From contig JADGHC010000001.1 in assembly GCA_019689655.1 (NCBI GenBank), forward strand, positions 1 through 58,790: a stretch of 58,790 nt of DNA. Direction: 5' to 3'. Below, piece after piece: positions 1 through 58,790 of the stretch (positions within the stretch are counted from its first letter, which is position 1; each line of letters opens with the position of its first letter). The notes beneath the pieces are model-generated. The model saw only the letters and a list, made by a program, of their open reading frames with translations, did no database searches and had not been told where the DNA came from. Source of the stretch: Microbispora sp. (lineage in GTDB: Bacteria; Actinomycetota; Actinomycetes; Streptosporangiales; Streptosporangiaceae). The translations under genes and the position numbers were made by a program.

Positions 1-103
1 GGGCGGCCGGCGGGGGGGGGCGGGGGGGGCGGCGGCGCCCCCCCCCCCCCCCCCCCCCCCCCACGGCGGTCATAGGACGACGGCGCTCACGGGACGGCGG
101 CGG

Positions 104-1180
104 TCAGAGGACGGCGGCCCGCACGCACAGCACGTCGGGCAGATGGCGGGCGATCAGCGACCAGCTCTCGCCCGCGTCGGCCGAGCCGTACACCTCGCCG
201 TCCCGGGTGCCGAAGAACACCCCGGCCGGCCCGGCGGACATCGCGTCCCTGAGCACCGAGGCGTGCACCGGGCCCTCGGGCAGCCCGTCGGACAGGCCGC
301 GCCAGGTGGCCCCGGCGTCGTCGCTGCGGAACACCCGGTATCGGTAACCGAGCGGCGTCCTGTCGATGTCGCCGTGCAGCGGGAAGACGTACAGCCTGTC
401 GGGGTCGTCCGCGTCCACCGCGATCGGGAACCCGAAGTCGGAGGGCAGGCCCGACCCGATCTCGGTCCAGGAGTCGCCGAAGTCGTCGGACCGGTAGACC
501 CCGAAGTGGTGCTGCAGGTAGAGCCGCTCCGGCATGGCGGGATGCTGTGCGACCTTGTGCACGCACTGGCCGAACTCGGGATACTGCGCACCCTCCGGAA
601 GGAAGGGCGCGCGGATGTTCTTGTTGGACGGCCGCCAGGTGGCCCCGGCGTCGTCGCTGCGGAAGAACCCGACGGCGGAGGCGGCGATCCCGATGCGCCG
701 CGGATCGGTGGGGTGCGGGATGACCGTGTGGAGGCACAGGCCGCCGCCCCCGGTCTGCCACTGGGGCCTGGTGGGGTGGTCCCAGAGGCCGTCGACCAGG
801 GTGTAGGTGGCCCCGCGGTCCTCCGACCGGAACAGCGCCGCGGGCTCGACGCCGGCCCAGACCACGTCCGGCTCGGCGGCCGACGGCTGGAGCTGCCACA
901 CCCGGGCCAGCGCGGCCCCGGTGCGCTCGGGGAAGGCGACCGGCGGAGCCTTGGCCTCCTCCCAGGTCTCGCCGAGGTCGTCGGACCACAGCACCGAAGG
1001 GCCGAAGTGGCCGTACTCGATGCCGGCGAGGAGGCGGGGCGTGCTGCCGCGGGTGTCGATCGCCACCGAGTGGATCGCGATCGTGGAGAAGCGTACGGGC
1101 TCGACCTCGAACGAGCCGCCGTCCCGGGAACGGGCGAGGAACAGCCCTTTGCGAGTACCGATCGCGAGGAGCGTGGTCAT
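104..1180 (-). CDS. BNR/Asp-box beta-propeller protein (glycosyl hydrolase/sialidase-like)
   Basis: Repeated Asp-box motifs (SDDLGETW, SEDRGATY, SDDAGATW, SDDFGDSW); GGAGG RBS before ATG. Confidence 0.85.
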   Translation of the reverse strand: MTTLLAIGTRKGLFLARSRDGGSFEVEPVRFSTIAIHSVAIDTRGSTPRLLAGIEYGHFGPSVLWSDDLGETWEEAKAPPVAFPERTGAALARVWQLQPSAAEPDVVWAGVEPAALFRSEDRGATYTLVDGLWDHPTRPQWQTGGGGLCLHTVIPHPTDPRRIGIAASAVGFFRSDDAGATWRPSNKNIRAPFLPEGAQYPEFGQCVHKVAQHPAMPERLYLQHHFGVYRSDDFGDSWTEIGSGLPSDFGFPIAVDADDPDRLYVFPLHGDIDRTPLGYRYRVFRSDDAGATWRGLSDGLPEGPVHASVLRDAMSAGPAGVFFGTRDGEVYGSADAGESWSLIARHLPDVLCVRAAVL

Positions 1181-1260
1181 ATGTCCTCCCTGTATTGATT
1201 TCGATCATGTTTTCGATTCGAATTCTGTCAGGAAACCCTCGCCCTCGCGTGCCGTTCCGG

Positions 1261-2550
1261 TCAAGCCCCGCTCCGCACCATCTCGCCGCGTCGCGGGTCG
1301 CCGTGGATGGCGTCGTCGTCCGTCCGGCCGCCGTGGCTCGCTCCCTCGTCCGGCCGGTCACCGTGGCCCGTTCCCTCGTCCGGCCGGCCGCCGTGGGTTG
1401 CTTCGCCATGTCTCCGGCCGCCGCGGCTTGAGTCGCCGTGGCTCGCGTCGTCGGGTACCGGGTCGCGGTGGATCAGCGAGAGCGGCACCCCCGCGGACCG
1501 CAGGCGCCGTACGGTCTCGTCCACCATCGCGGGCGGGCCGCAGACGTACGCCTCGTGGTCGGCCCACGAGTGGAACTGCTCGACCACGTCGGGGAGCAGG
1601 CCGCGCAGCCCCTCGTACGCGGGGTCGTCGGAGACCACCGGCACGACCCGCAGCCACGGGTAGGCGGCCTCCATCCGCGCCAGGTCGGGCATGTCGTACA
1701 GGTCGTGCGCGTGCCGGACGCCGAACAGCAGGTGGATGTTCGGCCGCTCGCCGGAGGCGATGACGTGCTCGACGACGGCCTTGAGCGGCGCCAGGCCGGT
1801 GCCTCCGGCGACGCAGAGGATGTCGCGGCCGGACTCGGGCGGCGTCATCGTGCCCTCCGGCGGGCCCAGCAGGAGCTGGTCGCCGACACGGGTGTGGCGG
1901 ACCAGCGCCGTGCTCACCCAGCCGCCCGGCACGGCGCGCACGTGCAGTCGCAGCGTGCCGTCGGCGCGGGGGGCGTTGGCGATCGAGAACCGCCGCCACA
2001 CGCGCGGCCACCTGGCCGTCTGGACGGTGATGTACTGCCCGGGGGCGAAGTCCATGCGCTGCGAGGGCCGCAGCGTGAGCACCGCGATGTCCCGGGTGCG
2101 CGGCTCATGGCCGATCACCTCCGCCAGCCACCAGGGCGGTGTCGTCTCCGCGGCGGCGGCGTCCGTCATGATCTTCGCCGCCATCGCGTACGCCTCGGTC
2201 CAGGCGGCCTCGACCTCGTCGGTCCAGACCTCGGCGGCGAAATTCCTGATGGTTGCGAGAAGGGCGTCCCCCACGGCGGCGTAGTGCTCCGGGGATACCC
2301 CGTACTTGCGATGGTCGCGCCCGAGCTGCGCGAGATAGGACGTCAGCTCCTCGGGGCTGTCGAGCATCCAGACGAGCCTCGTGAGCACGTCGGACATCCG
2401 GTCGCGATGCGCCTCCATGCTCGGCGGGTACAACGCCCGTAGCTGTGGGTGCTGCACGAACAGTCGTCCGTAGAAGTATCCCGCGACCTTCCCGGCGACG
2501 GGTTCGACGGCCGAGAAGCTCTCCTTGATGAGGCGCGGATTAAGCGGCAT
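1261..2550 (-). CDS. Flavohemoprotein-like protein (globin + FAD/NAD-binding reductase)
   Basis: Globin with LGRDHRKYGV, then RRFSIAN, GWVS, AGGTGLAP and YVCGP motifs of the FNR family. Confidence 0.85.
   Translation of the reverse strand: MPLNPRLIKESFSAVEPVAGKVAGYFYGRLFVQHPQLRALYPPSMEAHRDRMSDVLTRLVWMLDSPEELTSYLAQLGRDHRKYGVSPEHYAAVGDALLATIRNFAAEVWTDEVEAAWTEAYAMAAKIMTDAAAAETTPPWWLAEVIGHEPRTRDIAVLTLRPSQRMDFAPGQYITVQTARWPRVWRRFSIANAPRADGTLRLHVRAVPGGWVSTALVRHTRVGDQLLLGPPEGTMTPPESGRDILCVAGGTGLAPLKAVVEHVIASGERPNIHLLFGVRHAHDLYDMPDLARMEAAYPWLRVVPVVSDDPAYEGLRGLLPDVVEQFHSWADHEAYVCGPPAMVDETVRRLRSAGVPLSLIHRDPVPDDASHGDSSRGGRRHGEATHGGRPDEGTGHGDRPDEGASHGGRTDDDAIHGDPRRGEMVRSGA
1301..1404. repeat. Imperfect 30-bp tandem repeat in the flavohemoprotein C-terminal tail
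   Basis: CCGTGG recurs at 1301, 1331, 1361 and 1391 with similar intervening sequence. Confidence 0.75.
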
Positions 2551-2846
2551 CGGTTGTGTCCCACCCTTGAGACCGGAAACGTGCTCCGGTCTGTCGTTCC
2601 ACCTCCCTGACGGCTCCGGGTGACGAGCGCCGCCGGCCCCGGCACCGGCCGATCGCTCGACAGAGAGTGTTCCACTCGCTTCGGGGCGTCACAACCGATT
2701 CGCCGTAAGGCAACCGGCTGTGAATACTTCGTTATTTTTCGTGATGTTGCCTGAGTGACTCCGGAGACTCGTGAGGAAATTGACAAAAGGGAAATGATCT
2801 GCGCCATGATGGGCCTGCCTGCTCGCATACCTCTCAGGAGATGGCC

Positions 2847-3539
2847 ATGGCGCGTCCCATCGTCGGCATCACCACCTACCTTGAGGCCGCGCGCTGGGGT
2901 ACGTGGGTCCGCGAGGCTGCGATCTCGCCCCAGGCGTACGCCCGCGCGGTGGAGAAGGCGGGCGGCGCGCCCGTCCTGCTGCCGCCGCTGAGCCCGGTCT
3001 CCGCCGGAGACTACGTGCGCCGCCTGGACGCGGTCGTCCTCGCCGGGGGCGCCGACGTCGACCCCGCGCTGTACGGCGAGGTCGCGGCGGAGGAGCCGGA
3101 CGACGGGTTCGGCGGGCCGCAGCCGCACCGCGACCGCTTCGAGACGGCCCTGGCGCAGGCGGCGGTGGAGGCGGACGTGCCGCTGCTGGCCATCTCGCGC
3201 GGCATGCACGTGCTCAACGTCGCCCTGGGCGGCACGCTGATCACCTCCCTGCGGGAGTCCCTCGGCCACGACCGCCACGAGGCGGCCGCGCACGCGGTCG
3301 CGGTCAGCGTGTCGAGCAAGGTCGGCAAGGCCGTGGGCGACCGCGCGGAGACGGGCGCGCACCGCCGGGCCATCCGCCGGCTCGGCACCGGCCTGATGGC
3401 GGTGGCCTGGGCGGACGACCAGATCGTCGAGGCCGTCGAGCTTCAGGGGCATCGCTTCGCGGTGGGCGTCCAGTGGCACCCCGAACGCGGCCCGGACAAC
3501 CGCCTCGTCGAGGCCCTGGTGGACGCGGCCCGCCGCTGA
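2847..3539 (+). CDS. Gamma-glutamyl-gamma-aminobutyrate hydrolase family (peptidase C26, PuuD-like) protein with Cys-to-Ser at the nucleophile
   Basis: [29 protein letters not shown] and VQWHPE motifs; AGGAG RBS at 2836. Confidence 0.85.
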
Positions 3540-3611
3540 CCCGTACGGACCGTCTCCCGGCGGACCGCGGCACCGCCCGAGGAAGGGTAGTGGTGCCGTC
3601 CAAGGCGGGAG

Positions 3612-3855
3612 CCGGGGCACATGAGGCGGCGGCCGACCCCGGGTGGACAGGCGCGGCTGGTCGGGCGGGCACGGCACGCGGTCGGCCCGGCTGGGCACGG
3701 CGTGGTCGGCCCGTGAGGCGGTCGGCTCGGGCCCGGGCGGGCACGGCGCGCTGCCGACGTGTGAGGCGGCGGCCGACCCGGCCGGGCACGGCGCGCGGCC
3801 GGCTCGGGCGGCCACAGTGCGCGGTCGACCCGGCCGGGCACGGCGCGGCCGGTTG
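3612..3855. repeat. Degenerate intergenic repeat array (about 25-bp unit containing GGGCACGGC)
   Basis: GGGCACGGC at 3667, 3693, 3739, 3784 and 3836; TGAGGCGGCGGCCGACCC at 3622 and 3762. Confidence 0.7.
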
Positions 3856-3962
3856 CCCGGGGATCGGTGTCGCGCTCGCTGCCGCCGCCGGTCGCCGCCG
3901 TCCGCGGACCCTCGCCGAGCCGATCCGATTTCCTGTCGGTGGGCGCTGTTACTGTGCGGGGC

Positions 3963-4888
3963 ATGGCGTTGCATCCCCAGGCGGAGGCCTACCTCAAGCG
4001 TCTTCCCCCGGATCCCGGCGAGGAACTCGCCTCCCTCACCCTCGAGGACATCGTCGCGCTGCGGCGGCTGGACGGGATGGCCGAGCAGCGCGGCCCGAAG
4101 ATCGACCTGCCGGTGATCAGGGACGAGACGGCCGCCGGGGTGCCGGTCAGGATCTACCACCCCGAGCCGGGCGAGCATCCGCTGCCGGTGCTCATCTATT
4201 TCCACGGCGGCGGCTGGGTCTTCGGCAGCGTCGAGCGCACCGACGCCCTCGCCCGGGATCTCGCGCACCGCACCGGGGCGGTCGTCGTCTCGGTGGACTA
4301 CCGCCTCGCGCCCGAGCACCCCTTCCCCGCGGCCGCCGACGACGCCTTCGGGGTGGTCCGCGACGTCCACGCCCGCCCCGCGTTCTACGGAGCGGACGCG
4401 CGCAGGGTCGCGGTCGCCGGCGACAGCGCCGGGGGCAACCTCGCGGCGGTGGCCGCCTGGCTGGCCAGGGACGCGGGGCTCCGCCTCGCCCACCAGGCGC
4501 TGATCTACCCGATCGCCGACGTCGCGACCGACACGCCCAGCTACCGGGCGTACGGCAAGGGCTTCGGGCTGGACGCGGCGGAGATGAGGTGGTTCATCCA
4601 GCAGTACGCCGTGGACGCCGACCGCCGCGACCCGCGGCTCGCCCCGATCCACCTGCCCGACAAGTCGGGCCTCGCGCCCGCCACGGTGATCACGGCGGAG
4701 TGCGACCCGCTGTGCGACGAGGGCGAGGCGTACGCGCGGGAGCTCGCCAAGGCCGGCGTCCCGGTGGAGCACCGGCGCTACGAGGGCGCCGTGCACGGCT
4801 TCCTCGGCCTGCCCGGGTTCTTCGGCCAGGCGCTGGAGGGCAGGGACTACCTCGCCGCCCGGCTCAGGGACGCGCTGGGAGCCACGCC

Positions 4889-4892
<4 letters not shown>
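3963..4892 (+). CDS. Alpha/beta hydrolase, HSL-family esterase/lipase
   Basis: HGGG, GDSAGG, DPL and HGF motifs. Confidence 0.9.
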
Positions 4893-5680
<788 letters not shown>

Positions 5681-5738
5681 GGACACCCCGCCCCGGCCGT
5701 GCGGACATCCGCTCCGGGCCGTGCGGGCACGCCGCCGG

Positions 5739-6920
5739 TCAGAAGCTCCTGGGCAGTCCGAGCACCTGGGTGGCCAGGTAGTTGAGCAGCAGCTCCTCGG
5801 GCACCGGCGCGATCCGGCCGATCCTGGCGTCCGCCAGCAGCCGCGCGACGGGATACTCCAGGGAGTACGCCATGCCGCCGTGGGTCTGGAACGCCGCGTC
5901 GGCGGCCTCCCACGCGGCCTGCGAGGCCGTCAGCTTGGCGATGTTGGCCTCGGTGCCGCAGGGCAGCCGGTTGTCGAACGACCACGCCGCCTTGTACAGC
6001 ATGAGCCTGGCCAGCTCGATCTTCGCCTTGACCTGCGCCAGCGGGAACGCGATGGCCTGGTTGGCCCCGATGGGCCGGCCGAAGACCTCCCGCTGCTTGG
6101 CGTAGTCCACGCCCACCCGCAGCGCCACCTCGGCGCCGCCGAGCGCGCTGGCCGCCAGCAGGATCCGCTCGGGGTTCAGCACGTCCCACAGCACGCTCAC
6201 CCCCCGGTCCACCTCGCCGAGGACGCTGGAGGCGGGCAGCCGCAGGTCGTCGATGAAGACCATGTTGGACGGCGTGGTGTTCGCGCCCATCTTCGGGATC
6301 GGCCGGTAGGACAGCTGCCCGGCCGCCACCGCCTCCGGCACGTTCACCAGGAACACCGTCAGCCCGTCGGTGCGCGGCTTGGCCTGCGCCGCCGGGATCG
6401 TCCGGGTGACGAGCAGCATCCAGGTGGCCCGCTGCACCCCGGTGATCCAGATCTTCCGGCCGTTGACGACGAAGTCGCCCCCGTCCCTGCGGGCGAAGGT
6501 CGAGATCGCCAGCGAGTTCGACCCGGCGTCGGGCTCGGTCAGCGCGAAGCAGGTCTCGATCTCGCCCTTGGCGAGCTTCGGCAGCAGCTCGGCCTTCTGC
6601 TCGGCCGAGCCGTGCCTGGTGAGCGTGAGCGCCCCGAACCCCGGCGTCAGCACGTACATGAACGCCGAACCGCCGGCGGAGCCGGAGGCCGACAGGGTCT
6701 CGGTGGCCACGGCCAGCTCCAGCAGGCCCTGCCCGCCGCCGCCGTACTCCTCGGGCACCGCAAGGCCGAGCCAGCCGCCTTTGGCGAGCTCGGCCCAGAC
6801 CTCCTCGGGCCAGCGCTTTTCCGCTTCGCAGCGCTGCCAGTAGTCCATGTCGTACCGCGAGCAGATGTCCGCGATACCCTGCCGCACCGCCTGCGCGCTC
6901 TCCGGCAGCGTGAAGTCCAT
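5739..6920 (-). CDS. Acyl-CoA dehydrogenase
   Basis: [27 protein letters not shown] and QTHGGMAY motifs. Confidence 0.9.
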
Positions 6921-6968
6921 GGCGTCACTGTAGAACGTCGTTCGGCTCGCCGCGAGATCACGGTGAGA

Positions 6969-7559
6969 TCACCGGCGCGGCCGGCGCGCGTGGTAGACGA
7001 AGGCGGGCGGCAGGTTCCGCCACACCGTGCGCCCGGCCACCACCTCCTCGAACGCCTCGCGCAGCTTCCGGCGGAACCGCAGGGCCGCGGGCAGGGCGCG
7101 GGCGTGGACGTAGGAGAACGTCGTGAACGCGCCGCCCGGCGCGAGCGAGGCGACCACGGCACGCAGCAGGTCCGCCTGGCGGGCGGGGGGAAAGGCCGCC
7201 CAGGGCAGTCCGCTCACGATCACGTCGGCGGCGGCCACGCCCCGGGCGGCGAGCAGTTCGGGCAGTCGCTCGGCGCTGTCGACCACGAGCTCGACCCCCG
7301 GGTAGCGGTCGCCGAGATGAGCGGCGAGCCGGGGGTTGATCTCGACCGCCAGGTGCCGTCCCCGCCCCCCGAGGCGGCGCTGGATCTCGGCGGTGAAGGG
7401 GCCGGTGCCCGGGCCCAGCTCGACCACGACGGGGTCGCCGCGCTCCGGCACGGGCACGCACACCGCCTCGGACAACCACCGTGAGCTGGGCGCCACCGCC
7501 CCGATCACGGCCGGATAGCGCAGAAACTCCCCGAAGAAGATCGCTGTCTCTCCTGCCAT
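6969..7559 (-). CDS. Class I SAM methyltransferase, phospholipid N-methyltransferase (PmtA-like)
   Basis: IGAVAPSS, VELGPGTG, SGLPW and RNLPPAFVY motifs. Confidence 0.8.
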   Translation of the reverse strand: MAGETAIFFGEFLRYPAVIGAVAPSSRWLSEAVCVPVPERGDPVVVELGPGTGPFTAEIQRRLGGRGRHLAVEINPRLAAHLGDRYPGVELVVDSAERLPELLAARGVAAADVIVSGLPWAAFPPARQADLLRAVVASLAPGGAFTTFSYVHARALPAALRFRRKLREAFEEVVAGRTVWRNLPPAFVYHARRPRR

Positions 7560-7734
7560 GCCGCGACGTTATGGCCCCGGCACCGCCCGGGCCGTCCGCC
7601 GCACGGGCCGATCATGCGGCCGGGCGGATCACCGCGTACGGCCCGCCGGCGGGCGGGGACCGGCCAGAAGGAGGAGAAGCCGTCCTCCATCGGAAGGACC
7701 GGCTACCGCGCGGGCGGACGGTAACGTTCCCGTC

Positions 7735-9438
7735 ATGCGGTGGCCCTCGACGCGCCGGTTCGCCGCCCAGCGCCTCCTCGCCGGCAAACCCTTCGGGCGG
7801 CTCTCGCGCGGCACGCTCCTCGACGTCGGCCTCGCGGTGTGCGGGACCGGGCTCGACGTGCTGGTCAACGCCGGTTCCTGGACCGGTCCCGTTCCGATGT
7901 GGGCGGGGCTGGGTTTCGCGCTGCTGGCCGGGCTGCCGATGGGCCTGCTGCGCCGATGGCCCGGACCCGTCGCCGTCCACCTGGCGGCGCTGCTGGTGGT
8001 CTGCGACCAGGTCGGCGCGTTCACCGTCAACACCCTGCAGATCCTGCTGCCGATCTCGGCGGGCGTGCTGGCCAGGTCGCGCGGCTGGGGCTGGACCGCG
8101 CCCGCGGCGGTGCTCGCCGTCGCCGCCACGATGGTGAACCTGGTCGACCCCGGCGTCGCCCTCACCATCAACACCTGGTACTACGCCGTGGGCCTGATCG
8201 CGGTCCCGGTGCTGATCGGCCACTACCTCCGCGGCCAGGAGGGACGGCGCAAGGAGGACCCGGCACCGCTGCTCGACCTGCTGCTCGCGGGCGGCGGGGT
8301 GGCGCTGGCGGTGCTCACCACCTGGCCGTACTGGCACGACGGCAGACTGCCCGTGTGGGCGGTCGCGCTCGGGGTGATGCTCGCCGGGCTCGCGCTCGGC
8401 GTCGTACGGCACCTGCCCGGCGCGGTGCTGCTGCTGGAGAGCCTCATCCTGCTCGCGGCCGACCAGTACGCCCCGCGCACCGGCAGCAGCCTGCAACTGC
8501 TCGCCCTGGTGGCCCTCGGCGTGTTCGCGATCCGCGCCACCTGGCCGTGGGTCGCCGCGGCGTACGCCCTGACCTGCTCGGTCGCCGCGGTCGTGATCGT
8601 CGACGACCCCGCCGACATCACGCCGTTCCGGGTGGTGGCGCTGATGACGATGGTGACCGCGCCCGTGGCGATCGGCCGGTACGCGGGTGCGCGGCAGGCC
8701 CAGGCCAGGCACGCCGCCGAACTCGCCGCGGAGCGGGCCAGAGCCGGCTGGCTCGCCGAGCGGGAGCGGATCGCCCGCGAGGTCCACGACATCGTGGCCC
8801 ACCACGTCGGGGCCATGGTGCTGCGGGCCGGCGCCGCGCAGTACGCCGGGGCGAGCGGGCCGGCCGCCGAGGCGCTCGCCGACATCAGGGAGACCGGGCA
8901 CCGCGTGCTGGAGGACCTGCGCGGCCTGCTGGCCGTGCTGCGCGACCCCGGCGAGGCGCTGGGGCCGGACCTGCTGCTCCCGGACATGCTCGCCGACCCC
9001 GGCGACGTGCTGCGCGACGCCGTGGCGCGGATGTCGGCGGCCGGCCTGCGGGTGGACCTGCGCCTGCCGGACGAGGCGGAACGGGCCCCGCTGGTGGTGC
9101 GGGCGGCGGCGGCCAGGATCGTCCAGGAGGGACTGACGAACGTGCTCAAACACGCGGGGCCGGGGGCCCGTGCGGAGGTCGGCGTGCAGCTGCGCCCGGA
9201 CGCGCTCGTGGTGGAAGTACGCAACGGCCCCGGCACGTCCCGTCCCCCCGAGACGCTGCCGTCGCACGGACAGGGGATCGCGGGCATGCGGGCGCGGGCC
9301 CGGGCCCTCGGCGGGCACGTCACCGCGGGCCCCGCCGAGGACGGCGGCTGGCGGCTGACCGCAACGCTGCCGATCCCGGGCGAGGACGAGGCGGCCGCCG
9401 GGACCGCGGCGTGCCGGGCCACCGGGAGGCCCGCATGA
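7735..9438 (+). CDS. Membrane sensor histidine kinase (HisKA_3)
   Basis: Many TM segments; ERERIAREVHDIVAH, EGLTNVLKHA and GQGIAGMRAR motifs. Confidence 0.9.
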   Translation: MRWPSTRRFAAQRLLAGKPFGRLSRGTLLDVGLAVCGTGLDVLVNAGSWTGPVPMWAGLGFALLAGLPMGLLRRWPGPVAVHLAALLVVCDQVGAFTVNTLQILLPISAGVLARSRGWGWTAPAAVLAVAATMVNLVDPGVALTINTWYYAVGLIAVPVLIGHYLRGQEGRRKEDPAPLLDLLLAGGGVALAVLTTWPYWHDGRLPVWAVALGVMLAGLALGVVRHLPGAVLLLESLILLAADQYAPRTGSSLQLLALVALGVFAIRATWPWVAAAYALTCSVAAVVIVDDPADITPFRVVALMTMVTAPVAIGRYAGARQAQARHAAELAAERARAGWLAERERIAREVHDIVAHHVGAMVLRAGAAQYAGASGPAAEALADIRETGHRVLEDLRGLLAVLRDPGEALGPDLLLPDMLADPGDVLRDAVARMSAAGLRVDLRLPDEAERAPLVVRAAAARIVQEGLTNVLKHAGPGARAEVGVQLRPDALVVEVRNGPGTSRPPETLPSHGQGIAGMRARARALGGHVTAGPAEDGGWRLTATLPIPGEDEAAAGTAACRATGRPA

Positions 9439-10124
9439 TCCGCGTCGTGCTGGCCGACGACCAGGCCCTGGTGCGGGCGGGGGTGCGGATGATGCTGGAG
9501 GCGGCCGGCGACATGGAGGTGTGCGGGGAGGCCGCCGACGGGGCCGAGGCCGTACGGCTGGCCGAGCGGCACCGCCCCGACGTGGTGCTGATGGACCTGC
9601 GGATGCCGCGCGTCGACGGCCTGGAGGCCACCCGCAGGATCCTCGCGGCCCAGCCGTCCGCCCGGATCGTCGTGCTCACCACGTTCTCCGAGGACGAGAA
9701 CCTCTACGCCGCGCTCGGCGCGGGCGCGCTCGGGTTCCTGGTCAAGGACGACCCGCCGGAACGGATGGTCGACGCGGTACGGCGGGCCGCGACGGGGGAG
9801 CCCCCGCTCGCGCCGTCGGTGCTGCGGCGCGTCGTCGAACGGGCCCTGGCGGCCGAGCGGCAGACGGTGCCGCTCCCGCCCGGCCTCACCGAGCGCGAGG
9901 CGCAGGTGCTCACCCTGGTCGGGGTCGGGCTGTCCAACGCCGAGATCGCCGACCGGCTGCACGTGGGGGTCACCACGGTCAAGAGCCACGTGGCCGCGCT
10001 CATCGAGAAGCTGGGGCTGCGCAACCGCACCCAGGCGGCCGTGATGGCACACCGGTTCGGCTTGGTCGACGGCGGGTTCAACCCCGTGACTCCTGCCCGG
10101 AACGGCGGGCGGGACGGCAGGTAG
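9435..10124 (+). CDS. NarL/LuxR-family response regulator
   Basis: MIRVVLADD, MDLRMP and LTEREAQVL...TTVKSHV; overlaps the kinase stop. Confidence 0.9.
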   Translation: MIRVVLADDQALVRAGVRMMLEAAGDMEVCGEAADGAEAVRLAERHRPDVVLMDLRMPRVDGLEATRRILAAQPSARIVVLTTFSEDENLYAALGAGALGFLVKDDPPERMVDAVRRAATGEPPLAPSVLRRVVERALAAERQTVPLPPGLTEREAQVLTLVGVGLSNAEIADRLHVGVTTVKSHVAALIEKLGLRNRTQAAVMAHRFGLVDGGFNPVTPARNGGRDGR

Positions 10125-10134
10125 GGTCTGGGGC

Positions 10135-10701
10135 GTGAACGCTGCCGAGGACCGCATCTGGACGGTGCCCAACCTGCTGAGCGCGCTGCGGCTGCTCGGC
10201 GTCCCCGTCTTCCTCTGGCTCGTGCTGGGACCCCACGCCGACGGGTGGGCGATCGCGCTGCTGGCGCTCGCGGGCTTGAGCGACTGGCTCGACGGCAAGC
10301 TCGCCCGCGCCTGGAACCAGATCAGCAGGCTGGGCCGGCTCATCGACCCCCTCGCCGACCGGCTCTACATCCTCGCCACCCTGCTCGGCCTGGTCCTGCG
10401 GGGCGCCGTCCCCTGGTGGCTGGCGCTCGCGGTGCCGCTGCGCGACGTGCTGATGCTGTGGATCCCGCCCCTGCTGCGGCGGCACGGGTACGGCCCGGCG
10501 CTGCCCGTCCACTTCCTCGGCAAGGCGGGCACCGCGGCCCTGATGTACGCGTTCCCGCTGCTGTTCCTCGCCTCGCACGAGGGATGGTACGCCGAGATTG
10601 CCGCGATCTTCGGATGGGCCTTCGCCATCTGGGGAACTGGTCTGTATTGGTGGGCGGGGGTGTTGTATGTCGTACAAGTGCGCCAGCTAACGAAGGGGTG
10701 A
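10135..10701 (+). CDS. CDP-alcohol phosphatidyltransferase (PgsA2/eukaryote-type cardiolipin synthase-like)
   Basis: TVPNLLS and DWLDGKLAR...GRLIDPLAD signature. Confidence 0.9.
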   Translation: MNAAEDRIWTVPNLLSALRLLGVPVFLWLVLGPHADGWAIALLALAGLSDWLDGKLARAWNQISRLGRLIDPLADRLYILATLLGLVLRGAVPWWLALAVPLRDVLMLWIPPLLRRHGYGPALPVHFLGKAGTAALMYAFPLLFLASHEGWYAEIAAIFGWAFAIWGTGLYWWAGVLYVVQVRQLTKG

Positions 10702-10704
10702 GCG

Positions 10705-13209
10705 GTGAAGGCCGTCGTCATGGCGGGCGGGGAGGGGACACGGCTGCGGCCGATGACCGCCAATCAGCCCAAGCCCCTGCTCCCCATCATCAACCGGCCG
10801 ATCATGGAACACGTGCTTCGGCTGCTGAAGCGGCACGGGTTCACCGAGACCGTGGTGACCGTGCAGTTCCTGGCCGCACTGATCCGCAACTACTTCGGCG
10901 ACGGCGACGAACTGGGCATGACCCTCCATTACGCCACCGAGGAGATCCCCCTCGGGACGGCGGGCAGCGTGAAGAACGCCGCCGACAAGCTCCGCGACGA
11001 CCGGTTCCTGGTGATCTCCGGCGACGCGCTCACCGACATCGACCTGACCGACATGCTCCGCTTCCACCGCGAGAACCGGGCGTTGGTCACCATCGGGCTC
11101 AAGCGCGTGCCCAACCCGCTGGAGTTCGGGATCATCATCGTGGACGACAACGGCCGCATCCAGCGCTTCCTGGAGAAGCCCACCTGGGGCCAGGTGTTCT
11201 CCGACACGGTCAACACCGGCATCTACGTCATGGAGCCGTCGGTCCTCGACGAGATCGCCCCGGGCCGGCCGGTGGACTGGTCGTCCGACGTCTTCCCCCG
11301 GCTGCTCGAACGGGGCTGCCGGCTGTTCGGCTACGTGGCCGACGGCTACTGGGAGGACGTCGGCACCCACGAGAGCTACCTGAAGGCCCAGGCCGACGTG
11401 CTGGAGGGCAAGGTCAAGGTCGACTTCGACGCCTTCGAACTGGCCCCGGGCGTGTGGGCCGCCGAGGGCGCTTCGGTGGACCCCGAGGCCGTGCTCAAGG
11501 GCCCCCTCTACATCGGTGACTACGCGAAGGTCGAGGCCGGCGCCGAGCTGCGGGAGTACACCGTGCTCGGCAGCAACGCCGTCGTCAAGGAGGGCGCGTT
11601 CCTGCACCGCGCGGTGATCAACGACAACGTCTACGTCGGCCCGGCCGCCCACCTGCGCGGCTGCGTGATCGGCAAGAACACCGACGTCATGACCGGCGCG
11701 AGGATCGAGGAGAACGCCGTCGTCGGCGACGAGTGCGTCATCGAGGCCGAGGCGTACGTCTCCTCCGGCGTGAAGATCTACCCGTTCAAGACGATAGAGG
11801 CGGGCTCGGTCGTCAACACCAGCGTCATCTGGGAATCGCGCGGCCAGCGCAGCCTGTTCGGCCCCCGCGGGGTCTCCGGGCTGGTCAACGTCGAGATCAC
11901 CCCGGAGCTGTGCGTACGGCTGGCCAGCGCGTACGCCACGACGCTGCGCAAGGGCGACACGGTGGTCACCTCCCGCGACGCCTCGCGCGCCGCCCGGGCG
12001 CTCAAGCGTGCGGTGATCAGCGCGCTGAACTCCAGCGCGATCAACGTGGTCGACCTGGAGGCCGCCGCCCTGCCGGTCGCCCGGTTCAACACCTCCAGGG
12101 AGAACGTCCGCGGCGGCATCGCGCTGCGCACCACGGCCGGCGACCCCCAGAGCGTCGACATCCTGTTCATGGACGAGACGGGGGCCGACCTGTCCCAGGC
12201 GGCCCAGCGCAAGCTGGAGCGGGTCTTCTCCCGCCAGGAGTACCGGCGCGCGTTCCCCGGGGAGATCGCCGAGCTGACCTTCCCGGCCCGCGCCGTCGAC
12301 ACCTACGCCCGGGAGCTGCTGGCCTGCATCGACATGTCCGGGGTGAAGGAAACCGGCATGAAGGTCGTGGTCGACTGTGCGGGCGGCACCTCCTCGCTCG
12401 TGCTGCCGAGCCTGCTGGGCCGGGCCGGGGTCGACGTGCTGACCGTGAACAACCGCCTCGACGACGCCTCGCCCACCGAGACCCTCGCCGAGCGCCGCCG
12501 CGACCTGCAGCGCCTGGCGGAGCTGGTGGCCTCGTCGCGGGCCGCCTTCGGCGTGCGGTTCGACCCGGTGGGGGAGCGGATCTCGCTGGTGGACGAGATG
12601 GGCCAGCTCATCGGCGAGGAACGGGCACTGCTCGTCGTGCTCGACCTGGTGGCGGCCGAGCGCCGGGGCGGCCGGGTGGCCCTGCCGGTCACGACCACCC
12701 GGGTGGCGGAGATGGTGTGCCGCTTCCACGGCGTGCAGGTCGACTGGACGGCCACGAGCCTCGACACGCTGACGCGGGCGGCCAGGCACCCCGACACGAT
12801 CTTCGCCGGCGACGGGAAGGGCGGTTTCATCGTGCCGGAGTTCGCGCCCACCGTGGACGGGCTGGCGGTGTTCCTGCGCCTGCTCGGCCTGGTCGCGCGC
12901 ACCCGGCTGTCGCTCAGCCAGATCGACGCGCGGATCCCCGAGGCCAAGCTGCTCAAGCGGACCGTTCCAACGCCCTGGGCGCACAAGGGGGCCGTCATGC
13001 GCTCGGTCGTCGAGGCGGCCGAGGGGCACCGGCTGGACACCACCGACGGCGTCCGCATCGTGGAGGACGACGGCAGCTGGGCCCTCGTCCTGCCCGACCC
13101 CGCCGAGGCCGTGACCCACCTGTGGGCCGAGGGCCACGACATGGACACCGCGCAGGCCCTCCTGGAGCGCTGGGCCCACGTCGTGGAACAGGCCGCCGGC
13201 ACCCGCTGA
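10705..13209 (+). CDS. Mannose-1-phosphate guanylyltransferase fused to a degenerate phosphomannomutase-like domain
   Basis: [16 protein letters not shown]-transferase motif, hexapeptide repeats, C-terminal PGM/PMM fold. Confidence 0.85.
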
Positions 13210-13599
13210 CGCCCCACGTGAGCCGTGGCGCGCCCGTCCCGGTAGGGGGGAAGCCCCCGGGCGACGAGGGGTGCTCATGGCGCCCCACATCGGCCCGAGG
13301 GCTCCCCGGCCCGCCTCACCGGCGATGAACGCGAGCACTGGGGAGAGCGGAAGCGAGGGACGAGCTTCCGGACGACCGGGGCCGTGCTCACGGCCCGCCT
13401 CCGGCACGACATGCCGCCCGGGGGAACCGAGCCGCGGCGCCGGAGGCGCGGCGGGGAACATCCGGACGACGAAGGGAGGAGCTGCGCGCGGGCGCTTTAG
13501 CCGTGCGAGCGGGGCGAGCGCAACCAAACACTGTGTGGCGGGATGGACCTTGAACCTCTGCTGGCTGTAGCGTTGGTCAGTCCGCGCCCAGGCGCGGTC

Positions 13600-13628
13600 T
13601 TGACCTTTGTGCCTGATCAGCGTAAGTT
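13600..13628 (+). promoter_or_regulatory. Housekeeping-sigma promoter of the garA operon
   Basis: TTGACC-17 bp-TAAGTT. Confidence 0.55.
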
Positions 13629-13687
13629 GCGGCATTCGCAGTTTGAGCTAGTCATAGAGCAAGTCGTGAGAGAGGCCGAGCCGTTCG

Positions 13688-14191
13688 ATGCCCAGCGTCT
13701 ACTGCACGCAGTGCGGTCATGCCAACCCCGAGGATGCCCGTTTCTGTTCACGATGCGGTTCGCCGCTGAGCGCTCCGGCGCCTGTCGCAGCCGACACGAC
13801 CTCGACGATTTCGCTCGAGGCGCTTGAGGCGGAGGCGGGGCAGGCGCTTTTGCCGGACAGGTCGGCGGTCGAGCAGCTGCCCCCGGGAACGGCTCTTCTG
13901 GTGGTCATGCGGGGCCCGAACGCGGGCAGCAGGTTTCTGCTCGACAGCGACCTCACCACGGCGGGTCGCCACCCGGAAAGCGACATCTTCCTGGACGATG
14001 TGACCGTGTCCAGAAGACACGTGGAGTTCTACCGGCGCGGCGGCCAGTTCACCGTACGGGACGTGGGCAGCCTCAACGGCACCTACGTCAACCGGGAGCG
14101 CATCGAGGAGTCTCCGCTGCAGGGCGGCGACGAGGTGCAGATCGGCAAGTTCCGGCTGGTATTCCTCACACGTGGTCCCGGAGGGCTGTGA
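13688..14191 (+). CDS. garA: FHA-domain protein GarA/OdhI-like with N-terminal zinc ribbon
   Basis: CxxC...CxxC, DTTS phosphorylation motif, GRHPESDIFLDDVTVSRRH and SLNGTYVN. Confidence 0.85.
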   Translation: MPSVYCTQCGHANPEDARFCSRCGSPLSAPAPVAADTTSTISLEALEAEAGQALLPDRSAVEQLPPGTALLVVMRGPNAGSRFLLDSDLTTAGRHPESDIFLDDVTVSRRHVEFYRRGGQFTVRDVGSLNGTYVNRERIEESPLQGGDEVQIGKFRLVFLTRGPGGL

Positions 14192-14210
14192 TCGGTGAGG
14201 AGGAGGAGTC

Positions 14211-14867
14211 ATGAGCGCGCAAGCCGTACGGGCGTTCATGAGCATCGGGGAGGTGCTCGCCCTGCTGCAGGGCGAGTTCCCGGACGTGACCGTCTCCAAA
14301 ATCCGGTTTCTGGAGGGTGAGGGGCTGATCGAGCCCCAGCGGAGCCCTTCCGGGTACCGCAAGTTCACCTACGCCGATGTCGAGCGCCTGCGGTATATCC
14401 TGCGGGCGCAGCGTGACCAGTACCTGCCGCTCCGGGTGATCAAGAATCAGCTGGACGAGCAGGCGGCACGCCCGCACGCCGTGACCGCCGCCTCCCCGCC
14501 CGTGCGCCTGAGCCGGGAGGAGCTCATCCAGGCGGCCGGCATCGACGAGGAGACCCTGGCCGAGATGGAGAGCTTCGGCCTGGTCGCTCCCGTGGCGCGC
14601 CGGTACGACGGCGAGGCGCTGGAGGTCGCGCGCAGCGTGGGGGCGCTGGCGCGGTTCGGCCTGCAGCCGCGGCACCTGAGAGCGGTCCGTGCGGCGGTGG
14701 AGCGGGAGGCCGGTCTGATCGAGCAGGTGGTTGCTCCGCTGCTGCGGCGCAAGGCGCCGGGGGCGATCGCGGAGGCGGACGAGACCGCCAGGGAGATCTC
14801 CGGACTTCTCCAAGAACTGCACAATGCGTTACTGCGTGGGAGTGTTCGCGGCGTTCTGGGGTGGTGA
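14211..14867 (+). CDS. MerR-family regulator (Rv1828/FtsR-like)
   Basis: MSIGEVL...SKIRFLE..GLI.P.RSPSGYRKF; synteny with garA. Confidence 0.85.
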   Translation: MSAQAVRAFMSIGEVLALLQGEFPDVTVSKIRFLEGEGLIEPQRSPSGYRKFTYADVERLRYILRAQRDQYLPLRVIKNQLDEQAARPHAVTAASPPVRLSREELIQAAGIDEETLAEMESFGLVAPVARRYDGEALEVARSVGALARFGLQPRHLRAVRAAVEREAGLIEQVVAPLLRRKAPGAIAEADETAREISGLLQELHNALLRGSVRGVLGW

Positions 14868-14943
14868 CCGGCACATCCGCTCCCCTGTGGGTGTTACGTT
14901 GAATGCCTGGTGATATGCCGCGACGCTTGAGACGGAGCCGCCC

Positions 14944-15414
14944 GTGTTGCAGATGGAGGTCGTGGGGGTTCGCGTTGAGATGCCCACCAACCAGCCGATC
15001 GTTCTCCTGAAGGAGACGAGCGGTGATCGGTACCTGCCGATCTGGATAGGCATGACCGAGGCGACCGCGATCGCGCTCGCCCAGGCCGAGGAGCCGCCGC
15101 CACGGCCGTTGACTCACGACTTGTTCCGTGACGTTCTCGAGGCCTTGGGGGTGCGGTTGCGCACCGTCAACATCGTCGCGCTCCGCGATGGAATCTTCTT
15201 CGCCGATCTGGTCTTCTCCAACGGTGTGGAGGTCAGCGCCCGTCCTTCGGACTCGATCGCGCTGGCGTTGCGTACGGGTGCGACGATCTACGCGAGTGAG
15301 GACGTGATCCAGGAGGCGGGTGTGACGATGCCCGACGATCAAGAGGACGAAGTGGAAAAGTTCCGCGAGTTCCTGGACAAAATCACGCCGGAAGACTTCG
15401 GCCGGGCGGGCTGA
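14944..15414 (+). CDS. Bifunctional nuclease family protein (DUF151, Rv1829-like)
   Basis: LPIWIG, RPLTHDL, ARPSDSIALA and EVEKFREFLD motifs. Confidence 0.9.
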   Translation: MLQMEVVGVRVEMPTNQPIVLLKETSGDRYLPIWIGMTEATAIALAQAEEPPPRPLTHDLFRDVLEALGVRLRTVNIVALRDGIFFADLVFSNGVEVSARPSDSIALALRTGATIYASEDVIQEAGVTMPDDQEDEVEKFREFLDKITPEDFGRAG

Positions 15415-15466
15415 CGTGCCGGACGATTTCGGGAGATTACGCTTCACGACGCGCCGGACGGGGTCG

Positions 15467-15495
15467 TTGACTGACGATGGCCCCGGTCCTACGGT
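15467..15495 (+). promoter_or_regulatory. Housekeeping-sigma promoter of the MerR (Rv1830-like) gene
   Basis: TTGACT-17 bp-TACGGT. Confidence 0.6.
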
Positions 15496-15569
15496 GCAAG
15501 GGAAACCACGGTTGTAATTCACGAACCCCCAGATCAGACCGTGGGATGAGAGAAAGCCGGAGGTCCGCA

Positions 15570-16187
15570 GTGGCGGTCAGCAGCGGCGAGGGTAAGTCGG
15601 CGGGCCGGCACGACCCGGTTCGGCAGGCGGCGCGTGAGCGCGCCGGCGAACAGGGTCTGCTGTTCGACGAGCAGCCGACGGCGCTGCCCCAGGACATCGG
15701 ATACCGCGGGCCGACGGCGTGCGCGGCGGCCGGGATCACCTACCGGCAGCTCGACTACTGGGCCCGGACCGAACTGGTGCTCCCGACGATAAGGGCGGCC
15801 CAGGGATCCGGGACCCAGCGACTGTACAGCTTCCGCGACATCCTCGTCTTGAAGGTCGTCAAACGTCTCCTCGACACCGGAGTCTCCCTGCAGCAGATCC
15901 GCACCGCCGTACGGCATCTGCGGGACCGCGGCGTCAACGACCTGGCGCAGATCACCTTGATGAGCGACGGCGTGAGCGTGTACGAGTGCACCTCCGCCGA
16001 CGAGGTGATCGATCTGCTGCAGGGCGGCCAGGGCGTGTTCGGCATCGCGCTGGGGCGGGTCTGGCGGGAGGTCGAGGGTTCGCTTGCCGAGCTTCCGGGT
16101 GAGCGCGCGGAGGCCGCTCCGGATGCGGAGGGGGACCATCCGGCGGACGAGCTCGCCCGCCGCAGAAAGGCCCGCAGGACCGGCTGA
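15570..16187 (+). CDS. MerR-family regulator (Rv1830/McdR-like)
   Basis: GYRGPTACAAAGITYRQLDYWART...QRLYSFRD; GGAGG RBS before GTG at 15570. Confidence 0.9.
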   Translation: MAVSSGEGKSAGRHDPVRQAARERAGEQGLLFDEQPTALPQDIGYRGPTACAAAGITYRQLDYWARTELVLPTIRAAQGSGTQRLYSFRDILVLKVVKRLLDTGVSLQQIRTAVRHLRDRGVNDLAQITLMSDGVSVYECTSADEVIDLLQGGQGVFGIALGRVWREVEGSLAELPGERAEAAPDAEGDHPADELARRRKARRTG

Positions 16188-16305
16188 GCCCACGCCTCGG
16201 CGGACACCGGCCGGGTGCCGCTGTCCGGGCCGGTCCGGGCGCGGATTTCCCGCGAGGCGCGAGTGGGGCCGGTCCCGGGTAGCCGGTAGAGTGGAAGACG
16301 GCCGA

Positions 16306-16505
16306 CGACCTCGTGCGGGAGAGACCCCTGGCGGTTCACAGGGGCGCCGAAGGAGCAAACCTCCCCGGAATCTCTCAGGCATCCGTACCGCACGGACGAG
16401 GCGACTCTGAAAAGCAGGCCCGCCGGCCAGGCGGCGCCTCACCGAAGGGGAAAGCCGGGCTCGACGGCCCGGTGAAGCTCTCAGGTCCGATGACAGAGGG
16501 GGAGA
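16306..16505 (+). ncRNA. Tandem glycine riboswitch
   Basis: Two aptamers, GGAGAG...CCGAAGGAGCAA...CTCTCAGG and CTCTGAAA...CCGAAGGGGAAA...CTCTCAGG, directly upstream of gcvP. Confidence 0.92.
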
Positions 16506-16580
16506 CCGCTTGACGACCGGCCGCGCCCGCGGGCGCCGGGCGGTCGCCGCAGGTCTCGACCCGTCCAGGAGGCCCCTGTC

Positions 16581-19406
<2,826 letters not shown>

Positions 19407-19420
19407 GTCGTCTCCCTCTT

Positions 19421-19465
19421 GGGCCGGCCGGGTGGGCGCCCCGCGGCGTCCGCCCGGCCGGTCTT
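19421..19465 (+). terminator. GC-rich hairpin downstream of gcvP
   Basis: GGCCGGCCGGGTGGGCGCC-loop-GGCGTCCGCCCGGCCGGTC. Confidence 0.65.
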
Positions 19466-19578
19466 CGTCGCGGCGGGAGGCTTCCTGCCGGTTCGGCATC
19501 TCGGCCCCGCCCGGCGGCCGGTGTCGTTAAGATCGCGGTGATCGTTCCTCATCACCTGCGACCATGCGAGGCCCCCGT

Positions 19579-20121
19579 ATGACGGCCATCGATTCCGGGC
19601 GGCGGTCCGACCGGCTCGACCACGCGCGCCGGCTCGCCGAGAGCGGCGACCTCGACGCCGCTGCCGCGATCTTCGCGGAGATCGCGGCGGACGAGGACGC
19701 GCCGGATCGCGGCGAGGCCGGGGAGTGCCTGTCCGTCGTGGCCGAGCGCATGGCCGAACGGCTGCTGGAAGACGGCGAGCCCGAGCGAGCCGCCGACGTC
19801 CTGCTGGAGGCGCTGTCGATCAGCGCGGTGGCCGACCCGGCGCGCCTTCGGGTGCTGCTCGGGATGGCGCATCTGGAGATGGCGTGCGCGCAGTTCGCCG
19901 GGGCGGTGGAGGACAGCCGCCAGGAGGGGGCCGACGCCGGCACCGGGGCGCTCGCGATCGAGCTGCTGGCCCGCACGCTGCCGCTGCGCGGCCGCGACGC
20001 GGACGCGGAGACCGTGTGGCGGTACGGCCTCGATCATCCCGACCCGGCGCTCGCCGAGCAGGTGCGGCTCCGCCTGGGGCGGGACGTGCGCCCGGCCATG
20101 GAGGCCGGCGCGGCCGGCTGA
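19579..20121 (+). CDS. Hypothetical helical-repeat (TPR-like) protein
   Basis: GC3-biased ORF with amphipathic helical repeats. Confidence 0.6.
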   Translation: MTAIDSGRRSDRLDHARRLAESGDLDAAAAIFAEIAADEDAPDRGEAGECLSVVAERMAERLLEDGEPERAADVLLEALSISAVADPARLRVLLGMAHLEMACAQFAGAVEDSRQEGADAGTGALAIELLARTLPLRGRDADAETVWRYGLDHPDPALAEQVRLRLGRDVRPAMEAGAAG

Positions 20122-20170
20122 CGGCGCCGCACCGCGTCACCGTGGAGCCGCCCGGGTGACGGCCCGGGGG

Positions 20171-20575
20171 TCAGCGCTGGGAGCGGCGGCTGAGGGCGTA
20201 GGCGAGGTTCACCGCGACGATCCCGCCCCAGGCGAGCAGGAGCCCCGGGAAGTGCCCGGCCCCGGCCGCGATGGCGGTCAGCGGGATGCCGATGCCGAGG
20301 GAGCCGAGAGCCACGCCGACGGCGCTGTCCTTCTGCCTGACCGGAGGGACGGGCGGCTGCCGGCGCAACTGGGCTTCGACTTCGCTCCGCACCCGCGCGG
20401 CGATCTCCACGTCGAGCTTGTCGAGGAACGAGTCGACCAGTGCGTCCTCGTAGTCCGGGCCGAGGTCGCGGCGGGCCGCGATGACGGCACGCAGGTCCTC
20501 ACGGGTCGATTGGGCCGTCACCGGCGGGGGAACGGGACGCCCGGGCGGCTGCTGCGATGCGATATCCGGCACCAT
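20171..20575 (-). CDS. Conserved actinobacterial membrane protein
   Basis: ARRDLGPDYEDALVDSFLDKLD motif plus two C-terminal TM helices; start uncertain. Confidence 0.7.
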   Translation of the reverse strand: MVPDIASQQPPGRPVPPPVTAQSTREDLRAVIAARRDLGPDYEDALVDSFLDKLDVEIAARVRSEVEAQLRRQPPVPPVRQKDSAVGVALGSLGIGIPLTAIAAGAGHFPGLLLAWGGIVAVNLAYALSRRSQR

Positions 20576-20665
20576 GACATTCTGGACCCTTCGCGAGGGT
20601 GCCGCCATCCTCCGATCGGAGGGTCGCCTCCTCATGCTCCGGTCGGACCCGATACCGTCACCGGC

Positions 20666-21262
20666 ATGGAGATCGAGACCCCGCACGGCCGTGCGCTGGC
20701 CGAGGTGGACGAGGCGGCCGATCCCCGGCTGCTGCTGGTCCTGACCCACGGGTCCGGGGGAGGCGTGGACGCCCCCGACCTGCTCGCCGTACGCGACGCG
20801 GTGCTGGCCGCCGGGGGGACGGTCGCGCGGGTGGTCCAGCCGTTCCGGGTGCGCGGGGCGCGGGCGCCGGGGTCGGTGGCCAAGCAGGACGAGGCGTGGC
20901 TGTCGATCGTCGCCGCGCTCCGCGAGCGCTACCCGGGCCTGCCGTTCGTCCAGGGCGGGCGGAGCAACGGCGCGCGGGTCGCCTGCCGCACCGCCCGCGC
21001 CGCCGGGGCCGAGGCGGTGGTGGCGCTCGCGTTCCCGCTGCACCCGCCGGGCAAGCCGGAACGGTCACGGGCGGAAGAACTGCGGCAGGCGGGAACCCCC
21101 GTGCTCGTCGTCAACGGGGATCGGGATCCGTTCGGCGTACCGGACGAAAAGGACGCCGCTCATCTCGTGGTCCTCCCGGGGGAGGGGCACGAGTTCAAGA
21201 AAGACCCCGCCCGGGTGGGCGAGGTGGTGGCGCGCTGGCTGTTTTCGCCTAGGCCGCGCTGA
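20666..21262 (+). CDS. Alpha/beta hydrolase (KANL3/Tex30-like)
   Basis: THGSGG, GGRSNGARVA, FPLHPPGK and DPFG motifs. Confidence 0.85.
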   Translation: MEIETPHGRALAEVDEAADPRLLLVLTHGSGGGVDAPDLLAVRDAVLAAGGTVARVVQPFRVRGARAPGSVAKQDEAWLSIVAALRERYPGLPFVQGGRSNGARVACRTARAAGAEAVVALAFPLHPPGKPERSRAEELRQAGTPVLVVNGDRDPFGVPDEKDAAHLVVLPGEGHEFKKDPARVGEVVARWLFSPRPR

Positions 21263-21449
21263 TGGCCATGTCGGTGGGGCGGTGCGGGGCGATGACGCCG
21301 CCGTCGGGCAGCAGCTCGCCGGTGTCCTCGAACAGCACGACTCCGTTGCAGAGGAGGCTCCAGCCCTGCTCGGGATGGCAGGCTATCGTGCGGGCCGCTT
21401 CTCGGTCCTTCGCGTCCGCGCTTGGACAGGCCGGTTCATGAGGGCACAT
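21249..21449 (-). CDS. Small Cys/His protein, DUF5999-like
   Basis: MCxHxPxCP...HPEQGWSLLCNGVVLFEDTGELLPDG. Confidence 0.85.
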   Translation of the reverse strand: MCPHEPACPSADAKDREAARTIACHPEQGWSLLCNGVVLFEDTGELLPDGGVIAPHRPTDMAISAA

Positions 21450-21819
21450 CGCCGGTGCTCCGTGTCTTTATCGTTCGCTCGTTTGTGTCTTTCCTGGCGT
21501 CCGGGGGTGCCGTCGCCGGCATCCTCCCGTGAGGAACGAGCACGAGGGGTGCGGTATGACGAACACCACACTGGACTCCACCAGTTTGCGGCTCGGCCGC
21601 ATCCGTACGACATAGTCCGTTCGGAGCATTTCCGCCGGTCGGGCAGGGGACCCGGCCGCACCCCGAGCAGGCTCGCGCACACTGATGTGACCTAGTACAC
21701 AAGAATGCCCCATTGCCGGCAATGCTCTGGCCTCGACACGCCGACGCCCGGATAATCAAGAGATTACAAATTCGGGTCATGAGGGGCGGTCGATGCGGAT
21801 GACCGGAAATCGTCCCGGC

Positions 21820-22395
21820 TCAGCCGCCGAGGCCGTCGATCAACGCGTCGAGGCCCCGCTCGAATTCACGCTCACCCTCGGCGGTGCGCGCGTCGCGCAC
21901 CTCGGCGTCCGGGTCGGCCCACCCCGACTGCTGGACCTCGACCGCCACGCTGCCGAACACGTAGGCGCGCAGCGCCCGGACCGCCCCGTCCGGATCGGCG
22001 GCCCCCGCCTCGCGCAACTGCTCGATCTGCTCCCGGATCGCGGCGAGGGCCGCCCCCTTCGGCGGCTTGGTCAGGGCCAGCGACAGCACGCCCGGGTGCT
22101 CCAGCAGCGCGGCGCGGCTCGCGCGGGCCCAGGCGCGCGCCCTGTCCTGCCAGGTGCCGGCGGCCTCCGGATCGACCCGTACGGCCGTCACGTGCTCGGC
22201 GAGGGCGTCCATCAGCGCCTCCTTGCCCCGCGGCAGGTGATGGTAGATGGCCATCGCCTCCACCTGGAGGGCGTCGCCGAGTCGGCGCATGGTCAGCCGG
22301 CGCAGGCCCTGGCCGTCGGCGATGTGCAGGGCGGCGTCGATGATCCGTTCCCTGGACAGGGGGACGGGTGGTCGCTTGGCAGGCACGGCGATCAT
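21820..22395 (-). CDS. TetR/AcrR-family regulator
   Basis: LSRERIIDAAL...LTMRRLGDALQVEAMAIYHH HTH. Confidence 0.9.
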   Translation of the reverse strand: MIAVPAKRPPVPLSRERIIDAALHIADGQGLRRLTMRRLGDALQVEAMAIYHHLPRGKEALMDALAEHVTAVRVDPEAAGTWQDRARAWARASRAALLEHPGVLSLALTKPPKGAALAAIREQIEQLREAGAADPDGAVRALRAYVFGSVAVEVQQSGWADPDAEVRDARTAEGEREFERGLDALIDGLGG

Positions 22396-22404
22396 GCTGC
22401 CACA

Positions 22405-22448
22405 CCCCGCCTTACTTGATAAAGTACCTTACATTGTAAAGGGCGGCG
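22405..22448. other. Motif copy A: imperfect inverted repeat with 11-6-11 layout (candidate recombination site or TetR operator)
   Basis: CCCCGCC TTACTTGATAA AGTACC TTACATTGTAA AGGGCGGCG. Confidence 0.55.
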
Positions 22449-22555
22449 CACCCTGCGGTACGGCGCCCCGCGGGAACCGCGTACGCTACCGATTGCGACG
22501 CGAGTTCGATTGCGCGGAGCCCGATCGCGCGAGTTCGACACCGAAGGGGCTGACG

Positions 22556-23008
22556 ATGGCGTTTTTCCGTCCGCGGGTGAGCCGGGAGGCGGAGGTCCGC
22601 TACCACGCGGATCTGGAGATCCGGAAGAACTTCGGCGACGTGCTGGAGAAGGTCCGGGAGGCGCAGCGGCGGTTCCAGGAGGCGAAGGCGGCGGGCGCGC
22701 CGCTCCCCGAGCTCCGTGAGGCGGCCCTGGGCCTCGACGCCGCGCTGACCGAGGCGCTGCGCGCGGCCGAGGCGGGACAGCGCGCCACGTTCGGCGTGAA
22801 GGCCTACGACAACAGGATCGCCCGGCGCAAGGCCAAGGCCACCCCCGAGGGCGCGCTGTGGACCCACGAGGTGAACCGCCTGCGCACGCTGCGCGAGGCG
22901 CACCGCCTCGGCGGCATCCCCCGGCTGCCCCGCGCCGGCAAGACGGGCGACCCCGCCCGCCTGACCCCGCGCGACGTGCGCAAGAGCCTGGCCGCCGCGA
23001 GCCACTAG
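22556..23008 (+). CDS. Hypothetical helical protein
   Basis: GC3-biased ORF with GAAGGGG RBS; divergent from TetR. Confidence 0.7.
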   Translation: MAFFRPRVSREAEVRYHADLEIRKNFGDVLEKVREAQRRFQEAKAAGAPLPELREAALGLDAALTEALRAAEAGQRATFGVKAYDNRIARRKAKATPEGALWTHEVNRLRTLREAHRLGGIPRLPRAGKTGDPARLTPRDVRKSLAAASH

Positions 23009-23161
23009 GCGACCGCCGGGCAGCCGGGCGGCGAACGCGAGCGGTGGGGCCGGCAGCGTATTCCACACCGAGCGGGATCGGCCGCGATCGTGGGGCGACC
23101 GCGCGTCGGCGACGGCCCGCCCGCTCCGCGGCGGCGGACGGCCCCCGGGCCCGGACCAGAC

Positions 23162-23205
23162 ATGCGTACGGCCCGCACCCCCGGAGGGACGCGGGCCGTA
23201 CGCGT
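23162..23205. terminator. Hairpin between convergent genes (bidirectional terminator)
   Basis: GCGTACGGCCCGC...GCGGGCCGTACGC stem. Confidence 0.7.
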
Positions 23206-23210
23206 GGCGA

Positions 23211-24566
23211 TCAGCTCGCCCAGTCGAGCAGCGGCCGGGTGTTGCTGGGGTGGCGCAGCTTGGACAGCGACTCCTTCTCGAGCTGGCGGATCCGCTCCCG
23301 GGTCAGGCCCAGGTGCTTGCCTATCTCGTCCAGCGTGTGCGGCTTGCCGTCGGCCAGGCCGAAGCGCAGGCTCATGATCTTGGCCTCTCGCGGCGACAGG
23401 TTGTTCAGCACGCCCTTGAGCTGCTCGGCCAGCAGCTGCCGGTCCACGACCTCCGAGGCCTCGGGGGAGTCGACGTCCTCGATGAGGTCGCCGATGCGGG
23501 TCTCGCCGTCCTCCCCGATGGTCGAGTCGAGGCTGATCGGCTGCCGGCTGGTGCGCAGCAGCTCCTCGATCTGGTCGGGGGTCTTGTCCAGCTCGACGGC
23601 CAGCTCCTCCGGCGTGGGCTCCCGGCCGAGCCGCTGGTGCATGTCGCGCTCGACGCGCGACAGCTTCGACAGCATCTCCAGCACGTGGACGGGCAGCCGG
23701 ATCGTCCGGGCCGAGTCGGCGAAGCCGCGCTGGATGGCCTGCCGGATCCACCACATGGCGTACGTCGAGAACTTGTAGCCCTTGGTGTAGTCGAACTTCT
23801 CCACCGCGCGGATCAGGCCGAGGTTGCCCTCCTGTACGACGTCCAGCAGGGACATGCCGCGGTCGGTGTACTTCTTCGCCACCGAGACGACCAGGCGGAG
23901 GTTGGCCTCCAGCATGTGGTCCTTGGCCCGCCTGCCGTCCTCGATGACCCACTCCAGGTCCTCGCGCACGTGCGGAGGCAGATCCTCGCCGTTCTCGAGC
24001 GCGGTCTCCAGCTTGTACTCGGCGTACAGCCCGGCCTCGATGCGCTTGGCCAGCTCCACTTCCTGGGCGGCGGTGAGCAGCGTGCGGCGGCCGATGGACT
24101 TCAGGTAGGTGTGCACCGAGTCGCCCATGACCGAGGAGGTGTCGTCGAGGTCGAGCGTCCCGCTTTCGTCCATATCGGCCTCGTCGGCCTGGAGCTCCTC
24201 GTCGTACGGCTCCTCGTCGGCGGGCTCGGCCTTCTTCCTCGCGGCGCTCTTGGCGGCCTGCGCGGCCCGGCGGGACTTGCGGGTCTTGGCGGGGGCGGGC
24301 GTCCCCGTCTCCGCGACCGCCTCCGCGGTCGTCCGCGTGCCCGGCTCGATCTCCATGCCGTCGTCGGCGGCCAGGTGCACGCCCGCCTCGGTGAGCTCGC
24401 GCAGGATCGAGCGGCCCTCGGCGGGGCTGACGCCGGCCTTCGCGAAGGCCGCGCGCAGCTCCGGCAGGGAAAGGCGACCCTGCGCACGGCCTCGCTTCAG
24501 CAGCTGGTCGAGCGTCGTCGGGGTCGCCTCGCGCTCGGGCGAGGCCGCCACGGCGGTCCGGGGCAT
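23211..24566 (-). CDS. RNA polymerase sigma70 factor, principal-like (group 2, Hrd-type)
   Basis: [38 protein letters not shown] and [10 protein letters not shown]. Confidence 0.92.
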
Positions 24567-24722
24567 GAGGACACCTCCTCCTTGCGGAGTTCGTGATTTT
24601 GACGCTTGCGATCGGGGCGCGGCGTCCGGCGGCTCGGCGCACCAGTATCAATAACGCTGTCGCGCCTGGTTTGTTCCCGCGCCCGGCGGGGGAGGTGTGA
24701 TGGTTTGGGCCCGGACCGGTCG

Positions 24723-25106
24723 TCAGTCGGGGACGATGGTGACGCTGACCTCGGGCATCGGCATGGGGCTCGCGCTCTTCATGCGCCCGGGCGTCCAGTA
24801 GCCCGACACCTGGTCCGGGTCGTCGGTGAGCATCTTGGAGAAGACGTCCGGGTCGATCTCCGGGCTGGACTGCGGGCCGGTGACCCCGCGCCGGTCGGCG
24901 TCGGCCGGGGCGACCCCCTTCGAACCGTCGCGGCTCGATCCGCCGTGGCCGGGCTCGGCGGTGGGGGAGCCGCCGGCCTTCGCGACGTCGTCCAAGCGTC
25001 CGGCGAAGGCGGCGGCCGTGACGGACGCCCCGCCCACGATGACGACGGCGACGAGCACGGCGGAGGCCATCATCTTGTGGGCCGGCGTGAGGCGGATCGG
25101 TTGCAT
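24723..25106 (-). CDS. Hypothetical secreted/membrane-anchored protein
   Basis: N-terminal hydrophobic segment; YWTPGRMKSA motif resembles actinobacterial protease propeptides. Confidence 0.55.
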   Translation of the reverse strand: MQPIRLTPAHKMMASAVLVAVVIVGGASVTAAAFAGRLDDVAKAGGSPTAEPGHGGSSRDGSKGVAPADADRRGVTGPQSSPEIDPDVFSKMLTDDPDQVSGYWTPGRMKSASPMPMPEVSVTIVPD

Positions 25107-25166
25107 GCGGCGTCCCCTTCCCCCGCTTGCGTTGCACGCGCGACGGTCATCCGCGGTTTCGGAGCC

Positions 25167-26309
25167 TCAGGTGCGGTTCTTCGGTTCCGGGTTTTTGAGT
25201 GTGACCATATCCGGTTTGCCGTTCGGCAGGAGCGGTATCTGGGGCACCACCTCGACGGCGCGTGGCGCGGCGTGGGCGGGCAGCCGCTCCTTCGCATGCG
25301 CCCGCAGCTCGCCGAGCGTGACCTCGGCGCCGTCCCGGGGGACCACGACGGCGGTCACGATCTCGCCCCACTCGGGGTCGGGCCTGCCCACCACCACGAC
25401 GTCGCGTACGGACGGGTGGCCGGCCAGGACCTCGGCGACCGCGCCGGCCACGACCTTCTCGCCGCCGGTGTTGATCACGTCGTCGGCCCGGCCGAGCACG
25501 GTGAGCCGGCCGTCCTCCATCGAGCCCAGGTCGGAGGTGACGAACCAGCCGCCCTCGAAGGGGTGTTCCTCGCGCAGGCGGTAGCCGGAAAACAGCACCG
25601 GGCCGCAGATCCGCACCCGCCCGTCGTCGCCGATCTTTACCTCGACGCCGTCCAGCGGCACGCCGTCGTACACGCACCCGCCGCTCGTCTCGCTCATGCC
25701 GTACGTGGTGACGATCCTGGCCCCGGCGGCGCGGGCCTCGGCCAGCAGGCTCGCGGGCGCGGCGGCCCCGCCGAGCAGGATGGCGCGGAACGCCCCGAGG
25801 TCCGCCCCCGCGTCGAGCATGCGCCGCAGCTGTGTGGGGACGAGCGACACGTACCCCGCCCCGCTCGCGGCGACCCGCTCCGGCGAGAAGCCGGCATGGA
25901 TGATCGGCTCGGTGCCGCACAGCAGCGCCCGGATGAGGACCTGCGCGCCCGAGATATGCGACGGCGGCAGGCAGCACAGCCAGCGGTCGCCCTCACGGGC
26001 GCCCAGCCTGGCCAGCGAGGCGCGGGCCGAGGCGAGCAGCGCCCCGGCCGGCAGCTCCACGCCCTTGGGGGTCCCGGTGGAGCCGGACGTCGCGATGATC
26101 AGCGCGGCGTCGGAAGGCACGCCGTCCGGCTCGCGCCGTACGCCGTCGGGGGTGACGACGTGGGTGGGCCGCAGCGCGGCGAGCGTGGCCTCGAGCGCGG
26201 GCCGCGGGAGGCCGGGCGACAGCGGCAGCACGGTGGGCCCGTCGCCGGTCAGGGCCTGCCGTACGGCCTCGGACAGGGCGGGCCCCGGAGGCAGGACGAG
26301 GGCGTGCAC
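25167..26309 (-). CDS. menE: O-succinylbenzoate-CoA ligase
   Basis: [32 protein letters not shown] and NGK motifs; divergent from menB; start approximate. Confidence 0.85.
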
Positions 26310-26418
26310 GGGGCGCTGTCCCGGGCGATGTCTGGCAGGGCTGAACACGGTCGTAAGGTTAGTCCCGGCGTGTCGCCCCCGAGGCGGCCGCCCGGTTGGT
26401 GACGACGAAGGAGTGAGT

Positions 26419-27249
26419 GTGTCGAGCGGGGTCGACTGGCAGCGGTCGGGCGAGTACGAGGACATCATCTACGAGACCGCGGAGGGAATGGCGAAGATCA
26501 CGATCAACCGCCCCGAGCGGCACAACGCCTTCCGCCCCACGACCCTGTTCGAGCTCCGGGATGCCTTCTACCGGGCGCAGGAGGACACCGAGGTAGGGGT
26601 GATCATCCTCACCGGCGCGGGGGACAAGGCGTTCTGCTCCGGCGGCGACCAGAAGATCCGCGGCGACGACGGCTACGTGGACGCCAAGACCCACGGCATC
26701 GGCCGGCTCAACGTCCTCGACCTGCAGGTGCAGATCCGCCGCTGCCCCAAGCCGGTCATCGCGATGGTGGCGGGCTACGCCATCGGCGGCGGCCACGTGC
26801 TGCACGTGTGCTGCGACCTGACGATCGCCGCGGACAACGCGAAGTTCGGCCAGACGGGCCCCAAGGTGGGCTCGTTCGACGGCGGGTACGGGTCCTGGCT
26901 GCTCGCCGAGACCGTGGGCCTGAAGCGGGCCCGCGAGATCTGGTACCTGTGCCGCCAGTACGACGCGCAGACCGCGCTCCAGTGGGGCCTGGTCAACGCG
27001 GTGGTGCCGCTGGAGCGCCTGGAGGAGGAGACCGTCCAGTGGGCCCGCGAGCTGCTGGAGAAGTCCCCGCTGGCGCTGCGCATGCTGAAGGGCGCGCTCA
27101 ACGCGGTGAGCGACGGCGCGGCCGGCATGCAGCAGTTCGCCGGCGACGCGACGATGCTCTACTACATGAGCGAGGAGGCCCAGGAGGGCCGCGACGCGTT
27201 CAAGGAGAAGCGCAAGCCGGACTTCTCGAAGTTCCCGCGCCGCCCGTAG
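26419..27249 (+). CDS. menB: 1,4-dihydroxy-2-naphthoyl-CoA synthase
   Basis: [27 protein letters not shown] and EGRDAF motifs. Confidence 0.95.
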
Positions 27250-27366
27250 GGGCCGCGGGATGACGGCGGCTTCTCGGCTTTGCCGTACGCTTGCGGCTGC
27301 GGGAATGGGAGGAGACGGGCGGTTGGCTGAGAACCGGGCGGACCGAGGCGTTGCGGAGGCGCGGCG

Positions 27367-29016
27367 GTGAACCCGGCGACCGCACTGTCAACCGTCCTGA
27401 TCGACGAACTGGTGCGCTGCGGGGTCACCGACGTGGTGCTCGCCCCGGGCTCGCGGTCCGCGCCGCTGGCGCTCGCCGCGCACGCCGAGTCGCGGCTGCG
27501 GCTGCACGTGCGCATCGACGAAAGGTCGGCCTCGTTCGTCGCGCTCGGCCTGGCCAAGCGGTCCGAGCGGCCGGTCGCCCTGATCTGCACCTCGGGCACG
27601 GCGGCGGCCAACTTCCACCCCGCCGTGATCGAGGCGTCGGAGTCGGGCGTGCCGCTGCTCCTGCTGACCGCCGACCGGCCGCCCGAGCTGCGCGGCACCG
27701 GGGCCAACCAGACGATCGACCAGATCAAGCTGTACGGCTCGGCCGTACGCTGGTTCGCGGAGATCGGCGTGCCGGAGGAACGGCCGGGCCAGGTGGCCTA
27801 CTGGCGGTCCCTGGTGTGCCGGGCCTTCCAGCGTGCCGCCGGCCCGCCGGACCCCGGTCCCGTCCACCTCAACGTGGCCTTCCGCGAGCCGCTGATTCCC
27901 GACGGCGACGAGACCTGGTGCGAGCCGCTGGACGGCGACGCCTCCGGCGCGTGGGTCCGGGCGCGGGTCGCGCCGCCCGCCGCGGCCCTGCACATCCCGC
28001 CGACCCGGCGCGGCGTGCTGGTCGTCGGCGACGGCGCCGCCAACGTGCGCAGGTACGTCGCCGCCGCCGGCATGGCGGGCTGGCCGGTGCTGTCGGAGCC
28101 CAGCGGCGGCGGCCGGTACGGCGACCACGCGATCTCGACCTACCACTTCCTGCTGAGCGACCAGGAGTGGGCCGACGCCCACCGGCCCGACGTCGTGGTC
28201 ACCCTCGGCCGCCCAGGGCTGTCGCGCCCGCTGCTGTCGTGGCTGCGCCGGGCCGAGGAGCACATCGTGGTGTCCCCCGACCTCACCCGGTGGCCCGACC
28301 CGACCCGATCGGCGACCCAGGTGGCCCAGGCCGTGGAGATCCCGATCGCCACGGGCGGCGACGCCTGGCTGCGCTCCTGGCGGCACGCCGAGCACCTGGC
28401 CCGCGCGGTGATCGACCAGGTGCTCGACTCCTCCGGGCTGACCGAGCCCCGGCTGGCCCGCGACCTCGCCGACGTGCTGCCCAACGGCTCGCTGCTGTTT
28501 TGCGGGTCGTCCATGCCGATCCGCGACCTCGACCAGGCCATGCGGCCCCGGCGGGGGCTGCGGCTGATGGCCAACCGGGGCGCCTCGGGCATCGACGGCC
28601 TGGTCTCCACCGCGGTCGGTGCCGCGCTGGCCCACAACGGCCCGGCGTACGCGCTGATCGGGGACCTCACCCTGCTGCACGACCAGAACGGCCTCATCCT
28701 GGGCCCGCGCGAGCCCCGGCCCGACCTGTGCCTGGTCGTGGTCAACAACGACGGCGGCGGGATCTTCTCGCTGCTGCCGCAGGCCGCGCTCGAGGAGCCG
28801 TTCGAGCGGGTCTTCGGCACCCCCCACGGAGTGGATCTCGGCTACCTGGCCGCCGCGAACGGCCTGCCGTACACGCTGGTCGAGGAGCCGGAGGGGCTGT
28901 CGAGGGCGATCAAGGGGGACGGCCTGCGGCTCGTGGAGGCGCGCACCGACCGGGTGAGCAACGCGGCCGTCCACGCCGCGATGCGCGAGGCCGTACGCGC
29001 GGCGATGCGCGACTGA
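27367..29016 (+). CDS. menD: SEPHCHC synthase
   Basis: PGSRSAPL, IDERSASF, TADRPPEL, ANRGASGIDG and NNDGGGIF. Confidence 0.95.
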   Translation: MNPATALSTVLIDELVRCGVTDVVLAPGSRSAPLALAAHAESRLRLHVRIDERSASFVALGLAKRSERPVALICTSGTAAANFHPAVIEASESGVPLLLLTADRPPELRGTGANQTIDQIKLYGSAVRWFAEIGVPEERPGQVAYWRSLVCRAFQRAAGPPDPGPVHLNVAFREPLIPDGDETWCEPLDGDASGAWVRARVAPPAAALHIPPTRRGVLVVGDGAANVRRYVAAAGMAGWPVLSEPSGGGRYGDHAISTYHFLLSDQEWADAHRPDVVVTLGRPGLSRPLLSWLRRAEEHIVVSPDLTRWPDPTRSATQVAQAVEIPIATGGDAWLRSWRHAEHLARAVIDQVLDSSGLTEPRLARDLADVLPNGSLLFCGSSMPIRDLDQAMRPRRGLRLMANRGASGIDGLVSTAVGAALAHNGPAYALIGDLTLLHDQNGLILGPREPRPDLCLVVVNNDGGGIFSLLPQAALEEPFERVFGTPHGVDLGYLAAANGLPYTLVEEPEGLSRAIKGDGLRLVEARTDRVSNAAVHAAMREAVRAAMRD

Positions 29017-29144
29017 TCGTCTTCGCGGCTGGGGCAAGGACACGCGGGTCCGTCCGGGGGCGGACCCGTCTTGGTCCTTCCGGCGGATGCCGCACCTCCG
29101 GGACGGCGGCAGAATGGGTGCCGGTTGCCGCGTGAAGGAGTGAG

Positions 29145-29786
29145 ATGCACGTCGACGAGTGGCTGCAGACCATCCCGTCCGTCTGGGTCTATGCGCTCGT
29201 GGGCGCCGTCATCGGGCTGGAGAGCCTCGGCATCCCGCTCCCGGGCGAGATCGTGCTGGTGAGCGCCGCGCTGCTGTCGTCCAAGGGGGTCGTGCACCCG
29301 GTGATCCTCGGGATCTGCGCGAGCGCCGGCGCCATCGTGGGGGACTCGATCGGCTACCTGATCGGCCGCAAGGGCGGGCGGCCGCTGTTCGACCGGCTGG
29401 GGCGGCGCTTCCCCAAGCACTTCGGCCCCGCGCACATCGCCAAGGCGGAGCAGGTGTTCAACCGCCACGGGATGTGGGCGGTGTTCTTCGGCCGGTTCAT
29501 CGCCCTGCTGCGCATCCTCGCCGGGCCGCTGGCCGGCGCCCTGCGCATGCCGTACTGGCGCTTCCTCATCGCCAACGTCCTCGGCGGCGCCGCGTGGGCC
29601 GGCGGGACCACGGCCGCGATCTACTACCTCGGCGTCGTGGCAGACAAGTGGCTGAAGGGCTTCTCCTGGGTGGGACTGGCGGCCGCCGTCCTGTTCGGCC
29701 TCGGCACCACGGTGTGGCTCAAGCGCAGGGCGGCCAAGGCGGCGGACAAGCAGGAGGTCGCCCCCGAGACCGTCGGCACCCCGTAA
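29145..29786 (+). CDS. DedA family membrane protein
   Basis: ESLGIPLPGE, GDSIGY and FFGRFIALLR motifs. Confidence 0.9.
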   Translation: MHVDEWLQTIPSVWVYALVGAVIGLESLGIPLPGEIVLVSAALLSSKGVVHPVILGICASAGAIVGDSIGYLIGRKGGRPLFDRLGRRFPKHFGPAHIAKAEQVFNRHGMWAVFFGRFIALLRILAGPLAGALRMPYWRFLIANVLGGAAWAGGTTAAIYYLGVVADKWLKGFSWVGLAAAVLFGLGTTVWLKRRAAKAADKQEVAPETVGTP

Positions 29787-29841
29787 CGCGGCGTCCGATT
29801 CCCGCCAGCCCCCGGGGCGGCCGGGAGGCCACGATGGGAGC

Positions 29842-30336
29842 ATGGCGTTCGAGATCAGGGCCATCGCGCCCGACGTGCTTGACCAGCTCAGGAAGACCGA
29901 CGACGCCGGGCGTGAGCCGCGCCGGATCGTCGACGAGGAGGGCGGCAGCCCGCTGCGCTGCTGCCTGCGCCGCTCCCGGCCCGGGGAGGCGCTCCTGCTC
30001 GCGGCCTACGCGCCGCTGCGCCGCTGGGCGCTGGAGACCGGTGCCGACCCCGGTGCGTACGACGAGGTCGGGCCGGTGTTCATCCACGAGGAGCCGTGCG
30101 GGGGACCCGGGCCCGGCTACCCCGCGGAGATGGGCGGCGACCGGAGGGTCTTCCGCGCCTACCACGCCGACGGCTCCATCCTGAACGGGTACCTCGTGGA
30201 GGCCCGGCAGTCGGCAGATCCCGCCGCGGCGTCGGTCCTGCTGGACACCCTGTTCGAGGATCCGGAGACGGCGGTGATCCACGTGCGGGCCGTGGAGTTC
30301 GGCTGCTTCCAGTTCGAGGTACGCCGCACTTCGTAA
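29842..30336 (+). CDS. DUF1203-like protein
   Basis: PLRCCLR, AYDEVGPVFIH and HVRAVEFGCF. Confidence 0.8.
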   Translation: MAFEIRAIAPDVLDQLRKTDDAGREPRRIVDEEGGSPLRCCLRRSRPGEALLLAAYAPLRRWALETGADPGAYDEVGPVFIHEEPCGGPGPGYPAEMGGDRRVFRAYHADGSILNGYLVEARQSADPAAASVLLDTLFEDPETAVIHVRAVEFGCFQFEVRRTS

Positions 30337-30368
30337 GGAACGCCGCCTGCTCGTGGACGCAGAGCCGC

Positions 30369-30992
30369 TCACCGGGGCCGGGGGCGCAGCCCGTCGAGGA
30401 TGAGCTGGGCGATGTGCGCGGAGCGCTCGCGGCTGGTCTCCGCGCCCGCGTGGCGGATCGCGGTGAAGGCGCCGGCGACCAGGGCCATCACCTCGTCGAC
30501 GGTGAGGTCGGGGCGTACGGCGCCGGCTTCCCGCGCGCGATCGAGCAGGTCCGCGACATGGCGCCTGAGGTCCGCCGCGACGTCCGGAGCGGCGGTGCGC
30601 AGGTCGAACTCGGCGGCCACCAGCGCGCTCTTCACCGCCACGTTCTCCGCGCCGCCGGCCATCATCGCGGACAGCAGCGTGAACAGGGCGGCGGGATCGC
30701 CGGTGGCGGCGAGCGCCTCCCCTTCCGCCACCAGTTTCCTGAGCTGGTCGATCGCGACGGCGAGATAGAGCGCTTCCTTCGTCGGGAAGTGCCGGTGGAC
30801 GGTGCCCGGGCCGACGCCCGCGCGGCGGGCGATCTCGTCGAGCGAGACGCCGAGCCCCTCCGTCGCGAACAGCCGCTGCGCGGTCCGCAGGACGCGCTCG
30901 CGATTGCGGCGCGCGTCGGCCCGCAGCTCCCGGCCGCGCCCGGGACCTGCCGCCGGGTTCGCCGGGACTGGCCGAGATGACTGGCTGGACAT
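30369..30992 (-). CDS. TetR/AcrR-family regulator
   Basis: LRADARRNRERVL...IARRAGVGPGTVHRHFPTKEAL. Confidence 0.9.
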   Translation of the reverse strand: MSSQSSRPVPANPAAGPGRGRELRADARRNRERVLRTAQRLFATEGLGVSLDEIARRAGVGPGTVHRHFPTKEALYLAVAIDQLRKLVAEGEALAATGDPAALFTLLSAMMAGGAENVAVKSALVAAEFDLRTAAPDVAADLRRHVADLLDRAREAGAVRPDLTVDEVMALVAGAFTAIRHAGAETSRERSAHIAQLILDGLRPRPR

Positions 30993-31005
30993 GTCCGGAT
31001 CAGCA

Positions 31006-31060
31006 TAACCGGGGTCCTGCCCCGGATAGTATGGCCGGAACCGGGGCGGCGCACCGGTTA
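31006..31060. promoter_or_regulatory. Two TetR-type operator palindromes between tetR and the SnoaL-like gene
   Basis: TAACCGGGG-N5-CCCCGGATA (31006-31028) and GAACCGGGG-N5-CACCGGTTA (31038-31060). Confidence 0.65.
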
Positions 31061-31104
31061 GACCTCGCGCCGCTCATGCCGCAGGCCACGAGGAGACCAC
31101 GCCG

Positions 31105-31491
31105 ATGACCACACGCGAGGACGCGACCGCCCTGGTGCTCCGGATGCAGGAGTGCTTCAACAGCCGGCGCTTCGACGAGGCCGACGACCTGTTCGTTCCC
31201 GGCTTCTTCAGCCATCCGCTCGGCACCCCCGGGTTCGAGGCGGGCAAGCGGGCCTGGCGTGCGCTCGTCGCCCGGCATCCCGGCATCCGCGTCGTGGCCC
31301 GGGACATCCTGGTCGACGGCGACAAGGCCGCCGTCCGTTCGGCCGTCGAGGGAATCACCGCTCCCGACGGCGACGCGCGGCCCGAGCTGTTCGAAATCTT
31401 CCGCATTGACGACGGCCGGTTCGCGGAGATGTGGGGGGCCAGTACGGGCTGGCCGCCCGCGGCCGGTCCCGGGGATGTGGTTGCCGGATGA
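31105..31491 (+). CDS. SnoaL-like/ester cyclase (NTF2 fold) protein
   Basis: DILVDGDKAAVR and EIFRIDDGRFAEMWG. Confidence 0.75.
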   Translation: MTTREDATALVLRMQECFNSRRFDEADDLFVPGFFSHPLGTPGFEAGKRAWRALVARHPGIRVVARDILVDGDKAAVRSAVEGITAPDGDARPELFEIFRIDDGRFAEMWGASTGWPPAAGPGDVVAG

Positions 31492-31504
31492 ACCGGGACT
31501 GACA

Positions 31505-31523
31505 TTACTTTGTAAAGGCGGCG
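31505..31523 (+). other. Motif copy B
   Basis: TTACTTTGTAAAGGCGGCG in the yigZ promoter region. Confidence 0.55.
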
Positions 31524-31542
31524 GGCTGAATAAGCTGACCTT

Positions 31543-32163
31543 GTGGCAGCGCCGTACCGGACGATCAAGGACATCGTCGAGCACGAGATCGAGGTCCGCC
31601 GTTCGCGCTTCATCTGCGCGCTCGCACCGGCGGCCACGGAGGAGGCCGCGCGGGCGTTCGTCGCGGAGCGGAAGCGGCTCTACGGTGACGCGACGCACAA
31701 CTGCTCGGCGTACGTCATCGGGCAGAGCGTCCGGAGAGCGGACGACGACGGGGAGCCGGGCGGCACGGCCGGCACGCCCATGCTGGAGATGCTCGCCCGG
31801 CGCGGCTTCGCGGACGTGGTCGCCGTCGTCACCCGCTACTTCGGCGGGGTGCTGCTGGGCGCGGGCGGCCTCGCCCGGGCGTACGGCGGAGTGGTGGGGG
31901 AGACGCTCGACCGGGCCGAGGTGGTCGAGATGGTTCCGGCTGCGGTCGTGACGGTGTCGGTCGGCCACGCGCAGGCGGGGCGGCTGGAAAGCGACCTGCG
32001 TGCCTCGCCGTACTCGCTGCGCGGCGTCGACTACGGCGCACGGGTCGTGTTCGAGGTGGCGGTCGCCGAGGACCGGCTGCCCGCCTTCGAGGAGTGGATC
32101 GCGGGGGTGACCGCCGGGCGGGCCGAGACCGCGCTCGGCGGCACCGTCCACCTCGCCCGGTGA
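31543..32163 (+). CDS. yigZ: YigZ/IMPACT family protein
   Basis: RSRFI, ATHNCSAY, DDGEPGGTAG and RYFGGVLLGAGGL. Confidence 0.92.
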   Translation: MAAPYRTIKDIVEHEIEVRRSRFICALAPAATEEAARAFVAERKRLYGDATHNCSAYVIGQSVRRADDDGEPGGTAGTPMLEMLARRGFADVVAVVTRYFGGVLLGAGGLARAYGGVVGETLDRAEVVEMVPAAVVTVSVGHAQAGRLESDLRASPYSLRGVDYGARVVFEVAVAEDRLPAFEEWIAGVTAGRAETALGGTVHLAR

Positions 32164-32173
32164 GGCCCGGCGG

Positions 32174-33406
32174 TCACCCTTCCAGGGCGTACTGCATCGC
32201 GCGCAACTTGGCCTGCGCCTCGGCGAGCTCGGCGGCGGGGTCGGAGCCGGCCATGATGCCGCAGCCGGCGAACAACCGGGCCTGCCTGCCCGAGACGTAC
32301 GCGCAGCGCAGCGCGATGCCCCACTCGCCGTCGCCGCGTGAGTCGATCCAGCCGACCGGACCGGCGTAGCCCGCCCGGCCCATGCCTTCCAGCTCACGGA
32401 TGACCTCGAGCGCGGCGCCCGTGGGGGTCCCGCCGACGGCGGCCGTGGGATGCATGGCCGCCACCACGTCGAGCACCGAGGCGCCGTCGGACAGCCGCCC
32501 GGTGACCCGGCTGGCCAGGTGCTGCACGTTGGGCAGGACCAGGAGCTCGGGTTCGTCGGGGACGTGCAGGTCCGAACACAGGGGAGCGAGGGCCTCCCGG
32601 ACGGACGCGACCGCGCAGGCGTGCTCGTGGCGGTCCTTCTGCGAGGCGTACAGGGCGGCGCCGCGGGCGGCGTCGTCGGCGGGGTCGCTGCCGCGGGGCG
32701 TCGTGCCCGCGAGCACCAGCGACTCGACCGCCTGCCCGGTGTGCCGCACCAGCAGTTCCGGCGTCGCGCCGACCAGCCCGTCCACGGAGAACGTGTAGCA
32801 CTCGGGGTAGCGCTCGGCCAGCCGGGTCAGCAGCACGCGGGGGTCGATGTCCCGTTCGGCGACGGCCGTCAGATCGCGGGCGAGCACGACCTTGTCCAGC
32901 AGGCCGTCCTTGATCCGCCGTACGGCTTGCGCGACCCGGTGCTCCCACTCGGGTGCCGTCAGCGAGCCGTCGCCGTACCGGATGCGGCCGGGCTCGGCCG
33001 GCGGGGTGACCAGGTCGAAGGCGTCGTCGCCGATCGTGGTGAGCCAGGCGCGGCCGTCGCGGCGGGCGAGCACCACGCGGGGGACGACCAGCACGCTCCC
33101 CGGGGCGTCGCGGTCGAAGGTGAAGGAGCCGAAGGCGACCGGTCCCGAGCCGGGCACGCCGACCTCGTCCTCGATGAGCGCCCCGGTGAACAGGGAGGAG
33201 AGCCAGCCGCGCGCCCAGTCGAACCGGCCGGGGCCCGGCGGCACCGCGGCCCGTACCGCCTGCCCCCAGCCCACGAGACCTTCACCGTGTCTGATCCAGG
33301 CGTACGGCGCGGCGTCCGGCAGACGCGCCAGCAGGTCGTCAGGGTCGCTCACCGCGACCGTGCGAACCACAAGGGGCCGGAGAAGAGCGACACTCACCCG
33401 ACTCAC
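32174..33406 (-). CDS. menF: Isochorismate synthase
   Basis: KVVLAR, GATPELL, LAGT, NVQHL, HPTAAVGGTP and AGCGI motifs; near the men genes. Confidence 0.88.
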   Translation of the reverse strand: MSRVSVALLRPLVVRTVAVSDPDDLLARLPDAAPYAWIRHGEGLVGWGQAVRAAVPPGPGRFDWARGWLSSLFTGALIEDEVGVPGSGPVAFGSFTFDRDAPGSVLVVPRVVLARRDGRAWLTTIGDDAFDLVTPPAEPGRIRYGDGSLTAPEWEHRVAQAVRRIKDGLLDKVVLARDLTAVAERDIDPRVLLTRLAERYPECYTFSVDGLVGATPELLVRHTGQAVESLVLAGTTPRGSDPADDAARGAALYASQKDRHEHACAVASVREALAPLCSDLHVPDEPELLVLPNVQHLASRVTGRLSDGASVLDVVAAMHPTAAVGGTPTGAALEVIRELEGMGRAGYAGPVGWIDSRGDGEWGIALRCAYVSGRQARLFAGCGIMAGSDPAAELAEAQAKLRAMQYALEG

Positions 33407-33570
33407 TCTACGCAGGATCTGAACATGTTCGACACCAGGCCCCCCGGTATGCGGCTGCCGCCCCTTCTGTCAAGCCGCGATAGGAACTTGGTCATGGAAG
33501 GCCCGACTTCCCCGGTGGCGATAGAGCGCACCTCCACGCGATCCCTACCTTTGATCTCCCGGAGGTGCCG

Positions 33571-34389
33571 ATGATCAAGAAGATCACGCCGGTCCTGGCC
33601 GCGGCCGTCCTGCTCGCGCCGACCGGCGCCCACGCCCGTACGATTCCCACCGTGATGGCGGCGCTGGGCGACTCGATCAGCGCGGGGTTCAACGCCTGCG
33701 GCTGGTATGTCGCCTGCACGTCCCGATCGTGGTCCGCCGGCGACTCGCCGTCGGTGAACAGCCACTACCTGCGCCTGCTCGCGATGGGAAGCTCGATCAA
33801 GGGGCACAACCTGAACTTCGCCGTTCCGGGGTCGACCAGCGCCGACCTGCCCGGGCAGGCGCGCAAGGCCGCCGAGGCCGGCGCCGGCTACGTCACGGTC
33901 CTGATCGGGGCGCAGGACGCCTGCGTGGGTTCCGAGAAGGAGATGACGCCGGTTGGAACGTTCCGCCGCAACATCGACAAGGCCTTCGACGTGTTGCGGC
34001 CCACCGGTGCGCGGATCCTCGTCGCGAGCATTCCGGACGTCAAGCGGCTGTGGCGGGTCGGCAAGGACAACGCCTGGGCGCGGCTGTTTTGGACCATCGG
34101 CCATATCTGCCAGTCGATGCTGGCCAACCCGAAGTCCACCGCGAAGAAGGACGAGGCCAGGCGCGACCGGGTGCGCGAGCGGATCATGGACTACAACGAG
34201 CAGCTCAAGCAGGCGTGCGCGAGGTACGGCCCGAACTGCCGTTACGACGGGGGCGCGGTCTTCTCCTACCCGTTCACGCTGAAGCAGGTGAGCGCCTGGG
34301 ACTACTTCCACCCCAACGCCGACGGGCAGAAGGTGCTCGCCAAGATCACCTTTGACCGCGACTTCTTCTCCGGCGCCGTCGAGCCCTGA
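33571..34389 (+). CDS. Secreted SGNH/GDSL hydrolase
   Basis: Signal peptide, LGDSIS and DYFHP motifs. Confidence 0.88.
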   Translation: MIKKITPVLAAAVLLAPTGAHARTIPTVMAALGDSISAGFNACGWYVACTSRSWSAGDSPSVNSHYLRLLAMGSSIKGHNLNFAVPGSTSADLPGQARKAAEAGAGYVTVLIGAQDACVGSEKEMTPVGTFRRNIDKAFDVLRPTGARILVASIPDVKRLWRVGKDNAWARLFWTIGHICQSMLANPKSTAKKDEARRDRVRERIMDYNEQLKQACARYGPNCRYDGGAVFSYPFTLKQVSAWDYFHPNADGQKVLAKITFDRDFFSGAVEP

Positions 34390-34394
34390 CCCCC

Positions 34395-35087
34395 TCAGCG
34401 CGTGCCGCGGAGGCGGTCGAGGGTCTGCTCCAGCTCGGCCTGCAGCACGTGGCCCGCGGCCTCGGCGTCGCCGCGTTCCACCGCCTCGACGAACGCCGCG
34501 TGGGTGTCGTCTCCCGGATTCGGGTCGTCCGCCCGCAGGCCGAGCAGGTCCACCAGGGCGATCAGCCCCTCCCGCAGGCGGGGGACGAACTCGGCGAACA
34601 GGTCGGTCAGCACCGGATTGTGCGCCGCTGCGACGACGGCCGCGTGCAGGGCGATGTCGGCGTCGACGAAGGCGGCGTCGTCGCCCCGCGCGGCCGCTCG
34701 CCTGGCCTCGAGCGCCGCCCGCAGCGCCGCCACGTCGTCCGGGGTGCGGCGCCGCGCCGCCAGCCGGGCGGCCTGCACCTCGACCAGCATGCGCACCTCG
34801 TAGACGTCGGTTACGGCGGCCCGGCGCAGACGGGCCGTCCAGTCCTCGGCGGGCCTGTCGGCGATGACGAAGACCCCGGCGCCCTGGCGTGCCTGGACCA
34901 GCCCGGCTCCGGCCAGGGCGCGCAGCGCCTCGCGGACGGTGGAGCGGCCCACGCCCAGGGTCTTGGCCAGGGTCGTCTCTCCGGGCAGGCGGGTGCCGAC
35001 CGGCCAGCGGCCCTCCGTGATCTGCTCGCGCAGTCTCTCGACGGCCTGGTCGACGAGGGGGCTGCGGTGGAGCGCGCCGAGCGCCAT
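34395..35087 (-). CDS. GntR/FadR-family regulator (FCD domain)
   Basis: GTRLPGE...LGVGRSTVREAL and ADIALHAAVVAAAHN. Confidence 0.9.
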   Translation of the reverse strand: MALGALHRSPLVDQAVERLREQITEGRWPVGTRLPGETTLAKTLGVGRSTVREALRALAGAGLVQARQGAGVFVIADRPAEDWTARLRRAAVTDVYEVRMLVEVQAARLAARRRTPDDVAALRAALEARRAAARGDDAAFVDADIALHAAVVAAAHNPVLTDLFAEFVPRLREGLIALVDLLGLRADDPNPGDDTHAAFVEAVERGDAEAAGHVLQAELEQTLDRLRGTR

Positions 35088-35140
35088 CGCATCACCTCTC
35101 AGGTTGTCTGAGGAGTTGTCGTGGGGTTACCCTACCGCCC

Positions 35141-35188
35141 ATGACGCCGTTCGGCATCCTTCTTCTCGGTCGCCGCGGCGGGGCTTGA
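35141..35188 (+). CDS. Leucine-rich leader peptide of leuA (LEU element), MTPFGILLLGRRGGA
   Basis: 15-codon ORF with three consecutive Leu codons, followed by the hairpin CGGCACCCC/GGGGTGCCG upstream of the leuA RBS. Confidence 0.75.
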   Translation: MTPFGILLLGRRGGA

Positions 35189-35257
35189 TCCGATGACCGG
35201 CACCCCGCCGCGGGGTGCCGTGCTGCCGGTCGCCCCTCCGACCGAAGGATCACAACC

Positions 35258-37006
35258 GTGACCATCGCTTCCGCTCACTTCCCGACGCTTCGTACCCCCG
35301 ACGGCCCGGTGCCCGCCGACGCTCCCGCCTGGAATCCCCAGCGGGGCAGCGCGATGCCGTACCACCGCTACCGGCCGGCGCACGAGCGGGTCGAGATCCT
35401 CGGGATTCGGCGCACCTGGCCGGACCGCAGGATCGAGCGCGCCCCCCTGTGGGTGCCCGTCGACCTGCGCGACGGCAACCAGGCGCTGGCCGAGCCCATG
35501 GACACGCCGCGCAAGCGGCGCATGTTCGACCTCCTCGTCGCGATGGGCTTCAAGGAGATCGAGGTCGGCTATCCGTCGTCCAGCCGGACCGACTTCGACT
35601 TCATCCGTCACCTGGTCACCAGCGGCGCCGTGCCGGACGACGTGACCCCTGTGGTGTTCACGGCGGCCCGCCGCGACCTCATCGAGCAGACCTTCGCCTC
35701 GATCCAGGGCATGCCGCGCGCGGTGGTGCACCTCTACACCGCGACCGCGCCGGTCTGGCGGGACGTCGTGCTCGGGCAGGACCGGGCCGGGCTGCACGCG
35801 CTCATCCGGGAGGCGGCGGGTCACATCGCCAGGCTGGCCGACGCGATGCCGGGGACGGCGGTGCGGTTCGAGTTCTCTCCGGAGGTGTTCAACTGCACCG
35901 AGCCCGACTTCGTGCTGGAGGTCTGCAACGGCCTCACCCGGCTCTGGGACGCCTCGCCCGACCGGCCGGTGATCCACAACCTGCCCGCCACCGTCGAGAT
36001 CTCCACACCCAACCTGTACGCCGACCAGATCGAGTACATGCACCGCCACCTGGAACGGCGTGACGCGGTCATCCTCTCGGTCCACCCGCACAACGACAGG
36101 GGCACCGGGGTGGCCTGCGCGGAGCTCGCCGTACTGGCCGGGGCGCAGCGCGTCGAGGGCTGCCTGTTCGGCAACGGCGAGCGCACCGGGAACGTCGACC
36201 TCGTCACCCTCGCGCTCAACCTGTACGCGCAGGGGGTGGACCCGATGATCGACTTCTCCGACATCGACGTCATCCGGCGCACGGTCGAGGAGTGCAACCG
36301 CCTGCCGGTCCACGTCCGTCATCCGTACGGCGGAGACCTCGTCTACACGGCCTTCTCCGGAACCCACCAGGACGCGATCAGCAAGGGCCTGGCCCACCAC
36401 GAGCGCACGGCGGCCGAGCGGGGCGTGCCGGCGGGGGAGGCGCCCTGGTCGGTGCCGTACCTGCCGATCGATCCGGCCGACGTCGGCCGCACCTACGAGG
36501 CGGTCATCCGGGTCAACAGCCAGTCGGGCAAGGGCGGCATCGCCCACCTCCTCAAGGTCCACCACGGACTCGACCTGCCGAAGGCGCTGCGCGCCGAGTT
36601 CTCCCGCGTCGTCCAGGACGAGACGGACGACAGCGGGCGGGAGGCCACGGCGAAGGACCTGATCCGGTTGTTCCGCGCCGCGTACATGGCGGAGGACGGG
36701 CCGGTCACGCTGTCGTCGTGCACCGGCGACGGCGACGGCTTCCGCTGCGTGGTACGGCGGGACGGGCGGGAAAGCGAGGGGACCGGCGCGGAGCCGGCGG
36801 CGGCCGTAACCGCCGCGCTGACGGCGGCCGGGGTCGCGGTGGAGGTGCTCTGGCAGGGCGGGCATCCCGTGGAGGGCGGCGCCGTCTCCTACGTGCGGTG
36901 CCGTGCCGGCGGTGTGTCCGCCTGGGGCGCGGGCGAGGACGCCGACGCCGTGACGGCGTTCGCCCGGGCGGTGCTCGCCGCCGTCAACCGCGCCCTCGCG
37001 GAGTGA
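35258..37006 (+). CDS. leuA: 2-isopropylmalate synthase
   Basis: [36 protein letters not shown] and VNSQSGKGG. Confidence 0.93.
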
Positions 37007-37076
37007 CCGGCCGGGCTCTCCCACTGTGGGAGGCTCGCTGCCGGGCAAGGACACCGTCGGCATGAGGAGGGCGAGC

Positions 37077-37777
37077 ATGGGCACCGTGAAGGACGTCGAG
37101 GCTCATGGCATGCGGCACTGCGAGACGACCGCGCTGGGGGTGCTGCTGCGGCATGAGGGGCTCGACCTGTCGGAGCCCATGCTGTTCGGGCTGGGGGCGG
37201 GCCTGTCGTTCGTCTACTGGGACGCCAAGGCCATGCCGGTCCCCTTCCTCGGGGGCCGCGTCAAGCCGTTCGAACTCACCAGGAACCTGTGACCGCCAGG
37301 AACCGTTCCTTCACCATCACCCTGCCGGCCCGTCCGATCGCCTGGCAGGACCGGATCATCCCCGCCATCAAGGATTGCGCGGCCGCCTTCCTCGCCGCTC
37401 CCATCGCGAACCTGGGCTACCGGGGCATCGAGAAGGCCGCCACGCAGGTGCCCGGATGGCTGCGACGCGCCGCCGAGCCGCGGCGGGACCTCCCGCAGGC
37501 CGCCCTGCTCATGGAGAAGGGCGGCACCGGCGGGGCCCTGTTCCGCGCCCTCTACCGGGACTTCCTCGGCGAGTGCACCGGCCTGATCGAGGACGGCAAC
37601 CTGCGCACGGGCCACCGGCTGTACGCCGAGGCGGCCGTGCTGTGGACGCAGGTCTCCACCCTGGTCGCGAAGGCCGGGGAAAGCGGCGACGCGGGATGCC
37701 TCGAACAGGCCGGCGCCGTCCTCCGTGACCTGTCGCGCATCGAGAGGGAGGCCATGCAGGCGCTTTCCCGGTTGTAG
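37077..37777 (+). pseudogene. BtrH_N/DUF4872-like gene broken by an out-of-frame internal deletion
   Basis: N-part (HCETTALG..LSEPMLFGLGAGL) stops at 37292; C-part (GGTGGALFRALYRDFL) resumes in another frame; middle missing. Confidence 0.7.
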
Positions 37778-37838
37778 CCCGCGCGAGCGTCACCCCTCAC
37801 GGGCCGGCCTAGAGGGCGACGAGTTCGACGTGCGGGTG

Positions 37839-38444
37839 CTATAGCCAGCCGTTGTGGCGGGCCAGGCGGGCCGCCTCGATCCGGTTCCTGGTGCCGGTCT
37901 TGCCGATGGCCGACGACAGGTAGTTGCGCACCGTGCTCTCCGACAGGTGGAGGCGGGCCGCGATGTCGGAGATCGTCGAGCCGTCGGACGCCGCCGCGAG
38001 CACGTCCCGCTCCCGGTCGGTCAGCGGGCTCGGGCCGGTGCTCAGCGCGGCCGCCGCGAGTGCGGGGTCGATGACCCGCTCACCGCGCAGCACGCGGCGG
38101 ATGGCGTCGGCGAGCTCCTCGACCGGGCCGTCCTTGACCAGGAACCCCCGCGCCCCCGCCTCCATCGCGCGGCGCAGGTAACCGGGCCGCCCGAAGGTCG
38201 TGAGGATGAGCACGGCGCACTCCGGCAGGCGCTCGCGCAGGTCGGCGGCGGTCTCCAGGCCGCCGCGGCCCGGCATCTCGATGTCGAGCAGGGCCACATC
38301 GGGCCGGGTGCGCAGCGCGGTGTCCACCACCTCGTCGCCGTGCCCGACCTGGGCGACGACCTCGATGTCCTCCTCAAGACCGAGGAGCAGGGCCAGCGCG
38401 CCCCGCATCATGCCCTGGTCCTCCGCCAGCAGCACCTTGATCAC
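37839..38444 (-). CDS. DesR-like response regulator
   Basis: LLAEDQGMMRGAL, TTFGRPGYLRRA and TVRNYLSSAI. Confidence 0.92.
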   Translation of the reverse strand: MIKVLLAEDQGMMRGALALLLGLEEDIEVVAQVGHGDEVVDTALRTRPDVALLDIEMPGRGGLETAADLRERLPECAVLILTTFGRPGYLRRAMEAGARGFLVKDGPVEELADAIRRVLRGERVIDPALAAAALSTGPSPLTDRERDVLAAASDGSTISDIAARLHLSESTVRNYLSSAIGKTGTRNRIEAARLARHNGWL

Positions 38445-39595
38445 TGCCCGTCCTTCCTCGCGTGCGGCTCCGCGGCGTACGGCACGGCCACCCGGAGCTG
38501 GAATCCGCCATCCGTTAACGCCGCGGCCCGCACGGTGCCGCCGGCGGCCTTCACCCGCTCACGCAGGCCGATCAGCCCGTTGCCGTGCCCCTTGCCGGGC
38601 CCGGGGGTCTTCTTGGGCGGGCCGTCGTCGCGGATCTCCAGCTCCAGGAGCCCGCCGTCGTCGCGCAGGTCGATGGCGCAGGCCGCCGCGCCGCTGTGCC
38701 GTATGACGTTGGTCACGCCCTCGCGCACGGCCCAGCCGAGCAGCGCGTCGATCTCGGGACCTGGCCGGACGGAGGAGGTGCGGATGGTCGCCTCGATGCC
38801 GGCGTCCGCGAGCGCGGCGCGCGCGGAGTCCAGCTCGGCGGCGAGCCCCCTGCCGCGGTAGCCGGTGACCGCGGCCCGCACCTCCGTCAGCGCCTGCCGC
38901 CCGATCTGTTCGATGTCGGCCGCCTGCCCGGCCGCCGCGTCCGCGTCCACCCGCACCAGACGGCGTACGGCCTCGGCCTTGACGACCATGACGGAAAGGG
39001 TGTGGCCGAGCAGGTCGTGCAGGTCGCGGGAGAATCGCAGCCGCTCCTCGGTCACCGCGGCCCGGGCCAGCTCCTCGCGGGTGGCCTTGAGCTCGTGGAT
39101 GGCCTCCCACAGCCGGATGATGATCGCCGGGATCAGGCCGGAGGTGAACGTGCCCCAGACCAGCGCGAGGACGCCGCTGAGGCCGGCGTCGGCCCGTACG
39201 GCCAGGGCCAGGCCGGCCGCGCACTCCGCGATCAGCGCCACCGGCAGGGCCTTGCCGCGTACGGTGGTCCCGGTGGCGACGGCCAGCATGACGACCAGGT
39301 AAAGCCAGTTGCCGCCGAACCCCACGACCGACACCAGGACGACCACCGCGAGCAGCCCCAGCACCGGCAGCGCACGCCGCCGGTCGGCGAAGGCGTAGTG
39401 CGTGGTGACCAGGTAGAGCCCGGCGGCGGTCAGCGCGGCGGGCCAGGCCAGCCACAGCGGGCGGGAGCCGCCGTGCGTGATGTCCCACACCGGCGCTCCC
39501 GCCAGAGCCGCCCACACATACATGCCCTTGGCGTCCGGGCCGCGCTCGCCCTCCTTCAGCGGGTCGAGCCAGGTGTCGCGTTCGTTCGTGCGCAC
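38441..39595 (-). CDS. DesK-like sensor histidine kinase
   Basis: ERLRFSRDLHDLLGH, EGVTNVIRHS and GNGLIGLRER; start approximate. Confidence 0.88.
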   Translation of the reverse strand: MRTNERDTWLDPLKEGERGPDAKGMYVWAALAGAPVWDITHGGSRPLWLAWPAALTAAGLYLVTTHYAFADRRRALPVLGLLAVVVLVSVVGFGGNWLYLVVMLAVATGTTVRGKALPVALIAECAAGLALAVRADAGLSGVLALVWGTFTSGLIPAIIIRLWEAIHELKATREELARAAVTEERLRFSRDLHDLLGHTLSVMVVKAEAVRRLVRVDADAAAGQAADIEQIGRQALTEVRAAVTGYRGRGLAAELDSARAALADAGIEATIRTSSVRPGPEIDALLGWAVREGVTNVIRHSGAAACAIDLRDDGGLLELEIRDDGPPKKTPGPGKGHGNGLIGLRERVKAAGGTVRAAALTDGGFQLRVAVPYAAEPHARKDGQ

Positions 39596-39615
39596 AGCTA
39601 CGTCACCGTACCGGG

Positions 39616-40341
39616 TCAGGCCCGGCGACCGGCGCGGCGGTAGCCGTACACCGCGTAGACGGCGAAGACGAGCATCCATCCCAGCAGCAGGACGATCTGG
39701 TGGATGGTGGGGGGATCGCCGAACGCGATCCGCCAGGACAGGCCCGCGTAGTTGTTCGACGGGGTCCACTCGGCGATCACCTTCAGCCAGGACGGGAAGT
39801 TCTGAACCGGCACCCACAGGCCGCCGACGATGGACAGCGTCAGCATGGTCGCGAGGTTGGCCATCGCCGCCGTCTGGCCGGACAGGCGGTAGCCGTTGCC
39901 GAGGCCGAGCAGGGAGAACGGCACGGTGCCCGCCCACAGGAGCGCGACGATCGCCAGCCACTGCTGCGGCGCGAGCGTGACGTGGTTGACCAGGACGCCG
40001 GACAGCAGCACGGCCGCGATGCTCGGCACCACGCTGACCGCTCCGATGAGGACCTTCCCGGCGACGACCTGGGCGGGGGCGAGCGGGGTGAGCCGCAACT
40101 GGCGCAGCCATCCCGCCGCGCGGTCCTCCGCGATGCCGGTGCCGTTGTTGAACGCGCTGCCGAGCGCGCCGTACGCGGCCATGCTGACCATCGTGTAGAT
40201 CGCGGCGTCGTGCCGGTCGCCGGGGGCCAGGCCGAGGTTGGTGAAGAGGAGATACATGACGACCGGCATCACGATCCCGAAGATCACATAACCGCCGTCG
40301 CGCATGGTCCTGATGAGTTCGAGTCGTACGTATCCGAGCAT
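39616..40341 (-). CDS. ABC-2 transporter permease
   Basis: Six TM segments; EDRAAGWLRQLRLTP. Confidence 0.88.
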   Translation of the reverse strand: MLGYVRLELIRTMRDGGYVIFGIVMPVVMYLLFTNLGLAPGDRHDAAIYTMVSMAAYGALGSAFNNGTGIAEDRAAGWLRQLRLTPLAPAQVVAGKVLIGAVSVVPSIAAVLLSGVLVNHVTLAPQQWLAIVALLWAGTVPFSLLGLGNGYRLSGQTAAMANLATMLTLSIVGGLWVPVQNFPSWLKVIAEWTPSNNYAGLSWRIAFGDPPTIHQIVLLLGWMLVFAVYAVYGYRRAGRRA

Positions 40342-41258
40342 CACACGCTCTCCTTGTCGGTGGCCGGGGCGGCGTCGGTGGTCAGTGCGACGAAGGCGTC
40401 CTCCAGGTCCGCGGGGACCACCTCCAGATCGCGTACGGCGCCCGCGCGGGCGAGCGCCATGACGGTGGCGTCGGAGTCGCCGCTGCGCAGGTGGACCCGG
40501 GTGCCCTTGACTTCCATGTGGCGCACGCCGGGCAGGGTGGCGAGCCAGGAGCACTCGCCTTCGGCGGTCACGCTCACCGTGGTCAGCGCCGTGGCCTGTT
40601 TGATCTCCGCGCTGGTGCCGTCGGCGATCACCCGGCCGTGGCCGAGCACGATGACGCGGTCGGTGTGCTCGTCGGCCTCGTCCAGGTAGTGCGTGGAGAA
40701 CAGGATCGTCTTGCCCCGGCTGGCCAGCCCGCGCATGCTCTCCCAGAACTCGCGCCGGGCCGCCACGTCCAGCGCCGCGGTGGGCTCGTCGAGGACGATG
40801 AGGTCGGGGTCGCCGCACACCGCCATCGCGAACCGCACGCGCTGCGCCTGCCCGCCGGACAGCCGGTCCACCCGGCGGTCGCGCAGGTCCTCGATCCGCG
40901 CGAGCGTGAGCACCTGGTCGAGGGGGAGGGGAGCGGAGTATGTCCCGGCCACGAAGGTGAGCAGTTCGCGGACCGTGACACGCGGGATGAGGCCGCCCTC
41001 TTGCGGCATCGCGCCCACCATGCCCTGCCGTACGGCCTGCTCGGGCTCGAGGCCGAAGAGCGCGGCGTGCCCGGAGTCGGGCGGCAGCAGTCCGAGCAGC
41101 ATGGCGATGGTGGTCGACTTGCCCGCGCCGTTGGGGCCGAGGAGCGCGACGGTCTGGCCGCGGGGGATGGTGAGCGTGAGCCCGTCCACGGCCCGTACGG
41201 GGCCGAAATGCTTGGTCGCCGAGGTCAGGGACACGGCATCGGAGGTGTTCGTTGTCAC
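40341..41258 (-). CDS. ABC transporter ATP-binding protein
   Basis: GPNGAGKST, LSGGQ, LDEPT and STH motifs. Confidence 0.92.
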   Translation of the reverse strand: MTTNTSDAVSLTSATKHFGPVRAVDGLTLTIPRGQTVALLGPNGAGKSTTIAMLLGLLPPDSGHAALFGLEPEQAVRQGMVGAMPQEGGLIPRVTVRELLTFVAGTYSAPLPLDQVLTLARIEDLRDRRVDRLSGGQAQRVRFAMAVCGDPDLIVLDEPTAALDVAARREFWESMRGLASRGKTILFSTHYLDEADEHTDRVIVLGHGRVIADGTSAEIKQATALTTVSVTAEGECSWLATLPGVRHMEVKGTRVHLRSGDSDATVMALARAGAVRDLEVVPADLEDAFVALTTDAAPATDKESV

Positions 41259-41338
41259 GAAGACGAAGGTAGGCGGGTGCCGCGGGCCCGAGTAGATCAA
41301 TCAATACGGCCCTGGGCAGTACAAAAGTCCCATCCAGG

Positions 41339-41358
41339 GAATCTACAATGTAAAGGCG
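41339..41358 (+). other. Motif copy C
   Basis: GAATCTACAATGTAAAGGCG, 19/20 identical to 56827-56846. Confidence 0.65.
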
Positions 41359-41489
41359 TCGGGGTGGTACTCGAACCTGGCACGGAGCGCTGCGAGACCG
41401 CCGGAGTGAAAGAGCATCGGCTAATGACCGGTGACCAGCTCACGCAGCTCCCGCGTACGCCGGGTGCCCGGTCGCGATCAGCTGCTTGA

Positions 41490-41690
41490 CCTGGGCGAGT
41501 GGGACCGGCGGATTCCGCCGATGGTGGCGGTTCTCACGCCGGCGGACGGGGGAGTGCGGGTGACCGGCCGCGCGAACGGCTGGACGGCATGGCGCAGCGG
41601 CTGGCCGGCCTCGGCGTGCCGTTCACCGTGGTCGGGCCGCCCGAACTACGGCAGGAGGTGCGGGCGCTCGCCCGCCGCCTGAATGAGTGG
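41490..41690 (+). pseudogene. C-terminal remnant of a YafY/WYL-domain regulator (frameshifted)
   Basis: RRIPPMVAVLTPADGGVRVTGR, then in another frame ERLDGMAQRLAGLGVPFTVVGPPELRQEVRALARRL; no HTH/WYL N-terminus. Confidence 0.6.
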
Positions 41691-41756
41691 GCCCGACCAG
41701 GCCGCCGAGGGCTGACGTGGCGTCCCGGTAAGGAGCGCCGGGTGGTACGGCTTTTG

Positions 41757-42854
41757 TCAGGCGCGGCCGAACCGGGAGGCGAACCGTGCGGTGAACAGGT
41801 CGGCGCCCTTGCGTTCGTAGACCGTCTCGGCCGTGACCGCGGCGACGCCGTCCGGTGTGGGGAGCTGGCCGATGCCCGTGCGCGTCCCCAGCGGAAGCAG
41901 GATTCTCCGCTCGGATGTCGCGGTGTGAACGGCGTCCGGCTGGTCGCCGGCCAGCTGAGCTCTGAGGTTCTTCACCACGATGTCTGCATGGGTCATCGCG
42001 TAGGAGGCCATCTTGGGGTCGGGAAGGGCGACGATGTCTCCGATCGCGTAGATGTGTTCGTAGCCCTGGACGTTCAGTCGTTCGGTGACCGGGATTGTGT
42101 TCTGCTCGGTCAGCGGCGAGAGGGAGCCGTCGGCCAGGTAGCCGGTGTTGATCTCGACCCCGAAGGCTTGGAACCAGATGTCTGCCACGATCTGTTCGCC
42201 CGTGTCGGTGGTGACCGCGAAACGGCCGGCCCGACCGGCCTCGACGGTCGGCAACGCGGTCAGAGCAGTGCCCAGCCGCACGTCGATGCCGAGCTCGTCC
42301 AGCCGGTGGCGCAGCTCGTTTCGCACCTCGGGAAGGAAGCCGGGGAGCAACTGATCGGCCCTGTCGAGGACGACCACGTACTTGTCCGGCCAGACGTCCT
42401 TGATCTCCCCGGCGAGCTCCAGGCCGACCGGGCCGGCGCCGAGGATGAGCACGCGGCCGGCGCCGGCCAGCTCCTTGTGTGTCTCGCGCAGATCGTCCAG
42501 CTGCTGGGCGATGCTCGTCGACGCATGGCGCGGTTTGGCTGGATACGGGTAGCTGGAACCGGTGGCCAGAACTAGATAATCAGCCTCGACCCGCTCACCC
42601 GAAGCGAGCGTGACGCCCTTCGGGTCCACCGAGACGGCCCTGTCGCGGATCACTCGCCCCCGTTGGAGCAGCGTCGCGAACGGGAAAAACGCGTTGTGCG
42701 CCCAGTGCGGGCGAGTCAGCGCCCGCAGCGACGCGGCTGCGTTGACGAAGGCCTCCCGGGGATCGATGAGCGTGACGTCGGCCTCGGAGTCCAGCTCCTT
42801 GGCGACCAGCGACCCTCCATACCCTCCCCCGACGACCACCACTGTCTGATTCAT
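41757..42854 (-). CDS. FAD-dependent pyridine nucleotide-disulfide oxidoreductase (AIFM2/FSP1-like)
   Basis: VVVGGGYGG, LATGS, GAGPVGLELAGE and IYAIGD. Confidence 0.88.
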   Translation of the reverse strand: MNQTVVVVGGGYGGSLVAKELDSEADVTLIDPREAFVNAAASLRALTRPHWAHNAFFPFATLLQRGRVIRDRAVSVDPKGVTLASGERVEADYLVLATGSSYPYPAKPRHASTSIAQQLDDLRETHKELAGAGRVLILGAGPVGLELAGEIKDVWPDKYVVVLDRADQLLPGFLPEVRNELRHRLDELGIDVRLGTALTALPTVEAGRAGRFAVTTDTGEQIVADIWFQAFGVEINTGYLADGSLSPLTEQNTIPVTERLNVQGYEHIYAIGDIVALPDPKMASYAMTHADIVVKNLRAQLAGDQPDAVHTATSERRILLPLGTRTGIGQLPTPDGVAAVTAETVYERKGADLFTARFASRFGRA

Positions 42855-42933
42855 TCCCGCTCCTCGGCGCATCGCCGTCGTTGGCGGCATGCGCGGCGCA
42901 TCGTGACGAAAGGCCGTGCCGAACACGACCCGA

Positions 42934-42979
42934 AGTTGACGTGACAACTATAAGCACGAGGTGAGTTGTCGCGTCAACT
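42934..42979. promoter_or_regulatory. Paired MarR-type operators
   Basis: AGTTGACGTGACAACT (42934-42949) and AGTTGTCGCGTCAACT (42964-42979), near-perfect inverted copies between divergent genes. Confidence 0.7.
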
Positions 42980-43000
42980 GAGGGCCGTTATGGTGGTGTC

Positions 43001-43603
43001 ATGGCGAAGCCCCGCACACTGGAACCCGAGCAGTGGGAGCTTTGGGAGAGCTGGATGCAGGCGCAGCGTCTCCTGGCCCGTGAGCTGGACCGTGATCTGC
43101 GGCGCGACTTCGGCATCTCCAAGGCCGAGTTCAGCGTGCTCGTGACGCTCCACCGGGCGGCCGAGGGCCGGATGCGCGTGGGCGAGCTCGCCGAGTCACT
43201 CGCCTGGGAGAAAAGCCGGGTGGCGCACCAGCTGACGCGGATGGAGAACCGCGGACTCGTGCACAGGACCGAGGACCGGTCCGGCCGCCGGACCGGGGTC
43301 GGACTGACCGCCAAGGGCCGCGGTGCCGTGGAGGACGCCATCCTGGGGCACGCGGACAACATCCGCCGGTACTTCTTCGAAACGCTCACGCCCGAGCAGG
43401 CTGCGGCCATCCACGTGTGGAGCCGGCAGGTGGTCGACCGTATCCAAGCGCGTTCCGGTGAGGGCGCCGATGGGGTCACCGCGGACAGGAGTCCCGGACC
43501 CGAATCGCAGCGGCTCCATCCCGACAACCAGGACCGGCAGCGGGAGGCGAACGGCCGCGAACACTGCCCTGACCCGTGGATATCGACGCCCGGCCGGGCG
43601 TGA
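43001..43603 (+). CDS. MarR-family regulator
   Basis: AEFSVLVTL, MRVGELAESLAWEKSRVAHQLTRMENRGLV. Confidence 0.88.
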   Translation: MAKPRTLEPEQWELWESWMQAQRLLARELDRDLRRDFGISKAEFSVLVTLHRAAEGRMRVGELAESLAWEKSRVAHQLTRMENRGLVHRTEDRSGRRTGVGLTAKGRGAVEDAILGHADNIRRYFFETLTPEQAAAIHVWSRQVVDRIQARSGEGADGVTADRSPGPESQRLHPDNQDRQREANGREHCPDPWISTPGRA

Positions 43604-43744
43604 GGGTCTGGCCACGGCGTGCTGGTGATACGTGCCGGCGGGGCGGCAGCGGGATGCCGGTCGGCGAGGCGACCGAGGCGGAGTCCTCCAGCTCGCCGAC
43701 GGGGAGAAACCGGGTGACTCACCCGGCTCGCCGTCCCGGCTACC

Positions 43745-43803
43745 GCGAGAGCGGCTGGATCAGCGGCCAGTGCGTCGAGGTCTCCGGCGGCATCTTCCTG
43801 TGA
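43745..43803 (+). pseudogene. 3-prime remnant of a short-chain dehydrogenase gene
   Basis: ESGWISGQCVEVSGGIFL-stop resembles the SDR C-terminal signature; no upstream SDR body. Confidence 0.5.
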
Positions 43804-43857
43804 CCACCGGAGGGAGCCCCCGGTGCGGTGCCGGGCGCTGCTCGGCCCGCCCGGGCT

Positions 43858-45282
43858 TCACGCCCCGGGGCCGAGCCGCACCGCATGCTTCCGCACCTCC
43901 CGGACATCGGCTCTGGTGTGCTCGTGTCCGATCTGCTCTCTTTCGTCCGGGCCGGGACCCGGCTCGGAGAGCGTGGGGGAGGCAAGCCCCTTCCGCCGGT
44001 CCACCAGGCCGGACAGAAGGTCCTCCCAGCGGGCGCCGATGACGTCGAGGTCGTAGCGTGCGGCCGTCTCCAGCGCGTTGGCGCCCATCCGCCGCCGCAG
44101 CTCCTCGTCCTCGATGAGCGTGCAGATGGCGTCGGCCATCGCGTGGATCTTCTCGGGTTTAACCAGCAGGCCGTCGTGACCGTGGCTGATCATCTCCTTG
44201 GGGCCGGTCGGGCAGTCGTAGCTGACGACCGGCAGGCCCTTGCTCATCGCCTCCAGGATGACCATCGGCATGCCCTCGTGGCGGGAGCTCAGCACGAACA
44301 TCGAGGCGTCCGCGAGAACGGCGCCGACGTCCTCGGCCGGGCCTTCGAGGAACACTCTCCCGGCGAGCCCGCGCTTGTCGATCGACGCCTGGAGCTTGTC
44401 CTGCCGGGGGCCGTCGCCGTAGATCCGCAGGGTCCAGTCCGGGTGCCGCTGCGCCACGTGCGCCCATGCGCGGATGAGCAGGTCGTGGCCCTTGCCCCAG
44501 GTCAGGCGGCCGGCGGTGACGACGGTCTTCGACGTGAGCGGCGAGATGCCGCCGCCGAGGCGGGGCGTCGCGTTGGGCACCTGGGTAAGCACGGCGGGGC
44601 GGTTCCCGCGCGCCTTCTCGAAGGACCGCTCATAGGCGCGCAGATCGGCCCGCGTGAGGGTGACGACCGCGTCGTGCCTGCCGTACCTGTGGATGATCTG
44701 CTTGCGTACCAGCGGCTGATGCGAGGACAGGTTCCCGTGCTCCTGCGCGACCGTGATGATCTCCGGAGGGGCGAAGCGCGCGGCGATCAGGTTCAGGCCG
44801 GGCCGGGTCCCGATGAGGATGCCGCGGCGGCGGGAGCGGATGTAGCGCACCAGCTTGAGATCGGTGCGCAGGGTGAACCAGTGGTAGGCCGCCTCGTCCT
44901 TCGGCACCAGCCTGCTCGGGAACCGGGACAGCAGGCCCTTGCGGCGGGGCAGCCGGTCGTCGAGATATCGGATGCGCACCCCGGGCGGGACGGGAAGAAA
45001 AGGCTGGTCGCGCTCCCGTACGACGCTCACGATTTCGACATCGTGGCTGCGCGCGAGATATCCGGCGAGGTTGAAGACGGTCCGGATCGTGCCGCCCATG
45101 CCGTTGGCGTGCAGCAGCAGGATGCGGATTTCGTGGCCGTCCGGCGGCGGTGCCGACCGGGCGCGCCGCCGGTCACGGGCCTCCAACGCCCATATGACGG
45201 TTCTGGCCGCTTTTCTGGTTAATTTCCTGGCGGCTTTCCCGGCAATCGTCCGGCGGAGAGAAAACAGAGGAGACATGGTCAT
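43858..45282 (-). CDS. GT4 family glycosyltransferase
   Basis: AGRLTWGKG and SRHEGMPMVILEAM. Confidence 0.9.
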   Translation of the reverse strand: MTMSPLFSLRRTIAGKAARKLTRKAARTVIWALEARDRRRARSAPPPDGHEIRILLLHANGMGGTIRTVFNLAGYLARSHDVEIVSVVRERDQPFLPVPPGVRIRYLDDRLPRRKGLLSRFPSRLVPKDEAAYHWFTLRTDLKLVRYIRSRRRGILIGTRPGLNLIAARFAPPEIITVAQEHGNLSSHQPLVRKQIIHRYGRHDAVVTLTRADLRAYERSFEKARGNRPAVLTQVPNATPRLGGGISPLTSKTVVTAGRLTWGKGHDLLIRAWAHVAQRHPDWTLRIYGDGPRQDKLQASIDKRGLAGRVFLEGPAEDVGAVLADASMFVLSSRHEGMPMVILEAMSKGLPVVSYDCPTGPKEMISHGHDGLLVKPEKIHAMADAICTLIEDEELRRRMGANALETAARYDLDVIGARWEDLLSGLVDRRKGLASPTLSEPGPGPDEREQIGHEHTRADVREVRKHAVRLGPGA

Positions 45283-45356
45283 GCCCCCCTTTCATGTCAG
45301 TTGAAGATCCCCTCCCCCTAGACGTGAATCGGTGGCTTATCGTTGTGTGACGTCAC

Positions 45357-46004
45357 TCACATGGCGGCCGAGAGGCGATAAATGGTTGTCCGCTTTCTGG
45401 GGGTGTCCTCCAGCGAGGCGGGCACCTGGTGCACGCCGACCGGCTCGAACAGCCCTTCCGGGAGGTAGCAGCAGGCGCGGTCGGGCACGCCGACGAGGAC
45501 GTCGCCGCCCGCCCGGGACAAGAACGGAGTGACCCGCCGGGCCAGCGGCTCCTCGTAGTAGACGTCCCCGGCCAGCACGACCTGCTGGGACGGCGCTCCG
45601 TCGAGCAGGTCGCCCCCGGCGATCCGGACCGTGACGCCGTTGGCGCGGGCGTTCAGCTCGACCGCCGCGAGCGCGTACGGATCGACGTCGTTGGCGACGA
45701 CGAGGGCGGCCCCGGCCAGCGCCGCGGCGACCGCGACCAACCCCGAGCCGGTGGCGAGGTCGAGCACGGTACGGCCCCGCACGATCTCGGGGTGGTCGAG
45801 CACGTGGCGGGCCAGCGCCTGCCCGCCGGCCCAGGGAAAGGCCCAGAAGGGCAGCCGCCCGGCGCGCTCCCACAGCTCGTACACGCCCTCGTCCGAGCCC
45901 GGCACGGCGCCCGGCGTGATCAGATGCAGCCGTATCTCCGGCACGTACGGCACGGCCGCGAGCCTGGTGTGCGCACGGACAAAGTCCCCGGCGTCGTCCC
46001 CCAC
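45357..46004 (-). CDS. Class I SAM methyltransferase (PrmA/METTL20-like)
   Basis: PFWAFPWAGGQALAR, VLDLATGSG and AGDVYYE. Confidence 0.85.
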   Translation of the reverse strand: MGDDAGDFVRAHTRLAAVPYVPEIRLHLITPGAVPGSDEGVYELWERAGRLPFWAFPWAGGQALARHVLDHPEIVRGRTVLDLATGSGLVAVAAALAGAALVVANDVDPYALAAVELNARANGVTVRIAGGDLLDGAPSQQVVLAGDVYYEEPLARRVTPFLSRAGGDVLVGVPDRACCYLPEGLFEPVGVHQVPASLEDTPRKRTTIYRLSAAM

Positions 46005-46084
46005 GCCCGCCGATCGTATCCGCAGGCCGGTCCGGGGTGCCGCGCATTCTCGCCCGGCACGGGTTTCCCGGTCCGGCCCGTTTT

Positions 46085-46244
46085 CCCGGCTCCGCCGGTT
46101 GCGTCACGAGGCCGGAACCAGCCGCTTTCACCGGGTGCACCGCCACACCGAAGCCGGCTGGCTCCATATTCCGGGCCGGCGGGACCGTTCCCCGGCTCCG
46201 CCGGTTGCACCGCCACACCGAAGCCGCCCGGCTCCACCGGCTGC
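46085..46244. repeat. Mosaic intergenic direct repeats (REP/BIME-like)
   Basis: CCCGGCTCCRCCGGYTGC at 46085, 46191 and 46227; TGCACCGCCACACCGAAGCCG at 46136 and 46206. Confidence 0.7.
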
Positions 46245-46386
46245 GTCGCTCGACAGGGCCGGCCACCCCGCCACCTCATTCCGACCTAAACGCCGCCCGG
46301 CGGCTCGGCGGTCGGGTTCCCGTGTGCGGACCGTGCACGATCTGCGCTGCGGTCTGCGCGAGGCTGCGGTCTGGTTGAGGGGGCCG

Positions 46387-47448
46387 CTAAAGGAGAGTGA
46401 GCTGTTCCGGCGTCATGGCCGGTGCGGGCGGAGACGCCGGGCGCGGATCGGACCGGTGGCCCCGGGCGCCGGGCGGGGCCGGCCGGCCGACGCCGTGCCG
46501 GCGGGCGAGCGCGCGCACGGTCTGGCCGATGCGTTCCTGGTACGCCTTGGGGGCATAGGCGCCCCGGCCGTACAGCTCGAGGTAGCGGGGGACGAGCCGG
46601 GGATGCTCGCGGGACAGCCACGCCATGAACCACTCGCGCGCGCCCGGCCGGAGATGGAGCACGATCGGCGTGACATACGTCGCGCCGGCCTCGGCGATGC
46701 GGCGCACGGTGGTCTCCAGCGCCTGCGGGGAGTCGGAGAGATAGGGGAGGATCGGCGCCATCAGCACGCCGCACGGGATGCCGTGCGCGTTCAGCGTGGC
46801 GCACACTTCGAGGCGTTTGCGCGGCGAGGGGGTGCCCGGCTCGACGGCCCGCCACAGCGACTCGTCGGTGAACCCCACCGAGACCGCCGTGCTCACATCG
46901 GTCACCTCGGCCGCCTCGGCGAGCAGCCCGAGGTCGCGCAGGATCAGCGAGCCCTTGGTGAGGATCGAGAACGGATTGCGGGCGTCGCGCAGGGCGGCGA
47001 GGATGCCCGGCATCAGCCGGTAGCGTCCCTCGGCCCGCTGGTAGCAGTCGACGTTGGTGCCCATCGCGATGGGGTGCCCGCCCCACCGGGGCGCCGCCAG
47101 CTCCCTACGGACCAGTTCGGGGGCGTTGACCTTCACGACGATCTTCGAGTCGAAGTCCCGCCCGGAGTCCAGGTCGAGGTATTCGTGGCTCTTGCGGGCG
47201 AAGCAGTACCTGCACGCGTGGGTGCAGCCGCGGTAGGGGTTGATCGTCCACTCGAACGGCACCCGGCTGGCCGCGGGAACCCGGTTGATGATCGAGCGGG
47301 CGTGGATCTCGTAGAACGTAACGCCCCGGAACTCGGGGGTGTCGAAGGTCCTCGCCACGGCCGACCGGGCGAACAGCGGAGCAGGCTCCCCCTGGCCGCC
47401 GTCGCCCGTGCCGATGCCCCCGTCGAGGCGCAGCGCGTCCCATCGCAC
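46387..47448 (-). CDS. Rv2578c-family radical SAM protein (SplB-related)
   Basis: NPYRGCTHACRYCFAR (CxxxCxxC) and MGTNVDCYQRAEG. Confidence 0.92.
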   Translation of the reverse strand: MRWDALRLDGGIGTGDGGQGEPAPLFARSAVARTFDTPEFRGVTFYEIHARSIINRVPAASRVPFEWTINPYRGCTHACRYCFARKSHEYLDLDSGRDFDSKIVVKVNAPELVRRELAAPRWGGHPIAMGTNVDCYQRAEGRYRLMPGILAALRDARNPFSILTKGSLILRDLGLLAEAAEVTDVSTAVSVGFTDESLWRAVEPGTPSPRKRLEVCATLNAHGIPCGVLMAPILPYLSDSPQALETTVRRIAEAGATYVTPIVLHLRPGAREWFMAWLSREHPRLVPRYLELYGRGAYAPKAYQERIGQTVRALARRHGVGRPAPPGARGHRSDPRPASPPAPAMTPEQLTLL

Positions 47449-47456
47449 CGTTCAAT

Positions 47457-47472
47457 TAGAACACAGGTTCGA
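47457..47472. promoter_or_regulatory. LexA (SOS) box
   Basis: TAGAAC-ACAG-GTTCGA, one mismatch to actinobacterial TCGAAC-N4-GTTCGA, 8 bp from the start of the radical SAM gene. Confidence 0.8.
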
Positions 47473-47583
47473 TGGAGATCGCAATGTACAACCCGTCGTA
47501 AATCGCGGCTCAGGAAACGGCTAACGATCTTCATGGTTGGGGAGAACGTCGGCACATACCTTGCGTTCTGGGAGAGTTGCGCG

Positions 47584-47838
47584 ATGGCCTGGTCGCAGGA
47601 CGAAGAGCGGATGCTGGCGATGATCGAGCGGCACCTCATCGATGAGGACCCCAAGCTTGCGGCGAGGATCGAGTCGTTCAACCAGCGTGCGGCGCGCGGG
47701 CAGGAGCGGGGCACGGGCCGCCGCCGGCCCGGCCGCTCCACGGTGATCATCGCGGTGAGCTGGCTGCTGATCGCCACGTTGATCGCGACGCTGCTGGTCA
47801 TGGCTCTGCGGCACGACGCCGCGGCCCTTCCGCTCTGA
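47584..47838 (+). CDS. DUF3040-like small membrane protein
   Basis: SQDEERMLAMIERHLIDEDPKLA plus C-terminal TM helix. Confidence 0.75.
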   Translation: MAWSQDEERMLAMIERHLIDEDPKLAARIESFNQRAARGQERGTGRRRPGRSTVIIAVSWLLIATLIATLLVMALRHDAAALPL

Positions 47839-48034
47839 CGGTTCCCGGGACCTCACCGGGTACGGAACCCTCGCGTGTGATCCCGGCCGGCCGGTGAGCG
47901 GCGTGGACCGTGACGCCCCGGCGGCAGGCGTCACGAGCCTCCGCGTTGGCCGCCGGGACCTCCGCGCGCTCGCGCTCGGCGCCGTGCACGGCCATCGCCC
48001 GGCCGCGTCGGCGCACCATCCGCGGCAGGGCTTT

Positions 48035-48103
48035 TTCGTCCATCGCGTTCGTCCATCGCGCCGGCCCGGTGGAGGGCACGGCCGGTGGAGGGCACGGCCG
48101 GTG
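48035..48103. repeat. Two adjacent perfect tandem duplications (13 bp and 16 bp)
   Basis: TTCGTCCATCGCG x2 (48035-48060); CCGGTGGAGGGCACGG x2 plus a partial copy (48066-48103). Confidence 0.8.
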
Positions 48104-48145
48104 CGGTGCGGGGAACCCCGGCGATGCCCCGGCCCGCCCCGGGCC

Positions 48146-49768
48146 TCAGGACAGGGCCTTGAGGAAGCGCGCGGCGACCGGGGCGGCCACCTCGCCGCCC
48201 ATGCCGCCGCCCTCCACGACGACGGCGAAGGCCAGGTCGCCGCGGAAGCCCATGAACCAGGCGTGCGAGTCGAGTTTGGGGCCGGTGCCGAACTCGGCGG
48301 TCCCGGTCTTGCCCGCCGTACCCGCGGGCAGCCCGGCGGCGTGGGCGGTGCCCTTGGTCACGACCGCCCGCATCATCGACCGCAGGCCCTCGACGACCCC
48401 GTCGGGCAGCTTCTTGGGAGCGATCTTCTGCTTCATCGACGGCACCAGCGTGGGCGGCCGCCAGGAGCCGTCGGCCACCGCCGCGGCCACCGTCGCGATC
48501 ACCAGCGGGCTGGCGGTGATCCTGGCCTGCCCGAACGCCTCCGCGGCCAGTTCGGCGTCGCTGGTGGCCTTCGGCATGCTGCCGGGGGTCGCCGGGACGC
48601 CGATGCGCAGCGGCTGGTTGAAGCCCAGGTCCGTCGCCATGTCGTACAGCTTGCGCGCACCCAGCTTCTGCGCGGCGAGCGGGGCGAACGTGGTGTTGCA
48701 CGAATGGGCGTAGGAGTCGAGGAACGAGAGCGATCCGAACGCCTCGTGGTCGGAGTTGCGGATCTTCAGCCCGCCGACGGTCACCTCTTCCGGGCAGGTC
48801 ACCCGGCTCGACGGGGTCAGGCCCTCGGCCAGCAGCCCGGCCGCCGTGACGGTCTTGAACGTGGACCCCGGGGGATACCTGCCGTCCAGCGCGCGGTTGA
48901 AACCGCCCCTGTTGTTGACGACGGCGAGGATCTCGCCCGTCGAGGGTCTGATGGCGACGAGCGAGGCGGGTTTGTCCAGATCGCGCACCGCGTCGGCGGC
49001 GGCGTTCTGCACCTTGAGGTCGAGGCTGGTCCGCAGTTCCCTGCCGGGGGAGCCCTTGACGGTGTGCAGGGTCTTGCGGCCGTCGCCCACCACCTGGATC
49101 TCGGTCGTGGGGGTGCCCGCGAGCTGCTTCTGGAACGTCTCCTGCAGGCCGCCGCGCCCCACGGCGTCGCCTTTCTTATAGGCGCTGCCCAGCTTCTCGA
49201 CGTCCTTGGCCGTGGCCTTGTCGAGGTAGCCGACGAGCTGCTGCACCGAGCCGCCCACGTCGCCGCCGTCGATGCGGTCGCCGTTGGCGTCGGTGATCGG
49301 CGCCCGCTGCGGCCACGTCGTCTTCAGCGCCAGGTGGTTGGTCCCGTTCAGCGCCGGGTGCACCGCGGACGGCGACCAGTCGACCTTCCAGTAGTGGTCC
49401 TTGACCACCAGCGCGAGCGAGCCCTTGTAGGTCCAGTCGCCGACGTTCTTCACGGTCGCGGTGGCGGTGAAGGTGGCGGTCGCCCTGTCGTCCTTGGCCG
49501 CCCCGGCCCGTACGTCGCGGATGGCGACCTTCGCCACTCCGAGGTTCTTGGTGAGTTCGGCGTACGCGGCGTCGAAGCCGGGAGCGGGGGAGGCGAGCTC
49601 GGCCTTCATCGCGGCGAAGTCGCCCCGGGACCACGCGGCGGTGAAGCGTGCCGCCGTCTCCTGCGGCGTGCCGCGCGTGTGCAGCACGTAGTAGGCGCCG
49701 CCTGCCGCGGCCCCCGCCAGGACGACGGCCACCGCGGCCGAGATCGCGACAGTACGTCCTCGTGGCAC
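48146..49768 (-). CDS. Class B penicillin-binding protein with NTF2-like (MecA_N) domain
   Basis: N-terminal TM segment; STFK, SCN and KTG motifs. Confidence 0.9.
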   Translation of the reverse strand: MPRGRTVAISAAVAVVLAGAAAGGAYYVLHTRGTPQETAARFTAAWSRGDFAAMKAELASPAPGFDAAYAELTKNLGVAKVAIRDVRAGAAKDDRATATFTATATVKNVGDWTYKGSLALVVKDHYWKVDWSPSAVHPALNGTNHLALKTTWPQRAPITDANGDRIDGGDVGGSVQQLVGYLDKATAKDVEKLGSAYKKGDAVGRGGLQETFQKQLAGTPTTEIQVVGDGRKTLHTVKGSPGRELRTSLDLKVQNAAADAVRDLDKPASLVAIRPSTGEILAVVNNRGGFNRALDGRYPPGSTFKTVTAAGLLAEGLTPSSRVTCPEEVTVGGLKIRNSDHEAFGSLSFLDSYAHSCNTTFAPLAAQKLGARKLYDMATDLGFNQPLRIGVPATPGSMPKATSDAELAAEAFGQARITASPLVIATVAAAVADGSWRPPTLVPSMKQKIAPKKLPDGVVEGLRSMMRAVVTKGTAHAAGLPAGTAGKTGTAEFGTGPKLDSHAWFMGFRGDLAFAVVVEGGGMGGEVAAPVAARFLKALS

Positions 49769-49827
49769 GCGTACCCCCAATGACGGCCCTGTGGTCGGGA
49801 CCAGAGCCTAGCGGGGGGAGTCGTCGT

Positions 49828-50490
49828 TCACACTCCGGCTCCGCCGGCCTCCTTGACGCTGGCGCCGTACCGGGGGACGTACTCCTGGCCGGACAGACGC
49901 TGGATCGCGGCCATGATCTCGTCGGTCACCCGCCGCCGGTCCCGGGCGCTGCCCGGGTCGCCGGTGAAGGTCATCGGCTCGCCGAAGCGTACGCCGATGC
50001 GGTGCAGGCGGGGCACCGACGCACCGGGCGGCAGCACCTTCTCGGTGCCGAGCATGGCGACGGGCACGACCGGGGCGCCGGTGGTCAGCGTGAGCCAGGC
50101 CACGCCGACCTTCCCCCGGTACAGCCGGCCGTCGGGGGAGCGGGTGCCCTCGGGATAGATGCCGAACAGCTCGCCCGCCTTGAGCACCTCCACCGCGGCG
50201 TCGAGCATGGACTGGGCGGCGGCGACGTTCGCCCGGTCGATCTCCATGGCGCCCATCGCGCGCATCCACGCGGCCACGAGCCGGTTGCCGGTGAAGTACT
50301 CCTTCTTCGCCACGAACCGCACCATCCGCGGCACCACGGCCGGCATGAAGAACGAGTCGAGGACGGACAGGTGGTTGGACGCGAGGATCGCGGGCCCGTG
50401 CGCGGGAACGTGCTCGCGTCCCTCCGTCCGCGGCCGCCACAGCGCGTGCATGATGGGGACGCTGACGAACTTCAGGGCGGGGTAGAGCAC
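49828..50490 (-). CDS. 1-acyl-sn-glycerol-3-phosphate acyltransferase (PlsC family)
   Basis: NHLSVLD and YPEGTRS motifs. Confidence 0.9.
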   Translation of the reverse strand: MLYPALKFVSVPIMHALWRPRTEGREHVPAHGPAILASNHLSVLDSFFMPAVVPRMVRFVAKKEYFTGNRLVAAWMRAMGAMEIDRANVAAAQSMLDAAVEVLKAGELFGIYPEGTRSPDGRLYRGKVGVAWLTLTTGAPVVPVAMLGTEKVLPPGASVPRLHRIGVRFGEPMTFTGDPGSARDRRRVTDEIMAAIQRLSGQEYVPRYGASVKEAGGAGV

Positions 50491-50605
50491 GGCCTCTCCT
50501 TCTCCAGTCCGACGGACATACCCTAGGCCGACCAGACCCCCGTACAGGTGTATGACCCCTGCAACACACTCTCCTGTGTTTTGTACGGCTTCACCAACAC
50601 TTCGT

Positions 50606-50625
50606 TGTGCCTACTAGTATGTACA
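50606..50625. promoter_or_regulatory. TetR-type operator palindrome overlapping the tetR start
   Basis: TGTGCCTACTAGTATGTACA near-palindrome. Confidence 0.6.
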
Positions 50626-51185
50626 GCGTGAGCACGCAGGACCGCCTGATCGAGAGCACCCGGGAACTGCTGTGGGAGCGCGGCTACGTGGGAACCAGCC
50701 CGCGGGCGATCCAGCAGCGGGCGGGAGCCGGGCAAGGCAGCATGTACCACCACTTCTCCGGCAAGCACGACCTCGCGCTCGCCGCGATCTGCCGTACGGC
50801 GGAGGAGCTGCGCGCCGAGGTGGAGGAGATCCTGAGCGGCCCGGGCACGGCGCTCGAACGCGTGTCGGCCTACCTGCGGCGCGAGCGGGAGGTGCTGCGG
50901 GGCTGCCCCGTCGGCAGGCTCACCCAGGACCCCGAGATCGTGGCCGATCCGGCGCTGCGGCGGCCGGTGGAGGAGACGTTCACGTGGCTGCGCGCCCGGC
51001 TCGCGGCGGTGCTGGCCGAGGGGAGGGACCGGGGCGAGCTCTCCGCCGCCCTCGACCCCGGAACCACCGCCGCGACGATCACGGCGGCGCTGCAGGGCGG
51101 GTACGTCCTGGCCCGCGCGGCCGGCTCGCCCGAGCCGTTCCATGAGGCCGTCGACGGGATGCTCGCCCTGCTGTCCCGCGCCTGA
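50619..51185 (+). CDS. TetR/AcrR-family regulator
   Basis: GYVGTSPRAIQQRAGAGQGSMYHHF and GCPVG. Confidence 0.9.
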   Translation: MYSVSTQDRLIESTRELLWERGYVGTSPRAIQQRAGAGQGSMYHHFSGKHDLALAAICRTAEELRAEVEEILSGPGTALERVSAYLRREREVLRGCPVGRLTQDPEIVADPALRRPVEETFTWLRARLAAVLAEGRDRGELSAALDPGTTAATITAALQGGYVLARAAGSPEPFHEAVDGMLALLSRA

Positions 51186-51560
51186 CCCGCCGAGGGCGGA
51201 CCTGCCCGGCGGCCGGGCCTGGTGAAACCGCGGGAGGACGGTCGCCCGCAGGGCCCTTGCGTGACCGCGGGCGGCCGGGCCGGCGCCGCTCCCGAGGTGC
51301 CGGAAAGACGGCGCCCCGCGAGAGCGAGTCTCGCGGGGCGCCCACGTCGAGGGCCGATGTGGCGGTCGCCTCCTCGGCGAGAGGCACAACACGGCTCCAG
51401 CCGAACGGTATTCCGTGAAGGCGGTGATTGAGGCCCGGGGGACACAAACCACATCGGCCATGAACGACTTTAGCCGACTTCCACCTCTGCTTTCTCCCGC
51501 ACACCTCATCGGGGTCCGTCATCGGCGGCTCAAGCCCGCTTGCACTATCGTCGGCAGGTG

Positions 51561-52094
51561 ATGCGTTCGATCAAGACACAACGGCTTGTGCTGCGGCGCT
51601 GGCGCGAGGAGGACAAGGAGCCCTTCGCCGCGATGAACGCCGACCCGGTCGTCATGGAGCACTTCCCCGCCCCGCTCACCCGGGAGGAGAGCGACACGCT
51701 CGCCGAGCGCGCCGACGCCCTGTTCGACGAGCACGGGTTCGGCCTGTGGGCGGTCGAGGCGGACGGGGAGTTCATCGGCTTCACCGGGCTGTCGGTCCCG
51801 AGGTTCACCGCCCACTTCACGCCGTGCGTGGAAATCGGCTGGCGGCTCGCCCGCTCGGCCTGGGGGCGGGGGTACGCCACGGAGGCGGCGCGTGCGGCGC
51901 TGGAGGACGGGTTCGCCCGGGCCGGGCTGACCGAGGCGGTGTCGTTCACGGCGGTCACGAACGTCCGCTCCCAGGCGGTCATGCGGCGGCTCGGGATGAC
52001 CCGGGACCCCGCCGACGACTTCGACCACCCGGCGCTGCCCGAGGGACACCGGCTGCGCCGGCACGTCCTGTATCGGATCCGGCGGCGAGGATGA
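51561..52094 (+). CDS. GNAT N-acetyltransferase (RimJ/RimL type)
   Basis: TQRLVLRRW, EIGWRL..SAWGRGYATEAA and NVRSQAVMRRLG. Confidence 0.9.
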   Translation: MRSIKTQRLVLRRWREEDKEPFAAMNADPVVMEHFPAPLTREESDTLAERADALFDEHGFGLWAVEADGEFIGFTGLSVPRFTAHFTPCVEIGWRLARSAWGRGYATEAARAALEDGFARAGLTEAVSFTAVTNVRSQAVMRRLGMTRDPADDFDHPALPEGHRLRRHVLYRIRRRG

Positions 52095-52840
52095 GCGGCA
52101 TGCGACTGCTGGTGCTGGGCGGCACGACGTTCGTCGGGCGGTGGGTGGTCACGGCCGCCGTGGAGCGCGACTGGCACGTCACCACCTTCACCCGCGGGCG
52201 CGCCGGGTGGGCGCACCCCGACGCCGAGGCGGTGATCGGCGACCGCGCCGTGCTGGCCAGGGCCGGGCTGATCCTCGGACCGCATGAGAACGCGGGACGG
52301 CTGCCGCACTGGCTGCTGCGCGCGGCGCGAGGCGGGGAGATGCTCGCCCCCGGTCCCGCCGACCAGCCGTTCCGTTACGTCGACGTACGGGACCTCGCGG
52401 CCTGGATCCTCGACGCGGCCGAGGGCGGCGTGACGGGCCCGGTCAACCTGGTCAACCCGGAGGGGCACACCACGACCCGGAATCTGCTGGAGTCCGTGGT
52501 CGCCGTCACCGGGGGGCGCGCGGAGCTGGTCTGGGTCGATCCCGAGGCGATCGAGTCCGCGGGGATCGACCGGTGGGCGGAGCTGCCGGGATGGATACCG
52601 CCCGGTCCCGAGCGGGCCGGGCTCATCCGGACCGACGTCGGCCGGGCCCTCGCGACCGGCCTGCGGTGCCGTCCGGTGGTGGAGACCGTCGCCGACACCT
52701 GGGCGTGGCTGACCGGATCGGGCGGCATCCCCGCGTCCCCGCCCGGGATCGACCCCGCCAAGGAACGGGCCGTGATCGCCGCCTGGCGGCGATCGATCGA
52801 GACGTCCCCGCCGGACGCCGGGGCGCCACCGGCCTCGTGA
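52091..52840 (+). pseudogene. NAD-dependent epimerase/reductase with in-frame internal deletion
   Basis: LVLGGTTFVG Rossmann start joined at GDR directly to AVLARAGLILGP; central region with YxxxK absent. Confidence 0.7.
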
Positions 52841-53589
52841 CGGGGCTCGGAAACGCCGCGCTGCTGGCCGCCGCCGGAGTGCTCGCCGGGCTGGTCGGCA
52901 GCGCGGGCGGCATCACGTCCCTCATCTCCTATCCGGCCCTGCTCGCGGCGGGTCTTCCCTCACTCGCGGCGAACGTGGCCAACATCGTCGCGCTCGTCGC
53001 CTGCTGGCCCGGCTCGGCGCTGGCCTCGCGGCCGGAACTGCGCGGCCGGGGGCCGTGGCTGCGGCGATGGGTGCCGCTGGCGGCGCTGGGCGGGGCCGTC
53101 GGGGCGGCGTTGCTGCTGTGGACTCCGCCGGGTGTGTTCGACCGGGTCGTGCCGTTCCTCGTGGCCGCCGGTTCGCTCGCGCTGCTCGCGCAGCCCCGGC
53201 TCACCGCACAGCACGAGCGGCGTGGCTCGCCGGACGCCGTTCTCCCCCTCGGGCTGGCCGCCCTATCGGTCTACAACGGCTATTTCGGCGCGGGATCGGG
53301 GGTGATGATCCTCACGCTCCTCCTGGTGACCGCCGAGCCGCGGCTGCCCGCCGCCAACGCGTTGAAGAACATGCTGCTCGGCGCCGGCGTGCTGGTCTCC
53401 GCCGCCGGGTTCGCCCTCTTCTGGCCGGTGGACTGGGCCGCGGTCGTCCCCCTCGCGGCGGGCCTGTTCGCGGGGTCCACGCTGGGGCCCCGGGTCGCCC
53501 GGCGCCTTCCCGCCGGGCTGCTGCGCCGGCTGGCCGCCCTGATCGGCATCGTGCTGGCGGTCCGCCTGTGGTTCGCCCCGCAGGGATGA
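52837..53589 (+). CDS. TauE/SafE (sulfite exporter) family membrane protein
   Basis: AGGITSLISYPALL, YNGYFGAGSG and ANALKN. Confidence 0.85.
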   Translation: MTGLGNAALLAAAGVLAGLVGSAGGITSLISYPALLAAGLPSLAANVANIVALVACWPGSALASRPELRGRGPWLRRWVPLAALGGAVGAALLLWTPPGVFDRVVPFLVAAGSLALLAQPRLTAQHERRGSPDAVLPLGLAALSVYNGYFGAGSGVMILTLLLVTAEPRLPAANALKNMLLGAGVLVSAAGFALFWPVDWAAVVPLAAGLFAGSTLGPRVARRLPAGLLRRLAALIGIVLAVRLWFAPQG

Positions 53590-53629
53590 CCGCCCGGGCG
53601 GCCGATCGAGAAGCCGTGGCGCGGGATCC

Positions 53630-54385
53630 TCAGCTGGTGGCGCCCCAGGTGACGGACAGGCCGGTGGCGGCGCGTTCGGTGCGGATCTCCATCATGCTGC
53701 CGAGGACCGTGGCGTGGTCGTACACCACGGGCGTGGCGTCGAGCGTGTAGGTGATGCGGGTGCTGACGAGCACCGGGCTGCCCTGCGGCTCGTGAAGGTG
53801 ACGGGCGGCGGCGGAGTCGAGCAGGCCGGGCCGGACCACCTCGGACGCCCGGGCGACCACGACTCCGGCGTCGGCGAGGGCCGAGTAGAGGGTGACGACG
53901 GTGAAGTCGCGGTCGCGGATCGCGTCGGCCACCGGCCGGCGGACCCAGGACACCTGGTGCACGGCGGGACGCCCCCCGAACTCGCGGACCCGCTCCAGCC
54001 GCAGGGCGGTCTCGCCCGGAGGCAGCCGCAGCCGCGCGGCGACCCGGGCGGGAGCCCGGCGCATCGCCCGCCCGGTCACCACGGTACGCACGTCGTGGCC
54101 TTGCTTACGCAGGTCGTCGGCGAGACTGCGGAGCGAGTCGAGCTGGTACGCCAGGTGGGGCGGGGCGACGAACGTGCCCCTGCCGGGCTGCTGCACGATC
54201 AGCTTCTCATCGCTGAGCAGCCGCAACGCCTGGCGCAGCGTCATCAGGGTCACCCCGTAGGAGGCGCTCAGTTCCCGCTGCGGCGGCAGCGCTTCACCCG
54301 GGGCGTACTCTCCCGACCGGATCTTCGCGGCGAGGTCGGCGGCGATCGCGCGGTATCTCGCCTCGTGTCCGGCGTCGGGGGTCAT
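53630..54385 (-). CDS. GntR/HutC-family regulator (UTRA domain)
   Basis: YRAIAADL...LPPQREL...TLRQAL...GRGTFV plus UTRA-like C-terminus. Confidence 0.9.
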   Translation of the reverse strand: MTPDAGHEARYRAIAADLAAKIRSGEYAPGEALPPQRELSASYGVTLMTLRQALRLLSDEKLIVQQPGRGTFVAPPHLAYQLDSLRSLADDLRKQGHDVRTVVTGRAMRRAPARVAARLRLPPGETALRLERVREFGGRPAVHQVSWVRRPVADAIRDRDFTVVTLYSALADAGVVVARASEVVRPGLLDSAAARHLHEPQGSPVLVSTRITYTLDATPVVYDHATVLGSMMEIRTERAATGLSVTWGATS

Positions 54386-54783
54386 CGTGCTGGGTCACAC
54401 TCCTGGTCGAGGGCCTGCCGCAGGGACGTGAGGAAGGCCCGAAGGTCGTCCGGTCCCGCCCCGTCGAGCACCCGCCGCATGATCGCGGCGCCGACCACCA
54501 CGCCGTCGGCGTGCCGGTGGGCCTCGCGTGCCCGGTCCGGGGTGGAAACGCCAAATCCTAACAAGATCGGCCGGTCGGTGACACGCCTGAGCCGCTCGGC
54601 GAGCTGCGCCGCCGACGCGGCGAGGGCGGCCCGCTCGCCGGTGGTGCCCATCAGCGACACCGCGTAGACGAAGCCACGGCTGCGGCGCGCGATCTCCGCC
54701 AGCCGCGGCTGCGGGGTCGCCGGCGAGGCCAGCAGGGCCGGCTCGATCCCGGCCGCGCCCGCGGCCGTGATGGAACTCGTCAC
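54382..54783 (-). pseudogene. trpA: Tryptophan synthase alpha chain lacking its N-terminal half
   Basis: SRGFVYAVSLMGTTG, GFGVS and ADGVVVGAAI present; only 133 aa. Confidence 0.8.
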
Positions 54784-55427
54784 AGCATCTCCTTCAGGGT
54801 CGAGACGTCCTTGTCGCCCCGGCCGGACGACGTCATGAGCACGGTCGATCCCGCGGGCAGGTCGCCGCGGTCCGCCGCGCGGATCACCCAGGCGAGGGCG
54901 TGCGCCGATTCGAGCGCGGGGACGATGCCTTCGGTGCGCGCCAGCCGTACCGCCGCGCGGACCGCCTCGTCGTCAGTGACCGTGACGTAGCGGGCCCGGC
55001 CCAGGTCGCGCAGGTGGGCGTGCTCCGGGCCGACCCCCGGGTAGTCGAGCCCGGCGGCGATGGAGTGCGCCTGGATGATCTGCCCGTCGCCGTCCTGCAG
55101 GAACAGCGAGCGGGAGCCGTGCAGGACGCCGAGCCGGCCGCGGGACGCCCCGGCGCCGCCCTCCGCCTCGACGCCGACCGACAGCCGGTGGGCCGGGGTC
55201 AGCGGGGTCGGCCGCCCGGCGTGCACCGCCAGCAGCCGTGCCAGGGCGCCGCGGAACCCCGGGTCCGCCCAGGCGTCCCGGAACGCCTCGTCCACCTGGC
55301 GGCACGCCTCCGCCAGGGACTCCGGCGCGTACCGTCCGCCGTATTCGCCGAACCGGCCCCGCACTCCGGGGTCGCCCATCGTCCCGCCCGGCGCGACCGG
55401 CGCGCGCGATGGCAGCAGATCTCGCAC
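54780..55427 (-). pseudogene. trpB: Tryptophan synthase beta chain with in-frame deletion of the PLP-binding core
   Basis: FGEYGGRYAPE and GRPTPL joined to VGVEA..SIAAGLDYPGVGPEH..PALESAHA..SGRGDKD; KREDLxHTGxHK absent. Confidence 0.85.
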
Positions 55428-55442
55428 GCCATGCCTCCTATC

Positions 55443-55472
55443 GTTCTATAACTCTTCGGAGAGTTCTATAAC
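55443..55472. promoter_or_regulatory. Direct repeat of a near-palindrome upstream of trpB (candidate GntR operator)
   Basis: GTTCTATAAC at 55443 and 55463. Confidence 0.6.
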
Positions 55473-55609
55473 AGCGAGTCTGACATGGGCGGAGCGGGCG
55501 CGCCACCCCTCGGTGCCGGGATTTCCGCGCCGCCCCGGTGCGGCCCGGCTGGGACGGGACCGCCCGCCCGTCGCCGGAGCCCGCCGGAGACGGGGCATAC
55601 GCTGATGGG

Positions 55610-55795
55610 GTGCGACGCCGGAAGAAGGCGTACCTGGCGATGATGGGCACGTGCCTCACGTTGTTCGTGCTGGCCGGCGCCGTCGTCCGGATGTTCTCCA
55701 CCACCGCGGCGATCGTGATGGTCGTGGTGGCACTGGTGATCCCGCCGTTCGCCGTGATCGTCGCCAACCGCCGCGACGACGATCGGGACGGGTGA
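55610..55795 (+). CDS. DUF3099-like small membrane protein
   Basis: RRKKAYLAMMGTCL...IPPFAVIVAN; TACGCT -10 box 6 nt before GTG. Confidence 0.8.
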   Translation: MRRRKKAYLAMMGTCLTLFVLAGAVVRMFSTTAAIVMVVVALVIPPFAVIVANRRDDDRDG

Positions 55796-55855
55796 CGCCT
55801 GCGCGGGCCGCCCGTACGGCGAGTTGACGGGCGGGCGCCCGGTGACGGGTGGTGC

Positions 55856-56809
55856 TCAGCGGGCGGCGCCGGGGACGTGGAGCCGGTCCACGGCCTCGCG
55901 GCGGCGGCGCTCGGGCCGCCGATCGTAACGGGCGGTGGTGGCGGGGGAGGCGTGGCCGACCAGCGCCTGGGCGGTGGCCAGGTCGACCCCGGCGTCGAGC
56001 AGCTCGCCGATGAACGTGCGGCGGAAGTCGTGCGGCGTACGGCGGGCGGTGCCGGCCGCGGCCAGCCGCCGGGAGACGATGTCGGCGACCGCCTGTCCGG
56101 TCATGTGCGCCATCCGCAGCCGTCCGCCCTTGTTGACAGGGCAGAACAACGGCCCGGGCGCCCGCCCGCGTACGGCGAGCCACAGGTCGAGGCGTTCGAC
56201 GGCCTGCGTGGTCAGGTAGACCAGACGCTCTTTGTCGCCCTTTCCGCGCACCCGGAGCGAGCGCGCGTGGGGGTCGAAGTCGGCCAGGGTGAGCCCGGCG
56301 ATCTCGGCCCGGCGGCAGCCGGTGGAGTAGAGAGCGGCCAGCAGGGCGCCGTCGCGGCGGCCGGCGGGGGAGGGGTCGTCGTCGCACACCTTCAGCACGG
56401 CCGCGAGCGCCTCGGGCTCGACGTGCCGCCCGGCGGGGACGCGGGTGTGCTTGTAGGCGGGCAGATCGGCCGCGCGCTGGTAGTCCTCGCCGCTCATCAG
56501 GCCGAGCCGCCACGCCTCCTTCAGCACGCGGCGCAGGGCGACCAGGTGCTTGTTGACGGTGGCGGGCGACCAGCCCTGCTCCCGCATCAGGGTGCGCAGC
56601 CGGGTCGTGTGCTCGTAGCGGAGCAGTTCCCAGGGCTGGCCGGCACCGGTCGCCTCCGGGTCGCCGGTGATGAGGCGGGCGATGCGGTCGAGGCAACCCT
56701 TCATCGTGCGCTTGGACTCGGGGCTCTGCAGCGCGTCGAGATACACCTGGTAGGGGTCACGGCCGGGCCGCGCGGGGGCGTTCCGCTCGGGGACCGCGGG
56801 GACGTTCAT
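55856..56809 (-). CDS. Tyrosine recombinase/integrase (XerC/D or Cre-like fold)
   Basis: Core-binding ATVNKHLVALR; catalytic R (GCRRAE), K (GKGDK), HxxR (PHDFRR), GH and Y (TARYDR). Confidence 0.92.
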   Translation of the reverse strand: MNVPAVPERNAPARPGRDPYQVYLDALQSPESKRTMKGCLDRIARLITGDPEATGAGQPWELLRYEHTTRLRTLMREQGWSPATVNKHLVALRRVLKEAWRLGLMSGEDYQRAADLPAYKHTRVPAGRHVEPEALAAVLKVCDDDPSPAGRRDGALLAALYSTGCRRAEIAGLTLADFDPHARSLRVRGKGDKERLVYLTTQAVERLDLWLAVRGRAPGPLFCPVNKGGRLRMAHMTGQAVADIVSRRLAAAGTARRTPHDFRRTFIGELLDAGVDLATAQALVGHASPATTARYDRRPERRRREAVDRLHVPGAAR

Positions 56810-56826
56810 CGCGTCGATCCTACTAT

Positions 56827-56849
56827 GAATCTACAGTGTAAAGGCGGTG
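56827..56849 (+). other. Motif copy D, in the recombinase promoter
   Basis: GAATCTACAGTGTAAAGGCGGTG, 17 bp upstream of the recombinase ATG. Confidence 0.65.
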
Positions 56850-56887
56850 GCTTATTGCAAGATCATCTATCCCGCCAAACAAAAACC

Positions 56888-57268
56888 TCAACGAAGAGGA
56901 AAGCCCACGCAGGCCCGGCACGCGAGCAGCTCGGAGACCATCGCCGCCACACGCTCCGCCCTCGTGGGTGAAAGCGGTGACACGTTGAGGGCGTCGAGAG
57001 CGGTGAGGGTGATCGGGCCGTCGACAGAGCGGTCTCCGGCGAGGATGAGCGCGGCGGCTTCGGCGCGGCCGGTCCGGGAGACGGGGCCGTCCGCCGGGGC
57101 CATGATTGTTCCGGTGCGCTGCCGGGGGCCGAGGAGCCAGTCCGGGCTGTGGGTGTAGAAGCCGTTGCGCAGCGAGGTCCAGGCGATGCCGGTGTCGGCG
57201 AGGAGCGCTTCGAGTTCGGCCTGCAGCGCGTGCTCGACGGGCATCGGGGCGTTCGTCAACTCCCGCAC
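56888..57268 (-). pseudogene. Internal remnant of an NmrA/YtfG-like NAD(P)-binding protein
   Basis: LEALLADTGIAWTSLRNGFY...APADGPVS...AEAAALIL; no Rossmann N-terminus. Confidence 0.6.
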
Positions 57269-57383
57269 GGCCGGATAAGGCGTCGTTCAAAGAGTCGGCA
57301 GGCCGCGCGCGCCTGCGTGACTACGCCCCTCCCGTCCGGAGAACCTGCCGGAACGGGGTTCCGTACGGACGGGGAGCGGGGCG

Positions 57384-57926
57384 ATGGTCGAGGGCGAGGC
57401 CGGGGCCGGTCCGACACCGGCCAGTCTGCGGCTGCCGGGCATCCTGCTCGGGGTGGGACTCGGCGGGTTCGTCGACGGGATCTTGTTCCACCAGCTCCTG
57501 CAGTGGCATCACATGCTGAGCGGCACCGACGACGACCGCATCGGGGTGAAGTTCTACGACCCCCGCACCGTCTCCGGGCTGGAGATGAACACGCTGTGGG
57601 ACGGCCTGTTCCACGTCGTGTGCTGGCTCGCGGTGCTCTCCGGTCTCGCCGTGCTGTACTCGCGGATCACCCACGAGCGGCGCCGGGTGTGGACCTCGCG
57701 GGTGCTGTGGGGCTGGGTCCTGGCCGGCTGGGGGATCTTCAACCTCGTCGAGGGCGTCCTGGACCACCACATCCTGGCCATCCACCATGTCCGCGGCGGC
57801 CCCCACCAGTTGTGGTGGGACGTGGGCTTCCTCGTCCTGGGCGCGCTGCTGCTCGCCGTGGGTTACCTGCTCAGGCGCGGCGGGCGGTCCTTCGACCCGG
57901 CCCCGGTGCGAGGAGCCCCGGAATGA
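57384..57926 (+). CDS. DUF2243-like membrane protein
   Basis: GLGGFVDGILFHQLLQWHHM, DGLFH and DHHILAIHHV. Confidence 0.85.
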   Translation: MVEGEAGAGPTPASLRLPGILLGVGLGGFVDGILFHQLLQWHHMLSGTDDDRIGVKFYDPRTVSGLEMNTLWDGLFHVVCWLAVLSGLAVLYSRITHERRRVWTSRVLWGWVLAGWGIFNLVEGVLDHHILAIHHVRGGPHQLWWDVGFLVLGALLLAVGYLLRRGGRSFDPAPVRGAPE

Positions 57927-58711
57927 TGGATCACGGCACACATCTCGCGGGAGTGGCCGGCCTGCTGCCGCCGTTCCTCGCCCTGGCCGGCTACCTGCAC
58001 CTGGTGCGGCGGGCCCGTCGGCGCAACCCGGTCGCGGGCTGGAGCCGGTGGCGTACGGCGGGGTTCGCCACCGGGGTCGTCCTGTTGGCCGTGGCGCTTT
58101 CGCCGCCCGTCGTGTCGTTCGCCCACGCCGACTTCCGGGGGCACATGGTGCAGCACATGCTGATCGGCATGTACGCCCCGCCCGCACTGGTGCTGGGGGC
58201 TCCGATCACGCTGCTGCTGCGGACCCTGCCCGTCGCGGGCGCCCGGCGGCTGTCGGCCGTCGTGCACGGCCGGGCGGGCCGGCTGCTGACCCATCCGGCG
58301 ACCGCCCTGCTGCTGTCCACCGGCAGCCTCGTGGTGCTGTACTTCACCCCGCTCTACGCCGCCGTCACGGCCCGGCCCGCCGGTCACTGGCTGCTGCACG
58401 CGCACTTCCTGCTGTCGGGGTGCCTGTTCGCGCACGTCATCGCGGGTCCCGATCCCGCGCCGGCCCGGCCGGACGTCCGGGTCCGCCTGGTGTACCTCGG
58501 GTGCGCCATCGCCGTGCACGCCGCCGTCGCGCAGCTCATGTACGGCGGCTTCTGGGTGGATGTCCACGCGCCGGTTTCCGAGGTCCGGGGCGGCGCGGAG
58601 ATCATGTACTACGGCGGTGACATCGCCGAGCTTGTCCTCGCCGCCGTCCTCGTCTCCACCTGGCGCCCGCCACGCCGTCCCCGTCCTCGTGCCCGTGCCG
58701 TACGGGCCTGA
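57923..58711 (+). CDS. Cytochrome c oxidase assembly protein (Caa3_CtaG family)
   Basis: GHMVQHMLIGMYAP..LVLGAP, HAHFLLSG and GAEIMYYGGD. Confidence 0.85.
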   Translation: MMDHGTHLAGVAGLLPPFLALAGYLHLVRRARRRNPVAGWSRWRTAGFATGVVLLAVALSPPVVSFAHADFRGHMVQHMLIGMYAPPALVLGAPITLLLRTLPVAGARRLSAVVHGRAGRLLTHPATALLLSTGSLVVLYFTPLYAAVTARPAGHWLLHAHFLLSGCLFAHVIAGPDPAPARPDVRVRLVYLGCAIAVHAAVAQLMYGGFWVDVHAPVSEVRGGAEIMYYGGDIAELVLAAVLVSTWRPPRRPRPRARAVRA

Positions 58712-58790
58712 CAGACGCCTCGGCCCGCCACCGCGCCGCGGGGCGGGCCGATGCGGGGGAGGTGCTCAGGCGCCGCCGGCTATGCGCGTG

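Follow-up and report, generated by a model that had tools for sequence, protein, structure and literature searches.

The window, by which is meant the whole stretch of 58,790 nucleotides analysed, carries four copies of a short directional motif (sites A to D), together with a tetR gene and a gene for a tyrosine recombinase. The features are as follows; G002 is a relative used for comparison.

21820..22395, minus strand: Tet-class TetR gene (Pfam TetR_N and TetR_C_1), encoding the proposed site-binding terminator protein
22411..22424, plus strand: decayed tandem copy of site A, recognised by sequence
22426..22443, plus strand: site A, in the tetR promoter, a CTTAC-N3-GTAAAGG variant (exact match, matrix scan)
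22556..23008, plus strand: conserved hypothetical gene, divergent from tetR and beside it in most loci examined
31502..31519, plus strand: site B, upstream of a YigZ/UPF0029 gene (exact match, matrix scan; position kept in G002)
41340..41357, plus strand: site C, of consensus strength (exact match, matrix scan; position kept in G002)
55856..56809, minus strand: intact tyrosine recombinase gene adjoining site D (PF00589, catalytic motifs present)
56828..56845, plus strand: site D, of consensus strength (exact match, matrix scan; a G002 counterpart exists)

An exact scan of the window for TGTAAAGG returned four matches, all on the plus strand (22435, 31511, 41349 and 56837). Shuffled versions of the window contained a mean of 0.09 exact matches, and none of 100 shuffles contained four; when up to three mismatches were allowed, the same four copies were recovered (shuffled mean, 0.52). 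All four sites are intergenic, and a weight-matrix scan of the window revealed no fifth copy at 9 bits or above. The initial annotation had described four intergenic copies on one strand, 9.1, 9.8 and 15.5 kb apart, with C and D identical at 19 of 20 bases and with no other copy on either strand, all of which was borne out; its estimate was ∼0.3 chance matches per window, the shuffled value being lower. It had also placed site B beside a TetR/SnoaL module, and B is indeed preceded by a SnoaL gene that itself adjoins a second TetR. The gene remnants it had seen beside C and D proved real for C, which adjoins a frameshifted WCX-domain remnant; that beyond D is unconfirmed, since the ORF there (56888-57268) has no Pfam match. 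The output of a generic repeat finder was overwhelmed by chance repeats of high GC content.

The motif is a pseudo-palindrome, TAC-N3-GTA, set between two unlike flanks. The initial annotation had overlooked this core, which may resemble E. coli Ter and an arm of loxP, and had also overlooked the tandem pair formed at site A with the decayed copy at 22411-22424; G002 has a single intact site at this position.

The window copies make up one end of an array on the scale of the chromosome, with the consensus RATCTACWWYGTAAAGG. In the whole assembly (6.34 Mb in 808 contigs, 93% complete), 23 matrix matches of at least 15 bits were obtained, four of them in the contig containing the window, compared with three in a reversed control. 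On 33 chromosomes that are complete or nearly so, 369 of the 375 copies converge on the terminus from both arms, only six being misoriented, and the arms are separated by a site-free gap of 34-649 kb (median 247 kb). The dif site lies inside this gap in all 25 genomes having a clean dif match, and a matrix scan of G002, G117, G088, G126 and G073 found no site of 12 bits or more within it. In 27 of 31 chromosomes the centre of the gap is at a fractional distance of 0.45-0.53 from dnaA; in the other four it is far off the antipode (0.32, 0.39, 0.67 and 0.80), where assembly error is possible. The GC-skew switch is within the gap in G002 and also in G003, in which the sampled skew turns at 4.4-4.5 Mb, away from the dnaA antipode near 5.0 Mb; the skew of G117 and G073 is noisy and gives no usable switch at fine scale. 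Just under half of the sites (24 of 53) are found within 150 kb of a gap edge, and sites reach 1-2 Mb out along each arm. The G002 counterpart of site D, at 4,114,240, is the innermost site of its arm, the dif of that chromosome being at 4,279,375.

Genomes carry a median of 13 one-armed copies, and the array is present in 145 of 146 Streptosporangiaceae (GTDB family) genomes, while in 363 other Actinomycetes the motif is at background level. In the window genome the asymmetric form occurs 14 times and the two symmetric forms once and not at all; in five genomes the left-left symmetric form is at background (8 versus 12). Of 63 intergenic sites resolved with rough gene calls, 18 have convergent and 10 have divergent neighbours; convergent regions account for about 17% of intergenic bases and divergent ones for about 29%. 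The genes beside the sites differ from genus to genus. Judged from the scarcity of symmetric forms, the polarity of the sites is selected. The earlier claims that the motif is directional and unlike a plain operator, and that it belongs to terminus organisation, both hold.

The TetR encoded at 21820-22395 has a single-copy ortholog in 145 of the 146 family genomes, and the one family genome without it is also the one without the array. No ortholog-level TetR was found in the 363 other Actinomycetes (best match 3.4e-38, compared with 7.4e-51 or better in the family). The motif therefore tracks the TetR and not the recombinase (ortholog in 52 of 146 genomes), an outcome that the initial annotation had named as counting against its own recombinase reading. 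Any family-specific gene, including that at 22556-23008, would co-occur in the same way, however, because the co-occurrence is close to a single evolutionary event. In 27 of 29 loci tetR is preceded by an array site; L194 (one genus locus) has no promoter site, and in L199 the site is degenerate. The recognition-helix region of the protein is nearly invariant and its C-terminal domain varies in length; 28 orthologs formed one clade in a quick tree. The predicted model (pLDDT 91.9) has the Tet-class fold, the nearest solved structures being those of BioQ, ActR and TetR(D). A promoter scan that requires a -35 box gave no match at tetR, and the true start of the gene may be a few codons downstream and leaderless. 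In the window genome, TAC-N3-GTA was present upstream of five of nine Tet-class paralogs (0.005 expected per 250 bp); upstream of the paralog with the highest score, the symmetric CTTAC-N3-GTAAG occurs twice. As for the product of the divergent gene 22556-23008, it has no Pfam or NCBIfam match, its Atlas matches are unnamed, and its predicted complex with a TetR dimer scored 0.01, which counts neither for nor against an interaction.

The array has the layout of a fork trap: convergent non-palindromic sites, a site-free zone holding dif, and a promoter site at the gene of the proposed binder. We consider it fairly likely that the TetR binds these polar sites and makes of them a one-way barrier, probably a replication fork trap around dif; binding is suggested by the sequence relationships described above, and orientation-dependent fork arrest by analogy with known traps. 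A TetR dimer would read the TAC-N3-GTA core and would repress its own gene through the promoter site. The unequal flanks, ATC on one side and AAGG on the other, would make the TetR-DNA complex asymmetric, so that a fork would pass at the ATCTAC end and stop at the AAAGG end; forks would enter the gap but could not leave it. Since the window copies are on the plus strand, the terminus would lie past base 58,790 of the window, as in G002. The operator of an ordinary Tet-class repressor would have been made asymmetric once, at the base of the family. With slightly less assurance, we lean towards such a repressor having become a polar terminator that single time, as a third origin of fork traps, plasmid-borrowed and possibly ligand-switchable. 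To our knowledge there is no TetR-fold polar barrier, and none appeared in the literature searched.

Among known systems, Tus/Ter of E. coli and other Enterobacterales shares with the array several non-palindromic sites per arm aimed at dif, a similar gap width and a site just ahead of the binder's start codon (excerpts of PMC6549158, PMC8707476 and PMC10331603), and it too has paired sites near a plasmid origin, as these partial sources describe it. According to the same excerpts, E. coli terA and terC lie at 1.34 and 1.61 Mb (PMC10331603 Table 2), Tus traps span 18-564 kb, and TerB is 11 bp before tus (PMC8707476). Tus is a monomer, however, while the proposed binder would be a TetR-fold dimer on a 17-bp pseudo-palindrome, and Tus (PF05472) was found in none of five genomes (E. 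coli control positive). RTP/Ter of Bacillus subtilis is, in the portions of the literature available, closer in mechanism, with a symmetric dimer, a polar block at an asymmetric site and autoregulation from a promoter site; both tus and rtp are described there as autoregulated through a promoter ter site. RTP nevertheless uses two adjacent half-sites, four monomers and a two-dimer A/B layout, whereas the array site is a single 17 bp, with no second conserved half-site seen in its flanks; RTP (PF02334) exceeded the cut-off in none of the five genomes, three giving weak matches below it (B. subtilis control positive). Partial sources also show that XerD/XDS and MatP/matS each have one protein with numerous sites around the terminus, and that SlmA/SBS and RefZ/RBM are TetR-family proteins in chromosome-position roles. 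The array differs from the former pair in that its binder is apparently a TetR and its sites show strict polarity and leave the centre empty, and from the latter in that the window TetR is of the Tet class and its polar sites flank the terminus. BioQ-type Tet-class proteins share the fold and the 5-N3-5 operator layout (TGAAC-N3-GTTCA for BioQ; excerpt of PMC3398298), although Tet-class repressors have symmetric operators before their targets, in contrast with the ∼13 asymmetric, replichore-oriented sites per genome found here.

From sequence, the motor that would be stopped is ambiguous, as the replisome, SMC and FtsK all run from origin to terminus. The same TetR and sites might instead act in one direction only on SMC condensin or FtsK, stopping or unloading them, which we regard as unlikely yet the strongest of the alternatives. 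The polarity fits this reading because those motors also travel from origin to terminus; an SMC-like gene is present in the window genome, the sites extend 1-2 Mb out on each arm, and dedicated terminus unloaders exist, MatP/matS and XerD/XDS being those named in the available part of PMC11894783. It is the fork traps, however, that are matched by a gap of 100-600 kb with dif inside, often near one edge, and by the binder-promoter site and the both-way sites at rep-like genes. In addition, matS is palindromic, and KOPS number in the hundreds and continue as far as dif. Even with SMC or FtsK as the target, a TetR barrier of this polar kind would be new.

A considerably less probable reading gives the TetR a role like that of SlmA or RefZ, with its sites positioning septa relative to the terminus. 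Both of those are TetR-family proteins with fixed chromosomal sites, and SlmA sites avoid ter (excerpt of PMC6657595), just as the array leaves the terminus centre site-free; in the same excerpt, however, the RefZ motifs come close to being palindromes, and the SlmA sites are spread over the remainder of the chromosome. The strict replichore polarity and the scarcity of symmetric forms would be left unexplained, and the window TetR scores on neither the RefZ nor the SlmA model. Somewhat more improbable again is that the sites are dif-half-like XerD sites, as Bacillus XDS, and their link with the TetR a coincidence. The 3′ half of the site, TGTAAAG, is similar to the XerD arm of dif in the window genome, TTATGTCAAGT; GTCAAG variants are found near site clusters, and genomes in which neither XerC nor dif was found retain an XerD-level gene. 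Against this, the TTATGT of that XerD arm was present in none of 95 oriented matches, three g34 genomes have at least two Xer-level genes each and 0, 0 and 1 exact copies, and neither the ATCTAC half nor the tetR promoter site is accounted for. The initial annotation's own alternative, a TetR regulon with the sites as its ordinary operators, is very improbable: sites A and D are in promoters and the core is a Tet-class operator, but orientation follows the replichore (369/375), sites favour convergent over divergent intergenic regions (18 and 10 of 63) and neighbouring genes change between genera.

Least probable of all is its main proposal, that these are binding or crossover sites of recombinase 55856-56809, which is contradicted for the array as a whole by 93 array-bearing genomes without an ortholog detectable with this query (92 if a 40% match in G038 is counted), by polarity and dif-in-gap in such genomes, and by the failure of 80 recombinase loci to show any conserved two-armed site or inverted repeat close to the gene. 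An array site does lie upstream of the recombinase in 48 of these 80 loci (0 of 20 in Nonomuraea), its catalytic motifs are intact, and genomes with the gene have a median of 17 copies compared with 11 in those without, although these genomes are related and not independent. Genes between direct copies keep their order in the relative, with no sign of excision. The expectation that synteny breakpoints would map to the motif failed: the window and G002 align in 27 blocks, with about 26 breaks, and sites A-D are near some block ends while most breaks have no site. Nor do Xer/dif or single-recombinase dif systems, in which each chromosome has a single two-armed site with a spacer of 6-8 bp, provide a fit, given one-armed copies, a recombinase restricted to 52 of 146 genomes and a separate, canonical dif, which the window genome has elsewhere together with two Xer-level genes. 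The recombinase scored below the XerC, XerD and XerS cut-offs, and it is a neighbour or passenger near the inner edge of the array, not its partner, possibly repressed through site D. A 55% homolog is found on a Thermobispora plasmid record.

The excerpted reviews describe only two unrelated fork traps, confined to four clades (PMC6549158, PMC10331603). The TetR-based fork trap proposed here would be the third, independently evolved in bacteria after Tus and RTP, and the first with a TetR fold. If this is true, fork traps evolve repeatedly and have gone unnoticed because tus and rtp are what searches are built on; the third would be retained across a large family of filamentous actinomycetes, in 145 of 146 genomes. 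Motifs around dif that are low in copy number and replichore-polar would provide a general search recipe. The system would also be a new one in which to study how a one-way barrier can arise from a symmetric dimer and why fork traps are retained by cells, and so small a site-plus-protein barrier is a possible tool.

Sites facing both ways were found at three of five loci with rep-like genes, the other two having none; in two of them the sites were 219 and 197 bp past the same homology point. By analogy, this arrangement recalls terRL/terRR of R1, and a weak HTH match suggests a rep function for these genes. Short-query BLAST of plasmids gave no useful match, and a site on the N. gerenzanensis plasmid reached 13.5 bits only. 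In viral contigs, the scan gave at least 120 listed stretches among about 340, which were set aside, AT-rich phage DNA being expected to contain such matches by chance. A paired-site scan of metagenomes gave 17 loci, 13 of which, being below 55% GC, are not from Streptosporangiaceae. Among 301 family genomes, a close inverted pair of sites occurs in one, the window genome alone.

The four copies of the motif described in the initial annotation (sites A–D, spanning 22426..56845) were found where it had placed them, all on the forward strand, against a mean of 0.09 in shuffled sequence; sites C and D are, as it claimed, identical at 19 of 20 bases, and a weight matrix scan found no fifth copy in the window. 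Two window genes border these sites:

21820..22395, reverse strand, tetR, with site A in its promoter
55856..56809, reverse strand, tyrosine recombinase, beside site D

The assembly around the window is fragmented (6.34 Mb), the window being its largest contig. The recombinase and TetR of the source genome are closest to Microbispora, and the 4.03–4.12 Mb region of G002, the complete chromosome of a close relative, is colinear with the window. Site A is duplicated at 22411-22443 (a decayed and an intact copy, 2 bp apart), its G002 counterpart being a single intact copy. G002 bears an additional weak site at 4,058,976, just past a dedA-like gene, that is absent from the window (after 29786) and thus indicates site turnover between close species. 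A frameshifted remnant of a WCX domain (the C-terminal domain of WYL regulators) lies beside site C (41499-41702). The segment 53630-55507 contains a GntR gene with pieces of trpA and trpB that look truncated, all of which are found inverted ∼80 kb further on in G002.

The sites belong to a real, family-wide and polar array at the chromosome terminus, with the consensus RATCTACWWYGTAAAGG, obtained from the flanks of 59 sites. In a sample of 146 genomes spanning 34 genera of the GTDB family, 145 carry 4–31 copies (median 13) versus a control mean of 0.53, one mismatch being allowed. The 363 genomes of other Actinomycetes searched contained 0–5 copies each, the same as their controls; two outgroup genomes, G011 and G346, are flagged as unpublished and are not the sole basis of any conclusion. 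Three genomes of g34, a genus without the array, had 0, 0 and 1 exact copies. With a relaxed pattern, all forward copies in four complete chromosomes lie before one point and all reverse copies after it, apart from two copies close to the G004 origin. Of 375 copies in 33 chromosomes, complete or nearly so, 369 are directed at a single gap, a count that pools three patterns of differing strictness and includes some rounded chromosome lengths. The orientation switch was fitted genome by genome; dnaA was located, as was dif, the Xer recombination site, which provided an independent anchor. The count excludes matches on the second replicons G001:C3 and G110:C2, as well as G034 (contig break at the gap), G142 (no copies) and G090 (50 contigs). 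Secondary, weaker dif-like hits in G003, G032, G067, G074, G147 and G153 were likewise set aside.

The gap measures 34–649 kb (median 247 kb), and in 27 of 31 genomes its centre falls at 0.45–0.53 of the distance from dnaA. All 25 genomes with a clean dif hit have dif inside the gap, skewed to one edge (mean 0.15 of the gap versus 0.25 by chance, the kin not being independent). No site of at least 12 bits was found within the gap by matrix scan in G002, G117, G088, G073 or G126. In G003 and G002 the turn in GC skew falls within the gap; in G117 and G073 the skew is noise. Both gap and dif are well away from the dnaA antipode in G073 (0.80), G147 (0.67), G113 (0.32) and G037 (0.39), reflecting either strong replichore imbalance or assembly error.

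Eight of the 33 chromosomes yielded no clean dif. In three of these a symmetric two-armed site lies inside the gap by another Xer-like gene, likely representing a single-recombinase replacement of XerCD/dif:

Candidate replacement two-armed sites (L419-L430), core GGATAA-TATGTA-TTATCC, upstream of an Xer-like gene
G126:C1:2772843
G073:C1:5490421
G052:C1:7020863

In the partial sequence scanned for G052, two weaker sites fall within the gap defined by the exact pattern, each with the orientation expected relative to the two-armed site. Genera g3, g9, g11, g13, g14, g15 and g27, plus G003, have a single high-scoring XerC/XerD-level gene, XerD-like; their tested complete chromosomes yielded no canonical dif, despite which the polar array is retained.

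TetR is the likely binder of the array. A single-query search detected it in 79 of 146 family genomes, and a profile from 22 orthologs found one copy in 144. The G090 TetR is real but split by a long linker; G142, the sole family genome without TetR, is also the sole one without the array. In the co-occurrence check proposed in the initial annotation, the motif thus tracks TetR and not the recombinase. No ortholog-level TetR was found in the 363 outside genomes (eight candidates scored per genome). In a quick tree, 28 orthologs group into one clade apart from 30 paralogs (SH-aLRT 99). Of 29 tetR loci, 27 have a site upstream of the gene; its orientation is constant, and it is mostly 10–50 bp from the start. 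In the source genome, TAC-N3-GTA occurs upstream of five of nine Tet-class paralogs (0.005 expected), the best-scoring one having two upstream copies of the symmetric CTTAC-N3-GTAAG. The predicted model has a Tet-class fold, nearest to TetR(D), BioQ and ActR; the predicted BioQ site (PMC3398298) has the 5-N3-5 layout of the array site core. The window TetR very probably binds the array sites. In one ortholog branch (L195-L199, L254) a long acidic linker joins the DNA-binding and C-terminal domains. Divergent from tetR, 22556-23008 encodes a helical, basic protein of 130–150 aa, conserved across the family, that could be a partner of TetR.

Sites facing dif from both arms around a gap define a one-way gate for something that moves towards the terminus from the origin. 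The layout is that of published fork traps, in which the terminator gene also has a ter site in its promoter (PMC8707476, PMC10331603 and PMC6549158); by this reasoning, the ATCTAC end would be permissive and the AAAGG end blocking. By each available sequence test the array resembles a fork trap, one assignable to neither known family; searches of five genomes detected neither Tus nor RTP. On balance, the array is probably a replication fork trap with TetR as its barrier. The open-licence PMC and bioRxiv literature (subscription papers being outside the scope) returned no description of the array or of a TetR-fold terminator. A barrier for SMC or FtsK, which both travel in the same direction as forks, is a less likely reading. 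The case for XerD sites is weak since TTATGT occurs in 0 of 95 matches, although XerD is retained in genomes that yielded neither XerC nor dif.

The initial annotation took the sites for binding or crossover sites of the recombinase. This was not supported: one query found an ortholog in just 52 of 146 family genomes, and therefore none in 93 array-bearing genomes, and site polarity also holds in genomes without it. The recombinase gene has a site upstream in 48 of 80 loci (0 of 20 in Nonomuraea), at varying distance from the leaderless −10 box, and no two-armed target was found near it. Its enzyme looks intact and has a 55% homolog in a plasmid record from Thermobispora; it may have been domesticated from a mobile element and be repressed by TetR through site D. 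A TetR regulon of ordinary operators, the annotation's alternative, is very unlikely: orientation is set by chromosome arm and not by adjacent genes, the symmetric forms that would suit a repressor better occur at background level, and some sites lie between convergent genes (by rough gene calls, 89 sites comprise 9 coding, 17 unresolved and 63 intergenic, the latter 35 tandem, 18 convergent and 10 divergent).

Sites on second replicons lend modest support to the fork-trap reading. In the source genome, an HTH gene of plasmid type, with homologs on Nonomuraea and Thermobispora plasmids, has at its end two sites facing each other 9 bp apart (G000:C204:3574-3616, L262); the R1 plasmid has such a pair near its origin (PMC10331603). 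This was the only genome of 301 in the family with a close inverted pair. On plasmid p1 of N. gerenzanensis a weak two-faced site occurs at an almost identical offset, and G001:C3 has one within a rep-like frame; two further rep-like loci had no site. The 358-kb second replicon G110:C2 carries two consensus sites (L264, L265), reverse at 121 kb and forward at 219 kb, pointing away from the replicon middle, as though its origin were central.
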